Shown here: in pieces, positions 1 through 42,571 of the stretch
Position numbering within the stretch: the stretch's first letter is position 1
How the letters are laid out: each line of letters starts with the position of its first letter
Source: Candidatus Zambryskiibacteriota bacterium
Lineage (GTDB): Bacteria > Patescibacteriota > Minisyncoccia > Phycocordibacterales > DATDWN01
Length of the DNA stretch: 42,571 nt
Assembly: GCA_026394815.1 (NCBI GenBank)
Contig: JAPLZX010000022.1
Location: 1-42,571, forward strand
Direction of reading: 5' to 3'
Notes under the pieces: generated by a model
What the model was told of the DNA's origin: nothing
The model's database searches: none
The model's input: only the letters and a program-made list of their open reading frames with translations
Program-made: the position numbers and the translations under genes

Positions 1-2
1 GA

Positions 3-203
3 GTGATCGCCGAACACAACAGACAGAAGGGGTGTGGCAACAAGGAAGAAAGCCTGTTGAATGAAATCATCACACGAGAATTGGGGCTTTACGGATTTGT
101 TGCCCCCGATGACATCTTCTCAATGACCAGAAAGGTCACACGAGAGATAGAGAAAATCCGTAGCGGAGAGGAACGAAAAAGACCTCACAACCTCACAGTT
201 TGA
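3..203 (+). CDS. hypothetical protein, C-terminal part (the frame is open to the window edge, so it may be 5'-partial)
   Basis: The ORF lies in a GC-rich patch and its first listed codon is GTG. A 9-bp hairpin follows it directly. No motif was recognised. Confidence 0.35.
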   Translation: MIAEHNRQKGCGNKEESLLNEIITRELGLYGFVAPDDIFSMTRKVTREIEKIRSGEERKRPHNLTV

Positions 204-204
204 T

Positions 205-247
205 AAGATGGGCTGGCCGTAGCAGTACGACCAGCCCATATCTTATT
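205..247 (+). terminator. hairpin terminator after ORF 3..203
   Basis: ATGGGCTGG (208-216) pairs with CCAGCCCAT (231-239). T-rich sequence (tcttattt) follows. Confidence 0.5.
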
Positions 248-265
248 TAACTACTGTGGATAACC

Positions 266-295
266 TTGACGCAAAGGTATTAGCTGTATTATAAT
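266..295 (+). promoter_or_regulatory. sigma70-like promoter for the small ORF at 318
   Basis: TTGACG (266-271), an 18-nt spacer, then TATAAT (290-295). GGAAGGAGG lies 7 nt upstream of ATG 318. Confidence 0.5.
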
Positions 296-317
296 ATCTC
301 TGGAAGGAGGCCGTAAG

Positions 318-476
318 ATGGCCAAAAAGCCTCAGCAAAGAAAGGGGGTCTCGAAGAAACTACCAGGGAAAAACAACTCCCCGCGCTTGTGGAGAAGAGG
401 CCCAATTCGTACAATTGACTCACGCCAATTTGTTGACCGCAAGTCAGCGGCAGCAAATGATGACACTCTCGATTAG
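318..476 (+). CDS. small basic protein, 52 aa (MAKKPQQRKGVSKKLPGKNNSPRLWRRGPIRTIDSRQFVDRKSAAANDDTLD); below the ORF-track cutoff
   Basis: Hand translation. It has its own promoter, a strong SD and a downstream terminator. I prefer it to the antisense ORF 289..486, which has none of these signals. Confidence 0.45.
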   Translation: MAKKPQQRKGVSKKLPGKNNSPRLWRRGPIRTIDSRQFVDRKSAAANDDTLD

Positions 477-487
477 TCGAGAGCACT

Positions 488-517
488 GAGAGGCGACCAC
501 CGAGCGCGGTCGTCTCT
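488..517. terminator. bidirectional GC-rich hairpin between the small ORF (+) and the ATPase gene (-)
   Basis: GAGAGGCGACC (488-498) pairs with GGTCGTCTCT (508-517) as a 10-bp stem with one G-U pair. T-rich sequence follows on the + strand. Confidence 0.55.
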
Positions 518-3264
518 TATTTCTTATACTTTTTCAAAATATCTTCTTCTATTTCCACACGATTACCACCATATGTAAGATATGAAAGTTGTTTTAATGT
601 TTCAATAATAGCTGGATTACCTTTTGGTGGAATTTCAGCTTTTATATTAAATGCTTTTACAGGTTTGCCCCCAACTAATATTTTTGCGTAAAAATTATAG
701 TTGTTTATATTCATAATATCTTTTGCTGTAAAAACAGGACTGAATTGTTTTTCCAAATATTCAGCATCTTCTGCGCCAACACGAAATGTAATAATTGAAC
801 CAATATTACCAAATACCGCATCACGAATATCTTCCTGCAATTGAGCAATAAATTGATGAGCAATATTGAGCGATAGTTTATATTTTCTGGCTTCCGAAAG
901 AATGGTGGCAATTGAATTGGTCGTTATATTTTGAAATTCATCAATGTATAAATAAAAAGGAGGAAAATCTCCGGTAGAATCTGCACGAGAAAGAGCAGCC
1001 ATCAAAATCTTACCAACCAAAATAAGACCGATGAGATTTGAGTTTATATCCCCTAGACGACCCTTGGAAAGATTAATCAGTAATATTTTCTTATTATCCA
1101 TTATTTTACGAAAATCAAAAGATGATTTTTCTTGAGCGATAATCGGTCGCATAATATCGTTTGCCAAAAAAACATCAAATTTGCTTGTGATATAAGGCAC
1201 AATGTTTGCAAGAGAGGCTTCCCCACCAGCTTTTTCCGCTACCTCTGTCCAAAACTGAACAACCACAGGATTTTTACAATGAGAAAGTTTCAAATCACGA
1301 AAGCCTTTATTTGTCATAACTCTTGAAACATCTAAAAGCGTGCAACCAGTGTCTGGGTCTTCAATAACCAGCATAGTGGCATTTCTAAAATACTGTTCAA
1401 ACATAGGACCTAAAGCTTCCGGCACTTTACCGTATAATTTTTGAAAGATACTAAATAACTCATTAACCACAAATGTTTTTTGCTCTGGATAAGTTTTATC
1501 ATATTCCAACATATTGAGAGCCATTGGGCGCTCCGTATAACTTGGGTCAAAATATATAACATCCTGAAAACGATTTTGTGGAATATTGGAAAGAACATCC
1601 AAAACATCCGGGCCATGTGGGTCAATAAAACAACAACCTTTGCCAGCAGTAATATCCTGAATAATCATATTCTTCAAAAGAGTGGTTTTCCCTGTACCTG
1701 TCTGTCCGATAGTATATAAATGTCGCAATCTATCGTCATCTTGCATGTAAATTGGCGTATCAATATTGCGATAATTATTTACACCAAGAAATGTCCCCTC
1801 ATGACCCATTTCGGCTGGAGCTGGTGCAGAAATAGACTGACTTTGTTTTAATTGTGGGGTTGGAGCAAGTCCTGTGTTTTGAAAATGAATTAACGAAGTA
1901 ACCTCATGAAGATTGAGTGGTAATAATTCATCCTCGTTATAACTTCTAAAAGAATAATTTCTAAACATTTTTTGCAGAACACTTTTTTCTAATCTTTTAG
2001 CTCTAAGACCATTTGCAGACGAATCTGTGAATTGATTAAAACTTGACTCTAGCCCTTGAAGAATTCTTTCAGCATCAATACGACTTTGAGCAGAAGCTAT
2101 TAAACGAATGTTTGTGGCCACGATAGTACTCCCTATTTTTTGTTTAATTTTTTGTATGGCTTCCGTATCGATAGGTTTCTTTTCTTCACTCTCTTTTGGA
2201 ACTGATTTAAATAAAGAAAATACAGTTTTTTTCAATCCCCCACTAAAAGATTCTGGCATATCTATGGCATCTTTAGTCGGCACTCCTTTTTCAATATGGT
2301 CAATTGCATATTCATATTTTTTTTGAAAATAATCTCCTTTTGGAGCAAAGACAATCTGAATCCCAGCCCCCTCACCGTCTTTGTTTATTTTTGAAAAACT
2401 ATTTAAAATAATGTTCAAGGGGTCATGGTCGAAATTCTCATAAGTTTTAAATTGATAAATAGGATTGTTGGTTGATTCTAAATAAGAGCCCAGAGAGATT
2501 CCATCTGCATTAAAAATATTATAATCAGAAGTAACTTCTGTTAATTTGGCGTCATGAAATACTGATATTATCTGTTTTTCAAAAAGAGATTTGTGAACAT
2601 CCGGTACTGCAACATAGAAAACAAATTGATCGCTACCGTTTGCGTTTGCAATTTCTAATACTATATAATTTTTTTTATAATCTTTTGTGTCGTCTTTGGT
2701 AATGACAGAAAGCATCCCAGATAAAAATTGTTCCATACTGGAAATCAATTCTTTTAAAGGTTTTGATTTTTCTTGTGATGAGTCCGTCGAACCGTTTTCA
2801 GGTAATACGACCTCATAGAGAGTCATGCCTAATCCTCGAAATTCTTCATTTGAAATATTGACCCCTTTTGCCCCATAACCGTGTTTTATATATTGAACAA
2901 GAAAACGATGAAAATCGTCTTCCAGATGAGGGTCTTTAAAACCAGAGAGTATTGACATGGTATTTTTTATACCTTTTTTGTTCAAAATACCAAGAAGTTC
3001 TTCTATCTTTTTATCATGTCTTTCTGGAGCCAAATTAAGAACAATTGATTCTACATCCGTTTGAGCCAGTGCGTAGGTTTCGTCCAATACTTCTTTTGGT
3101 AAAACATCACGATAATGTTGAATCTCTTCTTTTACAATATCGTCAATTTTAAAATCAACTTTTTTTTCGCGAAGTTCTAATTCTCTGTTTGATATTTGTT
3201 CACGAAGAAAAGCTATTTCTTCTTCAGGATTAGTGAAATGAAGATTCTCAAGATTTTTTTCCAT
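517..3264 (-). CDS. VirD4/TraG/TraD-like (type IV secretion coupling protein / DUF87-type) P-loop ATPase with an unrecognised N-terminal half
   Basis: 915 aa. The C-terminal half carries Walker A GQTGTGKTT, IDPHG, Walker-B-like FYLYIDEFQN and ARKYKLSLNIAHQFIAQL, in the order typical of T4SS coupling ATPases. Confidence 0.75.
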   Translation of the reverse strand: MEKNLENLHFTNPEEEIAFLREQISNRELELREKKVDFKIDDIVKEEIQHYRDVLPKEVLDETYALAQTDVESIVLNLAPERHDKKIEELLGILNKKGIKNTMSILSGFKDPHLEDDFHRFLVQYIKHGYGAKGVNISNEEFRGLGMTLYEVVLPENGSTDSSQEKSKPLKELISSMEQFLSGMLSVITKDDTKDYKKNYIVLEIANANGSDQFVFYVAVPDVHKSLFEKQIISVFHDAKLTEVTSDYNIFNADGISLGSYLESTNNPIYQFKTYENFDHDPLNIILNSFSKINKDGEGAGIQIVFAPKGDYFQKKYEYAIDHIEKGVPTKDAIDMPESFSGGLKKTVFSLFKSVPKESEEKKPIDTEAIQKIKQKIGSTIVATNIRLIASAQSRIDAERILQGLESSFNQFTDSSANGLRAKRLEKSVLQKMFRNYSFRSYNEDELLPLNLHEVTSLIHFQNTGLAPTPQLKQSQSISAPAPAEMGHEGTFLGVNNYRNIDTPIYMQDDDRLRHLYTIGQTGTGKTTLLKNMIIQDITAGKGCCFIDPHGPDVLDVLSNIPQNRFQDVIYFDPSYTERPMALNMLEYDKTYPEQKTFVVNELFSIFQKLYGKVPEALGPMFEQYFRNATMLVIEDPDTGCTLLDVSRVMTNKGFRDLKLSHCKNPVVVQFWTEVAEKAGGEASLANIVPYITSKFDVFLANDIMRPIIAQEKSSFDFRKIMDNKKILLINLSKGRLGDINSNLIGLILVGKILMAALSRADSTGDFPPFYLYIDEFQNITTNSIATILSEARKYKLSLNIAHQFIAQLQEDIRDAVFGNIGSIITFRVGAEDAEYLEKQFSPVFTAKDIMNINNYNFYAKILVGGKPVKAFNIKAEIPPKGNPAIIETLKQLSYLTYGGNRVEIEEDILKKYKK

Positions 3265-3271
3265 GCATTTA

Positions 3272-3976
3272 TTATATCTTATTCAAATATTTTTGTCTTT
3301 TTGTTTCGGAAAATTTTTCAATAGCATAACGTAAAGTAGTTCTGGGTATTATTTTTATATGTTCATCTAAAAATTTCGTCAAAACATTTTCATCTTTCTT
3401 CCCTACCTCTCGAAGCATCCAACCAACAGATTTGTGTATTAGATCATGTTTATCTGAAAGCAATATTTTGGAGATTTTTAAAGTATCATCAAAATCGTGT
3501 GCCTTTACTATGAAATATAGTGTACTCAAAACAGCTATTCTGCGTTCCCACAGGTTTTTTGATCTAACCAGCTTATATAACACCTCACGTTTTTTGGAGC
3601 ACAGATATGCACCGAGTATTCTTGGCGCAGATTGATCAACTAAATCCCAATTATTTATGTGTTTTGTATTTTTTAAATATAATTCAACTATTTTAGCGCG
3701 AGAGATTTCATTGCCAACTTCAAATTGTTTAGTGAGTATAAAAAGCGCAGTTAAACGATGTTCGTGTATTTTTGATTTAAGTAATTTTTGAATTTCAGAA
3801 AGTGAAAGATTAGAAAATTTTTTGGCAATTTTTCGCTGTTCAGGAACAGTAACCCCAATAAAAACATCACCATAACCATACTGATCTTTTTTGGTCTTAA
3901 AATACCAAATAGAGTTTTTTGCTCTTTCCTTATTAGCAACTTTTGCAAGTGCTTTTATTACATCCGTACTTTTCAT
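3272..3976 (-). CDS. DNA alkylation repair protein (AlkD-like HEAT-repeat family)
   Basis: Family-typical motifs are present: NNWDLVDQSAPRILGAYL, SKNLWERRIAVLSTL, KSVGWMLREVGKKD and PRTTLRYAIEKF. Confidence 0.85.
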   Translation of the reverse strand: MKSTDVIKALAKVANKERAKNSIWYFKTKKDQYGYGDVFIGVTVPEQRKIAKKFSNLSLSEIQKLLKSKIHEHRLTALFILTKQFEVGNEISRAKIVELYLKNTKHINNWDLVDQSAPRILGAYLCSKKREVLYKLVRSKNLWERRIAVLSTLYFIVKAHDFDDTLKISKILLSDKHDLIHKSVGWMLREVGKKDENVLTKFLDEHIKIIPRTTLRYAIEKFSETKRQKYLNKI

Positions 3977-3978
3977 AA

Positions 3979-4332
3979 CTAAACCAAAAAGTGATTGTAG
4001 AAAACCATAAAACCGACAATAGCTGCTCCCAAAACACTAATAAGCACAAAAGCTGCCATAGTATCTTTGATTTTACCAATTACAAAATCATGTTGTGGTT
4101 CAACTTTATTACAAAGATCTTCAATTGCTGTATTTATTATTTCAGCAGTTAGAACAACGGCAATAGCAATAACAGATAAAACTGTTTCTATAAATGAGAA
4201 TTGAAAAAATAAAATACAAAAAACAACAACAACCCCAACCAAAATTTCAATTCTAAAATTTTGCTCTTCTTTCCATGTAGTTTGAAGACCGTTCCAAGCG
4301 AATAAAAATGAGTGATATATTTTTGTTATCAT
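3979..4332 (-). CDS. dgkA: diacylglycerol/undecaprenol kinase (DgkA family)
   Basis: Motifs EEQNFRIE and LTAEIINTAIEDL, with 3 TM segments. Start set at the internal ATG 4332 (MITKIYHSF, 117 aa), because the upstream extension runs into a terminator hairpin. Confidence 0.8.
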   Translation of the reverse strand: MITKIYHSFLFAWNGLQTTWKEEQNFRIEILVGVVVVFCILFFQFSFIETVLSVIAIAVVLTAEIINTAIEDLCNKVEPQHDFVIGKIKDTMAAFVLISVLGAAIVGFMVFYNHFLV

Positions 4333-4351
4333 ATAAAAATTATAACATTTT

Positions 4352-4387
4352 TTTAAAAAGAAGTGGGGTGCCCCGAGGACACCCCAC
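4352..4387 (-). terminator. intrinsic terminator of the 155-aa ORF
   Basis: GTGGGGTG (4363-4370) pairs with CACCCCAC (4380-4387). TTCTTTTT follows on the minus strand. Confidence 0.55.
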
Positions 4388-4398
4388 ACACGAAAGAC

Positions 4399-4866
4399 TC
4401 AGGCCGCCATCGTTCTGAGCACCTCTCGCGCCACACGACCTTTGGCCCGTGATATGCGGTCAATTACCCGCACACAGGCCATCGGATCTCTTTTCCCAAA
4501 AACCGAAAAGAGGGCATCACCAACTTCAACTTTAGACAGGCCACGGAAAGCCTTCCTCTTCGTCATGGTGCCGTAGCAGATCATGTCTCCGATAACCTCC
4601 CATTTCAGGTTACCGAAATAGTGGTGGAGATTTCTGTGCCGAAGAATCTTCATCCACAGGATGTTTCCCGTGTTGCCCTTCTTGCCATTCTTGCACTTGT
4701 TCGTCATGTGGTGCTTGTTGACTCTCCTCTTCTTTCTCACCACAGAAAACGAACAGTTGGAACGAAACGGCTTGCCAGTTGGATGAGCCCACTTGGACTG
4801 ACGACGCTTCTTGCGCCGACAAATCTTCCTGCGCCATCCCAGCTTACTCTGTCCCCCATACTTCAT
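4399..4866 (-). CDS. hypothetical, very basic 155-aa protein (Arg/Lys-rich N-terminal half)
   Basis: It is the longest ORF in the GC-rich patch. GAGGG lies 6 nt upstream of the ATG and a terminator follows. No family was recognised. Alternative-frame ORFs here are expected in GC-rich DNA. Confidence 0.45.
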   Translation of the reverse strand: MKYGGQSKLGWRRKICRRKKRRQSKWAHPTGKPFRSNCSFSVVRKKRRVNKHHMTNKCKNGKKGNTGNILWMKILRHRNLHHYFGNLKWEVIGDMICYGTMTKRKAFRGLSKVEVGDALFSVFGKRDPMACVRVIDRISRAKGRVAREVLRTMAA

Positions 4867-5084
4867 CTTTGTCCCTCAGATGTGTGGTTCCAGAAGTAGC
4901 TAATGGGTTTGCAGAGGAACACCTTTCTACATTTCTGACACCTCTCTTTCTTTGTTGTAAGAACTCCATAATCATTATATCAAAATAAACAAATTTGGGT
5001 ATTTTAAATTTTTTAATTTTTGATTATTTCATTATGGTGCTATGCTTATACAGGAAATGTTCACCAAGGAAGGGGTAAAAGAAA

Positions 5085-6179
5085 ATGAGACTGCCGAGAG
5101 TAGCCATCAAGGGTTTTCAACTGGACAACTGTATTGTCCAGGGAGGAATGGGTGTTGGCGTTTCGCTTCACCCCCTCGCAGGAGCCGTGGCTAAAGAAGG
5201 CGGTCTCGGAATAGTTTCGAGTGCCGGCCTTCGTAGCGTCGTCTCTTCGCGAGACGGGAAAGATGTCGACACATACACCGCTGTACGTATCGAACTGGAG
5301 AAAGCAAAAAGTGGAAGCGGTGGTGGGACTGTCGGCATCAATGTGATGTGTGCGGTGGTTGAATACGAGGACACTATTCGTGCTGCGATTGACGCAGAGA
5401 TTGGTGCGATCGTTTCTGGTGCAGGACTTCCACTTGGACTTCCGAGCATCAAACCACCTGGACACACAGCGCTTATCCCAATTATCTCCTCGGCTCGTGC
5501 TCTGGAGATTATTGTCAGGCGCTGGGAACGAGTCCACTATCGCCCGGACGCGGTTGTGTTGGAAGGACCGCTGGCTGGAGGACATCTCGGCTTCAAACCC
5601 GAAGAGGTGGATAATCCAGCTTTCGAGCTGGAGAAACTCTTGCCTCCTGTTCTCGAAGTCGCCCACAGACACGGAGACTTTCCAGTCATAGTGGCTGGCG
5701 GAATCTACACCCACCAAGACATCGTCAGGTTCTTGGTAATGGGAGCAAGTGGTGTACAGATGGGAACACGTTTTTTGGCAACGAATGAAAGTTCAGCCAC
5801 GGACGCGTATAAACGAGCTGTGATTTCTGCAGGTATAGACGACATCACCGTCGTCACATACCCCAACAGAATTCCGGCTTCACCGTGTGGACTTCCGTTC
5901 AGAGTCCTTAAGTGTTCGCCTATGTACAAGACAGAGCGTCCGGCCAAGTGCAACAAGGGGTACGTTCTCCAGCGAGGGCCAGACGAAAAGCTCTCTGCCT
6001 GCCAGGCGATGCCGAAAGCACCGAACAACAAGTCGTTCCTCTGCATCTGTAACGGTCTTCTATCTTCGGCCGGATACGCTCCGGAAGAACCCCCTCTCTA
6101 CACCGTCGGCACGAATGCCTATCGTGTAGACAAACTCCTCTCCGTAACAGAACTCATGGGTGAGTTATGCGGAGAATGA
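5085..6179 (+). CDS. nitronate monooxygenase / NPD-family FMN oxidoreductase (FabK-like)
   Basis: Motifs GGMGVGVS..LAGAVAKEGGLGIVSSAG, VSGAGLPLG, VAGGI and GASGVQMGTRFLAT. GC about 50-53% in hand-counted lines. Confidence 0.85.
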   Translation: MRLPRVAIKGFQLDNCIVQGGMGVGVSLHPLAGAVAKEGGLGIVSSAGLRSVVSSRDGKDVDTYTAVRIELEKAKSGSGGGTVGINVMCAVVEYEDTIRAAIDAEIGAIVSGAGLPLGLPSIKPPGHTALIPIISSARALEIIVRRWERVHYRPDAVVLEGPLAGGHLGFKPEEVDNPAFELEKLLPPVLEVAHRHGDFPVIVAGGIYTHQDIVRFLVMGASGVQMGTRFLATNESSATDAYKRAVISAGIDDITVVTYPNRIPASPCGLPFRVLKCSPMYKTERPAKCNKGYVLQRGPDEKLSACQAMPKAPNNKSFLCICNGLLSSAGYAPEEPPLYTVGTNAYRVDKLLSVTELMGELCGE

Positions 6180-6185
6180 CCAAAG

Positions 6186-6240
6186 CCGTTGCTTCTGTTG
6201 TTAACACAAGACAGAGGCAACGGTTTTCCTATTCTTTTTT
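6186..6240 (+). terminator. intrinsic terminator of the NMO gene
   Basis: A 13-bp stem, CCGTTGCTTCTGT (6186-6198) with ACAGAGGCAACGG (6211-6223), is followed by a T-rich run. Confidence 0.7.
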
Positions 6241-6306
6241 TATAACAAAAACCGCCGACCAGTAATTGATCGGGGTTGGGAATCTCGTGAGATAATGCCG
6301 AGAGCA

Positions 6307-6747
6307 TTACCCCACGAGATTGAAATACTGAAGCGTCCTGTGAAGAGCATACTGGTGAGTCTTGTAGAGAACCCTACCCAACTCGTCCGCCTTTACCCAG
6401 TAGGGCGGTGACAAGGTATCGTCTCCGTCAAGAATTTGTTCCCTACGAAGAATCCCCACACAATCATCGATTGAGACGAGGAAGAATACTTGTCGCCCAA
6501 TGACTCTGAGTATTCTTGGTCTTACACCCAATCTTAATCGAAGATTCGTTTCCTCTTCCAATTCTCTGATGAGAGTTTCAGAAGCACTGCTGTCTTCCTT
6601 GTGCCCTCGATTCGTTCCTCCGGGAAACTTTGTCTGCAGAGGTTTACAAATATACCTCTGGTCCATGGATTTGCTGTCCTGAACCAGAAGATATATCTTA
6701 CCCTCTTCTCTTTTCCAAACAACGGCACCAGCGAACCAGCGATACAT
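6307..6747 (-). CDS. NUDIX hydrolase
   Basis: Nudix box GGTNRGHKEDSSASETLIRELEEETNL. Start moved to ATG 6747 (MYRWFAG), which has AGGAG 6 nt upstream. The track start at 6825 lies inside a TTGACT/TATTAT promoter. Confidence 0.75.
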   Translation of the reverse strand: MYRWFAGAVVWKREEGKIYLLVQDSKSMDQRYICKPLQTKFPGGTNRGHKEDSSASETLIRELEEETNLRLRLGVRPRILRVIGRQVFFLVSIDDCVGILRREQILDGDDTLSPPYWVKADELGRVLYKTHQYALHRTLQYFNLVG

Positions 6748-6840
6748 TTGTTGCTCCTGGCTGAAGTGGTTGTGTCTTACATTCCGAGAACTTCTCGGAT
6801 TTCTACCTATATAATACCATATCAAAATAGAAAGTCAATG

Positions 6841-6912
6841 TGACCTTACCGGGAATTGAACCCGGATTCCAGCCTTGAGAAGGCTGTGTCCTAACCGTTA
6901 GACGATAAGGCC
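6841..6912 (-). tRNA. tRNA-Glu (anticodon CUC)
   Basis: Hand-folded 72-nt cloverleaf. Acceptor GGCCTTA/TAAGGTC, D arm GTCT..GGAC, anticodon stem CAGCC/GGCTG with loop TTCTCAA, T arm CCGGG-TTCAATT-CCCGG. CCA is not encoded. Confidence 0.9.
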
Positions 6913-6938
6913 AATAAAACGATATTACATTACTTTGA

Positions 6939-8237
6939 TTATCTACTCAACCACTCGGGTTCTTGGCGAACAAGAAGTTCTTCTTTATCCTCTGGATGAC
7001 GCATAACTTCTTCCACTACTTTTTCCATTCTTATAGTTTGTGAACCTTTAACAAGCACTATATCCCCTGTTTCCAATATTTTTTGAAGCTCCACCCCCGC
7101 TTCTTCTGATGAATCCACTGAAATAATGTTTAATTCATTAAAACCAATATTTAGCAATTCTTCCGAAAGTTTTCTCATACGCAAGCCAACACAAATTACA
7201 TCTGATGCCACATTTTTAAGTAAGATTGCTATTTTTCTATGTTCATCGGCAGAATATTTTCCTAATTCCAACATATCTCCAAGAACAGCTATTTTTTTCT
7301 TTTTAGATTTTATTTTTTTGAAAACAGACAATGCTTGAGACACTGCGATAGGTGATGAATTATATGAATCATCTATTATAATAGTATCTTTTATACCATT
7401 AATTAAATTCATTCTGCCGGGTAGATTTTTATATTTGTTCAAAGAGAAACATATTTTTTCAACTTCTATTTTAAACTCTAACCCAACAGCAAAAGCTAAA
7501 AGAAGTGCATATTCATTATGAATACCAATAGAACCGATAGTGGTAATAGAATATGTATCGGAATTATTAATAATCTCAAAAGACATACCGATTGGAATAG
7601 AAGATTTTTTGTCATTACTATATAATATTTTAAAATTTGAACCTTGAATGTTGGATTTTTCTTCAACACCACAAGATATTTTTCTTGAATCCACATCTCC
7701 CAAAAGATTTAAGATTCTTGAATCATCAGTATTATAAATAATAACCCCCTCTCTTTTAACTGCATTTATGATAAATCTTTTCTCCATAAGAAGATTGCTA
7801 ATATCATAAAAAGATTCCACATGAGAAGGTACTTCGCCTATGGCTGTCATTACTAAAATATCTATCGAAAGAAAAGAGCTTATAGCACTCAAATCTCCCG
7901 GCTTATCACTATCCATTTCCAGTATAAGCCAGTCAGGATAGGTATTTTTATAAATTAAAAGTTTTAAACCTAAAAAAAAGTTTTTTATAAGTTGAATTGG
8001 AGTTATCTTCCCCTCTGGACAACCAATAATGGTCAGGAGTACACCAAACTCCGCAGTAAAACTTTTTTCATTTTTACGAACAAAAAACTTTTTAGATAAA
8101 ACAAGATAAACAGCTTCTCGGGTCAAAGTTTTACCGACACTACCTGTAATAGCTATAATTTTCGGTTTATATTTTTTCAAGACAAGACGAGCTTCGTATT
8201 GAAAAATTTTCTTTGTTAATCTTTTTATAAAATCCAT
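6939..8237 (-). CDS. murF: UDP-N-acetylmuramoyl-tripeptide--D-alanyl-D-alanine ligase
   Basis: Mur ligase P-loop ITGSVGKT, DDSYNSSP, and its position in the dcw cluster. Confidence 0.9.
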   Translation of the reverse strand: MDFIKRLTKKIFQYEARLVLKKYKPKIIAITGSVGKTLTREAVYLVLSKKFFVRKNEKSFTAEFGVLLTIIGCPEGKITPIQLIKNFFLGLKLLIYKNTYPDWLILEMDSDKPGDLSAISSFLSIDILVMTAIGEVPSHVESFYDISNLLMEKRFIINAVKREGVIIYNTDDSRILNLLGDVDSRKISCGVEEKSNIQGSNFKILYSNDKKSSIPIGMSFEIINNSDTYSITTIGSIGIHNEYALLLAFAVGLEFKIEVEKICFSLNKYKNLPGRMNLINGIKDTIIIDDSYNSSPIAVSQALSVFKKIKSKKKKIAVLGDMLELGKYSADEHRKIAILLKNVASDVICVGLRMRKLSEELLNIGFNELNIISVDSSEEAGVELQKILETGDIVLVKGSQTIRMEKVVEEVMRHPEDKEELLVRQEPEWLSR

Positions 8238-8256
8238 AATAATTTCATGGAATTAA

Positions 8257-9963
8257 TTATCGATCTGGTGGTATTTCATAATAATTAATTAAAAACTTTA
8301 CCAAATCCATAAAAGGCCTAGTTAGAGTTTCAGAACCAAAATTGACACCTTTTGGTTTTACGGTATATAACAAAATTATAAATTTAGGATTATATGCTGG
8401 AAAATACCCAACAAACGAATGTAGAAACTCATTTTCAAGATAACCCCCGCCTCCCTCTTTTGCTATCTGGGCCGTACCAGTTTTAGCAGCAATACTGTAA
8501 TTAGGTATACGTACTGTGCCCCCTAAAAGAACTTTATCTACACTATAAGTTAACATCCTAGTAATTTCTTCGGATGTCTCTCTTTTTATTACCCGACGAC
8601 TATTATCAATTGGTGTGCTCTTTGATATACCTATTTTATAATTTATTTGTTTTACTACATGTGGATTTACTAAAGTACCTCCATTTGCAACAACAGACAA
8701 TGCTCTAATTGTACTTATTGGTGTCAAAGCGATACCTTGACCAAATGATGCACTAGCATATTCTACATCGTTTGACCTATTTAAAATATCAACCAAATTT
8801 CGTCCTTCATTAGGAAGATCTATCCCCGTCTTCTCACCCAATCCAAATCCATACATATATTCAGCAAATTTTTTATTTCCCAAAAGGCTCTCCACATGCG
8901 CCGCCCCAACATTGAGAGATTGGGATAAAACATCTTGCATATTAACAATTCCACGTTCCTTACTATCAAAGTTTGAAATCTTTTTATTGTTTATCATGAC
9001 AAAACCACTATCATAGTATGTAGAATTGGCCGTAATAACTCCGGTATCAATTCCAGCTGAAAGTGTTAGAGGTTTAATAATAGAACCCATTTCATAAACA
9101 TTTTCCACTAGAGGATTAGAAAATATCGAGATGTTTTTTTCTAGTTGGGAATTATTTAAATCAAATGTAGGAAAAACTTCCATCGCATATATTTCTCCCG
9201 TGCTTGGATTCATAATAATTCCACCAGTGAGATCAGAACTCCATTTTTCCGTCGTACTAGCAATTATATCTTGCAAATAAGATTGTACTGTCGGCTCTAT
9301 TGTAGTAACAATATCCGCCTCATTTTCGGAATTATTTTCCGTAACAATTTTTATGTCAGAAAAAATTTGGGCAAAAAAATTAACAAAGGCCCCTTCTTTT
9401 CTAAGTAATTGAGCCTCATACTGTCTTTCCAATCCATATCTACCAGCATATTCATCTCCTTTAAAACCCATTATTCCTATTATGTGTGAAGCAGTGTTCC
9501 CTCCCGGATAAAACCTCCAACTTTCTTTATAAACTTGTAAACCAGAAATTTTCAAATCATTAATTTTTTGCCCAATTTCTGAATTTACCCTAGTAGCGAT
9601 TTCCTCATATGGATCTTTTTTCTTTGTGGCTTTGGCAATAAAGATATCGTGTTCTATGGGCATTAGTTCATTAATTTTTTGATAGACAACTTCTGGGTCT
9701 TTTAATACTTCAGGATTAACTGCCAATATAAAACCCGATTTTAGTGTGGCTGCTGATACTAATCCATTATCTTTGTTTTGAAAAAAAATTGTACCTCTGC
9801 TAAAAATATTTTTAGAGGTAGATAAATATTGTTTATTTGCTTTATTTATATAAAAATCATTATCTACTATTTGTAATATATAAAGCCTGCCTATAAGCAG
9901 GATGGCAAAAATAAAAATACCAATTGAAATGAGACGAATACGTATTGAATAGTTAGACTTCAT
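8257..9963 (-). CDS. ftsI: penicillin-binding protein, transpeptidase (FtsI/PBP3-like)
   Basis: N-terminal TM segment, PBP dimerisation and transpeptidase motifs (SIIKP, KTGTAQ), and dcw context. Confidence 0.85.
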   Translation of the reverse strand: MKSNYSIRIRLISIGIFIFAILLIGRLYILQIVDNDFYINKANKQYLSTSKNIFSRGTIFFQNKDNGLVSAATLKSGFILAVNPEVLKDPEVVYQKINELMPIEHDIFIAKATKKKDPYEEIATRVNSEIGQKINDLKISGLQVYKESWRFYPGGNTASHIIGIMGFKGDEYAGRYGLERQYEAQLLRKEGAFVNFFAQIFSDIKIVTENNSENEADIVTTIEPTVQSYLQDIIASTTEKWSSDLTGGIIMNPSTGEIYAMEVFPTFDLNNSQLEKNISIFSNPLVENVYEMGSIIKPLTLSAGIDTGVITANSTYYDSGFVMINNKKISNFDSKERGIVNMQDVLSQSLNVGAAHVESLLGNKKFAEYMYGFGLGEKTGIDLPNEGRNLVDILNRSNDVEYASASFGQGIALTPISTIRALSVVANGGTLVNPHVVKQINYKIGISKSTPIDNSRRVIKRETSEEITRMLTYSVDKVLLGGTVRIPNYSIAAKTGTAQIAKEGGGGYLENEFLHSFVGYFPAYNPKFIILLYTVKPKGVNFGSETLTRPFMDLVKFLINYYEIPPDR

Positions 9964-9980
9964 CTAAAACATTCTAACAG

Positions 9981-10292
9981 CTAGTTACTCAAATAAGCAA
10001 CTTCAGTAGATGGGTTTCGAGAAATAAAAGTTTTATTTTGACTATCTTTGAACCCTAGAGAATGTGCCAAAGCCAAAGTAATAGTGTTACGTTTTGTAAT
10101 ATATTCAAATTCTTTACCACCTATGGAGAGAGAAAGTGCAGAAGCTTCATTTTCCAAGTTTTGACGAGCTACCACATTACCTATTGTGGTTCTAATAAAA
10201 TACATATAAAAACCAAAAAATAATAGTAAAATACTGAAAAACACCCAGAATATTGTTTTCTCTCTATTTAATTGTAAAACTCTTTCTACCAT
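9981..10292 (-). CDS. FtsL-like small bitopic membrane protein
   Basis: 103 aa with a single TM segment, sitting between rsmH and ftsI. The call rests on position only. Confidence 0.5.
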   Translation of the reverse strand: MVERVLQLNREKTIFWVFFSILLLFFGFYMYFIRTTIGNVVARQNLENEASALSLSIGGKEFEYITKRNTITLALAHSLGFKDSQNKTFISRNPSTEVAYLSN

Positions 10293-10310
10293 TGTTTTTA
10301 TCTATTATTT

Positions 10311-11201
10311 TTATAGTTTCTCAATTATTCTTAATTTGGCACTTCTTGCTCGTGGATTTAAATTAATTTCCTTTTCGCTTGGTGTAATTGGTTTTCTTGT
10401 AATTGTCGTAGCTACGCCTTGTATATTTAATTCTTTAAAAAATTGTTTAACTACCCTATCTTCTAGACTATGAAAAGAAATTACTGCTAATCGTCCGTTT
10501 TTATTTAATCTCTCAAATCCTTTCAAAACACCTTCCTTTAAACTTTCTATTTCATCATTAACCGTAATGCGGAGGGCTTGAAATGTTTTTGTAGCTGGGT
10601 GGATTTTGCGATGATGATAAAACTTTGGTGTAGCGGATTTTATTATTTCTACTAAATCAAATGTTGTTTCAATTGGTTTTATCTCTCGTCTGGCAACTAT
10701 GGCTTTTGATATTTTCCAAGCAAATTGCTCCTCACCATAACCCTCTAAAATTGCTCTAATATTTTCTTCATCCCAGCTATTTAAAATCTCTCTGGCGGTT
10801 AAATCTTTTTCGGTTACATCCTTTTTGAATGACATTATGAGAGGTTCGTCTTTTTGAAAAGAAAACCCCCTGCCAGAATCCTCAAACTGATTGGATGAAA
10901 GGCCGATATCAAATAAAATTCTATCCACTTGTTTGATATTCAAGCTGTCTAGGATGGTATCTATGTTACGGAAACTATCTTGGGCGTATTTTATATTTTG
11001 ATTCAAAAGATTGAGTCGTTCTTTTGCGCGTAGAATTGCATCAGGATCTAGGTCAATGCCAATTATAGAAACCGTATCACTAAATCTTTTGCAAACTTCT
11101 TCTGAATGTCCTCCACCACCTAAAGTTCCATCGACAAAAATATCACCCTTCTTTATGTTCAAACCATCTATAACCTCATGTAAAAGAACTGATTTATGCA
11201 T
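10311..11201 (-). CDS. rsmH: 16S rRNA (cytosine1402-N4)-methyltransferase
   Basis: MHKSVLLHEV..DGTLGGGGHS and SFHSLEDR. Start chosen at ATG 11201. The track ORF extends to 11249. Confidence 0.9.
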   Translation of the reverse strand: MHKSVLLHEVIDGLNIKKGDIFVDGTLGGGGHSEEVCKRFSDTVSIIGIDLDPDAILRAKERLNLLNQNIKYAQDSFRNIDTILDSLNIKQVDRILFDIGLSSNQFEDSGRGFSFQKDEPLIMSFKKDVTEKDLTAREILNSWDEENIRAILEGYGEEQFAWKISKAIVARREIKPIETTFDLVEIIKSATPKFYHHRKIHPATKTFQALRITVNDEIESLKEGVLKGFERLNKNGRLAVISFHSLEDRVVKQFFKELNIQGVATTITRKPITPSEKEINLNPRARSAKLRIIEKL

Positions 11202-11347
11202 ATCGACTTCCATATTTGGCCAATCTCTTCGTTGAAAGCATTTCGACAATCCTCAACATACGACTAAGTATGTCTCGGATTCTCTCAAAGCTTTCGCCTC
11301 GACCTTGGCTCAAATCTGAAAGTCTTCCAATGTGGTTATGCATATTT

Positions 11348-11782
11348 TTAGATAACACCTACTTGGCCAAGTTTTTCGGCCAAAGTATCAGCTTGTTTTT
11401 CCACGACCTTTTTGTATTCTCCCCACGTCTTCTCATTCCAAATTTCCACACGACTAGAAACCCCTATGACAACCACCTTACTTTTTAGATTTGCCCTGTC
11501 ACGTAGAAATTCCGGAATAAGAATACGACCAATGGAATCAACCTCAGCTTCCGTTGCTCCGGCAAACATGTGCCGGCTGAAACTTCGGCTATCGGCTTGA
11601 CCGATTGAGGATTGATTTAATTTTTCTTCAATCTTCAACCATTCCTTTTGGGTAAATACAAACAAGCAGGAATCAAGCCCTGGAGTTACCACAATTTTTT
11701 TACCCATCTCTTGACGAAATTTCGCTGGCAGCGAGAGACGATTTTTGTCATCAATGATATGTGTGTATTCTCCTATGAGCAT
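11348..11782 (-). CDS. mraZ: transcriptional regulator MraZ
   Basis: It has the MraZ N-terminus (MLIGEYTHIIDDKNRLSLPAKFR) and a second SpoVT-AbrB repeat, and is the first gene of the dcw cluster. Confidence 0.9.
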   Translation of the reverse strand: MLIGEYTHIIDDKNRLSLPAKFRQEMGKKIVVTPGLDSCLFVFTQKEWLKIEEKLNQSSIGQADSRSFSRHMFAGATEAEVDSIGRILIPEFLRDRANLKSKVVVIGVSSRVEIWNEKTWGEYKKVVEKQADTLAEKLGQVGVI

Positions 11783-11830
11783 TTTATTTTTAAAAATTAT
11801 TTGAAATTAATTTGGCCACACAAATTAATT

Positions 11831-11880
11831 CCCACTTCTTCCCACTTGACTAGCATTATATACCACCTCTTCCCACTTAA
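11831..11880 (-). promoter_or_regulatory. mraZ promoter with repeated GTGGG (MraZ-box-like) direct repeats
   Basis: Minus strand reads AAGTGGGAAGAGGTGGTATATAATGCTAGTCAAGTGGGAAGAAGTGGGAA. GTGGG/GTGGT boxes sit at about 10-nt phasing around a TATAAT. Confidence 0.55.
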
Positions 11881-12009
11881 CTACTACTGACTTGTGCACA
11901 GGCTGTGGATAACTGAAATTTATCTTGTTTTATATACAAAAAAGCTTGCCGTTCGTGTTTTCACACTACTTAGCAAGCTTTGTTTCGAGTTGTAGATTCC
12001 TCCTGTTAC

Positions 12010-12177
12010 CTACAACCCAATGACGTGCATCACCCACAGTGAGCCCGCGGCGAGCGCTCCCCCGATGAATATTGCTGGGAGAGCATACTTTCTGGCCCAC
12101 TTCTCAGATACGACAACCAACCCCAACACCAGGATGAAGCTCCCAAAGAGCAAACAGTACACAGACAATTCTTTCAT
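12010..12177 (-). CDS. small hydrophobic two-TM peptide, 55 aa (MKELSVYCLLFGSFILVLGLVVV...)
   Basis: It lies in a GC-rich patch. AAGGAGG sits 6 nt upstream of ATG 12177, there is a perfect consensus promoter upstream, and a hairpin plus T-run lies downstream. Confidence 0.5.
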   Translation of the reverse strand: MKELSVYCLLFGSFILVLGLVVVSEKWARKYALPAIFIGGALAAGSLWVMHVIGL

Positions 12178-12223
12178 GGTGTCCTCCTTCAAGGAAATCG
12201 TTTTACTTCAATTCTCTCTTATT

Positions 12224-12252
12224 ATTATACACCTTATTAAGAATTTTGTCAA
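12224..12252 (-). promoter_or_regulatory. perfect consensus sigma70 promoter (TTGACA-17-TATAAT)
   Basis: Minus strand: TTGACA (12252-12247), a 17-nt spacer, TATAAT (12229-12224). Confidence 0.6.
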
Positions 12253-12291
12253 GCATTTTTAAATAAAAATTAATTTCTTATTTCTTGCACT

Positions 12292-12319
12292 AAAAAACGG
12301 CCTAGCATAGCCGTTTTTT
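12292..12319. terminator. symmetric A6/T6-flanked hairpin, terminator of lysS
   Basis: AAAAAACGGC pairs with GCCGTTTTTT (10 bp) around an 8-nt loop. Confidence 0.65.
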
Positions 12320-12349
12320 ACAATTTACATAGGGTAACCCTATGTGAAA

Positions 12350-13801
12350 TTATCTGGGTCGCATAAGTGGGAAGGTTTGTAGTTCACGAAGTGGTTTGTC
12401 CACCAAAATAGCAAACAATCTTTCTCCAAATCCAAAACCACAGGTTGGCGGCATACCATGTTCTAACATTTCCACAAATTCGTAATCAGCCATCATAGCT
12501 TCTGTGTCTCCAGCATCTATAAGTTTTTGTTGTACATCAAATCTTTCTTTCTGATCGATTGGATCATTCAGTTCTGAATATCCCCTACCTACTTCGCTTC
12601 CAGCAATGATAGGTTGAAACATCTGAACAGTTTTCCCGAGAGGTTGACTTTTTGCTAATGGCGCCACAAGTATCGGATGATTTATAAGAAAGGCCGGACC
12701 AGAAATATTTTTCCTGCAATATTTCCACAGAGTATCTATCAGCCTCTCGCGATTTTCTCCTTCGTATTTTACTCCCAATTCTTCAAGTTTTTTAATTATA
12801 TCTTTATCGCTAGTAGTTTCTATATTAAGACCTGTTTGTTTTAAAACTTCTTGACCATAATCAATCTTTATCCATTCGTCCGCTAAATCAAAAGTGTGCC
12901 CTCGTGAAGTAAATTTTGTTTTACCAAAAACTTCTTTGGCAATTTCAATATACATTTCTCGCACAAGTTCCATACCATCATTATAATCTGCGAAGGACCA
13001 ATAAAACTCCATGTTTGTAAATTCTTGTAAATGTTCTGGACTTGAACCTTCATTACGATATACACGACCTATTTCAAAAGTTTTTGGAAATCCTCCCGCC
13101 ATAAGTCTTTTCTGCCAAAGCTCTCCAACAGAAATACGAAGATAAACATCCAAATCGAAATCATTGTGATGAGTTCCGAATGGTGTTGCTTCTGCCCCAC
13201 CTGTGGTTGTTTCAAGAGTTGGAGTCTCTACCTCAAGAAATCCGGTATTTTTCATAAAATCACGAGTGGCATCCCAAAATTTAGATTTTTTTACCATAAG
13301 ATCTCGTAATTCATCGTTAGTAAGAAAATCTAAATATCGTTTTCTGTATTTTTCTTCAATATCTTGTAGACCATGCCATTTTTCGGGCAACGGCAGAAGA
13401 GATTTGCTTGCCATAGTCCACGAATCAGCCAAGACACTAGGTTCTCCCCTCTCGGATAACATAGCTAAACCCGTAACAGATATAAAATCTCCAACATCCA
13501 CAGCATCAATAAACAAAGAAAATGATTCTTCTGGTAAAATGTCTTTTTTTATTATTGTTTGTATTTTTTCTGTACCATCAAAAAGCACAGCAAATAAAAT
13601 AGCTCCTTGACCACGCAAAGCCATAACTCGTCCAGCCACAGAAATAGATACTCCAGATTTCGCTTGAGCATCAAAATTTGTTTTAAGAAAAGAAATGGGA
13701 AAATCTCTTGGAACTTTTGAAGGATAAGGGTTAACTCCCGCCTTCTTTAGTATTTCCAGTTTTTGTAATCTTGCTTGTCGTATTTCATCTATAGATGCCA
13801 T
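12350..13801 (-). CDS. lysS: lysine--tRNA ligase (class II)
   Basis: It has an OB anticodon-binding N-terminus and class II motifs (FLEVETP, YRNEG, GFGFGERL). Confidence 0.95.
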   Translation of the reverse strand: MASIDEIRQARLQKLEILKKAGVNPYPSKVPRDFPISFLKTNFDAQAKSGVSISVAGRVMALRGQGAILFAVLFDGTEKIQTIIKKDILPEESFSLFIDAVDVGDFISVTGLAMLSERGEPSVLADSWTMASKSLLPLPEKWHGLQDIEEKYRKRYLDFLTNDELRDLMVKKSKFWDATRDFMKNTGFLEVETPTLETTTGGAEATPFGTHHNDFDLDVYLRISVGELWQKRLMAGGFPKTFEIGRVYRNEGSSPEHLQEFTNMEFYWSFADYNDGMELVREMYIEIAKEVFGKTKFTSRGHTFDLADEWIKIDYGQEVLKQTGLNIETTSDKDIIKKLEELGVKYEGENRERLIDTLWKYCRKNISGPAFLINHPILVAPLAKSQPLGKTVQMFQPIIAGSEVGRGYSELNDPIDQKERFDVQQKLIDAGDTEAMMADYEFVEMLEHGMPPTCGFGFGERLFAILVDKPLRELQTFPLMRPR

Positions 13802-13841
13802 ATTTTAATCATATCATCTATATAAAAATTTCCAAAGTTTA

Positions 13842-14303
13842 TTATTTAATGTCTGTAATTGTATAGGATATTTCACCAACCGGAGCTTGGAATGAAAATT
13901 TTTCACCTTTCTTTTTCCCCCAAATAGCTTGACCAAAAGGAGACTTTATTGAAATCTTATTTTCCATAACATCAGCTTCTTCTGACCCAACAATATTATA
14001 GGTAGATTTTTTACCATCTTTCTCCACAATAACCACTGACCCAACACATACTGCGTCACTATGATTCCCTGAAACAATGTGTACATTTTTCAAGAGATCT
14101 TCTAGTTTTGCTATACGATCTTCAACAGTAGCTTGAATATCTCGTGCCTCATGATATTCTGCGTTTTCAGAAAGATCTCCTAGTGATTTTGCATACTCTA
14201 AACTCTCTGCAACTTCTTTTCTACGAGTTCCTTTGAGTAATGCTAGTTCTTTAGTAAATTCTTCAAATTTCTCCTTGGTCAAATACTCGTGTTCATTTTT
14301 CAT
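13842..14303 (-). CDS. greA: transcription elongation factor GreA
   Basis: GDLSENAEYHEARD in the coiled-coil region, with a Gre C-terminal domain. Confidence 0.9.
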   Translation of the reverse strand: MKNEHEYLTKEKFEEFTKELALLKGTRRKEVAESLEYAKSLGDLSENAEYHEARDIQATVEDRIAKLEDLLKNVHIVSGNHSDAVCVGSVVIVEKDGKKSTYNIVGSEEADVMENKISIKSPFGQAIWGKKKGEKFSFQAPVGEISYTITDIK

Positions 14304-14368
14304 GTTATAAATGTTAAATAATTAAGAATTCTGGAGATTATATCAAAAAAACACCCTTAGGTCAATTA

Positions 14369-16081
14369 TTATTTCAAATACTCACTCGCATATATATTCA
14401 TCCAATTAAAAAATTCCTGCATAACGAGAGTCGCACTAAATTGATTGCTTCTAGACCCGCGCTCCATAACCACAGCAAATGCATATTTGGGATTTTTGTA
14501 TGGCCAAAAACCAATCACCCAAGAATTAACTTCATCTTTATTAACCCCTATTTGAGCCGTACCAGTTTTTGAAGCTATTTCAATAAAAGGAAGATTCAGA
14601 GGTTGACATGTCCCCACAGTAACACAAAGACGCATTCCTTCTTTCACTATAGTATAAAAATTTTGATCAAGATTTATGTTACCTGATATTTTAATTTTAT
14701 TATTCATTCCATCAACTTTTAAAAACGTTGGTGTAAGTAAGGCCCCTTCATTAGCTATAGCGCTAACTGCTCTGACTACTTGCAGTGGCGTCACTTGGAA
14801 TCCATATTGACCAATAGCTGTGTTGTAAGTATCCCCGACACGCCAAGCTTCACCATTAAAATTTTCCGATTTCCATTCCGGACTTGGAATTGTTCCACTG
14901 TTTTCTCCGGGAAAATAAACACCGGTAGTAGTACCAAATCCAAACATACGAGTGTATTTTTCTATGTTAGTAATACCAATTCCCTTTTGGGTCTGATATC
15001 CACCCGTAACTTCATAAAAATAAACATTGGAAGAAACAGCGATGGCGTGTCTTAAGTCAACTAATCCATGTGCTTTCCAATCTAAGAATATGGATGGTTT
15101 ATCAGGAAAAAATGGATTTGGTATGGAAATAGAACCAGTACTTAATATTTGTTTTGTTGGACTAATAACCCCTTCTGTTAAAACTCCTATAGCTATAAAA
15201 ATTTTCATAATAGATCCAGGAGTATAAAGACCACTAACGACACGATTTAGAAATGGATAATTTGAGGAAGCAATCCATTCATTTATTTTTGTACTGTCAT
15301 AACCCTTTGTCATAACCCCAGATTCATATTCCGGAAAATTACTACTTGCAATTATTTCCCCCGTATGGATATCCATTAGAACTCCTGCCCCACCTTTATA
15401 TCCAGCTCTATTAGCTATATCTAAAAGTGAATTATTTAATTTCTTTTGTAAATTAACATCAATAGAAAGATCTATATTCCCACCATCCACAGGTGGTTCT
15501 ATAATACTCTCTGAAATAATATTACCTTTTACGTCTGTTTCAATAATTTTAATACCATTTTCCCCCGCGATTTGGTCATTATAGATTTTTTCTATACCAT
15601 CTTTTGGATCATAAGAATCTTGATAATAAAAACCACTAGAATCCTTTGTTGGATATTTTATATACCCTAGAATGGTAGATAAACCTGTTGAAGTAGCATA
15701 AACACGAAGAGAAAAGTCGGTAGTTTCTGGATTAATATCATTCCACACTAACGGCACTTTATTTCTATCATATATAACTCCCCTATCAGCAAAAACGAGG
15801 GTTTTATGTAAACTATTATTATCACTTCTAATACGAAAGGTTTGTCCTTCTATTATTTGTAAATCCCACACTTTATATACAAAAACTACTCCTACACAGA
15901 TAATAAAAAACATCATAATACCAAACACAGAATGTGATATTGGTTTTTCTATACGACCTTCAAATTGATAGGTATCAAAATCAGGTAGATTTTTTGAATC
16001 CAAAAAAATCTCATCTGGATCTATGTCTCGATTACTTCTATAATCCCTTTTTATGAAAAAATTTTTTATTTGATGAAACAT
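14369..16081 (-). CDS. mrdA: penicillin-binding protein 2 (elongasome transpeptidase)
   Basis: PBP dimerisation and transpeptidase motifs (SIMK, SSN, KTGTAQ). It lies directly downstream of mreBCD. Confidence 0.85.
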   Translation of the reverse strand: MFHQIKNFFIKRDYRSNRDIDPDEIFLDSKNLPDFDTYQFEGRIEKPISHSVFGIMMFFIICVGVVFVYKVWDLQIIEGQTFRIRSDNNSLHKTLVFADRGVIYDRNKVPLVWNDINPETTDFSLRVYATSTGLSTILGYIKYPTKDSSGFYYQDSYDPKDGIEKIYNDQIAGENGIKIIETDVKGNIISESIIEPPVDGGNIDLSIDVNLQKKLNNSLLDIANRAGYKGGAGVLMDIHTGEIIASSNFPEYESGVMTKGYDSTKINEWIASSNYPFLNRVVSGLYTPGSIMKIFIAIGVLTEGVISPTKQILSTGSISIPNPFFPDKPSIFLDWKAHGLVDLRHAIAVSSNVYFYEVTGGYQTQKGIGITNIEKYTRMFGFGTTTGVYFPGENSGTIPSPEWKSENFNGEAWRVGDTYNTAIGQYGFQVTPLQVVRAVSAIANEGALLTPTFLKVDGMNNKIKISGNINLDQNFYTIVKEGMRLCVTVGTCQPLNLPFIEIASKTGTAQIGVNKDEVNSWVIGFWPYKNPKYAFAVVMERGSRSNQFSATLVMQEFFNWMNIYASEYLK

Positions 16082-16102
16082 AATAAAAGAAAGAATGTGA
16101 AA

Positions 16103-16360
16103 TTAAAAGTTTTTGATACGTGTTTTAATAAACAAAACAATCACCAAAAACACTAGAGCTATCGTCAACCCTGTATATGGAAAATTGTATTTAACCGAAT
16201 ATAAAGCATCAAAAAGAAAACCAAAAAATAAAACTTCCAAATACAATGGAAAATAAATAGTTAAACCAGCAAGTACTAGTATAGAAATCCACCAAGGTAA
16301 CATTACTACCAATATAAAAGTAAGAATAAAAATTAAAATACGGATATAAGAAATATTCAT
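16103..16360 (-). CDS. MreD-like small polytopic membrane protein
   Basis: Its position between mreC and mrdA, and its entirely hydrophobic sequence. Start set at ATG 16360, because the track start at 16378 is a TTG. Confidence 0.5.
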   Translation of the reverse strand: MNISYIRILIFILTFILVVMLPWWISILVLAGLTIYFPLYLEVLFFGFLFDALYSVKYNFPYTGLTIALVFLVIVLFIKTRIKNF

Positions 16361-16390
16361 CAATCTATAATAACACAAACAAGAACCCCA

Positions 16391-17182
16391 CTAATTTTTC
16401 TCAACAAAAACATATTTGGTGGAAAATACGTTTCCTGGCACACGAATATATATCTTTTTGAAAGAGCTTTGAGAATTTGTATCAATATAATAAACACTTC
16501 CTATCATAGATGGTGAAAATTTTGGATAGAGAAAAACATCCCCCCATACTATATCAGTATCTTTTGGTACTTCTAACTCCAAATTTGCACCCCCTAACCC
16601 CTTCAAGACAAAAGAAGCTCCTGTGCGTGAAAGAGTGGCTTCTTGTTCTCCATCTCCATTAGAAAAAAGTTCAACTAGAGAAGTGTGTGGGGTTATATTT
16701 TTTATTAGACCTACGATGATATTATCAGAAATATAAACTCTATTCCCGAGAGAAACCCCGTCCGAAGAACCAACATCAATAATGAAAGTATCATAGGGAG
16801 AGTACGGTGGTTTAGATAACACTCTGGAAACAATATGTGGAGTATCCGTTTGGCGACCTAGTTGGTTTTTTAGATCTTCAAATTCTTTTGATAAAACATC
16901 ATAATCAATTTTTTTGAGTTTTAAATTCGACACTTCTTCTTCCAGAGATAAGTTATTAGAAATGAGAGAATTTTTAGAAGTAAAATAACCTTTAATATTT
17001 GAAAATGGTCTTAGAACAACATCACGAATTACCCACAAGGGTTTAGAAATTGTAAAAAATGTTGAACGAGTAAAATTCGGAAATAAAAATGCAAACAAAT
17101 TAAGCAGACAAAATAATATGATAATGGAAATAATATTTCCTCGATATTTGTGTTCTGGTTTACTTTTTAGGAGGTAATTCAT
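16391..17182 (-). CDS. mreC: rod shape-determining protein MreC
   Basis: TM segment, coiled coil and beta-rich C-terminus, directly after mreB. Start at ATG 17182, because the track start at 17194 is a TTG. Confidence 0.8.
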   Translation of the reverse strand: MNYLLKSKPEHKYRGNIISIIILFCLLNLFAFLFPNFTRSTFFTISKPLWVIRDVVLRPFSNIKGYFTSKNSLISNNLSLEEEVSNLKLKKIDYDVLSKEFEDLKNQLGRQTDTPHIVSRVLSKPPYSPYDTFIIDVGSSDGVSLGNRVYISDNIIVGLIKNITPHTSLVELFSNGDGEQEATLSRTGASFVLKGLGGANLELEVPKDTDIVWGDVFLYPKFSPSMIGSVYYIDTNSQSSFKKIYIRVPGNVFSTKYVFVEKN

Positions 17183-18221
17183 CTTCGTTTGCAATTAGAA
17201 TATCTTTGTATAAATCAAGATTTTCTAGAATAATGCCAGTACCTCGACAAACCGCAGTTAAGGGGTCCCCCGCAATATGCACAGGTATTTTTGTATATTC
17301 AGTAATAATTTCAGCTAAACCCTTAATCAAAGCTCCCCCTCCAATTAAATAAATTCCCCTTTGCATAATATCCGATAGAATTTCTGGGGGCGTTATTTCC
17401 AATACCTCTTTAACTGATTCAATTAAAGTATCAATGGACTGTGAAATTGCCTCTCTAATATCGGAATCTGTAATTACCACTTCTCGTGGTAGACCAGATA
17501 TTAAATCCCTACCTTTTATGGAGGCTTCTAGTGGTGTTTCCCCTGATAATATCGCTCCTATTGAAATTTTTATATTTTCAGCTGTCTTTTCACCAATTAA
17601 AATTTTAAATTCACTTCGAACATAAGAAATTATATCTGTATTTAGTTTATCTCCTGCTATACGAAGATTTTTTGAACGAACAACTCCTCCCAAAGATATA
17701 ACCGCAATATCAGATGTCCCACCTCCAACATCTATAATCATATTTCCAATTGGTTCCATAATAGGAAGACGAATACCGATAGCTCCAGCCATTGGCTCTT
17801 CAACAATATGCACTTCCGAAGCGCCTGCATTTTTTGTGGCGTCTCTTACTGCGCGAGTTTCTACATTTGTAATTCCTGATGGCACACCAACAACAACACG
17901 GGGGCCTAAAAGCTTTTTGTTATTTTTTTGAGCTTTGTTTATTAAATAAGTAATCATTTCTTCCGTTACTTCAAAATCAGAAATAACACCATCAACAAGT
18001 GGACGCACAGCTATGATGTGCCCCGGAGTGCGACCAAGCATTTGTTTAGCATCTTTACCCACCGCCACTACACGACCGGTTTTTTGGTTCACAGCCACTA
18101 CCGATGGTTCGTTTATGAGAATTCCCTTGCCACGCAAATAAACCAATGTATTAGCCGTACCTAAATCAATACCGATATCGTTTGACAGTAATCTTTTGAA
18201 TTGTTCAAAATTTTTAATCAT
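17160..18221 (-). CDS. mreB: rod shape-determining protein MreB
   Basis: Actin-fold motifs IGIDLGTANT, DVGGGTSD and GGGALIKGL. Confidence 0.95.
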   Translation of the reverse strand: MIKNFEQFKRLLSNDIGIDLGTANTLVYLRGKGILINEPSVVAVNQKTGRVVAVGKDAKQMLGRTPGHIIAVRPLVDGVISDFEVTEEMITYLINKAQKNNKKLLGPRVVVGVPSGITNVETRAVRDATKNAGASEVHIVEEPMAGAIGIRLPIMEPIGNMIIDVGGGTSDIAVISLGGVVRSKNLRIAGDKLNTDIISYVRSEFKILIGEKTAENIKISIGAILSGETPLEASIKGRDLISGLPREVVITDSDIREAISQSIDTLIESVKEVLEITPPEILSDIMQRGIYLIGGGALIKGLAEIITEYTKIPVHIAGDPLTAVCRGTGIILENLDLYKDILIANEDELPPKK

Positions 18222-18308
18222 GTCGTTGTAGATATACTAGCACAAACAAACCCAATCTCGTTGACTCATGTTTCGAGAGTAAATTTTACAAAAAACCGGG
18301 AATAAATA

Positions 18309-19565
18309 TTATAAAATTTTCAAAGCTTCTTCAGCTAACATTAACTCTGATTCACCTTCCGTTCTTTTTTTAACTTCCACCTTATTTTCTGCAACTGTTT
18401 TGTCGCTCACAACAAACCGAACAGGAATTCCAATCAAATCAGAATCTGCGAATTTTTCCCCCGCACGCAAATCGCGGTCATCATACAAAACCTCAATATT
18501 TTTCTTTTGCAAATCAGCATATAGTTTATCGGCAAAAGAAATTGTTTCTGTATTATCTCCAAGCCTAACAAGATGCACAGCAAAAGGAGAAACTTCTTTA
18601 GGCCAGACAATACCGTTATCATCTGACAAAAGTTCAACGATTGTACCCATAAGACGACCTAGGCCAATACCATAGGAACCCATAAAAACCAGTGTTTCTT
18701 CTCCTTTTTCATTTTTGTATTTCAAATCAAACGGTTCTGAAAATTTTGTTCCGAGAGTAAAAATATTACCAACTTCGATTGCTTTCTTTTGCTTAACCAA
18801 TGAAATATCCATATTCAAAGTTTGCAAAAGATCTTTTGAAAGAGGGTCATCCCAAAGTTCTTTATTTACGGCCTGTTTATTTTCTTCATCAAAATAGATA
18901 ACATCCTCCCCAGCATCACAAACGGTTTGAAATTCATGAGAAAATTTTGAAAAAGTTCCACCAGACGCATAGGTTACATATGTCTTATCTCCTATACCAA
19001 CACGATTAAAAACATTCTTATATGCCTCAGTAGCTTTAGTATAGAACTTAAGATGTTCTGTTTCATCTTTCGAAAACGAATACAAAGCTTTCCAGTAAAA
19101 CTCTCTCCCCCTTAAAATTCCGGATTTACTTCTCGCTTCGTTTCTGAAAATTTCTTTAAAATCATAAGGATAAACTGGCAAATCTTTATAAGAAGATACA
19201 TACTGTTTTAAAATATTCGAGTAGGCTTCTTCGTTAGTAAATGATAATCCAACTTCTCCTCCATTTTTTAATTTTGTTTTAAACCAGTTGTCTACTACAT
19301 TATCGTCCCACCTGTTTGACTTTTCCCATATTTCTTTGTTTTGAAATACAGATGTTTTCATTTCTATGCCTCCAATTGCATTCATTTCTTCTCTGATAAT
19401 ATTCTCAATCTTTTTTATTACATTTAAACCAAGAGGTAAATATGAATAAACTCCAGCTATTTCTTTGTGGATATAGCCACCTCTTATTAAAAGTTGTGCA
19501 TTTTTTGACGTTTCATCTGCCGGAGCTTCTCTGCGAGTTTTTGTAAAAAGTTGTGATTGACGCAT
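18309..19565 (-). CDS. proS: proline--tRNA ligase (short form without the INS editing domain)
   Basis: ProRS N-terminus (MRQSQLFTKTRREAPADETSKNAQLLIRGGYI), class II motifs and a C-terminal anticodon-binding domain. 418 aa. Confidence 0.9.
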   Translation of the reverse strand: MRQSQLFTKTRREAPADETSKNAQLLIRGGYIHKEIAGVYSYLPLGLNVIKKIENIIREEMNAIGGIEMKTSVFQNKEIWEKSNRWDDNVVDNWFKTKLKNGGEVGLSFTNEEAYSNILKQYVSSYKDLPVYPYDFKEIFRNEARSKSGILRGREFYWKALYSFSKDETEHLKFYTKATEAYKNVFNRVGIGDKTYVTYASGGTFSKFSHEFQTVCDAGEDVIYFDEENKQAVNKELWDDPLSKDLLQTLNMDISLVKQKKAIEVGNIFTLGTKFSEPFDLKYKNEKGEETLVFMGSYGIGLGRLMGTIVELLSDDNGIVWPKEVSPFAVHLVRLGDNTETISFADKLYADLQKKNIEVLYDDRDLRAGEKFADSDLIGIPVRFVVSDKTVAENKVEVKKRTEGESELMLAEEALKIL

Positions 19566-19598
19566 ATATCAATACTACATTAAAAAAATATTTTGAGC

Positions 19599-19716
19599 AA
19601 AAAAGCTGGCAAAGGCGCCAGCTTGGACGGGAGGGAAGGACATCGGCCATGAACACTCGGATGTGTCGACGACTTCGGGGAGACGTCGATTGCGAGGGGC
19701 ACATTCCTTCCCACCC
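19599..19716 (-). ncRNA. candidate ~118-nt GC-rich structured RNA ending in an intrinsic terminator, directly 5' of proS; class unknown
   Basis: A 12-bp closing stem, GGGUGGGAAGGA with UCCUUCCCUCCC. Inner helices AUGUG/CACAU and UCGACG/CGUCGA. An 8-bp terminator hairpin (19603-19624) plus U6. TATAGT lies just upstream of the first G. 62% GC in the hand-counted line 19621-19680. Confidence 0.45.
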
Positions 19717-19754
19717 AAGACTATATTCTCACAATCTAGGGATAAATCAAGTCT

Positions 19755-20849
19755 TTATAAAAGTTTAAATATATCGTGACCTGTAATAACCAGCATAAGT
19801 ATAATTAAAAAAGCAAATCCAATTCCATTTGCCCATTGAACAACTGCTGGCTTAATTGGTTTGCGAATAATTGCTTCAATCCCCACAAACAACAATCTCC
19901 CACCATCAAGAGCCGGAAAAGGTAAAAGGTTGATAACAGCAAGATTTATAGAAATAAGTGCAACTAAAAATAAAATGTACATAAAACCTAAATCATTTGC
20001 TTGTGAGACAATTTTTGCAATACCAACAGGACCAGCAACTTGAGAAAAATCCGATTTAAAGGTGATTGTCTTCCATAAAAAACCAACCAAACCGACTGTG
20101 GTACCTTTTGTTAAAATCCAAGTCGTATTAGCCCCCTCAATAAAAGCTAAGTGTATGGGAAGTTTGATAACTCCACTATCCATAACAATACCTATGGCCT
20201 TAGAACCTAATGTTGAATCATTTTCTGGCTTTACAAATATGATAGCTGAAGCCAAATTCCCTCGGTTATAAGTTACCTCTACTTCGCCTTTACTTTCCCC
20301 AATTACTTTTCTAATATTTTCGGGAGTTAAATCTTTTCCTTGTAAAGCCTCCACACCAGAAGAAATAGATATAATTTTATCTTCAGAAACTAACCCTGCT
20401 TTTTGGGCCGGAGAATTTGGAAGCACTTCTGTAATAACTAAACTTGTATCTCCGTTCTTTTCAGAACTAAGATAATTCATGGAAGAAGGAAGCCCAATCA
20501 TAAAACCGAGAGATATTAAAAGCCAAGCAAAGATAATATTAGAAGTAACCCCGGCTATCAAAACACTGGCCTGAACCCACTTTGGTTTATAAAGAAAACT
20601 TGTTGATTTATCGGCATCAGATATTTCTTCGGTGTGAGAATCCTCACCAAAAATTTTAACAAAGCCACCAAATGGTATTGCATTCAGAGTATAGGTTGTT
20701 TCTCCTATTTTTTTAGCAAAAATTTTTGGTGGAAATCCAAGTCCAAATTCATCCACACGAATCCCGGATTTTTTTGCGACAACAAAATGCCCAAGTTCGT
20801 GGACAAAAATTAACACAGCTAATATGATTATAAAAATGATTATGGACAT
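19755..20849 (-). CDS. rseP: RIP metalloprotease RseP (site-2 protease)
   Basis: HELGHF zinc motif, a PDZ domain and a C-terminal LDGG motif. Confidence 0.9.
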   Translation of the reverse strand: MSIIIFIIILAVLIFVHELGHFVVAKKSGIRVDEFGLGFPPKIFAKKIGETTYTLNAIPFGGFVKIFGEDSHTEEISDADKSTSFLYKPKWVQASVLIAGVTSNIIFAWLLISLGFMIGLPSSMNYLSSEKNGDTSLVITEVLPNSPAQKAGLVSEDKIISISSGVEALQGKDLTPENIRKVIGESKGEVEVTYNRGNLASAIIFVKPENDSTLGSKAIGIVMDSGVIKLPIHLAFIEGANTTWILTKGTTVGLVGFLWKTITFKSDFSQVAGPVGIAKIVSQANDLGFMYILFLVALISINLAVINLLPFPALDGGRLLFVGIEAIIRKPIKPAVVQWANGIGFAFLIILMLVITGHDIFKLL

Positions 20850-20881
20850 TTAATAATGTGTATAAATTAAGATTTTGTTGA

Positions 20882-20974
20882 GCTATGTCTCGAGAAGGGA
20901 CTTCGGAGCGCGACTGGCGCGAGACCGAGCCAAAGTCTAGCAAGACTTATGGCGTGCCCTTCGAGAGATATAGC
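20882..20974. other. 93-nt GC-rich three-helix palindromic element (ncRNA or selfish palindrome), in the frr-rseP spacer
   Basis: The outer stem is 10+6 bp (GCTATGTCTC..GAAGGG with CCCTTC..GAGATATAGC). Inner hairpins are AAGTCT-AGCA-AGACTT and GCGC..GCGC. No ORF. Confidence 0.35.
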
Positions 20975-20992
20975 GAGAAAAAAATTTTAATT

Positions 20993-21544
20993 TTACTCCG
21001 ATATCTCTTTTTCTTTCTTCACTAACATCCCATCAAGTACTCTATTTGTATCATCTAACATCTTTTGTAATTCTGTCTTCAACCTAAATTTATCATCCTC
21101 CGAAATAATACCTTCTTTTTCCTGTTTTTCAATGTCTTTCATTATTCTCTCTCTTTCTGTCCGAAGTGTAACTCGCGCATCCTCTAACTTTTGTCTGGCA
21201 ATTTTTATTAGACTGGTTCGCCTATCAGAAGTCAATTCTGGGAAGATAACTCTAATCCCCTTATCATCCACCGCCACAGATAATCCAAGATCTGATGTTA
21301 CTATCCCTTTTTCTATGGCCTTCACTTGAGACATATCCCACGGAGTGATACGAATCATCCGCGCATCTTCCATAGATATATTAGCAAGTTGAGTTATGGT
21401 CATATCCGAACCATAGGCTTCCACTTTGACACCATCAAGTATTGCGGGAGTCGCCCGCCCAGTACGAATGGTTGCAAATTCTTTCCTAAGCCACTCCTCT
21501 ATACCTTTAACATTTTGTCTAAGTGGTATGAAATTATAGGGCAT
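20993..21544 (-). CDS. frr: ribosome recycling factor
   Basis: Full-length RRF-like sequence (IRTGRATPAILDGVKVEAYG, LTSDRR). Confidence 0.95.
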   Translation of the reverse strand: MPYNFIPLRQNVKGIEEWLRKEFATIRTGRATPAILDGVKVEAYGSDMTITQLANISMEDARMIRITPWDMSQVKAIEKGIVTSDLGLSVAVDDKGIRVIFPELTSDRRTSLIKIARQKLEDARVTLRTERERIMKDIEKQEKEGIISEDDKFRLKTELQKMLDDTNRVLDGMLVKKEKEISE

Positions 21545-21569
21545 ATATTGCTATTATATCGTGAATTGA

Positions 21570-22268
21570 TTATACGGACAACATCACATTCTCTAATATC
21601 ATTTTTATTGGCGCTCCTCTGTCATATAAACTAGCGCGAGCAAATTCGCATATTTCAAGTGCTTTATGAGATTTTTCTACTCCTTGTTTATATAATTCAG
21701 TTTCAATTTGATTGAGAAAAGCGATAGCATCTTGTTTGGTTTTATCTTCATCACTTATAGCATCTGTAATTTCTTTTACTTTGGCCAGTCGTTCCGATAA
21801 CCCCAAATCTAATATTCTTTTTTTACTTCCAAGGTTTGCCCTTGGAATAACCATAATGTGCATGCGAGAACGAAGAGTTGGGAGAAGAATATCTTGAGGA
21901 GAAATAATAAAAAAATGTGTGCCAGAAGTTGGTTCTTCAAACACTTTGAGTAATGAATTTTGTGCTTCTTCCGTAATGAAATCCGCTTGAATAATAAAAA
22001 CTTTCAGCCCTGTGGTGAGCTTTGCTCTACTACTGGGATTTTCTTCGAAACTTTTTCTTTCTTGTGCATTAGCAATTTCTCTAGCACTTTCAATATTTAA
22101 TGTATTATATTTCCCGTGCCAAAAATCAGGGTTGCCAGAAGTTTCCACTCCGACCACAGCTCCTAAAAAATTTTTCAATTCTAAAAAAATCTCTTCTCCC
22201 TCTCCCACCAAAAAATAAGCATGATGTAAATCTCCGGATTTTTTATATGAATTAATAAGTTGTTCCAT
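21570..22268 (-). CDS. holB: DNA polymerase III delta' subunit-like clamp-loader protein
   Basis: HHAYFLVG, KVFIIQADFITEEAQNSLLKVFEEP and LPTLRSR. Start set at ATG 22268, because the 27-aa extension to 22349 crosses a GC-rich hairpin plus T-run. Confidence 0.7.
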   Translation of the reverse strand: MEQLINSYKKSGDLHHAYFLVGEGEEIFLELKNFLGAVVGVETSGNPDFWHGKYNTLNIESAREIANAQERKSFEENPSSRAKLTTGLKVFIIQADFITEEAQNSLLKVFEEPTSGTHFFIISPQDILLPTLRSRMHIMVIPRANLGSKKRILDLGLSERLAKVKEITDAISDEDKTKQDAIAFLNQIETELYKQGVEKSHKALEICEFARASLYDRGAPIKMILENVMLSV

Positions 22269-22348
22269 TAGTGTAGTATAACAAAAAAGGAAATGCCCCT
22301 CACGACGAGAGGCAGCTTTTCTCAGTTTCCTCGGGCTGGGATAAAGCA

Positions 22349-22549
22349 TCAGGAGCTACGGGGTTTTTCGAAACGAGTTTGAAAGACACGCTGAGACTCA
22401 ATTTCCTTGGCCTGAAGAGCCAGAAGTTCCTCTCTAGCCTTAGTGATCCCAGCTTGGATGAACTTCTTTTGCTCTTCTGACATGGGTTTCAAAACAATGT
22501 CCCCGGATTTACATCCCAAAGGTTTGCTCACAATCCCCCTCCATTCCAT
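22349..22549 (-). CDS. hypothetical 66-aa protein in a GC-rich patch
   Basis: An ORF in a local GC spike between mreB2 and holB. TATAAT lies 5 nt upstream of the ATG, so the mRNA may be leaderless. No motif was recognised. Confidence 0.4.
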   Translation of the reverse strand: MEWRGIVSKPLGCKSGDIVLKPMSEEQKKFIQAGITKAREELLALQAKEIESQRVFQTRFEKPRSS

Positions 22550-22593
22550 CAGAGATTATAGTATATATTCAATAAATCTCCTAAACAACAAGT

Positions 22594-23607
22594 CTAGCGT
22601 TTGGAAATAATAAGTTTTTTATAGGTATCTAAATGCTCCAATGCAATCCCCGTCCCTTTAACCACACAATAAAGTGGGTCTTTGGCCAAAACTGCCTTCA
22701 CACCAATACGACGAAAAACTAATTCCGGCATATTGCGAAGTTGAGATGTTCCCCCAGTCATTATAATTCCTTGGTCAATAATATCTGATGAAAGTTCTGG
22801 TGGAGTTTCTTGTAAAACTTCCTTGATTGCTTTTATCATTTCTCTTAAATCTTTACTGATGGCTTTGACAATTTCATTTGTTTTTATTTCTACACTTCGT
22901 GGAAGTCCTGTAACAAAATCTCGTCCTTTTATCATCATAGAAAGTTCTTCATCCAGAGGAATTGCTGAACCAATATTTATTTTTATATCTTCTGCTGTTT
23001 TATCACCTATACCAAGATTGAACATCTTTTTTATATAATCGGTAATTGCATAATCAATTTTGTTTCCGGCACATTTAACCGAAGTAGACGCCACAATACC
23101 TCCGAGAGAAATAACCGCTATATCTGTCGTTCCCCCACCAATATCTACTATCATGTGCCCCAGGGCTTCGTGAATTGGAATACCCGCACCTATAGCAGCA
23201 AGAATTGGTTCTTTGACAACATATGCGTTTTTTGCTCCCGCTCGTATAGCCGCTTCTATCACTGCTCTGCGTTCTGTAGAAGTCACTCCTGCTGGTACGG
23301 AAACTAAAACTTCTGGTTTAACAAAATTCCATTTGCCTAGTGCTTTATCCATATAATAACGAAGCATTGCCTCGGTTACTCTATAATCAGCTATGACACC
23401 ATCTTTCATTGGACGATAAGCTACGATGTTTTCCGGTGTACGACCTATCATTTCTTTGGCTTCAATACCTATGGCTAAAATACGATTATCCTCTTCGGAA
23501 ACAGCAACCACAGATGGCTCATTTAGGACAACTCCCCTACCTGGAACAAAAACCAATATATTAGCCGTACCGAGATCTATGCCTAGTTTTTTTGAGAAAA
23601 TGCTCAT
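22594..23607 (-). CDS. mreB: MreB/Mbl-family actin homolog (second paralog)
   Basis: LGIDLGTANI, DIGGGTTD and GGTSQLRN. Confidence 0.9.
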   Translation of the reverse strand: MSIFSKKLGIDLGTANILVFVPGRGVVLNEPSVVAVSEEDNRILAIGIEAKEMIGRTPENIVAYRPMKDGVIADYRVTEAMLRYYMDKALGKWNFVKPEVLVSVPAGVTSTERRAVIEAAIRAGAKNAYVVKEPILAAIGAGIPIHEALGHMIVDIGGGTTDIAVISLGGIVASTSVKCAGNKIDYAITDYIKKMFNLGIGDKTAEDIKINIGSAIPLDEELSMMIKGRDFVTGLPRSVEIKTNEIVKAISKDLREMIKAIKEVLQETPPELSSDIIDQGIIMTGGTSQLRNMPELVFRRIGVKAVLAKDPLYCVVKGTGIALEHLDTYKKLIISKR

Positions 23608-23639
23608 ATGGTCTATAATAGACCTATACTATAACTGAT

Positions 23640-24428
23640 ATGGAAGATAATGTAAAAACCCACATTAAAGAAAATGAATTCCTATATACAACTATTATTT
23701 TGGCTGTTTTGATTATTGTTTTGATTATTTTTGGTTATAAAAAAGGATATAGATTTCAAGAAAATTTTATGATTGGTAAACTCGGCTCTTTATCTCTTGT
23801 GATTGCTATGCCTCAAACAAATATTTTTATTGATGAAAATAAAAAAATTGTAACCTCGCAAGAAAACGAAATTGTAAAATTTTCACTATCTCCAAGAGAA
23901 CATACTATTATAATTTCTCGCGATGGATATTTCCCTTGGAAAAAAGATTTCCTTATGCAAAGTGAAGGAAATATAAATTTTTCACCGGTTTTTGTTTCCA
24001 GTAATCCGTCTGGGTCTATCATCACAAAAAACGATCCAGAGTTTTGGAAAATTAGAAATAAAATTATCATTGACCCATTGCCAACAAAAAATACTCCTCG
24101 TATTTCAAAAGACGGTTTAGTCAAACTTTGGATAGATGGTAATGCTGTAAAAGTAGAGATTGCAAGTAATATGGGTTCAACAACACCTCCACAGATAAAA
24201 ACAGTAATACAACCAGATTCGGCTATACGAAATTTATATTTTTATAAAGACAGATCCGATGTTATTGTGTTTTCAATAAATAATTCTATATACGCCATAG
24301 AGGTAGATAAAGAAGGTACACAAAATTTCTTACCAATATATAAAGGCACAGCACCTAGTTTTATTGAGGGTGATTCAAATTATATTTATGTGTTAGATGG
24401 TGAGACACTGATGCAGGTGATTATTTAA
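23640..24428 (+). CDS. hypothetical membrane-anchored protein (possible PEGA-like beta domain)
   Basis: N-terminal TM segment. IIISRDGYFPWKKDF resembles a PEGA motif. Backbone-like composition. Confidence 0.65.
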   Translation: MEDNVKTHIKENEFLYTTIILAVLIIVLIIFGYKKGYRFQENFMIGKLGSLSLVIAMPQTNIFIDENKKIVTSQENEIVKFSLSPREHTIIISRDGYFPWKKDFLMQSEGNINFSPVFVSSNPSGSIITKNDPEFWKIRNKIIIDPLPTKNTPRISKDGLVKLWIDGNAVKVEIASNMGSTTPPQIKTVIQPDSAIRNLYFYKDRSDVIVFSINNSIYAIEVDKEGTQNFLPIYKGTAPSFIEGDSNYIYVLDGETLMQVII

Positions 24429-24433
24429 CCATG

Positions 24434-24563
24434 AATCAAAAATTTCTTTCTCGTTGTATCTCTCGTGGAGCACGGATATTTTTCTGCTGAAAAATTCCTC
24501 GAGCTCCCTCCGTCGAGCGTCGCTAGTCTCCACTCGAGACACAACTCAACGAAATTTTTGATT
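24434..24563 (+). repeat. 130-nt compound palindrome: an AT-rich 13-bp stem enclosing a GC-rich ~93-nt hairpin element
   Basis: AATCAAAAATTTC (24434-46) pairs with GAAATTTTTGATT (24551-63). Inside, GTTGT/ACAAC, TCTC/GAGA and GTGGAG/CTCCAC stems enclose two smaller hairpins. A T-rich tail follows. Confidence 0.5.
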
Positions 24564-24638
24564 TTCTATTTGTTTTTTATAAAATATCATTTTGACTTAT
24601 ATTAAATGTTTGTGTTATAACTTGGCAGGAGGTTACTC

Positions 24639-24911
24639 ATGATTTTGTGGTTGATGGTCATCACCCAGATGGTTGTTTGGGCTTGGTTTTCGCTCAAGGG
24701 CGGTAGGTTGAGTGACAAAAAGTTTCTCATTTTTACCGCTGGTATGCTCATCGGGCAATTCGGCACCGGTATCGAAACGTACCAACAGGCCGCCTGGCGA
24801 TCGTTCGTTGTCCAAGTATATTTTTTCATATTCACAGCCCTGGGTGGAATCCAGAGATTCAAGCAAATGAGAAAGGCTTCTTGGCGTATCATGAGAAATG
24901 ACGGTTGGTAA
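24639..24911 (+). CDS. small 3-TM membrane protein, 90 aa, GC-rich
   Basis: TTGACT-17-TTATAA promoter (24592-24620), GGAGG 7 nt upstream of the ATG, and three hydrophobic segments. I prefer it to the antisense ORFs. Confidence 0.55.
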   Translation: MILWLMVITQMVVWAWFSLKGGRLSDKKFLIFTAGMLIGQFGTGIETYQQAAWRSFVVQVYFFIFTALGGIQRFKQMRKASWRIMRNDGW

Positions 24912-25062
24912 CCACTTCCCGTTTACCATGGACAACTTAAAGAGTTTAGTCGTTTCTGTATACTGAAATGGCAGCACCCCCTCTCTGACAACAGTTGAGG
25001 GTGTTTTTTGTTTTAAAAAAACCAGAAAACCCTGCCGACGGGTTTTCTGTTATAATGCCCCT

Positions 25063-26994
25063 ATGCGCATAGTTACGGTTATTCCAATCAGTAAAGGTAT
25101 AAACAAAGACACCCTGACCTATTTCACACAAAAAGATGTGACCGCTGGTTCTATTGTTTCTATTCCCCTACGAAAAAAAATGGCTTTTGGGTTAGTTGTA
25201 GATAGTAAGATTGCTCAAGAAATGAAATCTGAACTGAAAACACTGACATTTAATATTAAAAAAATAGACAATATTGAAACTCGTTCCTTCGTTTTGGGTT
25301 CATTTATAGAAAGTGCACAAAAAATTGCAGATTATAATGCATCTAGTGTCGGGGCTGTTTTATCCGCTCTTATTCCAAAAACAATATTGGAGGGAAGTAA
25401 AAATTTATCATACACACCAAAACCTGCCCGCCCTCCCGAGGAGGGAGCAGGTGGGGAAAAATTAAACAGAGTATTTTATGAAACTGTTCTACTACAATCC
25501 GATGATGATGAGCGTTACGCAACATATAGAGGTCTTATTCGCGAAGAATTTGCAAAAAATCGCAGTGTTTTTTTCTGTTTGCCCGGGGCCGAAGACCTGC
25601 TCAATGCAAAATCTACACTGGAAAAAGGTATAGAAAAATACACATATTTACTTCATTCTAGTTTATCAAAAAAAGAAATCATTTCAGTTTGGCAAAAAGT
25701 TATTTCAGACCCACATCCAGTCCTTATTATTGCTACGGGGTTATTTTTGTCTCTACCTAGGAATGACCTGGGAACTATTATTTTAGAAAAAGAAAGTTCT
25801 CGCGCCTACAAAATGCAAACTAGACCATTCATAGATATTCGTACAGCAGTAGAAATGATAGCTAAACAATTAAACATTCGTTTGGTTTTGGGCGATATGC
25901 TTTTGCGTACTGAAACATTGTGGGAAGAAAAAAATGGTGTTTATACGGCTCTATTACCTCTTAAATTTCGCTCCCTTAGTACAGCAGATTGTGAACTTTT
26001 GGACATGAGAGCCCCGCAAGATATGAAGAAAAAAGAATTTAAAATATTTGATGAAAAGTTAAAAAAACTGATTTGCGAAGCAAAGGAAAATAACGAGCAT
26101 ACTTTTTTATTTTGTGGTCGTAAAGGTCTTTACCCACAAACTGTTTGCAGTGATTGTGGCACAGTAGTTGTTTGTAAGAATTGTAATACACCAGTTGTTT
26201 TATATAGTAAAAAAAATAGCAGTCAAAATAAAAATTTATTTGTCTGTCATCATTGTGGAGAAAGACGTGATGCGGAAGAGCTCTGTGTCCATTGTAAGGG
26301 ATGGCGACTAAATCCGCTTGGAATTGGCGTAGACAGAGTTGTGGAAGAAGTTAACTCAATCGTTAAGGATGCAAATATAATAGTAATAGATAAAGAACAT
26401 ATTTCTACACACAAACAAGCTGTTAAGGCTCGTGATTTATTTTACAAAACCCCTGGTAGTATTATGGTTGGGACAGAAATGGCACTAACATATTTAAATG
26501 ATAAAATTGAAAACGCGGCAGTGGTTTCTTTAGATTCATATTTTTCAATTCCAGATTTTCAAATAAATGAAAAAATATTTCATATTTTACTAACACTTAG
26601 AGCACTTAGCCAAAAACGTTTAATATTTCAAACTCGTCAAGAAAACGCAAAAATGTTTGATTATGCTCTACGTGGAAATCTTATTGATTTTTATCGCGAT
26701 GAGATAGAGGAACGTAAATCTATTGGCTATCCCCCATTTACCACATATATTAAAATAACTATTGAAGGAGAAAGAGATGCTATTAAAAAAATTATGAGTG
26801 AAACAATTGAATTTATGAAACCTTATGATGTTTCAATGTTTGACGCTTTTAACCCTGGAAGTAAATCAAAATATACAATACATGGGTTGATTTCTTTACC
26901 AAAAGGCAAGTGGGTAGACAGGGTTCTTCTTGATAAACTTCGCTCACTCCCTCAGCAATTTATGATTAGGATAGACCCGATAACACTTTTATGA
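25063..26994 (+). CDS. priA: primosomal protein N' (PriA)-like, with degenerate ATPase motifs
   Basis: PriA-like N-terminus and a Cys-rich zinc region (CSDCG..CKNC..CHHCG..CVHC). The Walker A position reads LLQSDDDERY and the DEAH position reads ILEKESS. Confidence 0.8.
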   Translation: MRIVTVIPISKGINKDTLTYFTQKDVTAGSIVSIPLRKKMAFGLVVDSKIAQEMKSELKTLTFNIKKIDNIETRSFVLGSFIESAQKIADYNASSVGAVLSALIPKTILEGSKNLSYTPKPARPPEEGAGGEKLNRVFYETVLLQSDDDERYATYRGLIREEFAKNRSVFFCLPGAEDLLNAKSTLEKGIEKYTYLLHSSLSKKEIISVWQKVISDPHPVLIIATGLFLSLPRNDLGTIILEKESSRAYKMQTRPFIDIRTAVEMIAKQLNIRLVLGDMLLRTETLWEEKNGVYTALLPLKFRSLSTADCELLDMRAPQDMKKKEFKIFDEKLKKLICEAKENNEHTFLFCGRKGLYPQTVCSDCGTVVVCKNCNTPVVLYSKKNSSQNKNLFVCHHCGERRDAEELCVHCKGWRLNPLGIGVDRVVEEVNSIVKDANIIVIDKEHISTHKQAVKARDLFYKTPGSIMVGTEMALTYLNDKIENAAVVSLDSYFSIPDFQINEKIFHILLTLRALSQKRLIFQTRQENAKMFDYALRGNLIDFYRDEIEERKSIGYPPFTTYIKITIEGERDAIKKIMSETIEFMKPYDVSMFDAFNPGSKSKYTIHGLISLPKGKWVDRVLLDKLRSLPQQFMIRIDPITLL

Positions 26995-27012
26995 TAGTTT
27001 AAATACAACAAA

Positions 27013-27120
27013 ATGAATCCCGTACGAAATTTATGCAGTTTGTCTTACGGGAAATATATTAGTAAATTATAGTTAATAATAAATAAAGGTGAAAAAATAA
27101 CTTTTATTTCGTACGGGATG
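27013..27120 (+). repeat. 108-bp MITE-like element, copy 1 (14-bp TIR ATCCCGTACGAAAT)
   Basis: It is an inverted copy of 29097-29203, with about 11 mismatches and 1 indel by hand alignment. Its own ends form a perfect 14-bp inverted repeat. Its last 3 nt are the ATG of def. Confidence 0.6.
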
Positions 27121-27704
27121 AAGAAAATTTTACAAAAAGAAGCCCCAGTATTGCGAGAAATAAGCCAAAATATACCGCTTAATTCCATTCATTCGCCCAA
27201 AATTAAGAAAATTATAAAAGAAATGAAAGTGGCTTTGGCCTCTCAAGATGATGGTGTCGCTTTGGCCGCTATACAAATCGGATACCCACTTCGTATGTTT
27301 GTGGTCTCAAAGAAGGTCTTTGAGATTAGTAAAATAGCCAAAAAAGGTTCTAGTGAGACAGCCAAAGAAGGTATTGCCAAAAACGGTTCTATTGATACAG
27401 CCAAAGAAGGTCTTACTGAGACAACCAAAAAAAATTTAGATGAGACAAATTCAATAACAGATGCTATTTTTATAAACCCTGTGCTTAAAAAAATATCAAT
27501 TTATATGGAAAAGTTAGCCGAGGAAATAAAGCAATAATTCAAGCTTGGGATGAGCACGGCAAAAAATTTGAAAGAGGTGGTGTAGGTCTTTTAGCCCAAA
27601 TATTTCAACATGAAATGGATCATTTGGACGGTATTTTGTTTATAGATAAAGCAAAATATGTAGAAGAAATTCTTCCAGAAAAAAAATCTGTGCAAAAAAT
27701 ATGA
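27118..27704 (+). pseudogene. def: peptide deformylase, frameshifted and lacking the EGCLS metal-binding motif
   Basis: Motif 1 GVALAAIQIG is in frame 1 (to 27537). Motif 3 QHEMDHLDG is in the -1 frame (27492-27704). The frames meet at an A7 run (27487-27493). No EGCLS is present in any frame. The stop overlaps the fmt ATG (ATGA). Confidence 0.7.
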
Positions 27705-28558
27705 AAAAAATAATTTGGGCATTTTTTGGTACTTCCAATTTCTCTGTCATAATACTTGATGAATTAAAAACAAATGGTTTTATTCCTACACTCATTATTA
27801 CAACCGAAGATAAACCGAAAGGCAGAAAACTTATTTTAACACCACCAGAGGTTAAGATTTGGGCAGAAAAAGAAAAGGTTCCTTATATACAACCTAAAAC
27901 CCTAAAAAATCCTGATGTTGTTGAAATTATAAACAAATATGCTCCAAAAGGGTTTGATGTTTTTGTTGTGGCTTCATATGGGAAAATTATTCCACAAAGT
28001 ATTTTAGATATACCAAAATATCAGACTTTAAATGTTCACCCATCATTATTACCAAAGCTTCGCGGAGCTTCACCTATTCAAAATGCCATATTAGGAGAGA
28101 GTGAAACTGGAGTAACTATTATGCGACTTGATGCGGAGATGGACCACGGCCCTATATTAGCTCAAGAAAAAATAGTGCTAACCGAGTGGCCACCTTATGC
28201 CGAAGATTTAGAAAAATTATTGGGGAAAAAAGGGGGAAAACTTCTAGTTGAAACGTTATCAGAATGGGTAGACGGAAAAATAAAAGAGCAAGAGCAAGAA
28301 CATAATCTTGCCACCTATTGTCAAAAGATTCAAAAAACTGATGGAGAATTAAATCTAAATGACAATGTTGAAATTAATTTAAGAAAAATTCGTGCCTATC
28401 ATATTTGGCCTGGAGCTTATTTTTTTGATGATAATAAAAAACGAATCGTTGTAAAAAAAGCTCATATAGAAAATGATGGGCTTATTTTGGATAGAATTGT
28501 GCCTGAAGGTAAAAAAGAAATGGGCTATAAAGATTATTTGAACGGCAAGAAAAGATAA
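27701..28558 (+). CDS. fmt: methionyl-tRNA formyltransferase
   Basis: FFGTSNFS, NVHPSLLPKLRGASPIQ, a C-terminal Fmt domain, and coupling to def. Confidence 0.9.
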   Translation: MKKIIWAFFGTSNFSVIILDELKTNGFIPTLIITTEDKPKGRKLILTPPEVKIWAEKEKVPYIQPKTLKNPDVVEIINKYAPKGFDVFVVASYGKIIPQSILDIPKYQTLNVHPSLLPKLRGASPIQNAILGESETGVTIMRLDAEMDHGPILAQEKIVLTEWPPYAEDLEKLLGKKGGKLLVETLSEWVDGKIKEQEQEHNLATYCQKIQKTDGELNLNDNVEINLRKIRAYHIWPGAYFFDDNKKRIVVKKAHIENDGLILDRIVPEGKKEMGYKDYLNGKKR

Positions 28559-28560
28559 AA

Positions 28561-28725
28561 TTAATTCAAATATTGACCAAAACTAGACTGTGGATATAAA
28601 TTTTCCGCCACAGCTTCAGCTTTTTGCATTATATATAAAAGCCCAATAATTATCATCACACATCCAAATACAAAAGATACTAAAAATGGATTCGCCTTTT
28701 TGTTTAATTGATCAAGATTAATCAT
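28561..28725 (-). CDS. small membrane peptide, 54 aa (MINLDQLNKKANPFLVSFVFGCVMIIIGLLYIMQKAEAVAENLYPQSSFGQYLN); below the ORF-track cutoff
   Basis: Hand translation. Its ATG overlaps the hpf stop (ATGA), AGGAG lies 7 nt upstream, and it has one TM segment. Confidence 0.45.
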   Translation of the reverse strand: MINLDQLNKKANPFLVSFVFGCVMIIIGLLYIMQKAEAVAENLYPQSSFGQYLN

Positions 28726-29099
28726 TTTTTTCTCCTAAAATCAACTCTTTTTAATAAATCTTTAATTCTGGTAGCCCCTTTTCTCCACAGAGTTTTATAT
28801 TTATTTTTTCTAGAAACAATAGCTCGCTCTGATTCATCACGCACAATATCAATTGCAGTATATAAATCTATTTCTTCTGCTACTACATAAATCTGTTTAT
28901 TTCCTGGTTGAACGATATTAATTTCTGCTCTGAATATATCCCCTGTATTATGGTGTTTGGTTGTTCTACCTATTTCTACCTCACACAAAATTTCATTTTT
29001 TGTATCCAAAAATTTTTCAAGTGTGGATATTTTTTTAGAAACATATTCATCTATAGCTGGTGTAATATCAAAATTTTTTGATCTGATTTTAATTTTCAT
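28722..29099 (-). CDS. hpf: ribosome hibernation promoting factor / RaiA family
   Basis: MKIKIRSKNFDITPAIDEYVSKKISTLEKFL is the typical S30AE/HPF N-terminus. 125 aa. Confidence 0.85.
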   Translation of the reverse strand: MKIKIRSKNFDITPAIDEYVSKKISTLEKFLDTKNEILCEVEIGRTTKHHNTGDIFRAEINIVQPGNKQIYVVAEEIDLYTAIDIVRDESERAIVSRKNKYKTLWRKGATRIKDLLKRVDFRRKK

Positions 29100-29203
29100 C
29101 CCGTACGAAATAAAAGTTATTTTTTTGCTTTTATTTTCATTAACTATAACTTACTAATTTACCTCCCGTAAGACAAACTATATAAATTTCGTACGGGATT
29201 CAT
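29097..29203 (-). repeat. 107-bp MITE-like element, copy 2 (inverted relative to copy 1)
   Basis: Its reverse complement aligns end to end with 27013-27120. Its inner end supplies the hpf ATG (29099-29097). Confidence 0.6.
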
Positions 29204-29291
29204 CTCCACTTATTGTAACATCCACAAACAAAAAACTCCAAGTTTAGATAAATTATTGCATTCTTACATATTTTTGTTATCCTTTATATAT

Positions 29292-29367
29292 TCTGCGATA
29301 GCTCAGTCGGTAGAGCGCCTCCCTGTTAAGGAGGATGTCCCAGGTTCGAGCCCTGGTCGCAGAGCCA
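29292..29367 (+). tRNA. tRNA-Asn (anticodon GUU), CCA encoded
   Basis: Hand-folded 76-nt cloverleaf. Acceptor TCTGCGA/TCGCAGA, D arm GCTC..GAGC, anticodon stem CCTCC/GGAGG with loop CTGTTAA, T arm CCAGG-TTCGAGC-CCTGG, then G and CCA. Confidence 0.95.
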
Positions 29368-29369
29368 TC

Positions 29370-29402
29370 AAAAAATAACCTTATAATACAAGGTTATTTT
29401 TT
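29370..29402 (+). terminator. hairpin terminator after tRNA-Asn
   Basis: AAAAAATAACCTT pairs with AAGGTTATTTTTT as a 13-bp stem. Confidence 0.7.
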
Positions 29403-29447
29403 GATACCCCAGACATGGTTCAGAACTTTTATATTAAATATTCCCTA

Positions 29448-30413
29448 CTATAAAATAACATTAAACAAATACCCGGTAAATATAATTCCCATTCCAACTA
29501 TTCCAGCAAAAATAATTATTAGTTTTATTTTCATCACTTTTTTTAAAATCATAAATTCTGGTAGTGACAACGCAGTGACTGACATCATAAAAGCAAGTGT
29601 GGTGCCCATAGATACACCTTTTTCGGTTAGTGCAGACACGAGTGGTATAACTCCGGCGGCATTTGAGTAAAGTGGAATACCGATAAGAACAGCTAGAGGT
29701 ACAGCATACCATTTACCGCTTCCAGCATATTTAGCCAGGAAATCAGCGGGTAGATACCCATGTATCCATGCCCCCACCCCAATTCCAACCAGAATATACG
29801 GCCAGACTTTTTTTAGAATATCCAGTGTGTAATCCTTGGCATATTCGATTCTCTCTTTTCTTGTCATACTAGGCAAATCTATATTACCATTTACAGAATT
29901 TTGATAAACAAAAGACTCAACCAAATTTTCCACTTTTAGCTGACCTATTACTATTCCCGAGAGGATGGCGATAATAAGACCACTGACAATGTACATTAGG
30001 GCGATTTTCCAACCGAAAAGTCCAAGAAGTAGAACCAAGGCTACCTCATTAATCATTGGAGAAGCTACAAGAAAAGAGAATGTTGTTCCTAGTGGCACTC
30101 CAGCTTGGATAAACCCGAGAAATAGTGGTATAGCCGAACAAGAACAAAACGGAGTGATGATCCCTAATAGTGAAGCCAGAATGTTCCCAATATATTTATT
30201 TTTGTGAGACAAAATTGTTCGTATTTTTTCTGGTGGCAGATATGAACGGATAATTGAAACTGCAAAAATAATGATGGATAGGAGAATAAATATCTTGATA
30301 GTATCAAAAACAAAGAAGTTAACTGCACTCGCAAGAAGCGTCTTTGGAACGATATTTAAGAGACCGTATGTAAACCAGTCAGCAAATAGTTGTATGGGGT
30401 AAAATATATCCAT
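29448..30413 (-). CDS. DUF318/ArsP-like permease
   Basis: A polytopic protein with ITPFCSCSAIPLF. It lies in an operon with a thioredoxin-fold protein and an ArsR regulator. Confidence 0.8.
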   Translation of the reverse strand: MDIFYPIQLFADWFTYGLLNIVPKTLLASAVNFFVFDTIKIFILLSIIIFAVSIIRSYLPPEKIRTILSHKNKYIGNILASLLGIITPFCSCSAIPLFLGFIQAGVPLGTTFSFLVASPMINEVALVLLLGLFGWKIALMYIVSGLIIAILSGIVIGQLKVENLVESFVYQNSVNGNIDLPSMTRKERIEYAKDYTLDILKKVWPYILVGIGVGAWIHGYLPADFLAKYAGSGKWYAVPLAVLIGIPLYSNAAGVIPLVSALTEKGVSMGTTLAFMMSVTALSLPEFMILKKVMKIKLIIIFAGIVGMGIIFTGYLFNVIL

Positions 30414-30422
30414 TGTATTTTA

Positions 30423-30731
30423 TTAACATTTACCACCACAACTACACCCCCCTGATTTATCTTTTTTATCTTCTATAACTGTGTCCGAACAACCTTTTTT
30501 GATAAGTTCTTTAATTTTTTCTTTATCTTTCGGCATACCAACAAAAACCGGCTTCCCGTTAATTGCTAAAACTGGGCTGGACATAAGACCCATAGCGACG
30601 ATCTTTTGAACATCTGTTATGTATTCCACTTCAGTCTTTATACCCATTTCAACTATAACTTCCTTCGTTAACTCATATAACTTCTTGCAGGTTGGACAAC
30701 CTGAACCTAGCACTTGGATTTGTGATTCCAT
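30423..30731 (-). CDS. thioredoxin-fold redox-active disulfide protein (TM0996/MTH895-like) with a Cys-rich tail
   Basis: VLGSGCPTCKKL and MSSPVLAINGK, with a C-terminal GGCSCGGKC. Confidence 0.8.
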   Translation of the reverse strand: MESQIQVLGSGCPTCKKLYELTKEVIVEMGIKTEVEYITDVQKIVAMGLMSSPVLAINGKPVFVGMPKDKEKIKELIKKGCSDTVIEDKKDKSGGCSCGGKC

Positions 30732-30735
30732 ATTT

Positions 30736-31008
30736 TTATATTATTGTTTCTGTTAATGCTAATTGATAATTTTTGATAACCTTTTCGTTTCGTGAATAAA
30801 GAATTTTCGTGCCATCTCTCCTGCTTTTTATAAGTTTTAGATCTTTAAGAACCTTTAGGTGATGTGAGCTTAAATTTTGAGGTAACTTCAACTTGGGATG
30901 TATCTCACACGCACATTTTTCTCCTTTTTTAAGAAAACTTAAAATAGCCAGACGATTTGGTTCGGCTAGTGCTGTAAGGTAAGTTTTGATGTCTAATTTA
31001 TTGTTCAT
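30736..31008 (-). CDS. ArsR/SmtB-family metalloregulator
   Basis: LAEPNRLAILSFL, a CAC metal site and an HHLKVLKD recognition helix. Start set at ATG 31008. Confidence 0.8.
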   Translation of the reverse strand: MNNKLDIKTYLTALAEPNRLAILSFLKKGEKCACEIHPKLKLPQNLSSHHLKVLKDLKLIKSRRDGTKILYSRNEKVIKNYQLALTETII

Positions 31009-31013
31009 AGAAA

Positions 31014-31043
31014 ATACTATATCAATTAATATTGATATAGTAT
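31014..31043. promoter_or_regulatory. 13-4-13 perfect inverted repeat, probable ArsR operator
   Basis: ATACTATATCAAT-taat-ATTGATATAGTAT lies 6 nt upstream of the arsR-like start. Confidence 0.55.
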
Positions 31044-31209
31044 CAGTAACTAGTCTGAAATACAATTTTGCCTGTGTATATCCTACTGCGTCAACATTAT
31101 TCTGAAGTGTAAATTTTTATAATAATGCTAGAATTCCGCTAAACTGCAGCTCACTTTTGATTCCGGACCAGTTCGCTATCCTGAATTTCTCTATCAAAGA
31201 GTTCCAAAC

Positions 31210-31454
31210 CTGTCTACCAGACAGAGCACGAGGAGCCCCGCAAGGGGCTTTTCTCGTGCTCTGCGAATTCAAAACGAAGTTTTGAATAAGGGCTCGAACA
31301 AATCCATGGTCTACTGACGCATCGGCGTCTGTCGCGGATTTGCGTTTTCAATTTCAATGAACAACGGTGAATTGAAATTGAAAAAGAGATCCCTGGTCAC
31401 AGAGGCGGTTTTCTTTTACTCAAAATCAAGTTACCTACCTGCGCAGGCAGGTAA
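31210..31454. repeat. array of six near-perfect, mostly GC-rich hairpins, ORF-free
   Basis: Stems at 31210-24, 31223-62 (10 bp + 6 bp with a GCAA loop), 31267-87, 31299-342 (enclosing GACGC-atcg-GCGTC), 31346-83 (13 bp) and 31431-54 (followed by a T-run). Confidence 0.5.
31391..31404 (+). repeat. direct repeat of the tRNA-Asn 3' end (attR-like remnant 1)
   Basis: CCCTGGTCaCAGAG against tRNA CCCTGGTCGCAGAG (29351-29364), a 13/14 match in the same orientation. Confidence 0.5.
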
Positions 31455-31485
31455 TTTTTACTTTCTCTTGTTATAATATAAACAT

Positions 31486-32226
31486 ATGAGAAAATTTTTC
31501 CAGAGATTGGCATTAAAAATGGGTTATGAGGTGAAAAAGTTGTCGTTACCAGAGTATGATCAAACTAATCCTTTCTATGTTCAACAATATTTACTTAGAG
31601 ATGTAAATACACCAGTAATATTTGACGTCGGCGCGGCAAACGGAGAAACAGTAGTAAGATATGAGAAAATATTCGTTCAATCCGAAATTTATTGTTTTGA
31701 ACCGTTTAAAGAATTTTTCGAAAATTTAAAAAATAATCACAAAAACGTCCGAGCTTATAATACAGCACTGGGAAATAAAAATGGTAAAGTAAATTTTCAT
31801 GTCAATCCATCTTTGGGATCAAGTTCAATTTTACCTACAGACAAAAGAGGCCCTGATAACTGGTGGGCCGGTGTTTTGGAAACCAAAGAGATAATCGAAA
31901 TTCCTATAATGACTTTGGACAAATTTACTAGAGATAACTCGATTGACCATATTGATATATTGAAGTTAGATACCCAAGGCACAGAGTATGAAATTATTGA
32001 AGGAGCAACTGAGACACTAAAGAAAACAAAACTTATATTCACAGAAATTACTGTAATACCAACATACGAAGGGCAAAAAGAGATTGATGAAATAATAAAG
32101 ATACTGCGCCTTAATGGTTTTTATATACATAACTTCTATGATATTTGGCTAGGTAAAGGGAAAAATCGTGGCAGAATTAGGCAATTAGATGCAATCTTTT
32201 TAAACGAGAAGTTTTTCCCAAAATAA
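31486..32226 (+). CDS. FkbM-family SAM-dependent methyltransferase
   Basis: FDVGAANGE (SAM motif I), and the length and motif spacing are FkbM-like. Confidence 0.8.
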   Translation: MRKFFQRLALKMGYEVKKLSLPEYDQTNPFYVQQYLLRDVNTPVIFDVGAANGETVVRYEKIFVQSEIYCFEPFKEFFENLKNNHKNVRAYNTALGNKNGKVNFHVNPSLGSSSILPTDKRGPDNWWAGVLETKEIIEIPIMTLDKFTRDNSIDHIDILKLDTQGTEYEIIEGATETLKKTKLIFTEITVIPTYEGQKEIDEIIKILRLNGFYIHNFYDIWLGKGKNRGRIRQLDAIFLNEKFFPK

Positions 32227-32412
32227 TATCTTTCGGCCTGTATTATTCTATTCTACTGAACCACATTTTCATCCTTATCTACCACTACAGCAGTATCGTT
32301 TCATGAGGTGTATGGACGCGAAAGCCAAAACCTACAAGCCAATTAGTAGACAACGTACGGTAAATGTGGTATTTTTAATTTTGGAAGAAACCAGTTTGGA
32401 AAGGAGCCCAAC

Positions 32413-33099
32413 ATGCGGAGAATGATGTTGTTTGTCGTCGCAGCTTTATTTCTTGTGGCAGGCACTGCGTTTGCTCAGGAAAGCCCGAGGTGGAGCATCG
32501 ATTTCATGCTCGACACCGGAAGAACGTCGAGTGACTACAAAACCACTCCACGCGAGGGGTGGCAGAAGGACTTTCAGCCCCCAGGAAGGAGCATGAAGGT
32601 TTCCACGATGAATCCGACCCATTCCTCAACGACCATTCGGCTCGGTCTCAGTTTTGACATATTGAGAACCAAGTCTGGCTGGCGTCTGCGTGTGCCCATT
32701 TCCGAGCAACTCGCAGGGTGGTCCGGCAGTTACATCAATTCGTTTGGGCAGGAGGAATTGGCCAAAGCGACAGCCGATTGGTGGGACCCCGTCACAGTGA
32801 GTGATGTGGTGGTCAAGCGGTATGTACCGCGCATCGGCCTTGAGGTCGTTCGCGGCCGCTTCATGTTTGGGGTCTCCGGTCAATACTTCACAGTATCGGA
32901 GAGACAGTTCAGAGGTGTGGACTGCTCTGGATGTGTCAACACTTCGAAAGTTATCAGTTCGAAGGATACAACCGGGATCAGCCCACGCCTTGAGTTCTAC
33001 TACGGTCCGTTCGGCGGCTTCTACGAGCTGCCCGGCGACAAGATATCTCGGTTTGGCTTCATCTTCCGGGTTCGCACATCGGACCTTATCGGGATGTGA
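32413..33099 (+). CDS. secreted beta-rich protein resembling a small outer-membrane beta-barrel; GC-rich
   Basis: Signal peptide MRRMMLFVVAALFLVAGTAFA/QE, alternating hydrophobic patterns, and GGAAAGGAG before the ATG. 52% GC in the hand-counted line 32641-32700. Confidence 0.6.
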   Translation: MRRMMLFVVAALFLVAGTAFAQESPRWSIDFMLDTGRTSSDYKTTPREGWQKDFQPPGRSMKVSTMNPTHSSTTIRLGLSFDILRTKSGWRLRVPISEQLAGWSGSYINSFGQEELAKATADWWDPVTVSDVVVKRYVPRIGLEVVRGRFMFGVSGQYFTVSERQFRGVDCSGCVNTSKVISSKDTTGISPRLEFYYGPFGGFYELPGDKISRFGFIFRVRTSDLIGM

Positions 33100-33120
33100 C
33101 CGACCTTATCGGGATGTGAC
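33082..33120 (+). repeat. tandem direct duplication of GACCTTATCGGGATGTGAC spanning the stop codon
   Basis: Identical 19-mers at 33082-33100 and 33102-33120 are separated by 1 nt. Confidence 0.85.
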
Positions 33121-33125
33121 TACTT

Positions 33126-33153
33126 AACCCCGTGTGCTCGCGCACACGGGGTT
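33126..33153 (+). terminator. 11-bp GC-rich hairpin terminator
   Basis: AACCCCGTGTG pairs with CACACGGGGTT. Confidence 0.7.
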
Positions 33154-33563
33154 ACTCTATTTAATTTAGATGTTAAAATTTGTAAATATAAAAATGGTTG
33201 CTGGCCCGTTTCCACGGATGCATAGAAATTTTCTATCTGACAAGATGAGAAATTTTGAGGGGAATCATCCAACCCGCGGGACTAATCACAACACAAAATT
33301 TTCTAAAATATTGGACTTCCCCCCGTTCCCTACCCGCGGAGCAGATAATCATTTATAATATACCCATGGTCATAGACATAGAACTAACTCTTAATAGGTT
33401 TGGGTTTGGGAAAATTTCTGAAAATAAATTTCAGTTGTTTTGTTTTAGATTCTCAAAATGGAAAATCCCAAACAAATACTCCATCTCTTTTGAAATAAAC
33501 TGGAAGACAAGTGAGATTAAAGATACCTAGCCCTTTTATCCTTTTATCTTTATCCTTCGAAAA

Positions 33564-33582
33564 GAGCACCTTGGTCGCAGAG
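33564..33582 (+). repeat. direct repeat of the tRNA-Asn 3' end (attR-like remnant 2)
   Basis: GAGCaCCtTGGTCGCAGAG against tRNA GAGCCCTGGTCGCAGAG. The 11-mer TGGTCGCAGAG is exact, and TTCGA lies just upstream as in the T-loop. Confidence 0.55.
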
Positions 33583-33697
33583 TAAAGTTTTTAGCTATAT
33601 TTCTCCACACAATTTTACCCGTCTGCAAAAGCTATGCTTTAGCATTGCGGGCAGGACGACCCTTTCGTGAGACTTGAATTTTTAGTATAATTTTTAT

Positions 33698-34300
33698 ATG
33701 AAAAAAAATTATATCATTTTAATAATTCTTGTTTTGATAGCGTTAGTGACTGGCTTAGTTATTTTTAGACCGCATTCCGGCAAAGAGAAGGTAGCCGAGC
33801 AAACTTTACCGAAAGATTATAAAAACGCAACGTATATAATTGAAGGACAATCCGTTACCCTTACTAATGGATTATCTGAAATTGAAGCAGCGCCTGGCTC
33901 AGCAACAAAAATCATTACCCGTTATTTCGGCAATGAAGTTAAGCACGACCTTAACGATGACGGCCGTGAAGATGTGGTTTTTCTTTTGACTCAGGAAACC
34001 GGCGGTAGCGGTGTCTTTTACTATATTGTCGCTGCCTTAAATACTCCGGACGGCTATATCGGTTCGCAAGCTGTTTTCTTGGGTGACCGTATTGCCCCAC
34101 AAACGACACACATGGATGAAGGAATAACGTCAAAGGGAACCAACAGACAAAATGTTATTGTTGTTAATTATGCCGTTCGTTTACCGGGGGAGCCGTTTAC
34201 TGCCAGACCTTCATTAGGTAAAAGTATGTGGCTTAAACTCGATCCGGTTACAATGCAGTTCGCCGAAGTAGCACAAAATTTTGAAGGCGAATCCAGATAA
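33698..34300 (+). CDS. hypothetical membrane-anchored/secreted protein
   Basis: 200 aa with an N-terminal TM segment. No family was recognised. Confidence 0.65.
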   Translation: MKKNYIILIILVLIALVTGLVIFRPHSGKEKVAEQTLPKDYKNATYIIEGQSVTLTNGLSEIEAAPGSATKIITRYFGNEVKHDLNDDGREDVVFLLTQETGGSGVFYYIVAALNTPDGYIGSQAVFLGDRIAPQTTHMDEGITSKGTNRQNVIVVNYAVRLPGEPFTARPSLGKSMWLKLDPVTMQFAEVAQNFEGESR

Positions 34301-34336
34301 AATTAAAACTTTTTTATTTTGTGTTATTATAAATAT

Positions 34337-34579
34337 ATGAAAAAAATAATTACAACACAATTTATAGTTTTACTTATTGGAACTGTTTTTGCTTGGTATA
34401 ATTTTTCAAGAGAACTTATTGATTGGTCTGCAAGTCGCGCCTGCACCACAGGATGCGCGACGGGTTTAGTTAATCCATTTTTTACTCCTTGTTTTTACGG
34501 AGCAATATTTTTCACTATTGCTTTTGTTTTGAGTATCTTTATTTTGAAATATAAAAATAGAGATTACCAGCAGATTTAG
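34337..34579 (+). CDS. small two-TM membrane protein with a CTTGC motif
   Basis: Start set at ATG 34337 (MKKIITTQF), because the track start at 34319 is a TTG. Confidence 0.55.
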   Translation: MKKIITTQFIVLLIGTVFAWYNFSRELIDWSASRACTTGCATGLVNPFFTPCFYGAIFFTIAFVLSIFILKYKNRDYQQI

Positions 34580-34672
34580 TGCGCGGATAAATTTGCAAAT
34601 AATTTTAGTTTATGGTTTAATACTTAACGGATCGTTCCCCCCTCCAACCCAACCTTATAGCAAAGGAGACTT

Positions 34673-34963
34673 ATGCTCAGAGGAAATCTGGGACTATCTG
34701 CCATCAGGGAAGTTGATGATATTGCTGGCAGTGCCACTCAGGAACACGAATTGTTTGTGCGAATCAGAATTTGCCAAGCAAGAGTGATCTTAGACAACGC
34801 TGAAACCAGCCCAGGTCAGCGTGTGTGTCGGGATTGCGGAGATGAAATCTCGCAGAAACGACTGATGGTCGTTCCCGGTGCAATTCGTTGCACCACCTGT
34901 GAAGGAATATGGGAGAGGACTCACCCGAAGATTCCTCCTCCTCGTCACTTACAAAGTCGGTAG
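34673..34963 (+). CDS. TraR/DksA-family C4 zinc-finger protein
   Basis: CRDCGDEISQKRLMVVPGAIRCTTCE (CxxC-17-CxxC), AAGGAG upstream of the ATG, and a GC-rich patch. Confidence 0.75.
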   Translation: MLRGNLGLSAIREVDDIAGSATQEHELFVRIRICQARVILDNAETSPGQRVCRDCGDEISQKRLMVVPGAIRCTTCEGIWERTHPKIPPPRHLQSR

Positions 34964-35022
34964 TAGTCCCCCCGCCCCATCCTTTTGAGATCTACCGGCT
35001 GGATCCCAGCCCAGCCGTCGCC

Positions 35023-35060
35023 GCCTCGTCGTCGTAACACCGTCGTCGAGGCTTTTCTCT
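35023..35060 (+). terminator. hairpin terminator after the TraR-like gene
   Basis: GCCTCGTCGTCG pairs with CGTCGTCGAGGC (12 positions, two U-U mismatches), followed by TTTT. Confidence 0.55.
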
Positions 35061-35130
35061 TGTAAAAAACAAATGTGGTAAAAATTTTTTGGTGTATAAT
35101 AATAAAAGTTATTAACTTAAGTTCATTATT

Positions 35131-36894
35131 ATGCTTAAAAAATCAATCTATTCAAACTATTTCATAAAAATAATATTTCTTTTTACACTTATTGTTTTAC
35201 CGTCTGTTCTCTTCGCAGCTTCTGCCTCCATTCAATATTTTTCTCCTAGCACCATCGTCTCTGTTGGTGGTGATGTTTTTTTCAGAATTAGCCCCGAGGG
35301 TTTCTCTGGTGCTATCACATATATAGTAAGTGACACGTTTTCAGGAACTAGTGTTTCTAGCTCAAACATAGATAGTTCCGGAACATTTATTTGGAAACCT
35401 GCAACTCAAGATATTGGCACTCATAATATTACAGTAAATCTATCGGATCAGTTTAGTAATACTGCATCCGTCTCGCAACAAATTATAGTGCCTGTAATTC
35501 CAACAGTTACAATTAGAAATGTCTTTCCTAGTTCTTCGGTTAATGTAGGACAAACTATTTTCTTTAGTACACTCGTAACTGGATTTACAAATCCAATATA
35601 TTCAATTACTGATTCAATTTATACTTCAAGTCTAACTCCAACAAACATGAATTCTTCCGGTGATTTCAGTTGGACACCAAAATCTTGGGATGTCGGAAGC
35701 CATAATATAACTATAGTTGTGACAGATAATTCCGGACGAAGTGCCACAGCTATTCAAAGTATAATCGTAGGAGTGGCTACTACAACCATAGAATTGCTTT
35801 CCCCAGGAAACACTGTCACCTCTAGACAAAATGTCACTTTCAAAGTTACACCGATAAATTTTACCAATCCCATATATACCCTAAGTGATTCCGTTTCAGG
35901 AAGTAGTATTAATAGCGGAAATTTAAATGCTCTTGGAATTTTCAATTGGACACCAACACCAAGTGATTTAGGTACTCATTTAATTACAATAAGAGTAAGT
36001 GATGCTTCTGGAAGTATTTCTACTATTTCGCAACAAATAACCGTAACTAATCCTAGAATTGATATAAAATCTGCAAGCCCTAGCACAACCATAGGTGTAG
36101 GAGTAACATTATCTTTCAATGCAACTTCAACTGGACTTATAACCCCACGTTACACAATTAATGATTCGTTTGGTGGAACTAGTATTTCTAATAGTAATAT
36201 AAATTCATCTGGAGAATTTAGTTGGACCCCAAAAAGCATTGATATTGGAGTACACCCCATAAGAATATTAGCAACGGATAATTTTGGCAGTAATGCAAGT
36301 ACCGAAATGTTAATAATAGTTAAAGCTTCATCAAGCGCAACAATTTCTTCCCCTACAAATGCAGGAGTTGTCACGGTAAATACTCCGACTACTGCGGTAA
36401 ATTATACCTTTAATAAATCTCTTTCTGTTGGATCGTCTGGTGCAGATGTCTCCGCCCTCCAAGTAATCTTGAAACAACAAGGATTTTTATCTACAGATGT
36501 AACCGGATATTATGGAAGTTTGACAGAAAAAGCAGTTAAAGATTTTCAATCTTCGCGTGGGTTAGAGGCTGTGGGTTTTGTAGGCCCAGGGACAAGAACC
36601 TCTTTAAATAATTTGCAAAATATAAATACAAATGCGGGTACAAATACTACCACTAACACTACAGCTAATTCAAAATATACATTCACTAAACCATTAACTA
36701 TTGGTTCAACTGGTACAGAAGTTTCTGAATTACAGAAAAAATTAACGAGTTTAGGTTTATATTCTGGACCTATAACTGGCACTTTCGGTCCATTAACTCA
36801 AACGGCTGTTAAAAAACTCCAATTAGGACATAATTTGGAACAGATTGGAAGTGTAGGCCCCGCAACACGAACAGCACTAAATAGCGAAATATAG
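35131..36894 (+). CDS. surface protein with five tandem Ig-like repeats and two C-terminal peptidoglycan-binding (PG_binding_1-like) domains
   Basis: Signal/TM N-terminus. About 95-aa repeats each carry SSG.F.W.P...D.G.H.I. There are two copies of GS.G..V..LQ..L...G.....TG.(F/Y)G.LT..AVK.(F/L)Q. Confidence 0.8.
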   Translation: MLKKSIYSNYFIKIIFLFTLIVLPSVLFAASASIQYFSPSTIVSVGGDVFFRISPEGFSGAITYIVSDTFSGTSVSSSNIDSSGTFIWKPATQDIGTHNITVNLSDQFSNTASVSQQIIVPVIPTVTIRNVFPSSSVNVGQTIFFSTLVTGFTNPIYSITDSIYTSSLTPTNMNSSGDFSWTPKSWDVGSHNITIVVTDNSGRSATAIQSIIVGVATTTIELLSPGNTVTSRQNVTFKVTPINFTNPIYTLSDSVSGSSINSGNLNALGIFNWTPTPSDLGTHLITIRVSDASGSISTISQQITVTNPRIDIKSASPSTTIGVGVTLSFNATSTGLITPRYTINDSFGGTSISNSNINSSGEFSWTPKSIDIGVHPIRILATDNFGSNASTEMLIIVKASSSATISSPTNAGVVTVNTPTTAVNYTFNKSLSVGSSGADVSALQVILKQQGFLSTDVTGYYGSLTEKAVKDFQSSRGLEAVGFVGPGTRTSLNNLQNINTNAGTNTTTNTTANSKYTFTKPLTIGSTGTEVSELQKKLTSLGLYSGPITGTFGPLTQTAVKKLQLGHNLEQIGSVGPATRTALNSEI

Positions 36895-37014
36895 AAAGAT
36901 AATGTTCATTTAACCTTTACAAGTCTGACTTTGTAGAGTACTATTTATATTGGAAATTATGGATACAACCGAGTTCGGGCGGTATCCCGAATAATCAGCG
37001 GATTAGAGGGCAAC

Positions 37015-37227
37015 ATGGGGTCAGAAGAATTCCGTCATGTTCCAGTCCTGGTCGCTAGAGATTTGGCGAATGCCGTCATTGCGCGAGCCCTCGCCGACGC
37101 ACTCAACCCGACCAACTCTCTCAAAGTCCGCGAAGATGCCAAGGAGTTCCTCAGGCGCGACAACACCACCTGTACGATGTATTGCGCAAAGGCAGGTATC
37201 GACCCGCGGAGCATCTGTCTCCGCTAG
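37015..37227 (+). CDS. hypothetical 70-aa protein in a GC-rich patch
   Basis: TTTACA-17-TACTAT promoter, a structured leader and a strong terminator. No motif was recognised. Confidence 0.4.
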   Translation: MGSEEFRHVPVLVARDLANAVIARALADALNPTNSLKVREDAKEFLRRDNTTCTMYCAKAGIDPRSICLR

Positions 37228-37247
37228 GCGAGCTTGCTGTTCACCGG

Positions 37248-37284
37248 CCTCCGTCCCGATTTTTGGGGCGGAGGTTGTTCTTTT
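37248..37284 (+). terminator. intrinsic terminator
   Basis: CCTCCGTCCC pairs with GGGGCGGAGG (10 bp, one G-U), followed by TTGTTCTTTT. Confidence 0.6.
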
Positions 37285-37286
37285 AA

Positions 37287-37502
37287 TTACATTTGTTCTT
37301 TAGGAACACAATCCTTGCAAGATTTTTTGTGTGTAAATACTAAATAAACAGCAGATAATCCAACTAAGATATAAATGAGTTTAGCTAACATGGAACCAAC
37401 TCCAAAAACACTGTCCACCAAATTATAACCAAAACCCACTAAAAGCCAGTTCAATCCTCCGATTACTAGAAGAGTGAAACTGACCATGTGTAATATTTTC
37501 AT
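37287..37502 (-). CDS. DUF378-family small membrane protein
   Basis: LLVIGGLNWLLVGFGYNLV is the DUF378 signature. Confidence 0.75.
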   Translation of the reverse strand: MKILHMVSFTLLVIGGLNWLLVGFGYNLVDSVFGVGSMLAKLIYILVGLSAVYLVFTHKKSCKDCVPKEQM

Positions 37503-37585
37503 ATAATAAAAGTTAACTAATAATACTACTTAATTATACCAATTCTTATTTAAAATAACTATTTCTTTGTGTGTATTACTCTAAA

Positions 37586-38149
37586 TTACACATTGCTAGA
37601 TAATTTATTGTCACTACTCTTGTTTTGATGACTAAATATTATTCTACTAACTTCCTCCGGGTGTCTTACTATCGACATAAAAAATTCTTGGTTATTTTCA
37701 CTAGCAGTTTGAACTCTAATATTTCCAAATTTTAAAAGTGTTGGAATAAAACCCTCAATATCTAAAGTCACATCCTGAACTTTATCAAAGCGCAGATTTG
37801 AAATCTCTCTGTGAAAAAGATTCTTCTGTTCTATAATAATAATACGTTTTTCAGTTACATACCAAACATCTAGATAATATTTTGTCCATCCGATAAAGAA
37901 AGAAATCCAAAGGAAAAGTACCCATAATGTATATAAAAACAAAAATAAAGCTGATTTATTTCCGAAAAAATTTATATTATTTATATTAAGTAATGTGGGT
38001 ACAAATGTTTTTAATACAACAAATAATACAAAAGGTAATGCAGCAATAAATAATAAAGCTAAGGCCTGCCCAACAAAAACAATCCAATGTTTACGAACTT
38101 CAAGAATAACATGTTCGTCTAATTCCAAGTGTAATGCTTTATATGACAT
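37586..38149 (-). CDS. membrane protein with a bacterial PH (YdbT/DUF304-like) domain
   Basis: Two TM hairpins are followed by WYVTEKRIIIIEQK...VQDV. Confidence 0.65.
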   Translation of the reverse strand: MSYKALHLELDEHVILEVRKHWIVFVGQALALLFIAALPFVLFVVLKTFVPTLLNINNINFFGNKSALFLFLYTLWVLFLWISFFIGWTKYYLDVWYVTEKRIIIIEQKNLFHREISNLRFDKVQDVTLDIEGFIPTLLKFGNIRVQTASENNQEFFMSIVRHPEEVSRIIFSHQNKSSDNKLSSNV

Positions 38150-38152
38150 GAT

Positions 38153-38401
38153 TTAAAGATAATTTAAAGCTAAAAAAGAGGTTGTAAACAAGACTATAGA
38201 AACAAGAATAAATACTGTTTCAGCTAGTAAAATAGCACCACTACGCATTCCATATTCTGACCAGTGATATAAAAGCACTATAGAAACAATAGTATATATT
38301 ATAAAAAATAAAAACAAAATAATTAAAAGTATTGGTGTATTCGTCAAGAAAGATGTTAGGAAGCTCGGAAATGCAGGAACTATAAATTGGGATGTTTCCA
38401 T
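38153..38401 (-). CDS. small hydrophobic membrane protein
   Basis: 82 aa with two TM segments, tightly packed between neighbouring genes. Confidence 0.5.
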   Translation of the reverse strand: METSQFIVPAFPSFLTSFLTNTPILLIILFLFFIIYTIVSIVLLYHWSEYGMRSGAILLAETVFILVSIVLFTTSFLALNYL

Positions 38402-38428
38402 GTGTTTATTGTATCAAATTATTAAAAT

Positions 38429-39028
38429 CTATTCATTGTTGACGAAGAAATTCCTTATAATCTTATTTAATATGAAATATAGAAACACAAGTAAAAAAAC
38501 GCTGATGGTAATGAAAGCTGCAGTGTTTAAATATCCATCTATTTTTATATATGAACCTCCAACATAATAACCCACAAGTAATAAGACGAGTGTTTTTGGG
38601 ATAGTCCCTAGTAGACTAACTCCTATATATCGAAAAAAATTTATTCCGGCAATTCCTGCGGTTATTTGTATAGCTGTACCCATTCCATGAAGAACTTTTG
38701 CTGAAAGAACCGTTTTGATTTCGTGTTTTTTAAAGTGATTTTCGATAGATTCTTCACTTTTTTCATTGTAACCCAAAAAATGTCCGTATCTTTTTACCCA
38801 AGAAGATTTTCGCCAATATTTACCAATGGCATAATGGAAAGCATCCCCTGTTAAATCACCAATAACCAATAAAATATAAATTATGTAAATATTTAATAAA
38901 CCTAGGTATACAAGGAACCCAGAAATTATGGTGATAATAGGACCTTCCAATATAGCAATTGGGAAAATAAACAAATATCTATATTGTTCAAAAATAATCA
39001 AAACATCCGATAGAGATATAAACATCAC
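38429..39028 (-). CDS. DedA/VTT-domain membrane protein
   Basis: FIFPIAILEGPIITIISGFL and overall DedA topology. Confidence 0.8.
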   Translation of the reverse strand: MMFISLSDVLIIFEQYRYLFIFPIAILEGPIITIISGFLVYLGLLNIYIIYILLVIGDLTGDAFHYAIGKYWRKSSWVKRYGHFLGYNEKSEESIENHFKKHEIKTVLSAKVLHGMGTAIQITAGIAGINFFRYIGVSLLGTIPKTLVLLLVGYYVGGSYIKIDGYLNTAAFITISVFLLVFLYFILNKIIRNFFVNNE

Positions 39029-39157
39029 ATAATAATGTCAATTTTTCACAGAAAAAACAACTATTGTGACGATAAAATTTGACTTGTAAGAGAAAATTTG
39101 CTTTAATTAACCCATTCATCGCCGGCTATGGCCGGTTTTTAGATAAAAACAACTAAT

Positions 39158-40981
39158 ATGCAAATCAGGAACATAGCAATAATAGCCCACGTTGACCACG
39201 GTAAAACCAAATTAACCGATGCTCTTATGCGTCAAACTGGAATGGTTACTGTGGAAGGTGCCACAATGGACTCAAACGCCCTTGAACTAGAGCGTGGTAT
39301 TACCATATATTCAAAAAACACATCCATATATTACCCTCCAAAAGATTCAGGACGAGAGGTTACAAAAATCAACATTGTAGACACTCCCGGACATTCTGAT
39401 TTTGGTTCCGAAGTAGAACGAGTTCTTCGTTCTATTGATACTGTATTACTTTTAGTTGATGCTCAAGAAGGACCAATGCCCCAGACACGATTTGTTTTGA
39501 AAAAATCTTTGGAACTGGGATTGAAGCCGATTGTTATTATAAATAAAATAGACAAACCGGCAGCTAGACCAGAAGAAGTGCATGAGTTGATTCTTGAATT
39601 ATTTCTTGAATTAGGCGCCAGTGATGAACAATTAAATTTTACAACTGTTTATGCTGTGGGACGAGATGGTATAGCCAAAATGAAACTAGAAGATGAAAGT
39701 AAAGACCTGACTCCCCTACTTGAAACAATATTACGAGAAGTTCCTCCGGCTTCGGGAGATAAAAATTTACCAGCCAGATTACAATCATTTAATTTGGCCT
39801 ATGATAATTTTCTTGGACGTCTTGCTGTCTGTCGTGTATATGAAGGCACAATTAAAAACGGTGATGTCGTCTTTGTAAAGCAACATCACTCTTCGACAAG
39901 CTCAGAGCAAGCAAATTCAGATCAAAGCAAAATTATTTCAGGAAAATTAACAAAACTTTTTAGCTTCGAAGGAATAAAAAGATTGGAAATAGAAGAAGCT
40001 ACTGCCGGAGATATTGTTATGGTAGCCGGACTTCCTACTGTATATATTGGAGACACTATTTGTAAAGATGAAAATGCCGAGATGCTTCCTTCCATAAATA
40101 TAGACGAACCAACCATATCTCTAAACTTTCTTGTCAATGATTCCCCTTTTGCTGGACGCGAAGGTAAGTATGTTACAGGGCGACAAATTCGCGAGAGATT
40201 AGAAAAAGAATTGGAAATAAATGTTGGTTTGAAAATTGATTGGAATGATGATTCTCCCACTGGAGGATATACAGTATATGGTCGTGGCGAATTACATATT
40301 GCTATTCTCTTGGAAAATATGCGTCGAGAAGGTTATGAACTTCAAGTATCTCAACCAAAAGTTATTATAAAAGAAAAAGATGGAATAAAATTGGAACCTT
40401 TTGAGGAAGTAACGGTAGATATTTCGGATGAATTAGCCGGTTCTGTTATATCAAAACTAACCGAAAGAAGAGGAATTGTGATGAATATAAAAAAAGCTCA
40501 CGGCCACCAAAGAATTATTTTTGAAATTCCCACCAGAGGGTTACTGGGTTATCGTGGACAATTTATAATGGATACAAAAGGACTTGGTATATTAGCTTCT
40601 AGATTTATAGAATTTCGTGAATATGTGGGAGATATAAAACATACAAATTTTGGCTCAATGGTTTCAATGGAAGCCGGCAAGGTTTTAGCTTTTGCGCTTG
40701 ATAACTTGCAACAAAGAGGGACTCTTTATGTCGACCCAGGAACAGAAGTTTATGTAGGAATGGTTATTGGTAATGTTTCAAAAGGAACTGATTTGTCCGT
40801 AAATCCAACAAAAGGCAAACAACTAACAAATATGAGGTCAACAAGTTCCGATGGCTCTATATATCTAGCCGCCACCTATAAACTGGATATAGAAAAAGCT
40901 ATGGAAATAATGTCAGAAGATGAATATATAGAAATCACCCCAAAATCCGTGCGATTGAGAAAGAAGACGATTAAAAAATAA
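39158..40981 (+). CDS. typA: translational GTPase TypA/BipA
   Basis: IRNIAIIAHVDHGKT, DTPGHSDF and NKID. 607 aa. Confidence 0.95.
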   Translation: MQIRNIAIIAHVDHGKTKLTDALMRQTGMVTVEGATMDSNALELERGITIYSKNTSIYYPPKDSGREVTKINIVDTPGHSDFGSEVERVLRSIDTVLLLVDAQEGPMPQTRFVLKKSLELGLKPIVIINKIDKPAARPEEVHELILELFLELGASDEQLNFTTVYAVGRDGIAKMKLEDESKDLTPLLETILREVPPASGDKNLPARLQSFNLAYDNFLGRLAVCRVYEGTIKNGDVVFVKQHHSSTSSEQANSDQSKIISGKLTKLFSFEGIKRLEIEEATAGDIVMVAGLPTVYIGDTICKDENAEMLPSINIDEPTISLNFLVNDSPFAGREGKYVTGRQIRERLEKELEINVGLKIDWNDDSPTGGYTVYGRGELHIAILLENMRREGYELQVSQPKVIIKEKDGIKLEPFEEVTVDISDELAGSVISKLTERRGIVMNIKKAHGHQRIIFEIPTRGLLGYRGQFIMDTKGLGILASRFIEFREYVGDIKHTNFGSMVSMEAGKVLAFALDNLQQRGTLYVDPGTEVYVGMVIGNVSKGTDLSVNPTKGKQLTNMRSTSSDGSIYLAATYKLDIEKAMEIMSEDEYIEITPKSVRLRKKTIKK

Positions 40982-40987
40982 AGTTGT

Positions 40988-41764
40988 TTATAAATTATTT
41001 TCAATATCAAAATCTCCTATATTAGTTCTTTTTATGTAAAAAGTCGTTGCTGTGGCATCAAAAGTGTCCGAAAAATCTGATACAAATTGACGAACATAAA
41101 AACCACTTGAAACAGTCATTGAAATTTGGTCAATAATAAATTCTTTTTCTAAATTATTAATCAATAATTCTATCCACTTATTTAATATTTCTTTTTGTCT
41201 AAAATCACCAATAACCGATTTAATTTTTGATTTAACATCATTTAATAAATCACTCCCAAACATAGTTCTGCGAGAAACATGGTTCGCATCAAAAATCTCA
41301 ACCTCATGACTTGGAATTTCAATTTCATGAAGTTTTCCACTTCTTGCCCATTCCAAAAGAGGCAAACCATTAACCGGTCTTGATGAATAAGCCGGATATT
41401 TTTGTTCAAATTTTCCAAGTGATTTTTCTAATGCTTTTTTTATTTCTATTGTTGTCGGAATACTTATTTCTTTATTAGAAACCATTCCGAGCACATCTAG
41501 AGTGTCTGTAGAAAAACCCCAAAGTGTTTCGAATATGTACGTTTTTTTTAATTCCAGATATTTGTCCTTTTCCTTTATTTCATCTCCCGATAAAACTAAA
41601 AGCAGGCCTTCAGCCAAGGGGTCAAGACGTCCTGCGTAAGTCATTGGAACGACAGAATACTCAGGATTTTCCTTCTTAAACCTCATAACGCACTGATTGG
41701 GCGTTTCTCCTAGGTTTTTATATAGTAAATGGACTGTATTACTATTTGCACTATTTTTTTCCAT
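40988..41764 (-). CDS. truB: tRNA pseudouridine synthase (TruB family)
   Basis: YAGRLDPLAEGLLLVL and KTYIFETLWGFSTDTLDVLG match the TruB catalytic and K.Y...G..TDT.D motifs. Confidence 0.75.
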   Translation of the reverse strand: MEKNSANSNTVHLLYKNLGETPNQCVMRFKKENPEYSVVPMTYAGRLDPLAEGLLLVLSGDEIKEKDKYLELKKTYIFETLWGFSTDTLDVLGMVSNKEISIPTTIEIKKALEKSLGKFEQKYPAYSSRPVNGLPLLEWARSGKLHEIEIPSHEVEIFDANHVSRRTMFGSDLLNDVKSKIKSVIGDFRQKEILNKWIELLINNLEKEFIIDQISMTVSSGFYVRQFVSDFSDTFDATATTFYIKRTNIGDFDIENNL

Positions 41765-41789
41765 ATATTCTGATACAATAACCTATAAC

Positions 41790-42571
41790 ATGAATATTTC
41801 AAAATTGAGTACAGAATGTTATAAAGGTGTCAGAGATTTCTATCCCGAAGACATGGCCGTCCAAAATTACATTTTTAATGTCTGGAAAAAAACAGCAGAA
41901 GGTTTCGGGTATCAAGAATACAGCGCCTCAATACTGGAACCGGCAGAGTTATACCGAGCAAAGTCCGGAGAGGAGATTGTAAATGAACAAATGTTTACTT
42001 TTACTGACCGTGGTGAACGTGAGGTTGCACTTCGTCCGGAAATGACACCCACATTGGCACGTATGATTGCAGCAAAACGAAAATCTCTTAAATTTCCACT
42101 TAGATGGTTCTCTATTCCAAATGTCTTTCGTTATGAGAAACCACAACGTGGTCGCAGACGCGAGCACTGGCAACTTAACTGTGACGTTATGGGAATTTCA
42201 GGAATTGAAGCTGATGTTGAAATAATTTCTCTCGCGCACGCTATTATGAAAAGTTTTGGCGCAAAGGATGAAGATTTCCAAATCTGTGTAAATGACCGAG
42301 TACTTCTGAATGAAAAGTTTGGTAATCAAGATTTGATTAAGCTACTTGATCACAAAGACAAAATGTCAGCTGATGAATTCGCACAAAAGTGGCTTGAGGT
42401 TTCGGGAAAAGAATTTGACACCAATATCACACCAAATGAAACAATTAGTGAACTTTTAAAAAAACTTAATGAACGAGGGGTGCAAAATGCTGTATTCACT
42501 CCAACCATCACTCGCGGTTTTGATTACTACACAGGTATGGTTTTTGAAGTTTTTGACACTAATCCAGAAAA
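41790..42571 (+). CDS. hisS: histidine--tRNA ligase, 3'-partial (runs off the window; absent from the ORF track)
   Basis: Hand translation gives MNISKLSTECYKGVRDFYPEDM...ALRPEMTPTLARM...RWFSIPNVFRYEKPQRGRRREHWQLNCDVMG, which contains class II HisRS motifs. Confidence 0.9.
   Translation, partial: MNISKLSTECYKGVRDFYPEDMAVQNYIFNVWKKTAEGFGYQEYSASILEPAELYRAKSGEEIVNEQMFTFTDRGEREVALRPEMTPTLARMIAAKRKSLKFPLRWFSIPNVFRYEKPQRGRRREHWQLNCDVMGISGIEADVEIISLAHAIMKSFGAKDEDFQICVNDRVLLNEKFGNQDLIKLLDHKDKMSADEFAQKWLEVSGKEFDTNITPNETISELLKKLNERGVQNAVFTPTITRGFDYYTGMVFEVFDTNPE

Follow-up and report, generated by a model that had tools for sequence, protein, structure and literature searches.

GC-rich patches in an AT-rich Patescibacteria-like chromosome as a probable mixture of acquired coding mini-islands and structured RNA elements

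The locus and its composition

The window analysed here is the whole 42,571-nt stretch of contig JAPLZX010000022.1 (Candidatus Zambryskiibacteriota bacterium, assembly GCA_026394815.1), an AT-rich, streamlined Paceibacteria-like (Patescibacteria/CPR) chromosome with a GC content of 36.1%. Its nearest frr loci belong to Paceibacterota/Zambryskibacteria metagenome-assembled genomes, and the order priA-hyp262-mreB2-holB-frr-rseP-aaRS-mreB1-mreC-mreD-PBP2-greA-lysS-mraZ is kept in many of these relatives, the closest of which used in our comparisons stands at ~79% nucleotide identity.

The original prediction described 13 GC-rich patches, numbered here from left to right, and all are real GC outliers: GC is 49.8% inside and 33.7% outside, each patch lies above backbone windows of the same length (z = 2.8-12.8), and for no patch do more than 0.33% of these windows attain its GC. 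The patch values of 50-62% first counted by hand were about right, and the computed profile upholds the shift. At third codon positions (GC3), 11 patch ORFs range from 0.44 to 0.71 (mean 0.57) and 37 backbone genes from 0.15 to 0.38 (mean 0.24; Mann-Whitney p = 3e-7); amino-acid composition is therefore not the cause of the shift.

A metagenomic source and short patches would suit an artefact in which reads of GC-richer organisms were joined chimerically during assembly or binning, an explanation to which we give hardly any credence. Logan assemblies of other runs match 18926-24470 and 33626-39963 at 99.97-100% identity, and at least nine independent runs reproduce these two stretches, AT/GC junctions included. 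Patches 4-6, 12 and 13 are covered completely and patch 7 in part, the same-strain contigs stopping at 24470 within its RNA copy (copy B, below); the five patches and the contig-reached part of the sixth are therefore not chimeras. The junctions of patch 12 are identical in 11 independent contigs, and those of patch 13 are likewise covered by independent contigs. The cassettes are, moreover, complete units bounded by promoter and terminator, and a like architecture occurs in relatives from unrelated studies.

Coding patches

The coding patches are seven autonomous single-ORF units and one 2.5-kb island adjoining tRNA-Glu:

1..516, plus: patch 1, the GC-rich 3' end of ORF 3-203 (truncated by the window start) and an autonomous unit with promoter 266-295 (TTGACG-18-TATAAT; 11/12 in the promoter scan), SD GGAAGGAGG, 52-aa basic ORF 318-476 and hairpin terminator ~488-516; GC3 0.51-0.54
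4352..6840, genes on both strands: 2.5-kb GC-rich island adjoining tRNA-Glu (6840-6912, minus)
4399-4866, minus: island ORF, 155 aa, basic; terminator 4363-4387
5085-6179, plus: island NMO/FabK-like oxidoreductase (Pfam and NCBIfam)
6307-6825, minus: island NUDIX protein (Pfam and NCBIfam)
11941..12252, minus: mraZ-lysS spacer cassette; promoter 12224-12252 (TTGACA-17-TATAAT), SD GAAGGAGG, terminator ~11941-11990
12010-12177, minus: 55-aa membrane ORF of this cassette (60 aa from TTG at 12192); GC3 0.71
22290..22575, minus: mreB2-holB spacer unit; 66-aa ORF 22349-22549, terminator 22294-22314 (terminator scan); GC3 0.49
24593..25010, plus: priA-hyp262 slot cassette (p8); SD GGCAGGAGG, terminator ~24975-25010
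24639-24911, plus: p8, 90-aa membrane ORF; GC3 0.59
32347..33154, plus: p11 cassette; SD GGAAAGGAG, terminator 33125-33154
32413-33099, plus: p11, 228-aa ORF with signal peptide; GC3 0.66
34590..35055, plus: TraR/DksA cassette (patch 12); SD AAAGGAGA, GC-rich hairpin terminator ~35014-35052
34673-34963, plus: patch 12 ORF, 96 aa, TraR/DksA C4 zinc finger
36917..37277, plus: patch 13 cassette; 70-aa ORF 37015-37227, 15-bp-stem terminator 37245-37277

The promoter-SD-ORF-terminator anatomy that had been proposed largely holds, being readable in six units: 266-516, ~11941-12252 (minus), 24593-25010, 32347-33154, 34590-35055 and 36917-37277. The exception is the unit first placed at 22290-22550, where a TATAAT box lies 5 nt ahead of the ATG at 22549; its 66-aa ORF looks leaderless rather than SD-led, and holB probably starts at about 22268 instead of 22349. 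In a sigma-70 scan of the first 20 kb, the top two matches (12/12 and 11/12) both fall at cassettes, as the claim of TTGACA/TATAAT promoters at patches would have it, but promoter-like sites overall are no more numerous than in shuffled sequence. In patch 13, an alternative 88-aa frame runs at 37037-37303, and a GC3 of 0.66 favours the 70-aa ORF as the predicted coding frame. Upstream of priA, the hairpin at 25023-25049 belongs to the conserved backbone and not to the p8 cassette; the priA-proximal 110 nt of the slot are conserved in three relatives (L009, L011 and L014).

Homologues of the coding mini-islands occur only on other Patescibacteria-like contigs or on contigs without an assigned taxon, at different positions, and are GC-rich again in every AT-rich host. 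For p8 there are 42 clusters of similar size, among them a native-looking copy in L161 (a 52%-GC contig) and a GC-rich singleton in L163 (a 45%-GC contig). A search of 5.8 billion proteins returned a single homologue of p11 (62% identity). Its host is a further AT-rich contig whose gene set is Patescibacteria-like, where it occupies a GC-rich patch at a locus other than that of p11; the two genes differ at codon positions 1/2/3 by 0.27/0.20/0.54, the substitution pattern of a coding gene. The homologues of p8 and p11 lie at unrelated loci, GC-rich relative to their AT-rich hosts. A 20-bp tandem duplication spans the stop codon of p11. In protein searches p11, p12, p1b, p3 and p13a are near-orphans: family searches gave no match for the ORFs of patches 1 and 13, and the homologue search found none close to the TraR/DksA ORF of patch 12, which weakly matches Mu-like prophage regions. 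The 66-aa mreB2-holB ORF has a weak syntenic homologue in L015 (31% identity). No donor was identified for any cassette.

The stretch 4352-6840, originally taken for a micro-cassette, is the three-gene NMO island (GC3 0.47-0.64). It is syntenic, but rearranged, in the relative L158; between the two genomes, third codon positions differ by 0.48 in the island and 0.39-0.44 in the backbone, while island GC3 is 0.52-0.57 in both. Such retention of GC3 at backbone-like divergence implies that the donor was very GC-rich and amelioration slow, or else that some force maintains GC. The closest named homologues of the NMO, down to ~65% identity, are Patescibacteria proteins, with Nitrospirota proteins entering at ~60-62%; in L159 the gene has a GC3 of 0.39 and is compositionally native. 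Given this kinship and the divergence shared with L158, not every coding patch is a recent arrival or comes from outside the phylum.

A GC-maintaining force acting on the island would favour the alternative that all patches are vertically inherited rather than foreign, with selection keeping GC high for RNA structure in the ORF-free patches and for expression or stability in the small genes. The NMO island, GC-rich in both window and L158, and the presence of the NMO and p8 families in Patescibacteria-like contigs agree with it. We nevertheless judge it unlikely, for the largest shift is at GC3, the least constrained codon position, and NMO and p8 are native in L159 and L161 and outliers in other genomes; the slots described next also argue against it.

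Intergenic slots in relatives

Three intergenic slots were compared in relatives that conserve the gene order, and each is there either an empty spacer of 32-88 bp or filled with other GC-rich cargo of up to 3.2 kb; no cassette shows a clean empty site at base resolution among the relatives. The priA-hyp262 slot measures 635 bp in the window and 39-51 bp in L015, L019 and L021, and in L009, L014 and L025 it contains 2.1-3.2 kb of ORFs at 54-60% GC. The mreB2-holB slot ranges from 32 bp to 2.9 kb across relatives, and the aaRS-mreB1 slot is 88 bp in the window and 0.5-2.2 kb elsewhere. Between mraZ and lysS, L158 has conserved flanks and an ORF-poor 220-nt GC-rich segment, so that the two genomes have common flanks and different GC-rich cargo. 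Cargo also recurs in different slots: positions 5944-6777 of L011, in the priA slot, are 56% identical to 7916-8755 of L009, in the holB slot.

Foreign codon composition, variable slots in relatives and homologous cargo in different spacers or genomes together fit acquisition of the coding patches. No integrase or transposase was found in or adjoining any cassette, no target-site duplications or attC-like sites were found at cassettes, and a repeat search returned no termini common to them; the mechanism of insertion can therefore only be inferred.

ORF-free patches and a three-way-junction RNA family

The remaining patches are the following:

19599..19735, minus: ORF-free structured unit (patch 4), between rseP and class-II aaRS
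20878..20978, plus: RNA copy A (patch 5), frr-rseP spacer, convergent with frr
24449..24549, minus: RNA copy B (patch 7), convergent with the 262-aa gene and 21 nt beyond its stop
25422..25454, plus: priA palindrome (patch 9), in-frame, 33 nt, GC-rich, encoding PARPPEEGAGG
31140..31460, no strand assigned: ORF-free hairpin chain (patch 10), between divergent arsR-like and FkbM-methyltransferase genes

In patch 4 a long-range helix (GGGUGGGAAGGA...UCCUUCCCUCCC) precedes an intrinsic terminator at 19603-19624 (fold z = -3.7); downstream lies a conserved promoter serving the apparently leaderless aaRS gene. In relatives this slot holds promoter, structure and terminator units or a 15-70-nt spacer; sequence comparison could not establish homology between those units and patch 4, and Rfam gave no match. 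Patch 10 consists of five near-perfect hairpins (fold z = -6.7 and -5.9), the last a bidirectional terminator-like hairpin at 31431-31454, and is weakly similar to L015. Patch 9, first listed at 25422-25452, was rejected as an intergenic cassette for its position within the priA ORF, where it occupies a variable linker; it is missing from priA of L009, L011, L012, L014 and L015.

Patches 5 and 7 are two copies of a conserved family of predicted ~101-nt three-way-junction RNAs. Copies A and B align without gaps over 101 nt at ~59% identity, and 14 of 32 predicted pairs have changed on both sides with pairing kept. The absence of common termini that had been noted stands for the cassettes but not for 20882-20974 and 24453-24545, which share sequence and structure. 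A search of the window together with about 1.9 Mb from relatives gave 26 matches at E < 0.01, some 24 of them outside the window. Of the cells in an alignment of 14 copies, 96% are paired, and changes on both sides are seen at 24 of 27 pairs. Fitting the alignment to the model inflates pairing, although slid controls (34-52% paired) and shuffles (0 of 500 reaching these values) speak against an artefact. The strand is marked as well: G-U pairs outnumber A-C mismatches 18 to 2, 13 of 14 copies fold more stably on the model strand, and scores are 98-100 bits on that strand against 10-12 bits on reverse strands. This asymmetry points to an RNA-level function. In its architecture the apical core is conserved, the basal stems covary freely and there is a tandem G-A internal loop; none of 4,227 Rfam 15 models matched, permissive thresholds included, and the copies have no conserved promoter at a fixed distance.

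The family spans genomes whose frr proteins are 54-79% identical to that of the window and recurs in the same two spacers, conservation that the original prediction took as the mark of ancestral rather than acquired patches and that, for these two, also agrees with vertical inheritance. Several diverged copies occur per genome region. The RNA lies upstream of no consistent gene and so is no typical cis-regulatory riboswitch; it may be a small RNA in its own right or act at the 3' ends of adjacent transcripts.

Could the hairpins instead be recombination sites, analogues of attC, through which one integron- or MITE-like system captures single-gene cargo? Copy B sits at the left edge of the priA-hyp262 slot, which likewise carries an RNA copy in L014 and L010; same-strain contigs end within copy B; and in L158 a diverged core of the RNA adjoins the NMO island, fused to the 5' half of tRNA-Glu. 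Most copies, however, have native genes on both sides and no GC-rich cargo close by, a conserved tip over variable basal stems is the reverse of attC sites, and RYYYAAC/GTTRRRY boxes are not readable in the family. With no integrase or common termini found, cassettes dispersed under promoters of their own and a strand asymmetry of RNA kind, we regard a single mobile system as improbable.

Comparison with known systems

Four kinds of known element resemble the patches in part:

(i) Flexible and tRNA-linked genomic islands share atypical composition, sites between order-conserved core genes, different cargo at one site among relatives, and cargo mostly of unassigned function or of secreted or membrane proteins; the NMO island abutting tRNA-Glu recalls the tRNA-linked type. 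Islands acquired horizontally are usually described as AT-richer than the host, whereas the window cargo is GC-richer. The window also has many slots within 40 kb; neither an integrase nor direct repeats nor mobility genes were found at its patches, and its cassettes are single-gene and 0.3-0.9 kb long, against an average of ~10 kb for islands in a survey of Patescibacteria (PMC12455944).

(ii) In AT-rich genomes, GC-rich intergenic regions mark structured non-coding RNAs, as exploited by the GC-IGR/DIMPL approach of the Breaker laboratory (PMC6429828, PMC8632094, PMC8723152). The ORF-free patches are likewise long, GC-rich and intergenic with well-supported structure, and such pipelines recover motifs like that of the three-way-junction family, though this family lacks an Rfam 15 match and has several diverged copies per region.

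(iii) Integron cassettes with attC are also small, often single-ORF modules of unassigned function, with imperfect palindromes folding as hairpins. Those of the window are scattered rather than arrayed and have individual promoters and terminators; IntI was not found, and the hairpins have a conserved tip, a variable base and no R'/R'' boxes.

(iv) REP/REPIN, Rickettsia palindromic elements and Correia/RUP-type MITEs are intergenic hairpin elements near gene ends in either orientation, and the priA in-frame palindrome recalls the Rickettsia elements, which insert into coding genes. The RNA copies differ in being ~59% identical with compensatory changes rather than near-identical transposition products, in showing no terminal-repeat or target-duplication signature, and in their conservation across divergent genomes.

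A probable mixture of unrelated elements

The patches are, in our favoured reading, probably a mixture of acquired coding mini-islands and structured RNA elements, unrelated in kind. The original prediction offered two readings, repeated insertion of foreign modules and structured RNAs or miniproteins under selection, and is partly supported: the former suits the coding patches, whose slots vary, and the latter the ORF-free ones, two of which belong to the RNA family; neither covers all patches.

Under this mixed reading, mini-islands would mostly bring one small gene per autonomous promoter-ORF-terminator unit, besides the three-gene island at tRNA-Glu, and the codon composition of the cargo would still be that of its GC-richer donors. 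These were probably other Patescibacteria of 45-58% GC; a survey traces most inferred transfers into Patescibacteria to that phylum (PMC12455944). We expect that DNA entered by uptake and was integrated by recombination in conserved flanks, replacing cargo, or by illegitimate insertion; the tRNA-Glu island likely arose by site-specific integration and later decayed. Insertion would be confined to limited slots that leave operons unbroken and are re-used with other cargo in relatives. The structured elements, by contrast, may be conspicuous only because base-paired RNA is GC-rich within an AT-rich genome, and the three-way-junction RNA would be transcribed from the strand it occupies, in most cases convergently with the gene that ends beside it.

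Composition and anatomy of the GC-rich patches

The original prediction described an AT-rich chromosome scattered with small GC-rich patches, and the computed profile bears this out: the window has an overall GC content of 36.1%, and its 13 patches (numbered in order along the window) have a mean GC of 49.8%, against 33.7% for the remainder, here called the backbone. Every patch lies above same-length windows drawn from the remainder, with z = 2.8 to 12.8 per patch, and at most 0.33% of such windows match the GC of any patch. Third codon positions show the greatest shift: their GC (GC3) is 0.44-0.71 (mean 0.57) in the patch ORFs (n = 11) and 0.15-0.38 (mean 0.24) in the backbone genes (n = 37; Mann-Whitney p = 3e-7); this concentration at the third position rules out amino-acid composition as its cause. 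The patches thus depart from their host in both base and codon composition, as horizontally acquired genomic islands do.

The predicted anatomy largely stands: a promoter of sigma-70 type and a Shine-Dalgarno sequence of AGGAGG type precede one small ORF, and a GC-rich hairpin with a T-run closes the unit. Six such units can be read from the sequence:

266-516, complete unit
11941-12252 (-), complete unit
24593-25010, complete unit, with the 90-aa ORF p8 (24639-24911)
32347-33154, complete unit, with the 228-aa ORF p11 (32413-33099)
34590-35055, complete unit, with the 96-aa ORF p12 (34673-34963)
36917-37277, complete unit

The top two promoter matches in the first 20 kb (12/12 and 11/12) both lie at these cassettes; promoter-like sites overall are no more numerous than in shuffled sequences, so that the promoter matches by themselves are weak evidence. 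The small ORFs at 12010-12177 and 24639-24911 are hydrophobic and of membrane type.

Independent assemblies of the same junctions

Using an exact-protein look-up, we located independent contigs in runs ERR15302165/166/182/191/197/198/205/213/214/223/224 and SRR20698650; those compared match the window at 99.97-100% identity across 18926-24470 and 33626-39963. All AT/GC junctions of patches 4, 5, 6, 12 and 13 lie inside these stretches, and since independent runs reproduce them, the chimeric assembly that the original prediction had wished to exclude is ruled out for these five patches. The independent contigs stop at 24470, within patch 7, and chimerism of the remaining patches is unlikely because relatives from unrelated studies share the architecture. 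Same-strain short-read assemblies repeatedly break at 18926, 24470 (inside copy B of the RNA element described below) and 33626, which suggests repeats or strain variation there.

Conserved gene order and variable slots

The backbone carries cell-wall and division genes recognized by Pfam (mraZ-mraW-ftsL-PBP-Mur ligase; PBP2; mreD, mreC and mreB; a second mreB) together with lysS, greA, a class-II aaRS gene, rseP, frr, holB, priA, fmt, HPF, BipA and TruB. A TraG/VirD4-like coupling protein gene (915 aa, 517-3264) has native AT-rich codon composition and directly adjoins GC-rich patch 1; no further conjugation genes occur in the window. The nearest frr loci among species-representative genomes, at 57-82% identity, come from Candidatus Paceibacterota, Zambryskibacteria and 'Patescibacteria group' metagenome-assembled genomes, and about 20 of the nearest keep the order from priA through mraZ. 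Between relatives of the same gene order, the spacers, or slots, vary widely in length.

Lengths of three intergenic slots in the window and in related loci (L009-L025)
priA-hyp262: window 635 bp; L015, L019 and L021, 39-51 bp; L010-L012, 0.7-1.1 kb; L009, L014 and L025, 2.1-3.2 kb
mreB2-holB: window 245 bp; relatives, 32 bp to 2.9 kb
aaRS-mreB1: window 88 bp; L009, L011, L014 and L016, 0.5-2.2 kb

The ORFs in the long versions have 54-60% GC, against 37-43% for their own backbones, and encode SPFH/Band-7 proteins, signal-peptide proteins and tandem small paralogues. Homologous cargo occupies two different slots, at 5944-6777 in the priA slot of L011 and at 7916-8755 in the holB slot of L009 (56% identity). 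The tandem paralogous ORFs in the priA-hyp262 slots of L009 (3316-3830) and L014 (3985-4850) are 60-90 aa long with 24-40% mutual identity, and a signal-peptide family with an AQTTGF motif in these same slots is present again in others.

The closest relative recovered is contig L158, with backbone genes at ~79% nucleotide identity. Its mraZ upstream region, with MraZ boxes and a DnaA-box-like motif, aligns with the window at 86% up to window position 11942, and the next alignment begins at lysS; the mraZ-lysS slot holds a 55-aa membrane-protein unit in the window and an ORF-poor ~220-nt segment of 60% GC in L158, whose promoter has a -35 element that aligns with the window's. Genomic islands are recognized by presence/absence or replacement, and both slot lengths (32 bp to 3.2 kb) and the replaced mraZ-lysS cargo show it here, among relatives that are all at most ~79% identical in nucleotides and so offer no base-exact empty site. 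The original prediction had allowed that the patches might prove fixed in all relatives; the comparison finds variable slots with differing cargo, and the coding patches behave as cargo in re-used intergenic slots. From 29.4 to 37.5 kb, no syntenic counterpart was found among BipA-anchored metagenome loci, which share only hyp187-hyp82-BipA-TruB, so that patches 10-13 fall outside the positional comparison.

Several further features of the window are recorded here in their own right. The class-II aaRS gene, holB and a 66-aa ORF seem to be leaderless: none has a Shine-Dalgarno sequence, and a -10-like box stands 5-8 nt ahead of the ATG (19565-19600, 22266-22290, 22549-22575). The holB ORF, listed from 22349, probably reaches too far upstream, since it contains a terminator (22294-22314) and relatives begin to align only near residue 20. 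Two copies of the DnaA-box-like motif TGTGGATAA are present (255-263 and 11904-11912; 0.4 expected); the second, kept in L158, adjoins a set of three MraZ-box-like repeats (TCCCACTT) that lies upstream of mraZ. The hyp139-fmt-HPF block is bracketed by an inverted repeat of 109-135 nt (26988-27122 / 29095-29228; 77-93% complementary), which comprises the upstream and 5' regions of a divergently placed pair, the 139-aa ORF at 27118 (+) and HPF at 28722-29099 (-); it may represent a leader or promoter common to both genes, or delimit an invertible segment.

Cargo genes and their source

Homology searches with the patch ORFs gave matches for p8, p11, p12 and the NMO/FabK-like enzyme of patch 2, while the other small ORFs had no match in family or profile searches. 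The signal-peptide protein p11 has a single homologue in 5.8 billion proteins (62% identity), which lies at an unrelated locus, inside a patch of 46-55% GC on a contig of 37.5% GC whose gene set is Patescibacteria-like. The two differ by 0.27/0.20/0.54 at codon positions 1/2/3, and this predominance of third-position substitutions marks p11 as a genuine gene. Membership of p11 in the AQTTGF signal-peptide family is rejected (hhalign probability 0.6%). An exact 20-bp tandem duplication (CGACCTTATCGGGATGTGAC twice, 33081-33120) spans the p11 stop codon, perhaps as the scar of a junction or the result of slippage. We also observed a conserved non-coding element (33220-33345), absent from the original list of patches, in the 540 nt that separate the p11 terminator from the following gene; it has 82% identity over 55 nt to a segment of L015 (about 2260-2450) that adjoins HPF; CC(A/T)ACCCGCGG boxes occur twice in the window's element and three or more times in L015.

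The membrane protein p8 belongs to a family of about 80-100 aa, with 42 homologous clusters of similar length. One homologue, on a 52%-GC contig (L161), sits among co-directional genes beside uvrC and looks native there, and another, on a 45%-GC contig (L163), is a singleton with GC3 = 0.82. ORF p12 is a TraR/DksA C4 zinc-finger protein of the phage/plasmid type (PF01258 zf-dskA_traR, 38.2 bits against a cut-off of 24.9; PHROG 54 at 1e-11; TIGR02419 under cut-off), for which the searches found no close relative. A phage origin of the patches is rejected, the TraR-like ORF being the only patch ORF with a match in PHROGs and tblastn against phages giving weak Mu-like zinc-finger matches for p12 and none for p11.

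Taken together, the cargo homologies point to a gene pool circulating in Patescibacteria, GC-richer lineages included, as the source of the cargo, in agreement with a survey in which the inferred donors to Patescibacteria were mostly other Patescibacteria (PMC12455944). Related loci of 45-58% GC are common. We infer that the donors were GC-richer Patescibacteria and that the cargo entered by DNA uptake, followed by recombination in the flanks or by illegitimate recombination.

A three-way-junction RNA family

Two of the ORF-free patches are copies of one element:

20878-20978 (+), copy A
24449-24549 (-), copy B

The copies align without gaps over 101 nt at ~59% identity, have invariant ends (UUGAG... 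and ...CGAGA), a tandem G-A/G-A internal loop and a conserved G-U pair, and share the same predicted three-way junction fold, in which 14 of 32 predicted pairs are altered on both sides with pairing kept. A covariance model, built on these two and then rebuilt from 14 copies, gives 26 matches at E < 0.01 in ~1.9 Mb of related loci plus the window, including copies in the frr-rseP slot (L015, L020, L022, L025), in the priA-hyp262 slot (L014, L010) and after greA, mreB2 or the aaRS gene. An apical core is conserved (GACU..GAGCGCGACGGCGCGAG..CGAGC-AAA-hairpin with AGCA loop-UAUGCGUGC), and the basal stems vary freely.

Across the 14 aligned copies, pairing holds in 96% of cells, and both sides have changed in 24 of 27 pairs; fitting to the model inflates this pairing, and the controls still lie far below it (0 of 500 shuffles as high; slid partners 34-52% paired). 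In the same copies G-U pairs outnumber A-C mismatches by 18 to 2, stability favours the model strand in 13 of 14, and model strands score 98-100 bits against 10-12 for the opposite strands. The element thus shows both the covariation and the strand asymmetry of a structured RNA family.

As a rule, 7-25 nt separate the element from the stop codon of a neighbouring gene, to which it is convergent in about two-thirds of cases and co-directional in the others; flanks often lengthen the helix, differently in copies A and B, and no promoter was seen at a fixed distance upstream. Copy B adjoins the p8 ORF without overlap. Type I toxin-antitoxin systems, considered for the small hydrophobic ORFs at 12010-12177 and 24639-24911, pair a small membrane toxin with an overlapping antisense RNA. 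Most copies have no adjoining GC-rich cargo, so that a role as a cassette recombination site is unsupported, and a general association between the RNA and such cargo is rejected. Searches of Rfam 15 at gathering and permissive thresholds with the window, the elements alone and seven related loci returned tRNAs only (two pass in the window; best E on the elements 1.8-7), and the strict core pattern is absent from 2.9 million viral contigs. With no Rfam match and no description found in a non-exhaustive literature search, the family appears undescribed.

Other ORF-free patches

Three further GC-rich segments have no ORF of their own:

19599-19735 (-), promoter-helix-terminator unit between rseP and the aaRS gene
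25422-25454, 33-nt GC-rich palindrome within priA
31140-31460, chain of five near-perfect hairpins

Downstream of the first lies a promoter conserved in relatives, with its -10 box 6-8 nt before the aaRS start codon; in relatives this position has a comparable unit or hardly any spacer, and the RNA of 19599-19716 aligns poorly with the same-slot units of L019, L020 and L025, with no nhmmer match. The hairpin chain has fold z-scores of -6.7 and -5.9, and no convincing relatives were found for it. The priA palindrome is not intergenic: it lies in frame, adds PARPPEEGAGG to a variable linker and is missing from the five closest priA genes. It is reminiscent of palindromic elements whose insertion sites are coding genes. 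In AT-rich genomes, a GC-rich intergenic region is an established sign of structured RNA (PMC6429828, PMC8632094, PMC8723152), a rule that the ORF-free patches illustrate.

An old island beside tRNA-Glu

Patch 2 (4352-6840), beside tRNA-Glu, encodes the NMO/FabK-like enzyme, a NUDIX protein and a 155-aa ORF. The enzyme has many homologues; the labelled ones at 65-82% identity are from Paceibacterota, Minisyncoccia or Kaiserbacteria, and those from Nitrospirota are at ~60-62%. Its GC3 is 0.52 in the window and 0.57 in L158, against 0.2-0.3 for the backbone, and is near native (0.39) in contig L159. The island occupies the same place in L158 in rearranged form, with NUDIX on the opposite side, tRNA-Glu inverted and an extra cupredoxin gene; amino-acid identities between window and L158 are 82% (NMO), 63% (155-aa ORF) and 48% (NUDIX). 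Its synonymous divergence is as high as that of the backbone, and the island is therefore older than the split between the two.

This island, old yet GC-rich, is the main support for a rival account in which the patches are native, vertically inherited and kept GC-rich by selection; its composition fits either incomplete amelioration or maintained GC. The original prediction had set foreign modules against selected RNAs or miniproteins, and each alternative holds for a different subset of patches, neither for all.

L158 keeps, at 3260-3420, a 31-nt 5' half of tRNA-Glu with the same sequence as in the window, which hints at past integration at tRNA-Glu. This half is joined to a diverged core of the three-way-junction RNA, and an intact, different tRNA-Glu lies 150 nt beyond. 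Tests for a tRNA-linked integrative island, marked by an integrase gene and, at the distal boundary, a repeated 3' end of the tRNA in direct orientation, found no integrase domain in the ORFs of patch 2 and no tRNA-Glu fragment (att repeat) elsewhere in the window; as it stands in the window, patch 2 does not bear the marks of such an island.

Relation to known systems

Comparison with known mobile and flexible elements gives the following:

(i) The coding patches work like small versions of the flexible genomic islands found at integration hot spots, but are single-gene sized, denser (~8 slots in 40 kb), without mobility gene or boundary repeat, and GC-richer than the host.

(ii) Integron attC sites have conserved R''/R' boxes (RYYYAAC...GTTRRRY) around a variable centre and stand in tandem arrays close to an intI gene, whereas the hairpin family has a conserved centre, variable bases and no boxes. 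An integron is rejected, the cassettes being dispersed and their hairpins without boxes; no integrase was found among the annotated ORFs of the window.

(iii) MITE/REP-type repeats are almost identical from copy to copy and show terminal inverted repeats as well as target-site duplications, whereas copies A and B are ~59% identical with compensatory substitutions. Such a repeat is rejected for the RNA element, with no target duplication seen and only two diverged copies in the window.

(iv) No termini shared by the cassettes were found, in line with the original prediction; a repeat search for shared sequences returned chance-level AT-rich matches only.

The analysis shows the shift in composition, the variable slots, related cargo at different loci and, for the RNA, covariation together with strand asymmetry. 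Two more novel readings, which we regard as rather improbable, are an undescribed class of functional RNA and an undescribed form of cassette exchange without a dedicated recombinase. On the exchange reading, the single-gene GC-rich units would reflect ultra-small episymbionts swapping small membrane or secreted proteins at fixed slots. On the RNA reading, the family would be specific to Paceibacteria-like Patescibacteria, with roughly at least 10 diverged copies per genome and a biochemical role of its own, for instance as a ribozyme or as a small RNA that binds protein.

A large part of bacterial diversity belongs to Patescibacteria; their genomes are minimal, so that their mode of gene gain is an open question. 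Gene flux here is far finer-grained than island-detection tools report, proceeding by sub-kilobase, self-contained units within a rigid gene order, and the cargo, mostly membrane, secreted or orphan proteins, could plausibly take part in host interaction. To our knowledge, few non-coding RNAs have been described in Patescibacteria, and the three-way-junction RNA is a concrete candidate family there, with strong comparative support. Both the gene flux and the RNA can be tested in existing metagenomes and metatranscriptomes.

Follow-up and report, generated by a model that had tools for sequence, protein, structure and literature searches.

The spacer between rseP and proS in a Candidatus Zambryskiibacteriota genome contains, on balance, a stand-alone gene for a small RNA of an undescribed family, about 115–118 nt long, encoded on the minus strand between frr-rseP and a probably leaderless proS, and restricted to the genus, where it would represent a divergent member of a group of RNAs here named class A. 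The element features a structure signal and a terminator, is followed by a separate proS promoter, keeps its position relative to the flanking genes, has orthologues whose helices covary, and is present in a single copy. It is probably a real orphan small RNA gene, functional but dispensable, and fast-evolving. The sequence analyzed, referred to as the window, is the whole contig JAPLZX010000022.1 (42,571 nt); all positions are given on it.

CPR/Patescibacteria genomes measure about 0.4–2 Mb. The genome under study, that of a member of the Parcubacteria (Paceibacteria), is of 654 kb, with a GC content of 35% and a completeness of 96%. Along the minus strand of the window the order is holB, frr, rseP, the RNA-bearing spacer, proS, mreB, mreC and PBP2. 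The prolyl-tRNA synthetase (18309–19565) is 418 aa long: Pfam recognizes only a class II core plus an anticodon-binding domain, and detects neither an editing nor a C-terminal domain. In a DNA run from the source lake, the region 18926–24470 is recovered as one contig with an even depth of about 21, differing from the window at a single position (22387); the rseP-proS element is therefore not an assembly artefact. The relevant features, in order of transcription, are the following.

19755–19757, minus strand: stop codon (TAA) of rseP, which encodes an M50 site-2 protease (reading frame 19755–20849)
19720–19750, minus strand: candidate promoter of the RNA, TTGATT (19750–19745), a 19-nt spacer and TATAGT (19725–19720)
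19629–19716, minus strand: RNA body, a rod of 88–92 nt, defined by minimum free energy and z-score, by covariance-model alignment to the orthologues and by the pair table
19716–19705 with 19640–19629, minus strand: helix P1, GGGUGGGAAGGA paired with UCCUUCCCUCCC
19696–19693 with 19659–19656, minus strand: helix P3, CUCG paired with CGAG
19689–19684 with 19671–19666, minus strand: helix P4, UCGACG paired with CGUCGA
19683–19672, minus strand: C-rich apical loop of 12 nt, UCUCCCCGAAGU
19599–19624, minus strand: intrinsic terminator, a 9-bp stem (19624–19603) with five G-C pairs, a 4-nt loop and T6
19572–19600, minus strand: proS promoter, TTGCTC (19600–19595), 17 nt and TAGTAT (19577–19572)
19563–19565, minus strand: proS ATG, at the seventh base past the -10 box
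18309–19565, minus strand: proS reading frame

The ability of the element to fold was evaluated on a 126-nt stretch, for which a minimum free energy of -50.6 kcal/mol is predicted, as compared with -34.8 ± 4.0 for 200 dinucleotide shuffles (z = -4.0); none of the 200 shuffles is as stable. The local GC content reaches 0.63, against 0.35 for the genome; the first-pass annotation of the window had counted 62% in 19621–19680. That annotation had also described a TATAGT box followed by a segment which pairs downstream, and a UCGACG/CGUCGA helix enclosing a 12-nt loop, and both are present: GGGUGGGAAGGA begins three bases past TATAGT and forms, with UCCUUCCCUCCC, a 12-bp closing stem (11 Watson-Crick pairs and one U-U), while the second helix corresponds to P4. 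An AUGUG/CACAU helix, proposed at the same time, had to be abandoned, as it cannot be nested with CCUCG/CGAG, the pairing favored by both the minimum free energy structure and the orthologues. The terminator, described as an 8-bp hairpin with U6 located 34 nt before the proS ATG (19565), is correct in the U run and in the distance, but its stem is of 9 bp. The statement that the region holds no ORF does not stand in this form: mechanical ORFs of 44–63 aa span the region, though none has a Pfam match above the cut-off, and no ORF comparable to them is seen by eye in the orthologous RNAs.

As stable a fold (-52.7 kcal/mol) is predicted for the complementary strand, so that the assignment of the RNA to the minus strand rests, within the window, on the terminator, called by the terminator scan on that strand only, and on the orthologues. 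An RNA with its own promoter had been proposed as well. The terminator half of that proposal, and the novelty of the RNA, are upheld by the terminator call, by covariation in the orthologues and by the comparison with Rfam 15, in which the region 19450–19850 yields no match at the gathering score or at E <= 10. The promoter half fares less well: the candidate is weak, its boxes being 19 nt apart, and the consensus promoter scan passes it over, yet it aligns with better promoters of the orthologues. Since the promoter is poor and escapes the scan, the rseP mRNA may be the only transcript which contains the RNA, as its 3' end.

Within the genome the element is single copy: BLASTN, and blastn-short at word size 7 and E <= 50, return its own locus only. 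The same 126-nt stretch, used as a BLASTN query, finds nothing in 62 genomes of the family. A search for exact complementarity of 10–12 nt to the loop, to the 3' junction and to the tail returned only the opposite strand of the element itself and one 12-mer expected by chance. Three metatranscriptomes from the same lake, compared with 20 kb of the window, give only stray matches of 18–39 nt, uninformative on expression.

Downstream of the RNA, the -35 box of the proS promoter overlaps the T tract of the terminator. The proS mRNA is probably leaderless, judging from the position of the ATG, 6–7 nt past the -10 box. The regions upstream of proS were collected from 58 further genomes belonging to the GTDB family of this organism, and in about 53 of them the rseP-proS spacer is readable. 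Under a strict pattern, 14 of 29 relatives have TTG(C/A)(T/C)C-17-TAnnAT ending 6–7 nt ahead of the proS ATG. The promoter is kept in spacers of 42–52 nt which carry no insert (L006, L008, L019, L026), and in two of them (L006, L008) the rseP stop codon overlaps the proS -35 box. Being present both with and without the RNA, this promoter is taken to drive proS in either case; since it lies downstream of the terminator and leaves no leader, the terminator cannot act on proS by control of read-through. The same geometry, a TA(G/C)TAT -10 box with TTGCTC or TTGACC 17 nt upstream, recurs across the loci L009 to L029. In six loci (L004, L005, L012, L017, L025, L052) an AT-rich, partly palindromic insert of about 100–130 nt separates the proS promoter from the ATG, and would give the leaderless proS a folded leader; in L004 and L005 this insert is of 132 nt and 97% identical.

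The adjacency of rseP and proS is kept in most of the family. Their spacer, over the approximately 53 examples available, varies from 15 to about 780 nt and differs in contents between species, the long ones containing GC-rich, strongly folded segments. A sense-strand terminator ends all of the inserts read (18 out of 18), its T tract running into the proS -35 box. Promoters scoring at least 9/12 are found on the sense strand in 17 of 34 insert-bearing spacers, typically directly before the folded domain, as compared with 8 on the antisense strand. By eye and by BLAST, the units which occupy this slot fall into at least three kinds: class A, a rod of about 80–190 nt; class B, about 150 nt long, beginning with GGAAGCGGG and ending with a C-rich tail (L013, L016, L021, L024, L028, L029); and class C, of about 190 nt and two domains (L010, L012, L014/L063, L027, L047, L064, L066). 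Classes B and C are defined from folds and BLAST results alone. Four loci (L028, L047, L013, L024) contain tandem double units, each with its own promoter and terminator; their order is constant, class A always adjoining proS (C+A in L047, B+A in L028). When the spacer RNAs of the relatives were compared with Rfam (two sets, of 20 and 19 loci), no match was obtained even at E <= 1.

Class A is best characterized in four species of the same genus (G031, G039, G037, G002; the core loci are L020, L022, L044 and L045), which share a common hairpin of 80 nt (alignment A2). This is composed of an 11-bp outer stem, a UUGACU/AGUCGA helix with a bulge on the 3' side, a covarying 4-bp inner helix and a short apical helix closed by an invariant CCUAGA loop; on its 3' side, YGACGA, a second small hairpin and the terminator follow. 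In a MAFFT alignment of the four core orthologues, not fitted to the structure, 97.8% of the cells are paired and 8 pairs are compensatory, a result equaled by none of 500 shuffles, while slid controls pair at about 40%. The same fold is independently predicted by RNAalifold. The occurrence of G-U pairs on this strand is consistent with an RNA, rather than a palindrome in DNA. The orthologues are preceded by promoters of the form TTGAT(A/T)-16-TA(G/A)A(G/T)T, for example TTGATA-16-TAGAGT, scoring 9/12.

A covariance model, R1, built from these four species, finds one copy per genome in each of them. Run on 63 genomes of the family, it recovers no more than its training sequences; 151 genomes of the order, as well as 80 loci taken from metagenomes, gave no match. 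A descriptor search with the class A motifs and the closing stem, applied to all fetched loci, yields the known members and AT-rich noise only. Alignment A3, made with the model, includes antisense rows too. The core hairpins, together with those of L031 and L047, contain the string TTGACT-17-TAGAAC, with the first hexamer located in a helix and the second falling within the invariant apical loop; the arrangement may be accidental, may represent a DNA promoter inside the element, or may mimic a promoter at the RNA level. A K-turn was considered for the conserved internal loop and rejected, as the GA pairs are, by eye, out of register.

The window RNA lies in the same slot as the class A RNAs, downstream of the rseP stop codon and ahead of the proS -35 box, on the same strand and with its terminator abutting that box. 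When 46 kb were searched with R1 without filters, it was the best match outside the training set, at 17.5 bits and E 0.03–0.1, a weak result by itself, below the acceptance level if synteny is ignored. The match covers the full length of the model and places all four helices; both its strand and its location, in the syntenic position, are those expected. In a plain MAFFT alignment of whole spacers several features fall into line: the -35 box TTGATTTAT, which immediately follows the rseP stop codon, the -10 region, the 5'-terminal part of the RNA (AGTC..GGGTGGG), the CCUCG...AUCCGAGUG helix and the proS promoter. A hand alignment of the five short RNAs, fitted to the structure, has 112 of 115 cells paired, with 15 of the 23 pairs changed on both sides and ten G-U pairs on the minus-strand RNA. 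The core-invariant motifs, namely the CCUAGA loop and UUGACU with GAAC, are missing from the window RNA; where they stand in the orthologues, it carries the 12-nt loop UCUCCCCGAAGU and AUGUG / CGAUG. Sequence searches link it to no class A member. Its class A homology is thus composed of a weak model score, synteny and short aligned blocks, and with moderate confidence it is interpreted as a shortened, divergent, single-copy class A orthologue. The loss of the invariant loop and of the internal-loop motifs suggests that it either works differently or drifts.

A sister species (G003), whose ProS is 81% identical, has in its spacer a 190-nt version of the RNA, collinear with the window and sharing with it both the GUCUCCC loop and the terminator stem GCUGGCGC. 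In the nearest relatives the slot contains no RNA: this is the case of the loci L003, L004, L006 and L008 and of the metagenome contigs L076, L077 and L099; the genomes listed among these relatives are G041, G018, G029 and G027. Among metagenome contigs the highest ProS identity to the window is 77%, and the closest ones have spacers of 33–35 nt. BLASTN, that is at the level of sequence similarity, did not find the RNA of the sister species elsewhere in five near relatives which lack it at the slot. That these relatives do without the RNA indicates that it is dispensable; a neutral passenger would give the same pattern of absence.

As a stand-alone gene, the element would be transcribed from its own weak promoter, beginning at or near G19716, in addition to any transcription as part of the rseP tail. 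The transcript is predicted to form a GC-rich rod: pairing of its two ends (P1) encloses three shorter helices and an apical loop rich in C. It would stop at its own intrinsic terminator, around 19599. It may act in trans, either by pairing of the exposed C-rich loop with other RNAs or by offering the conserved internal-loop region to a protein partner. One cis effect seems likely, namely that the terminator shields proS from rseP read-through.

The main rival to a stand-alone gene is that rod and terminator form only the structured 3' end of the frr-rseP operon, an mRNA tail which protects against 3' exonucleases and prevents read-through into proS and which may leave a stable 3'-UTR-derived fragment, with or without a function of its own. 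This reading, less probable than a separate gene and still to be taken seriously, draws on the start of the element just 38 nt past the rseP stop codon, on the same strand, on the weakness of its promoter, which the scan does not call, and on the insert-free spacers of L006 and L008, which have no terminator between rseP and proS, so that a terminator is what the insert adds. It leaves unexplained the tandem units, each provided with promoter and terminator (L028, L047, L013, L024), and the recognizable promoters found in the orthologues directly before the rod; conserved loops and covarying inner helices, moreover, go beyond what a protective hairpin needs.

Next comes the interpretation of the element as a neutral or selfish GC-rich insert, a decayed foreign cassette or palindromic element sitting in a permissive slot and now without function. 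The slot is indeed highly variable (15 to about 780 nt, with species-specific contents), the element is absent from the nearest relatives, its outer stem resembles terminal inverted repeats and its antisense strand folds equally well. The same genome, furthermore, holds a GC-rich sequence (24467–24555) with a roughly 6-fold excess of depth and variant contigs. In size and composition the rseP-proS element does recall MITE, REP and Correia-like palindromic elements, as a GC-rich intergenic insert of about 90–100 nt with complementary ends. It differs from them in being single copy (a search at word size 7 reveals no diverged copies either), in its flat depth (about 21) and in an orientation which is always that of the flanking genes; compensatory changes, together with G-U pairs possible on one strand only, preserve the helices of its syntenic orthologues, and in tandem units the order of classes is constant, with class A beside proS. 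A neutral insert is accordingly considered improbable.

The GC-rich hairpin element at 24467–24555 is a case of its own: its depth is 122, against about 21 around it, short variant contigs of it occur in the source metagenome, and a 39-nt piece recurs in an unrelated metatranscriptome contig of 877 nt. In these respects it resembles a repeated or mobile element, which the rseP-proS RNA does not.

Of very low probability is a diverged housekeeping RNA which escaped Rfam, be it SRP (4.5S) RNA, a miniature 6S-like RNA or a Y-like RNA. SRP RNA is marked by its domain IV loops and by a GNRA tetraloop; the window RNA shares with the 4.5S, or small SRP, RNA (RF00169) the GC-rich rod shape, the length of about 100 nt, the paired ends, the single copy, the terminator of its own and the setting in an AT-rich genome, but lacks the domain IV motifs and any match to the model, and is missing in close relatives, which is unexpected for a housekeeping RNA. 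Neither RF00169 nor RF01854 has a match in the window or in the genome, so that SRP RNA, like 6S RNA, is undetected in this organism, a circumstance which would leave room for a diverged version. The protein partners are undetected as well: PF00448 and PF02978 (SRP54 GTPase and Ffh M domain) were not found in the genome, nor was a DTAGR motif in any frame. SRP54-type GTPases (Ffh, FtsY) were not found in 63 genomes of the family, 60 of other families of the order and 40 of the rest of the phylum, nor was small SRP RNA in the phylum sample, with positive controls in both searches. For Parcubacteria, ffh and ffs have both been reported as undetectable (Nelson and Stegen 2015, PMC4508563). That reported loss is slightly extended here, by the lack of FtsY and by the sampling across the phylum.

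As for 6S RNA (RF00013), no model match is found in the genome. 6S RNA is about 180 nt long, with a closing stem, a large central bubble and a terminal stem. The resemblance lies in the long closing stem which pairs the ends, and in the hexamers similar to -35 and -10 boxes, 17 nt apart (TTGACT-17-TAGAAC), inside the four core orthologue hairpins. The window RNA, however, lacks those promoter-like motifs, measures 92 nt, about half of 6S RNA, shows no large central bubble in either the minimum free energy or the consensus fold, and belongs to a family which is not universal in the genus. A Y RNA of the YrlA type finds no support, as no TROVE/Ro protein (PF05731) was found in the genome and the window RNA has no match in Rfam. 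The 5S rRNA is elsewhere (C19:8643–8748, 81 bits with RF00001, with no match at the locus), and so are RNase P RNA and tmRNA. The initial exclusions of SRP RNA and 5S rRNA, made from motifs alone, are thus borne out.

Stand-alone, intrinsically terminated small RNAs with C-rich loops are known in the RsaE/RoxS type. The window RNA is likewise a small independent unit, with a stable hairpin presenting a C-rich loop (UCUCCCC) followed by a terminator; it differs in having no similarity to them in sequence or in model (Rfam, E <= 10) and no complementary target found; the usual target of such RNAs, the Shine-Dalgarno sequence, may be rare here, as proS appears to be leaderless.

A bolder reading is regarded as highly unlikely: the slot would be a conserved 'nursery' of several unrelated structured RNA genes in Patescibacteria, in which class A, given the TTGACT-17-TAGAAC of the core hairpins, would act as a miniature decoy of RNA polymerase or sigma factor, and the window copy would be a derived form whose specificity has changed.

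The first-pass annotation had suggested a transcription-attenuation leader; such control of proS, or a riboswitch responding to proline or tRNA-Pro, can hardly be maintained: a strong terminator upstream of an aminoacyl-tRNA synthetase gene, the proline codon CCU at the start of the orthologue loops and the CCC/CCG contained in the window loop speak in its favor, against a conserved proS promoter located past the terminator and kept where the RNA is absent, a probably leaderless start, no alternative antiterminator pairing seen, no T-box match at E <= 10 in 19450–19850, and a UGGN acceptor-binding bulge present, and not conserved, in only one of the four orthologues. The T-box idea in particular was rejected for want of a conserved acceptor-binding motif and for the downstream promoter. 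In T-box RNAs, stem I carries a specifier loop, the antiterminator contains the T-box sequence, and the regulated mRNA carries the terminator within its 5' leader, no promoter intervening before the gene. Like T-box (RF00230) and other aminoacyl-tRNA synthetase attenuators, the window RNA is structured and is placed, with an intrinsic terminator, directly upstream of a synthetase gene; unlike them, it has neither T-box sequence nor specifier architecture, is less than half as long, and precedes a gene with its own promoter after the terminator and a start without leader. The T-box covariance model has no match in the whole genome, while control genomes are positive, in agreement with the earlier remark that T-box hallmarks are lacking.

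No paper on 6S or other small RNAs of CPR/Patescibacteria was found in the literature searched. A single-copy structured RNA family, backed by covariation and housed in a slot where RNAs recur, offers a concrete entry point to the small RNAs of these bacteria. The family could be entered in RNA databases, so that such spacers would no longer be annotated as empty, and its members could be searched for in metatranscriptomes. A tempting mis-annotation, that of a proS attenuator, is corrected, and proS of this lineage is documented as probably leaderless. Taken alone the finding is modest, as close relatives lack the RNA; lineage-specific orphan small RNAs are common.

Other GC-rich segments of the window were also noted. 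The frr-rseP spacer (20875–20978) contains a second GC-rich element, of about 80–90 nt and closed by UCUCGAAGGG/CCCUUCUCGAGA, which is dissimilar to the rseP-proS RNA and has neither a downstream terminator nor a clear promoter. On the plus strand, two GC-rich islands (34673–35060 and 37015–37290) appear to encode small proteins, and a terminator of its own follows each; in one of them there are, by eye, paired CxxC motifs like those of a TraR/DksA-type zinc finger. As these two islands appear to be protein-coding, the GC-rich islands of this genome are not all RNAs.

Follow-up and report, generated by a model that had tools for sequence, protein, structure and literature searches.

At one locus of the window (by which we mean the whole 42,571-nt stretch of DNA analyzed), the genes priA, def, fmt and hpf lie together, and two inverted copies of a short repeat sit at the starts of def and hpf (Table 1). 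When window positions 27000-27135 (+) were aligned against the reverse complement of 29082-29217, 27013-27122 (+) and 29095-29203 (-) shared ~90% identity, with 10 mismatches and 1 indel. The likeness begins at ATGAATCCCG (27013 / 29203) and stops at GGGATGAA (27122 / 29095); the ends are identical over stretches of 22 and ~30 nt, and all differences are confined to the middle. The alignment thus bears out the original prediction, made from the same DNA, that two inverted copies resemble each other end to end and diverge in the middle. A perfect 14-bp inverted repeat, ATCCCGTACGAAAT / ATTTCGTACGGGAT, was likewise found to bound both copies as claimed; the exact 14-mer occurs four times in the whole window, always in these two elements, against a random expectation of ~3e-4. 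The inner end of each copy does coincide with a start codon, with CGTACGGG immediately preceding the ATG of def (27118) and of hpf (29099, - strand). The idea that the element donates this start codon holds for at most the A of the ATG, which may be element-derived; the start region is duplicated instead. Both copies also contain a mid-element UACGGGA that is able to pair with the 5' UCCCGUA.

Table 1. Genes and element features at the priA-def-fmt-hpf locus (window coordinates)
Feature	Position	Strand	Basis or remark
priA (PriA)	25063-26994		Pfam
Upstream direct-repeat copy ATGAA, left	27013-27017	+	Position of ancestral def start codon; collinearity with relatives
Left element copy, type A, 101 nt, TCCCG...CGGGA	27018-27118	+	Last base is the A of the def ATG
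Left 5' box ATCCCGTACGAAAT	27017-27030	+	5' strand of helix P1; terminal inverted repeat
Left mid-box TACGGGA	27046-27052	+	Alternative partner of 5' box (UCCCGUA), competing with P1
Left hairpin B	27083-27107	+	27083-27089 pairs with 27101-27107; stacks directly on 3' box
Left 3' box ATTTCGTACGGGAT	27106-27119	+	3' strand of P1; contains A and U of def start codon
def start codon; downstream ATGAA repeat copy	27118-27120; 27118-27122	+	
def (Pep_deformylase), interrupted in the window	27118-27704	+	Pfam matches 27118-27537 and 27510-27704
fmt (methionyl-tRNA formyltransferase)	27701-28558	+	Pfam; between both copies, outside the element
hpf (S30AE / hibernation factor)	28722-29099	-	Pfam; start codon 29099-29097; downstream ATGAA 29099-29095
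Right element copy, type A, 100 nt	29099-29198	-	Alignment, inverted repeat, fold
Right copy boxes	3' box 29098-29111; 5' box 29186-29199; mid-box 29164-29170	-	
Right hairpin B	29110-29116 / 29128-29134	-	
Upstream direct-repeat copy ATGAA, right	29199-29203	-	Position of ancestral leaderless hpf start
TACAAT, -10 box of pre-existing hpf promoter	29212-29217	-	Sequence inference

Further copies beyond the window were sought by pattern scan, and they exist. The exact pattern CCCGTACGAAA-N60-90-TTTCGTACGGG was found at 30 loci in 32 copies from ~19 genomes, all of them Patescibacteria MAGs, where ~2 would be expected by chance, and a relaxed search (≤2 mismatches per box) raised the total to 39 copies. 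Seven fetched JBAZZC01 loci held nine copies. The copies are non-coding and 85-117 bp long, and the terminal inverted repeat is present in 39/39 with ≤2 mismatches per box. Because the search required exact matches, the invariance of the boxes partly reflects ascertainment, and variant subfamilies with altered yet complementary boxes also occur (TCCCGTTAGAAA / TTTCTAACGGA in L063; TCCCGTAGTAGAAAATGGCAT... in L057 and L061). These variant-box elements sit on start codons too (def in L061, fmt in L063, another gene in L057), with ATGG / ATGGAA repeats, and L061 represents a second, independent insertion at a def start.

Copies at different genes of the same genome were 89-100% identical, with a range of 88-100% among the nine JBAZZC01 copies, and this high within-genome identity is suggestive of recent amplification or homogenization. 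Thus, L007b and L021 are 100% identical, L013 and L023 (CAZNRH01) reach 97%, and the interior of the left window copy shows 96% identity both to the orthologous L007 copy and to the L021 copy, which lies at another gene. The L007 hpf copy is closer to L027 (93%) than to the orthologous window copy. A pattern scan of IMG/VR viral contigs gave 0 matches, BLAST of the element against phages and plasmids returned nothing or AT-rich chance matches, and no transposase or longer element with matching termini was seen in ~750 kb of fetched loci. Rfam gave no family at gathering score across the window, and over the element at E≤10 it gave only chance miRNA-hairpin matches (E ~3-4). Literature searches with the box sequences yielded primer coincidences only, and searches on MITEs in Patescibacteria, on leaderless/SD initiation in CPR and on MITEs at start codons found nothing relevant; the family is apparently undescribed so far.

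We analyzed where the copies lie relative to genes. The ATG of a real ORF (77-721 aa) adjoins the element in 36/39 copies, and the adjoining genes, more than 20 in all, are functionally unrelated, encoding L9, L7/L12, S6, ATP synthase, SSB, TopA, GreA, RecR, pilins and an ABC-transporter binding protein as well as including gdh and alr. A blind search of 967 gene starts for 12-mers that touch the ATG and recur inverted farther upstream gave 32 matches, 31 of which belonged to this element family. The orientation of the interior relative to the gene is constant in 39/39 copies; an apparent interior flip between L004 and L008 turned out on inspection to consist of point mutations, with no inversion. 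Whether by insertion or by survival, the family is thus confined almost entirely to start codons, in a single orientation. A location this nearly exclusive, combined with strict orientation, is unexpected from random transposition and would need targeting or strong selection.

The first bases of the gene recur at the upstream end of the element and covary with the gene, as a target-site duplication would. The repeat is ATGAA in many copies, ATGGA in L023, L025 and L027, ATGTA in L029, ATGCAA in L030, ATGGAA in L008 and TTGA in L002; the direct repeats seen on both sides include TGAA, TGGA, TGTA, TGCAA, TGGAA, TTGA and TGGG, and are 3-6 nt long, depending on the boundary drawn. Direct repeats of such variable length are not normally the product of a single DDE-type enzyme. 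The upstream AUG has been lost in ~1/3 of copies, and matched AUGNA flanks are found in ~2/3.

In relatives with 43-69% Fmt identity, the canonical boxes were present in 0/80 syntenic priA-def-fmt-hpf loci, a count that refers to canonical boxes only and leaves aside the variant-box relatives at def and fmt described above. The junctions in these relatives read priA stop / 14-18 nt / ATG(def) and TATAAT / 6-7 nt / ATG(hpf), and the window hpf junction reads TACAAT / 8 nt / ATGAA / element / ATGAAAATT. Minus the element and one ATGAA, the window is collinear with the def junctions of L032, L033, L035, L036 and L050. Taking the element and one repeat copy out of the window makes it collinear with the relatives, whose loci thus represent empty sites. 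The binding-protein gene, which has a copy in L001, L013 and L020, showed the same empty-site collinearity in 6/6 orthologues, and the mreB site is filled in L005 and empty in the window. By this comparison, def and hpf were hit by two separate insertions in a common ancestor with MAG JBAZZC01, and in each case the opening bases of the gene (ATGAA) now flank the element at either end.

The family shows five of the features by which bacterial MITEs are recognized: it is short and non-coding, has terminal inverted repeats (TIRs) and variable flanking direct repeats, occurs in multiple copies and has empty sites. Among the readings offered by the original prediction, a mobile promoter/5'-UTR cassette captured by two translation genes comes closest. 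The elements are indeed multi-copy, TIR-bounded, flanked by direct repeats and absent at orthologous sites; however, an element-borne promoter is at best putative, and the link to translation genes is incidental, as topA, ssb, recR, gdh, alr and pilin genes carry the element as well.

Single-sequence folds of the element gave z-scores of -3.7 to -7.9. The consensus of type A, the window subtype, comprises helix P1 (14 bp) and hairpin B (7 bp, two pairs with A-U / G.U / G-C covariation), and in type B P1 is followed by a 3-nt / 1-nt asymmetric bulge and then a 6-bp P2 with two compensatory pairs, which makes the closing helix 20 bp long and interrupted. The alternative pairing of the 5' box with the mid-box, also put forward in the original prediction, is real, with 98% of cells paired in 22 copies and with all pair-keeping changes being G.U/U.G. 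All helices together hold 27 G.U/U.G cells vs. 4 A.C/C.A cells, a ratio that marks the sense strand, and this bias, along with the compensatory changes, points to selection on the sense RNA. The covariation evidence for type A is suggestive, the observed score having been reached in 5/500 shuffles with copies that are related to one another. For the two window copies, the P1 state was computed at -26.4 and -28.8 kcal/mol and the mid-box state at -16.3 and -16.9, and the nascent mid-box hairpin at -9.9 kcal/mol. Hammerhead-like GAAA / GAUGA motifs were discarded, as both lie inside the P1 helix and Rfam is silent.

We also examined the promoter context of the insertions. In the window, TAnnnT hexamers peak 6-7 nt before the ATG (13/38 genes), and the host genome appears to be largely leaderless, with the -10 box 6-7 nt upstream of the ATG. 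In 14/39 elements, the upstream repeat copy is preceded at a distance of 6-9 nt by a -10-like hexamer, and a host promoter there would start transcription at the 5' edge of the element. For hpf, transcription driven by TACAAT would begin at the upstream ATGAA or right beside it, making the whole element the 5' leader. Runs that resemble a Shine-Dalgarno (SD) sequence (GGAG, AAGGAA) before the upstream ATGAA were rejected as such; since they fall between the -10 box and the predicted transcription start, they are probably not transcribed. Within the element, AAAGGTGA was rejected as an SD sequence because it is 26-33 nt away from the ATG, makes up the 5' arm of hairpin B and varies as a stem does; its position reads AAAAGCAA in the right-hand (hpf) copy, which has no SD-like sequence at all.

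The promoter-like boxes listed in the original prediction are present, in the left copy as TTGTCT (27040-27045), TAAATT (27063-27068) and TATAGT (27068-27073), but these sense-strand boxes face the adjacent gene, into the 2-kb segment, and not outward as had been claimed. They score 8/12, under the threshold of the promoter scanner, and a better match in this copy is antisense and outward-facing (TTCACC-16-TATAAT, 27093->27066). An interior -10-like hexamer is good only in some subfamilies. A -10 box suitably placed for transcription from the downstream ATG occurs in L030 alone (TGATAGAAT / 10 nt / ATG); type A reads TTTTAT and type B TCCTAT at that position, both without the essential A at position 2. 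An ECF-sigma-like AAC...CGT was set aside for its spacing of just 8 nt.

We consider it likely that the two repeats are copies of a MITE-like, TIR-bounded non-coding element restricted to Patescibacteria/CPR, which inserted at the starts of def and hpf and acts there as a portable structured leader. In this lineage, transcription appears usually to begin at the A of the ATG (leaderless), or the gene lies a few bases past an upstream stop codon. Insertion would then make the old start position the 5' limit of a leader of ~105 nt, with the real ORF opening at the regenerated ATG at its 3' edge. In the sense RNA, the terminal boxes are predicted to pair (P1, 14 bp), closing the leader and burying the A and U of the start codon. 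In type A, the mid-box may capture the 5' box first, leaving the start codon open beside a small conserved hairpin. The element may thereby gate, in cis, the translation and/or the mRNA stability or processing of whatever gene carries it.

An RNA-level variant of this explanation concerns mechanism and not origin: the closing helix (14-20 bp) might be cut by RNase III or another nuclease, or shunted by ribosomes, so that an AUG would be restored at or near the 5' end or next to the upstream stop and leaderless or coupled initiation would continue. In its favor are the helix joining both flanks exactly at the duplicated AUGNA, type B with its 20-bp interrupted helix, operon-internal copies in which the upstream stop codon lies 0-23 nt from P1, and the hpf copy that lacks an SD-like sequence; RNase III also excises rRNA intervening sequences that are comparable in size and shape. 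CPR genomes moreover keep RNase III, RNase J and YchF (PMC12641178). We nevertheless regard it as unlikely on balance, as a symmetric helix leaves the strict interior orientation unexplained, the loss of the upstream AUG in so many copies means that AUG-to-AUG transfer is not general, and the position of cleavage is not predictable. A more specific and rather doubtful proposal is that of a mobile "mRNA intervening sequence" adapted to leaderless translation and targeted to translation/transcription start points. Such an insertion would be harmless, since the closing helix would hold the old initiation point (a 5'-terminal AUG or the upstream stop codon) beside the regenerated identical AUGNA; the ribosome would be handed across the helix base, or the helix would be cut and a leaderless mRNA restored, and the mid-box switch would make this hand-over or cutting step conditional.

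As to origin, spread might have required no transposase: copies would be passed between gene starts through recombination or template switching, with the shared ATGAA microhomology and the boxes as points of exchange, and gene conversion would follow. The first base of the repeat is always the A of the ATG, its length varies, within-genome homogeneity is high, and there are replacement-like patterns such as that of the L007 hpf copy and L027; yet where the repeat varies (ATGTA, ATGCAA, TTGA, TGGG), it agrees with the recipient gene and not with a donor, so that target duplication fits better, and the same termini recur in very distant genomes. This route is therefore improbable. Little probability also attaches to a pair of DNA operators, in which the boxes would bind a regulator or domesticated transposase that loops or represses a promoter between them and so controls highly expressed genes as one genome-wide regulon. 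Distant genomes share an invariant box sequence (in part through ascertainment), its core CGTACG is palindromic, and promoter-like hexamers lie between the boxes on both strands in the window subfamily. However, the preponderance of G.U over A.C (27 to 4) and the compensatory changes fit a sense-strand RNA helix, subfamilies with different but complementary boxes exist, the interior promoter is not conserved across subtypes, and a box touching the ATG would make an unusual operator for a leaderless promoter. A riboswitch or conserved cis-regulatory leader specific to def-fmt and hpf would explain why both carry the same leader with mutually exclusive pairings, but it is extremely unlikely, and as a gene-specific element refuted, given that the canonical boxes are absent from all 80 syntenic loci, that the element stands before >20 unrelated genes, that Rfam is silent even at E≤10, and that no ligand-pocket-like conserved core extends beyond the helices. 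Co-regulation of def-fmt and hpf, as the original prediction had suggested, may hold as a side effect, but the syntenic loci show no conserved regulon. Its further suggestion, that recombination between the inverted copies flips the 2-kb def-fmt-hpf segment, is unsupported and has scarcely any chance of being correct. Inverted copies ~90% identical and 2 kb apart, with their long identical ends, could in principle recombine; the window, the sister genome (L007) and dozens of element-free relatives, however, all share the order priA>def>fmt><hpf and its orientation, flipped interiors number 0/39, and the arrangement is simply that of two convergent genes each hit at its start.

We compared the element with known systems. 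Correia elements, which generate a TA duplication, are not known for any link to start codons. By contrast, the CPR element abuts the ATG in 36/39 copies, duplicates the start-codon region and keeps a fixed orientation; it also has other termini and another host phylum, with no evident IHF site. A Correia element was accordingly rejected as an identification: the termini here are TCCCGTACGAAAT and not the 26-bp Correia repeat, the duplication holds the start codon, and the hosts are Patescibacteria. Correia elements (CREE / NEMIS) of Neisseria resemble the present family in being ~100-150 bp long, TIR-bounded, multi-copy and beside genes; they are co-transcribed, form a long hairpin, can give rise to promoters at either or both ends, and are bound by RNase III and cleaved or protected, which alters adjacent gene expression (PMC2649163). 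Other MITEs (ERIC/IRU, RUP, BOX, MITEAba12 and others) are likewise small, with TIRs, direct repeats, patchy distribution and effects on mRNA when transcribed, but unlike the CPR element none is described as start-codon-associated, and the term "start codon" does not occur in a 2024 review of prokaryotic MITEs (PMC10969869). Rickettsia palindromic elements (RPE) are mobile and settle in essential genes, where insertion is tolerated (PMC10969869), and so are also palindromic mobile elements in positions normally barred to insertions. RPEs, however, lie in frame inside ORFs and are translated, whereas the CPR element lies outside the ORF, between the two copies of a duplicated start codon.

Intervening sequences (IVSs) of 23S/16S rRNA are sporadic insertions of ~100 nt whose ends form a long helix and which RNase III excises, the RNA staying functional. 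The CPR element is likewise a ~100-nt insert closed by a long end-to-end helix, but IVSs are known in rRNA and not at mRNA start codons. In translational bypass (phage T4 gene 60; mitochondrial byp), a structured insert separates identical take-off and landing codons, and byp is mobile. The CPR element has comparable matched flanks and differs from bypass and ribosome shunting in that its matched codons are the initiation codon itself, the upstream one being often lost. Invertons share inverted repeats around a short promoter-containing segment upstream of a gene, but the CPR element has one interior orientation (39/39), with no recombinase seen nearby. Integron attC sites (RYYYAAC / GTTRRRY core sites) were rejected, as the boxes here read TCCCGTACG... 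and the neighbors are core genes in conserved synteny, not cassettes; a known Rfam riboswitch or cis-regulatory RNA was rejected in the absence of a covariance-model match and of an association with any single gene family or pathway.

CPR/Patescibacteria make up a large, almost uncultured share of bacterial diversity in which control of gene expression is little known. Most genes in these genomes appear to lack both a leader and an SD sequence, and here essential, highly expressed genes (L7/L12, S6, ATP synthase, SSB, topoisomerase I) stay intact with a mobile element sitting on their start codon. Should the element truly choose start sites as its target, this preference would be a novel one among bacterial transposable elements. 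How an AUG that is internal, lacks an SD sequence and lies at the base of a 14-20-bp helix is translated is a testable question, and the ~100-nt cassettes, with their subfamilies and compensatory variants, form a natural test set for it. For annotation, there is a risk that the repeats are mistaken for promoters or riboswitches and that the duplicated ATG misleads start-codon calling. A leader peptide (MNPVRN...) read from the upstream ATG was rejected, as its frame differs between copies (ATGCAA+TCCCG vs. ATGAA+TCCCG) and the peptide is not conserved beyond the box; the frame opened there varies in sequence and closes within 14-25 codons.

Pairwise alignment of 27013-27122 (+) with the reverse complement of 29095-29203 covered both copies in full, at 10 mismatches and 1 indel, the ends being identical and the mismatches confined to the middle, as the original prediction of a ~108-bp inverted similarity had it. 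The perfect 14-bp inverted repeat (ATCCCGTACGAAAT / ATTTCGTACGGGAT) said to bound each copy was likewise present in both, and all four occurrences of this 14-mer in the window lie within the two copies. In each case, CGTACGGG immediately precedes the start ATG, of def on one side and of hpf on the other, and the priA stop codon lies 18 nt upstream of the def-side upstream repeat copy. The promoter-like boxes of the original prediction do exist in the sense strand, but they are weak (8/12) and, rather than facing outward, point at the adjacent gene. On the antisense strand of the left copy, a promoter scan gave a better site (TTCACC-16-TATAAT, 27093->27066), which does face outward and would transcribe toward the priA end; this site is common to most copies in the sister MAG JBAZZC01, the hpf copy being weaker (TATAAC).

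Coordinates of the features in the window and of variant elements in other loci
Feature	Position	Strand	Remark
priA	25063-26994		Pfam
def	27118-27537 plus 27510-27704	+	Pfam; two pieces
fmt	27701-28558	+	Pfam
hpf	28722-29099	-	Pfam
tRNA-Asn	29292-29367
Upstream ATGAA copy, def	27013-27017	+
Upstream ATGAA copy, hpf	29199-29203	-
-10-like hexamer, hpf	29212-29217	-	TACAAT
Hairpin B, left copy	27083-27089 / 27101-27107		beside the 3' box
Example starts	3264, 9963, 13801, 19565, 25063, 32226, 34300		TATAAT-like box, without SD
Clear GGAG-type SD genes	28725	-
Clear GGAG-type SD genes	32413, 34673, 24639	+
Variant, locus L063	359-477		TCCCGTTAGAAA... / ...TTTCTAACGGA; between def and fmt
Variant, locus L061	3335-3475		TCCCGTAGTAGAAAATGGCAT... 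/ ...ATGCCATTTTTCACTACGGG
Variant, locus L057	~3285 on reverse complement	-	TCCCGTAGTAGAAAATGGCAT... / ...ATGCCATTTTTCACTACGGG

We scanned 185,579 genomes, one per species, for the exact pattern CCCGTACGAAA-N60-90-TTTCGTACGGG. This returned 32 copies in 30 loci, against a chance expectation of roughly 2, and all matches were Patescibacteria/CPR MAGs (labelled Paceibacterota, Nomurabacteria, Yanofskybacteria or 'Saccharibacteria'). JBAZZC01 carries the def...hpf pair as in the window (locus L007), together with further copies at other loci. With as many as 2 mismatches tolerated in each box, the count in the fetched DNA rose to 39, and 36 of these copies have the 3' box directly against the ATG of an ORF 77-721 aa in length. 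When 967 gene starts were scanned blind for any 12-mer touching the ATG that recurs inverted 40-150 nt upstream, 31 of the 32 matches belonged to this family. By Pfam, the downstream genes encode ribosomal proteins L9, L7/L12 and S6, ATP synthase beta and b, SSB (twice), topoisomerase I, GreA, RecR, TsaD, glutamate dehydrogenase, alanine racemase, RfbC, Hsp20, FKBP, a CsoR-type repressor, a tRNA-synthetase-like protein, a T2SSE ATPase, a prepilin peptidase, T4SS pilins and an ABC-transporter binding protein (three times); the family is not specific to def, hpf or translation genes. Element interiors fall into types with the boxes alone in common, i.e., type A (~100 nt; the window's type, with the mid-box TACGGGA and a hairpin beside the 3' box), type B (~113 nt, with an extended stem) and several singletons, and their orientation relative to the gene is constant.

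The flanks argue for insertion. The 5' flank duplicates the first bases of the ORF and varies in step: ATGAA / ATGAA (the window and many other loci), ATGGA / ATGGA (L023, L025, L027), ATGTA / ATGTA (L029), ATGCAA / ATGCAA (L030), ATGGAA / ATGGAA (L008), TTGA / TTGA (L002) and TGGG / TGGG (L005, before mreB). A metagenome scan with Fmt retrieved 80 loci in priA > def > fmt >< hpf synteny (43-69% Fmt identity), and none of the 80 had the canonical boxes. In these relatives, 14-18 nt separate the priA stop from ATG(def), and 6-7 nt separate TATAAT from ATG(hpf); the window, minus the element and one ATGAA, is collinear with both, and the upstream ATGAA copies therefore mark the ancestral start codons. 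The binding-protein gene that is filled in L001, L013 and L020 gave the same result: in six orthologues (72-80% identity), sampled without bias, all six sites were empty, the filled site being equal to the empty site plus element plus repeat.

Copies at different genes within one genome are 89-100% identical (L007b = L021; L012a / L012b, 99%; L013 / L023, 97%), and the JBAZZC01 hpf copy is closer to another JBAZZC01 copy than to the orthologous hpf copy of the window. Such near-identity indicates recent amplification or homogenisation. MITEs are recognized by short size, terminal inverted repeats, variable flanking direct repeats, near-identical multiple copies and empty sites. The element shows each of these features, and there is good support for identifying it as a MITE-like insertion. 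Among the three readings originally proposed, a mobile promoter/5'-UTR cassette was thus essentially right as to the mobile leader, but not as to translation genes, given the unrelated genes downstream; as for its promoter part, an element-borne -10 is convincing in some subfamilies only. A dedicated def-fmt/hpf leader is contradicted by the box-free syntenic loci and by the copies before unrelated genes, and no evidence of inversion of the 2-kb segment was found.

Why the element sits at start codons has two possible answers. Random insertion at a 4-5-nt, TGNA-like target, followed by purging of lethal events, would leave many neutral intergenic copies; at most three were found. The location therefore reflects either insertion directed at start sites or survival of only those copies that are useful where they sit. 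Either fits the repeated independent hits (on ssb, on def and on the binding-protein gene) and the bias toward highly expressed genes. The direct repeat is 3-6 nt long, depending on where the boundary is drawn, and its first base is always the A of the ATG, which a simple staggered cut would not usually produce. Neither among the annotated ORFs of the window nor beside the copies was a transposase seen. In a Paceibacteria contig lacking the element, a methyltransferase / binding-protein operon has an IS200/IS605-type Y1 transposase gene (PF01797; L115:1-611) immediately upstream; this gene is probably unrelated to the family.

We also considered the genomic setting into which the element inserts. 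TAnnnT hexamers, mostly TATAAT, TAGAAT and TATGAT and frequently with an upstream TG, occur 6-7 nt before the ATG in 13/38 window genes, as against ~1-2 at other offsets, and SD-led genes are few. Given such crowding of -10-like boxes against the ATG and the scarcity of SD genes, the genome appears largely leaderless. In most genes that come first in an operon, the ATG is preceded at 6-8 nt by a TATAAT-like box, often with TGn, and a Shine-Dalgarno sequence is lacking. In 14/39 elements, a -10-like hexamer precedes the upstream repeat copy by 6-9 nt; in the remainder, that copy begins 0-23 nt after the preceding gene's stop codon. The element therefore occupies a former initiation site, and all of it should be transcribed as a ~105-nt leader. 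Separately, a GC-richer stretch at 24500-25060 (0.42-0.44 vs ~0.32), without a match in Rfam, contains a membrane-protein ORF of 90 aa led by an SD (24639-24911) and, after it, a clear terminator hairpin (~24970-25010).

In single-sequence folds, a helix between the 5' and 3' boxes (P1) closes the element, with z-scores of -3.7 to -7.9. The RNAalifold consensus of 22 type A copies comprised P1 (12-14 bp) and a 7-bp hairpin B stacked on the 3' box, in which two pairs vary across A-U, G.U and G-C. In type B, a conserved interruption, asymmetric in having 3 nt on the 5' side but 1 nt on the 3' side, separates a 14-bp P1 from a 6-bp P2, and two of the P2 pairs are compensatory. The predicted alternative pairing of the mid-box with the 5' box held up, with 98% of cells paired; the pair-keeping changes there were all G.U or U.G. 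Across all helices combined, 27 cells were G.U/U.G vs 4 A.C/C.A, an asymmetry expected only if the sense-strand RNA folds; as the copies are related, it is supportive rather than conclusive. P1 takes in the start codon's A and U. For the two window copies, the P1 state was computed at -26.4 and -28.8 kcal/mol and the mid-box state at -16.3 and -16.9 kcal/mol, while the first 45 nt alone form the mid-box hairpin (~-10 kcal/mol). These energetics fit a kinetic, co-transcriptional switch, and we infer from the predicted folds that the element may act as a structured, switchable leader.

How the downstream AUG would then be used allows several candidate mechanisms. No SD-like sequence was found in the hpf copy, and AAAGGTGA of the def copy belongs to hairpin B. 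The mid-box could capture the 5' box and free the AUG; P1 might be opened by ribosomes initiating at the upstream AUG or terminating at the upstream stop; RNase III, which is retained in CPR genomes (PMC12641178), could cleave the long helix to give a near-leaderless mRNA; or the ribosome might be handed over across the helix base. The upstream ATG has decayed in ~1/3 of copies and is therefore not generally required. rRNA intervening sequences and the gene-60 / byp bypass elements offer possible analogies for these mechanisms.

The closest functional analogue is the Correia elements of Neisseria, which are small TIR elements beside genes that can form promoters and are bound by RNase III, which either cleaves or protects them (PMC2649163); sequence, target and start-codon position all differ from those of the CPR element. 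A precedent for toleration of palindromic elements in essential genes comes from those of Rickettsia, which, however, insert in frame within ORFs. Rfam holds no family for the element, no integron-type core sites were found at it, and a 2024 review of prokaryotic MITEs does not use the term 'start codon' (PMC10969869). The literature searched gave no earlier account of a MITE associated with start codons.

The exact-pattern search understates the breadth of the family. A permissive scan found relatives with altered yet complementary boxes on start codons, with ATGG / ATGGAA repeats; the L061 variant is an independent insertion at a def start. At L088:5515-5570, a 50-nt GC-rich hairpin with different but complementary boxes (ATTCCCGCGAAGGC.../...GCCTTCGCGGGAAT) abuts an ATG. 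Before rpsF (S6) in L026 (1235-1343, -), the box pair is mismatched (5' TCCCGTTAGAAAT with 3' ATTTCGTACGGGA) and an internal extended -10, TGGTATAAG, lies ~38 nt before the ATG; the same operon has a second, intact copy ahead of ssb. L004:4672-4783 and L008:697-806 are orthologous copies. In L004, 21 nt are absent between host promoter and element, so that the -10 box (GATATA+AT) borrows the element's first two bases and transcription would start within the 5' box; this copy has an A.C mismatch in P1.

Finally, def is broken in the window (27118-27704, lesion near 27500-27512). Judged against the intact Def (179 aa) of the sister MAG (L007) and those of L033 / L036, ~41 nt are missing. This deletion shifts the frame and takes out KEKKVVEEGCLSVRY, in which lies the metal-binding motif EGCLS (Pfam positions 92-103); the gene is either a pseudogene or an assembly error. 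Downstream, fmt is intact. Within def, three tandem 39-nt units (27334-27435) code for IAKKGSSETAKEG-like repeats, in a region that is a loop, short and variable in relatives.

Follow-up and report, generated by a model that had tools for sequence, protein, structure and literature searches.

The tRNA-Asn gene studied here, from a lake Patescibacterium, is followed by short, directly oriented recurrences of its own 3' end, which raises the question of whether these mark the joints of islands that integrated one after another, as the original prediction held, or are parts of something else. In the window, i.e., the whole stretch of DNA analysed (42.5 kb), the left anchor of the variable region is well defined:

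29292-29367, + strand: intact tRNA-Asn (GTT) with encoded CCA (ARAGORN; Rfam tRNA, 69.7 bits)
29367-29405, + strand: terminator-like hairpin and T run directly 3' of tRNA-Asn, with 19-nt arms that are 95% complementary (repeat search)

The 14-mer CCCTGGTCGCAGAG occurs with at most one mismatch at three sites, all on the + strand: at 29351 within the tRNA, at 31391 (copy 2, 31391-31404, reading CCCTGGTCACAGAG) and at 33569 (copy 3, 33569-33582, reading CCTTGGTCGCAGAG). Both predicted recurrences are thus confirmed, with one mismatch each, as are the exact 11-mer TGGTCGCAGAG at 33572 and the TTCGA upstream of copy 3 (33556-33560). A repeat search grouped 17-nt copies, spaced 2040 and 2178 nt apart, into one family, and inverted copies of the tRNA end, absent from the original prediction, lie at 31258-31266 and 31288-31299. 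Chance similarity within 42.5 kb could be argued from the Smith-Waterman score of copies 2 and 3 alone (26, inside the range of shuffle maxima) and from 12-nt, one-mismatch matches to either tRNA that arise by chance elsewhere in the window. However, 100 shuffles gave no match to the 14-mer, and a null test (any 14-mer of the last 27 nt of the tRNA, both strands, one mismatch, 1500 simulations) yielded 0.023 sites per simulated window and not one simulation with two or more, against two extra sites observed, co-oriented and downstream of the tRNA. Together with the recurrence of the same architecture at more than 20 independent loci, where the arms match each genome's own tRNA, these results effectively refute chance, to which we give practically no credence. 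Nor is the region an assembly chimera, since in four runs a single unitig spans 29534-33652 with the same depth as its flanks, and contigs of another study run across both repeats.

Comparison with about 120 relatives (80 species representatives and 39 metagenome loci long enough to show synteny) places the tRNA at the edge of a conserved neighbourhood. The order MreB, PriA-like, def, fmt, HPF and tRNA-Asn is kept in the 80 representatives and nearly all of the 39 loci, and the DNA 3' of tRNA-Asn is different in every lineage. The tRNA end ...GGTCGCAGAGC is common to the window, L114, L002 and L090, which diverge straight after it; the tRNA-Asn of L002 and of L114 is identical to that of the window. 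L091 and L092 match at 100% over 9.6 kb and split exactly after ...CCGCCGGAGC, the last base of the tRNA, beyond which one contig runs into a serine-recombinase island. These alignments support the tRNA-Asn 3' end as an insertion hot spot in the clade. For the window's own species, eight metagenome runs contained neither an excision junction nor a variant lacking a segment; these runs were assembled contigs at 3-25x depth, in which rare forms would be missed.

As predicted, no recombinase was found in the 42.5 kb. In at least nine relatives, a gene for a large serine recombinase lies beside tRNA-Asn. That of L002 (Resolvase, Recombinase and Zn_ribbon_recom domains) abuts the tRNA, its homologues adjoin the tRNA in L068, L049, L015, L071, L006, L042, L091 and L105, and an IMG/VR provirus contig with a further homologue ends in a tRNA T-arm. 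The sites implied by the two ends of the L002 element (TTCTAAAATC, 20 nt, and GATTTTAGAA, centred on CAGAGC) would leave a repeat of only ~6 nt, and the serine recombinase therefore fails to explain repeats of 14-25 nt.

The genes that occupy the variable region are the following:

29448-31065, - strand: cargo 1, a cassette of ArsR-type regulator, Thioredoxin_3 and ArsP_1/YraQ-type permease (Pfam)
30736-31065, - strand: ArsR-type regulator (HTH_5; Pfam)
30423-30731, - strand: Thioredoxin_3 protein (Pfam)
29448-30413, - strand: ArsP_1/YraQ-type permease (Pfam)
31486-32226, + strand: cargo 2a, FkbM-family methyltransferase (Pfam PF05050, E 6e-27)
32413-33099, + strand: cargo 2b, GC-rich (54%) ORF with signal peptide (composition; no Pfam family)
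33366-33533, + strand: small conserved ORF of ~55 aa (homology to L008)
33698-36894, + strand: further variable genes (Pfam)
33698-34300, + strand: 200-aa protein
34319-34579, + strand: 86-aa membrane protein
34673-34963, + strand: DksA/TraR zinc-finger protein, GC-richer (Pfam)
35131-36894, + strand: Ig-like/peptidoglycan-binding protein (Pfam)

The predicted gene content (ArsP_1, Thioredoxin_3, ArsR HTH_5, FkbM and the GC-rich signal-peptide ORF) was recovered in full, and none of these genes lies downstream of tRNA-Asn in the ~120 relatives. As a trio, ArsR, Thioredoxin_3 and ArsP_1 also occur in other genomes, in other genomic contexts; the cassette was not found after tRNA-Asn in any relative examined. 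Its DNA is only 75-78% identical to its nearest homologues, and its arrival was therefore not recent; the ends of the segment carry no inverted repeats comparable to those of L002. For cargo 2b, which has a 20-nt tandem duplication at its stop codon (33082-33120) and a terminator-like hairpin after it (33125-33154), only one homologue turned up (62% identity), likewise within a GC-rich patch of a different low-GC genome. Foreign DNA is indicated by GC-rich patches and by an ORFan that has passed between genomes. The ~400 nt that had been dismissed as non-coding debris hold a foreign tRNA-Asn end and the small ORF, whose region is 84% identical at the nucleotide level over 139 nt to L008 (12165-12303), with differences that, read from the sequences, fall mostly in third codon positions; it belongs to no Pfam family. 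Among the genes at 33698-36894, only the 200-aa protein has homologues near tRNA-Asn, in L019, L080, L017 and L121 only.

Between the two cargo segments lies a structure that changes how copy 2 has to be read:

31201-31231, + strand: weak candidate for a tRNA 3' end that was displaced and has decayed, GTTCCAAACCTGTCTACCAGACAGAGCA (read from the sequence; compared with L002, L090 and L114)
31228-31262, + strand: GC-rich hairpin ahead of the module, AGCACGAGGAGCCCC gcaa GGGGCTTTTCTCGTGCT (sequence; alignment)
31255-31406, + strand: conserved structured module, type 2, ~150 nt (covariance model, DNA identity, fold)
31258-31266, module part: complement of the tRNA acceptor 3' strand, GCTCTGCGA
31267-31287, module part: hairpin H1
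31288-31299, module part: inverted T-arm, AAGGGCTCGAAC
31299-31341, module part: hairpin H2a
31344-31384, module part: hairpin H2b
31386-31404, module part: direct tRNA-end copy (copy 2), GAGATCCCTGGTCACAGAG
31431-31454, no strand assigned: palindromic hairpin between two T runs, resembling a bidirectional terminator (repeat search)

A covariance model trained without the window finds the module as its top match there (17.3 bits, E 0.0018), and the DNA is 67-75% identical to the modules of L090, L115 and L002. The type-2 consensus fold comprises 48 pairs, 24 of them compensatory, and the window copy folded alone takes the same shape (z of -4.2 as RNA and -5.2 as DNA). In relatives the module usually stands directly 3' of the tRNA with no cargo between, sometimes in tandem; terminator hairpin and module form a unit of ~150 nt in which inverted copies, broken up by hairpins, pair with the terminal 21-25 nt of the tRNA gene, from T-loop to discriminator base. 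The hairpin at 31228-31262 is the counterpart of the terminator-like hairpin that opens each such unit. The candidate displaced end just before it would repeat the order of tRNA tail and then terminator seen in relatives, although it has no statistical support. Copy 2 is thus the 3' strand of a conserved module and not the decayed attR remnant of the original prediction, and the "GC-rich hairpin array" of its first segment is this same module. As copy 2 is under structural constraint, its presence alone is no proof of an integration event.

A rival account takes the repeats for working parts of a tRNA-like non-coding RNA and not for scars of integration. Transcription of the module would then run in the tRNA sense, and the two ends of the folded RNA would rebuild the acceptor stem and the T-stem of the adjacent tRNA, other hairpins replacing the D-arm, anticodon arm and T-loop; copies 2 and 3 would be duplicated or truncated copies of the RNA gene, and cargo would have come by unrelated routes, e.g., serine-recombinase elements targeting the junction of tRNA end and terminator. 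Covariation in the modules is strong (91.7% of cells paired vs. 65% in shuffles; changes on both sides in 29 of 37 pairs; the compensatory half of the type-2 pairs), G.U pairs exceed A.C pairs on the tRNA-sense strand (28 vs. 9), and loops and junctions carry conserved motifs (GGTGTAC, and GTA in the loop of H3). The arms also follow the tRNA of their own genome: 12 of 17 inverted T-arms are exact 11-mers, and mismatches average 0.6 to the genome's own tRNA vs. 2.2 to those of other genomes, and in the one tRNA-Pro case the adjoining module's arms match tRNA-Pro. DNA identity of 70-90% among modules fits vertical descent. However, only 2-6 nt separate the start of the module from a strong terminator-like hairpin before it, which leaves no room for a promoter, no Rfam family matches it, and six RNA-seq runs gave no coverage of it, the contig data being weak for such use. 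Such an RNA explains neither the foreign-type tRNA end at 33328-33342 nor why the window, L002 and L090 have cargo placed precisely between copies of the tRNA end, and we regard this account as rather unlikely, if worth keeping in view. Decayed tandem tRNA-Asn duplicates (pseudo-tRNAs) with genes inserted between them later would also give several tRNA-derived stretches in direct orientation downstream of the gene. Yet only the 3' 14-27 nt recur, with no 5' half, D-arm or anticodon arm upstream of any copy; none of the 17 modules examined shows a tRNA-Asn 5' half, neither ARAGORN nor Rfam detects another tRNA, and the 2-nt insert and AAAAGAG prefix of copies 2 and 3 are typical of module ends, not of tRNA. 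Such an origin is highly improbable.

Further tRNA ends, of own and foreign type, lie beyond the module:

33328-33342, + strand: exact 15-mer CCCTACCCGCGGAGC, a foreign-type tRNA-Asn 3' end (tRNA-end variant search)
33556-33582, + strand: copy 3, TTCGAAAAGAGCACCTTGGTCGCAGAG, the truncated 3' end of a type-2 module (repeat matches; comparison with L090A and L002)
37036-37060, + strand: candidate fourth own-type copy CATGTTCCAGTCCTGGTCGCTAGAG, 21/25 with one gap (Smith-Waterman)
37195-37212, + strand: foreign-type remnant GGTATCGACCCGCGGAGC, then CTCCGC (sequence search)

Copy 3, originally taken for a plain tRNA copy, has the AAAAGAG and the 2-nt insert that also mark copy 2 and the module ends of L090 and L002 (the L090A end compared reads AAAAGAGCACCCTGGTCGCAAAG); upstream of it no module remains, as judged by the covariance model. 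With 26 tRNA-Asn end variants as queries, four sites were found, all on the + strand between 29.35 and 33.58 kb, against a null of 0.02 sites per window; the 15-mer is the tRNA-Asn 3' end type of L003, L005, L015 and L089 and not that of the window's own tRNA. The copy at 37036-37060 scores 32 vs. maxima of 18-28 in 12 shuffles and sits in a GC-rich patch, but may fall within a small ORF and stays a candidate only. At 37195-37212, direct and inverted acceptor strands stand side by side, followed by a terminator-like hairpin (37245-37277) and, from ~37285, by the flank conserved in relatives.

On balance we consider it probable that 29368 to ~37280 is a flexible genomic island built by repeated site-specific insertion at the tRNA-Asn 3' end and at tRNA-like copies of it. 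Each insertion would push older DNA outward and leave a tRNA-end copy at the joint, and the tRNA-like end of a unit, together with its terminator, may serve as a reusable landing site. This would account for the own-type copies at 31386-31404 and 33556-33582 and the foreign-type copy at 33328-33342, and possibly for those at 37036-37060 and 37195-37212. In favour of the island are repeats that are real, co-oriented and non-random, the exact 15-mer of a foreign lineage, and the arrangements in relatives: L005 has two identical 190-nt units, each with CCCTACCCGCGGAGC at its end, and then a different terminator; L002 runs from tRNA through 6 kb of different cargo to a module; and L090 runs from tRNA through a module and 4.2 kb of cargo to another module, that cargo being recombinase-free between tRNA-end copies like the window's own. 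Against it stand the weakness of the candidate at 31201-31231, the missing recombinase and an ArsR-Trx-ArsP segment that ends without comparable inverted repeats. The original proposal of successive integrations at the tRNA end is thus upheld in part: it gains from the hot spot, the junctions at the last base and the recombinases of relatives, and loses copy 2 as a scar. The repeats, the hypervariable locus, the junctions at the tRNA end, the recombinases of relatives and the module's structure and co-variation with its neighbouring tRNA are established; that site-specific recombination brought in the window's own segments is an inference, as is the enzyme that acted. So far as can be told from the data, the cargo now lacks a recombinase and is fixed.

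In composite SCC islands at rlmH and in streptococcal CIME/ICE accretion, a housekeeping gene carries tandem arrays at its 3' end whose segments lie between short direct repeats; certain segments have no recombinase gene and are presumably mobilised in trans or in cis, and the SCC enzymes (Ccr) are large serine recombinases. The window would share with them tandem segments, short direct repeats and recombinase-free segments, and differs in its tRNA target and in the conserved folded module within the repeat. Integron attC sites and the attP(+) hairpin of CTX phage, used by the host XerCD, are folded single-stranded attachment sites. Like the module, they are imperfect hairpins of ~60-150 nt whose stem reproduces the duplex target sequence, with extrahelical stem bases (in the module a constant 2-nt bulge) and a variable distal part, on elements without their own integrase and in tandem arrays. 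Integration of this kind would give an inverted copy, a spacer and a direct copy fused to the chromosomal site. Unlike these systems, the window has no IntI and no R/L-box consensus, and its target is not dif; the conserved loops and the G.U pairs are at least as compatible with RNA.

Also alike in layout are the tRNA-gene islands of Islander/TIGER (PMC4383910), which have an intact tRNA at one end, displaced 3' fragments further out in direct orientation, cargo between fragments and a hypervariable locus with junctions at the tRNA end. The window's island differs in having no integrase and in one "fragment" that lies inside a conserved structured module, and the Islander islands are described with tyrosine integrases (PMC4383910), as opposed to the large serine recombinases of the relatives here. 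Prochlorococcus tycheposons (bioRxiv 10.1101/2020.12.28.424599) resemble it in degenerated remnants, scattered partial tRNAs and adaptive cargo, but the window has neither integrase nor replication genes and comes from another host phylum, and no structured module is described for tycheposons; the likeness first drawn to them does not extend to membership. Overall, the locus is a tRNA-linked flexible island of known kind that carries an undescribed structured element, which may act as a folded attachment site or as a tRNA-like RNA.

The end of the tRNA-Asn gene recurs further along the window, and the repeat layout described in the original prediction is real. The 14-mer CCCTGGTCGCAGAG is found again with one mismatch at 31391-31404 and 33569-33582, both on the + strand, a recurrence absent from 100 shuffles; an exact 11-mer of the tRNA end lies at 33572, and a repeat search of the window recovered a 17-nt family covering the tRNA-end copies. 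In a wider null test, in which any 14-mer of the tRNA's last 27 nt was accepted on both strands with at most one mismatch, 1500 simulated windows averaged 0.023 sites, and 0/1500 had two or more. When 26 tRNA-Asn end variants from relatives served as queries, four sites emerged, each on the + strand and none outside 29.35-33.58 kb, the null expectation being 0.02 sites per window. One of them is an exact 15-mer, CCCTACCCGCGGAGC, at 33328-33342, which is the tRNA-Asn end of other lineages and the clearest sign of DNA import from another lineage's tRNA-Asn locus. Three displaced fragments of the tRNA-Asn 3' end, starting at 31391, 33328 and 33569, share the + strand and direct orientation of the gene; the one at 33328 is of foreign type. 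The anchor and the further candidates are as follows.

29292-29367, + strand: tRNA-Asn(GTT), intact, at one end of the island
31201-31231: possible displaced end of segment one, a weak candidate, immediately 5' of the unit's hairpin
37036-37060: candidate further remnant of the window's own type, gapped
37195-37212: candidate further remnant of foreign type

Tandem tRNA duplicates or pseudo-tRNAs are a very unlikely source of the repeats: when the whole tRNA was compared with the window in 12-mers, only its 3' end matched; no 5'-half remains (acceptor 5' strand, D-arm or anticodon arm) were found upstream of the copies, and no further tRNA was detected in the window. The stop codon of the GC-rich ORF lies within a perfect 19-20-nt tandem duplication (GACCTTATCGGGATGTGAC twice) at 33082-33120. 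Read on the minus strand, this duplication yields a duplicated 12/13 match to the tRNA-Glu 3' end (33083-33114), which is probably chance because 12-mer matches with one mismatch are common. Beside the last repeat, 33616-33849 has about three times its neighbours' depth in metagenome runs X1-X4, with unitigs breaking at 33626-33652; this short stretch is present in several copies, either in the genome or across the community.

The host is a Patescibacterium (Parcubacteria/Paceibacterota) of low GC content (~34%) found in lake and freshwater metagenomes. Upstream of the tRNA, the 80 species representatives keep the order MreB, PriA-like, def, fmt, HPF (minus strand), as do nearly all of the 39 metagenome loci that extend far enough, and tRNA-Asn follows this block wherever the tRNA gene is detectable. 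Beyond the tRNA, the gene content is as originally described, with an ArsR-Thioredoxin_3-ArsP_1 cassette, an FkbM methyltransferase and a GC-rich secreted ORF, none of which follows the tRNA in any of these 80 and 39 loci. Since this cargo is absent from relatives and the flank they have in common (a small membrane protein and a bPH-domain gene) resumes only from ~37285, the interval 29368-37280 is lineage-specific throughout. The window and three related loci (L114, whose HPF is 94% identical to the window's, L002 and L090) have the tRNA end ...GGTCGCAGAGC in common and diverge from the next base on. Within one relative, loci L091 and L092 show 100% identity for 9633 nt before they split exactly past ...CCGCCGGAGC, the tRNA's last base, where L091 enters an island whose first gene encodes a large serine recombinase. 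Divergence at the tRNA end is seen in this relative and between species; for the window's own segments neither excision nor variant junctions at the repeats were seen among the assembled contigs of eight DNA runs. In relatives, the point where the conserved flank resumes showed no direct repeats.

Assembly chimerism, considered for the GC-rich ORF, was rejected, as independent runs show the same junctions at even depth. A single 4119-nt unitig spans 29534-33652 at flank depth in four runs of one study, and both repeats are crossed by contigs of a second study.

Other elements were observed around the tRNA and elsewhere in the window. A MITE-like element of ~99 nt with perfect 12-nt terminal inverted repeats (CCCGTACGAAAT) occurs twice (27019-27117 and 29100-29197), one copy lying between HPF and tRNA-Asn, where depth is 3-5x that of the flanks in metagenome runs; in the related locus L089 an inverted copy precedes def. 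In many relatives (L005, L043, L066, L076, L090, L091/L092, L101) the anticodon loop of tRNA-Asn carries an insertion of ~200-250 nt with group-I-intron-like motifs (e.g., GATGATATAGTCC); ARAGORN misses such genes, and RNA-seq contigs cover the intron of L076. Upstream of the intact tRNA-Asn of L002, positions 11440-11620 begin with cattctgctaagctttagtcggtggagtg, which looks like a decayed copy of the tRNA 5' part, followed by GC-rich structured sequence. Another foreign patch linked to a tRNA lies at 4370-6830, downstream of tRNA-Glu(CTC) (6840-6912, minus strand); its GC content is ~49% vs 33%, it encodes a NUDIX hydrolase, a nitronate monooxygenase and an unknown 155-aa ORF, and no tRNA-Glu-end repeat was found for it.

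The permease cassette has more than 8000 homologues, the best 120 with 84-92% amino-acid identity, and stands in other genomic contexts in other genomes. A recent transfer was rejected: at ~90% amino-acid identity, DNA identity is only 75-78%, so that arrival here was not recent. Many Patescibacteria lineages keep ArsR-Thioredoxin_3-ArsP_1 as a three-gene unit (permease 84-92%; e.g., L269 and L272), and its neighbors, genes of redox, thiol and sulfur metabolism (DsbD, TauE, thioredoxin reductase, rhodanese), hint that it serves something other than arsenic resistance. The GC-rich ORF has a single homologue (62%), likewise in a GC-rich patch of another low-GC genome.

The repeats were originally taken as decayed scars of the tRNA 3' end, which for the copy at 31386-31404 is wrong: it forms the 3' strand of the closing helices of a conserved folded module. 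In many relatives (L003, L009, L025, L041, L053, L078, L080 and others) a hairpin of terminator type directly follows the tRNA and precedes this ~140-nt module. From 5' to 3', the module consists of the complement of the acceptor 3' strand, hairpin H1, an inverted T-arm copy, hairpin H2, a GGTGTAC junction, hairpin H3 with GTA in its loop, a direct T-arm copy with a constant 2-nt insert, and the acceptor 3' strand. RNAalifold applied to seven relatives without the window gave 37 pairs, 28 of them with compensatory changes. Over 18 instances, 91.7% of cells pair, vs 65% in shuffles and 36-52% in slid controls, and both-sided changes occur at 29/37 pairs, values reached by 0/500 shuffles. A covariance model made without the window found its best match there at 31252-31406 (17.3 bits, E 0.0018). 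The window's module is of a second type, with 67-75% DNA identity to those of L090, L115 and L002; modules of this type have a common fold of 48 pairs, 24 of them compensatory, and the window's sequence folded alone adopts that shape (-51.8 kcal/mol; z -4.2 as RNA, z -5.2 as DNA).

The copy at 33556-33582 is closer to module ends (AAAAGAG, a 2-nt insert, then CC.TGGTCGCAGAG) than to the tRNA itself, and a covariance-model search of the window detected no module upstream of it; it is therefore a truncated unit end, a unit being terminator hairpin plus module, which leaves the description as a decayed scar incomplete. Nor is the adjacent stretch ~400 nt of non-coding debris, as it contains, besides the foreign tRNA-Asn end, a conserved small ORF (33366-33533) with 84% DNA identity to an ORF of L008, the differences falling mostly in third positions.

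The arms of the module follow the neighboring tRNA. In 12/17 cases the inverted T-arm reproduces an 11-mer of the own genome's tRNA exactly, and at L058 a module adjoining tRNA-Pro has arms matching tRNA-Pro. Units also occur in tandem (two identical 190-nt copies in L005, three divergent in L076, two in L089) and around cargo: in L002 the tRNA is followed by 6 kb including a recombinase and then a module, and in L090 by a module, 4.2 kb of recombinase-free cargo and a second module. Near-identical units in distant genomes, sought as proof of mobility, were not found; units are 70-90% identical, which fits descent. Two pattern scans of IMG/VR gave 7 and >120 matches, and among the matches listed (7 + 80) the covariance model recognized 0/87 as a phage-borne module. 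The H2-H3 core (ACCTT...AAAGGTGTACTGnnnCTGTAAGnnn) is also present where tRNA arms are lacking, within other, larger hairpin-rich intergenic elements (L001 3480-3735; L008 7228-7284, minus strand; L032 12548-12617).

In keeping with the originally stated lack of an integrase, the window contains no recombinase of any kind: neither a Pfam scan of 43 ORFs (all those of >=139 aa judged plausible genes) nor tblastn with the L002 recombinase found a tyrosine or serine recombinase. The sole transfer-related gene is a 915-aa ORF at 517-3264 with a weak TraG/TraD C-terminal domain match (E 1e-5), which may encode a coupling-protein-like ATPase. L002 encodes, on the opposite strand and overlapping the tRNA 3' end, a 526-aa recombinase with Resolvase, Recombinase and Zn_ribbon_recom domains; homologues adjoin the tRNA in L068, L049, L015, L071, L006, L042, L091 and L105, and an IMG/VR provirus contig carrying one ends within a tRNA T-arm and is devoid of the module. 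When the ends of the L002 island are joined, perfect inverted repeats of 10 nt (TTCTAAAATC / GATTTTAGAA) come to lie 20 nt apart, a layout typical of serine-recombinase sites, centered on CAGAGC at the tRNA's very end, with a predicted leftover repeat of only ~6 nt. Such a leftover would fit the CAGAGC and GCGGAGC remnants preceding the unit terminators of L002 and L090, respectively, which 31201-31231 parallels, but would not fit the units' 14-25-nt repeats. The ends of the ArsR-Trx-ArsP segment lack inverted repeats like the L002 pair, and a candidate end of this type (TTCTAAAAT near 33301) was rejected as not significant (3 matches vs 1 expected).

Compared with known systems, the locus resembles an Islander-type island in having an intact target tRNA at one end and a displaced direct 3' fragment at the other, although here the copy at 31386-31404 additionally lies within a structured module and the integrase is missing from the window, whereas relatives (L002 and others) have one. 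Tycheposon arrays consist of tandem elements with partial copies of the island tRNA between them (bioRxiv 10.1101/2020.12.28.424599). The original comparison with them holds for this tandem arrangement but not for the integrase (tyrosine or large serine recombinase), which the window lacks, nor for the replication module of many members (primase, helicase or polymerase), no such Pfam domains being found in 29368-37280. Integrons carry IntI beside the primary site, and the window has no Phage_integrase domain; as for attC hairpins, the module folds as an imperfect, branched hairpin in which a 2-nt bulge is constant, and only one complete module is present in the window. CTX-type Xer-exploiting elements target dif through host XerCD, whereas the target here is the tRNA-Asn 3' end.

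The module could alternatively be a tRNA-like or tRNA-mimicking RNA, which would rebuild its neighbor's acceptor stem and T-stem. On the tRNA-sense strand, G.U vs A.C pairs number 28 vs 9. Where contigs of six RNA-seq runs align to the window, L009 and L076, their coverage is confined to the tRNA or its intron, and Rfam 15 returned nothing but tRNA matches in the window and six relatives' loci, and nothing at E<=1 for the related L001 element. In the reading as a structure-based attachment site, the stem mirrors the duplex sequence of the tRNA gene 3' end, and the layout of inverted copy, spacer and direct copy would be the trace of a folded single-stranded site. We consider it a doubtful, though possible, proposal that the unit represents a novel type of attachment site, or a mobile unit in miniature, served by an enzyme in trans and forming a cassette platform on the tRNA. 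The ~150-nt unit, when single-stranded, would fold into a branched hairpin whose stem is the duplex sequence of the tRNA gene 3' end, re-tuned per lineage for at least two tRNAs (Asn and Pro). With such a site, an enzyme provided in trans might insert, stack and exchange recombinase-free DNA at Patescibacteria tRNA genes, giving integron- or CTX-like cassettes anchored on a tRNA.

Patescibacteria have tiny genomes, no cultured genetics and, to our knowledge, few recognized mobile elements, so that gene exchange among them is largely unknown. The window's layout fits a flexible island that is anchored on a tRNA and grew by stacking, a system of known kind, with different content in every lineage examined and cargo stacked between tRNA-end copies, one of which, coming from another lineage, points to inter-lineage transfer. 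The folded unit, which appears undescribed, is the more interesting finding. A family of tRNA-mimicking RNAs would also be new, if true. If the unit is a recombination site, it would explain the build-up of recombinase-free cassettes and provide a compact landing pad that can be retuned in sequence.
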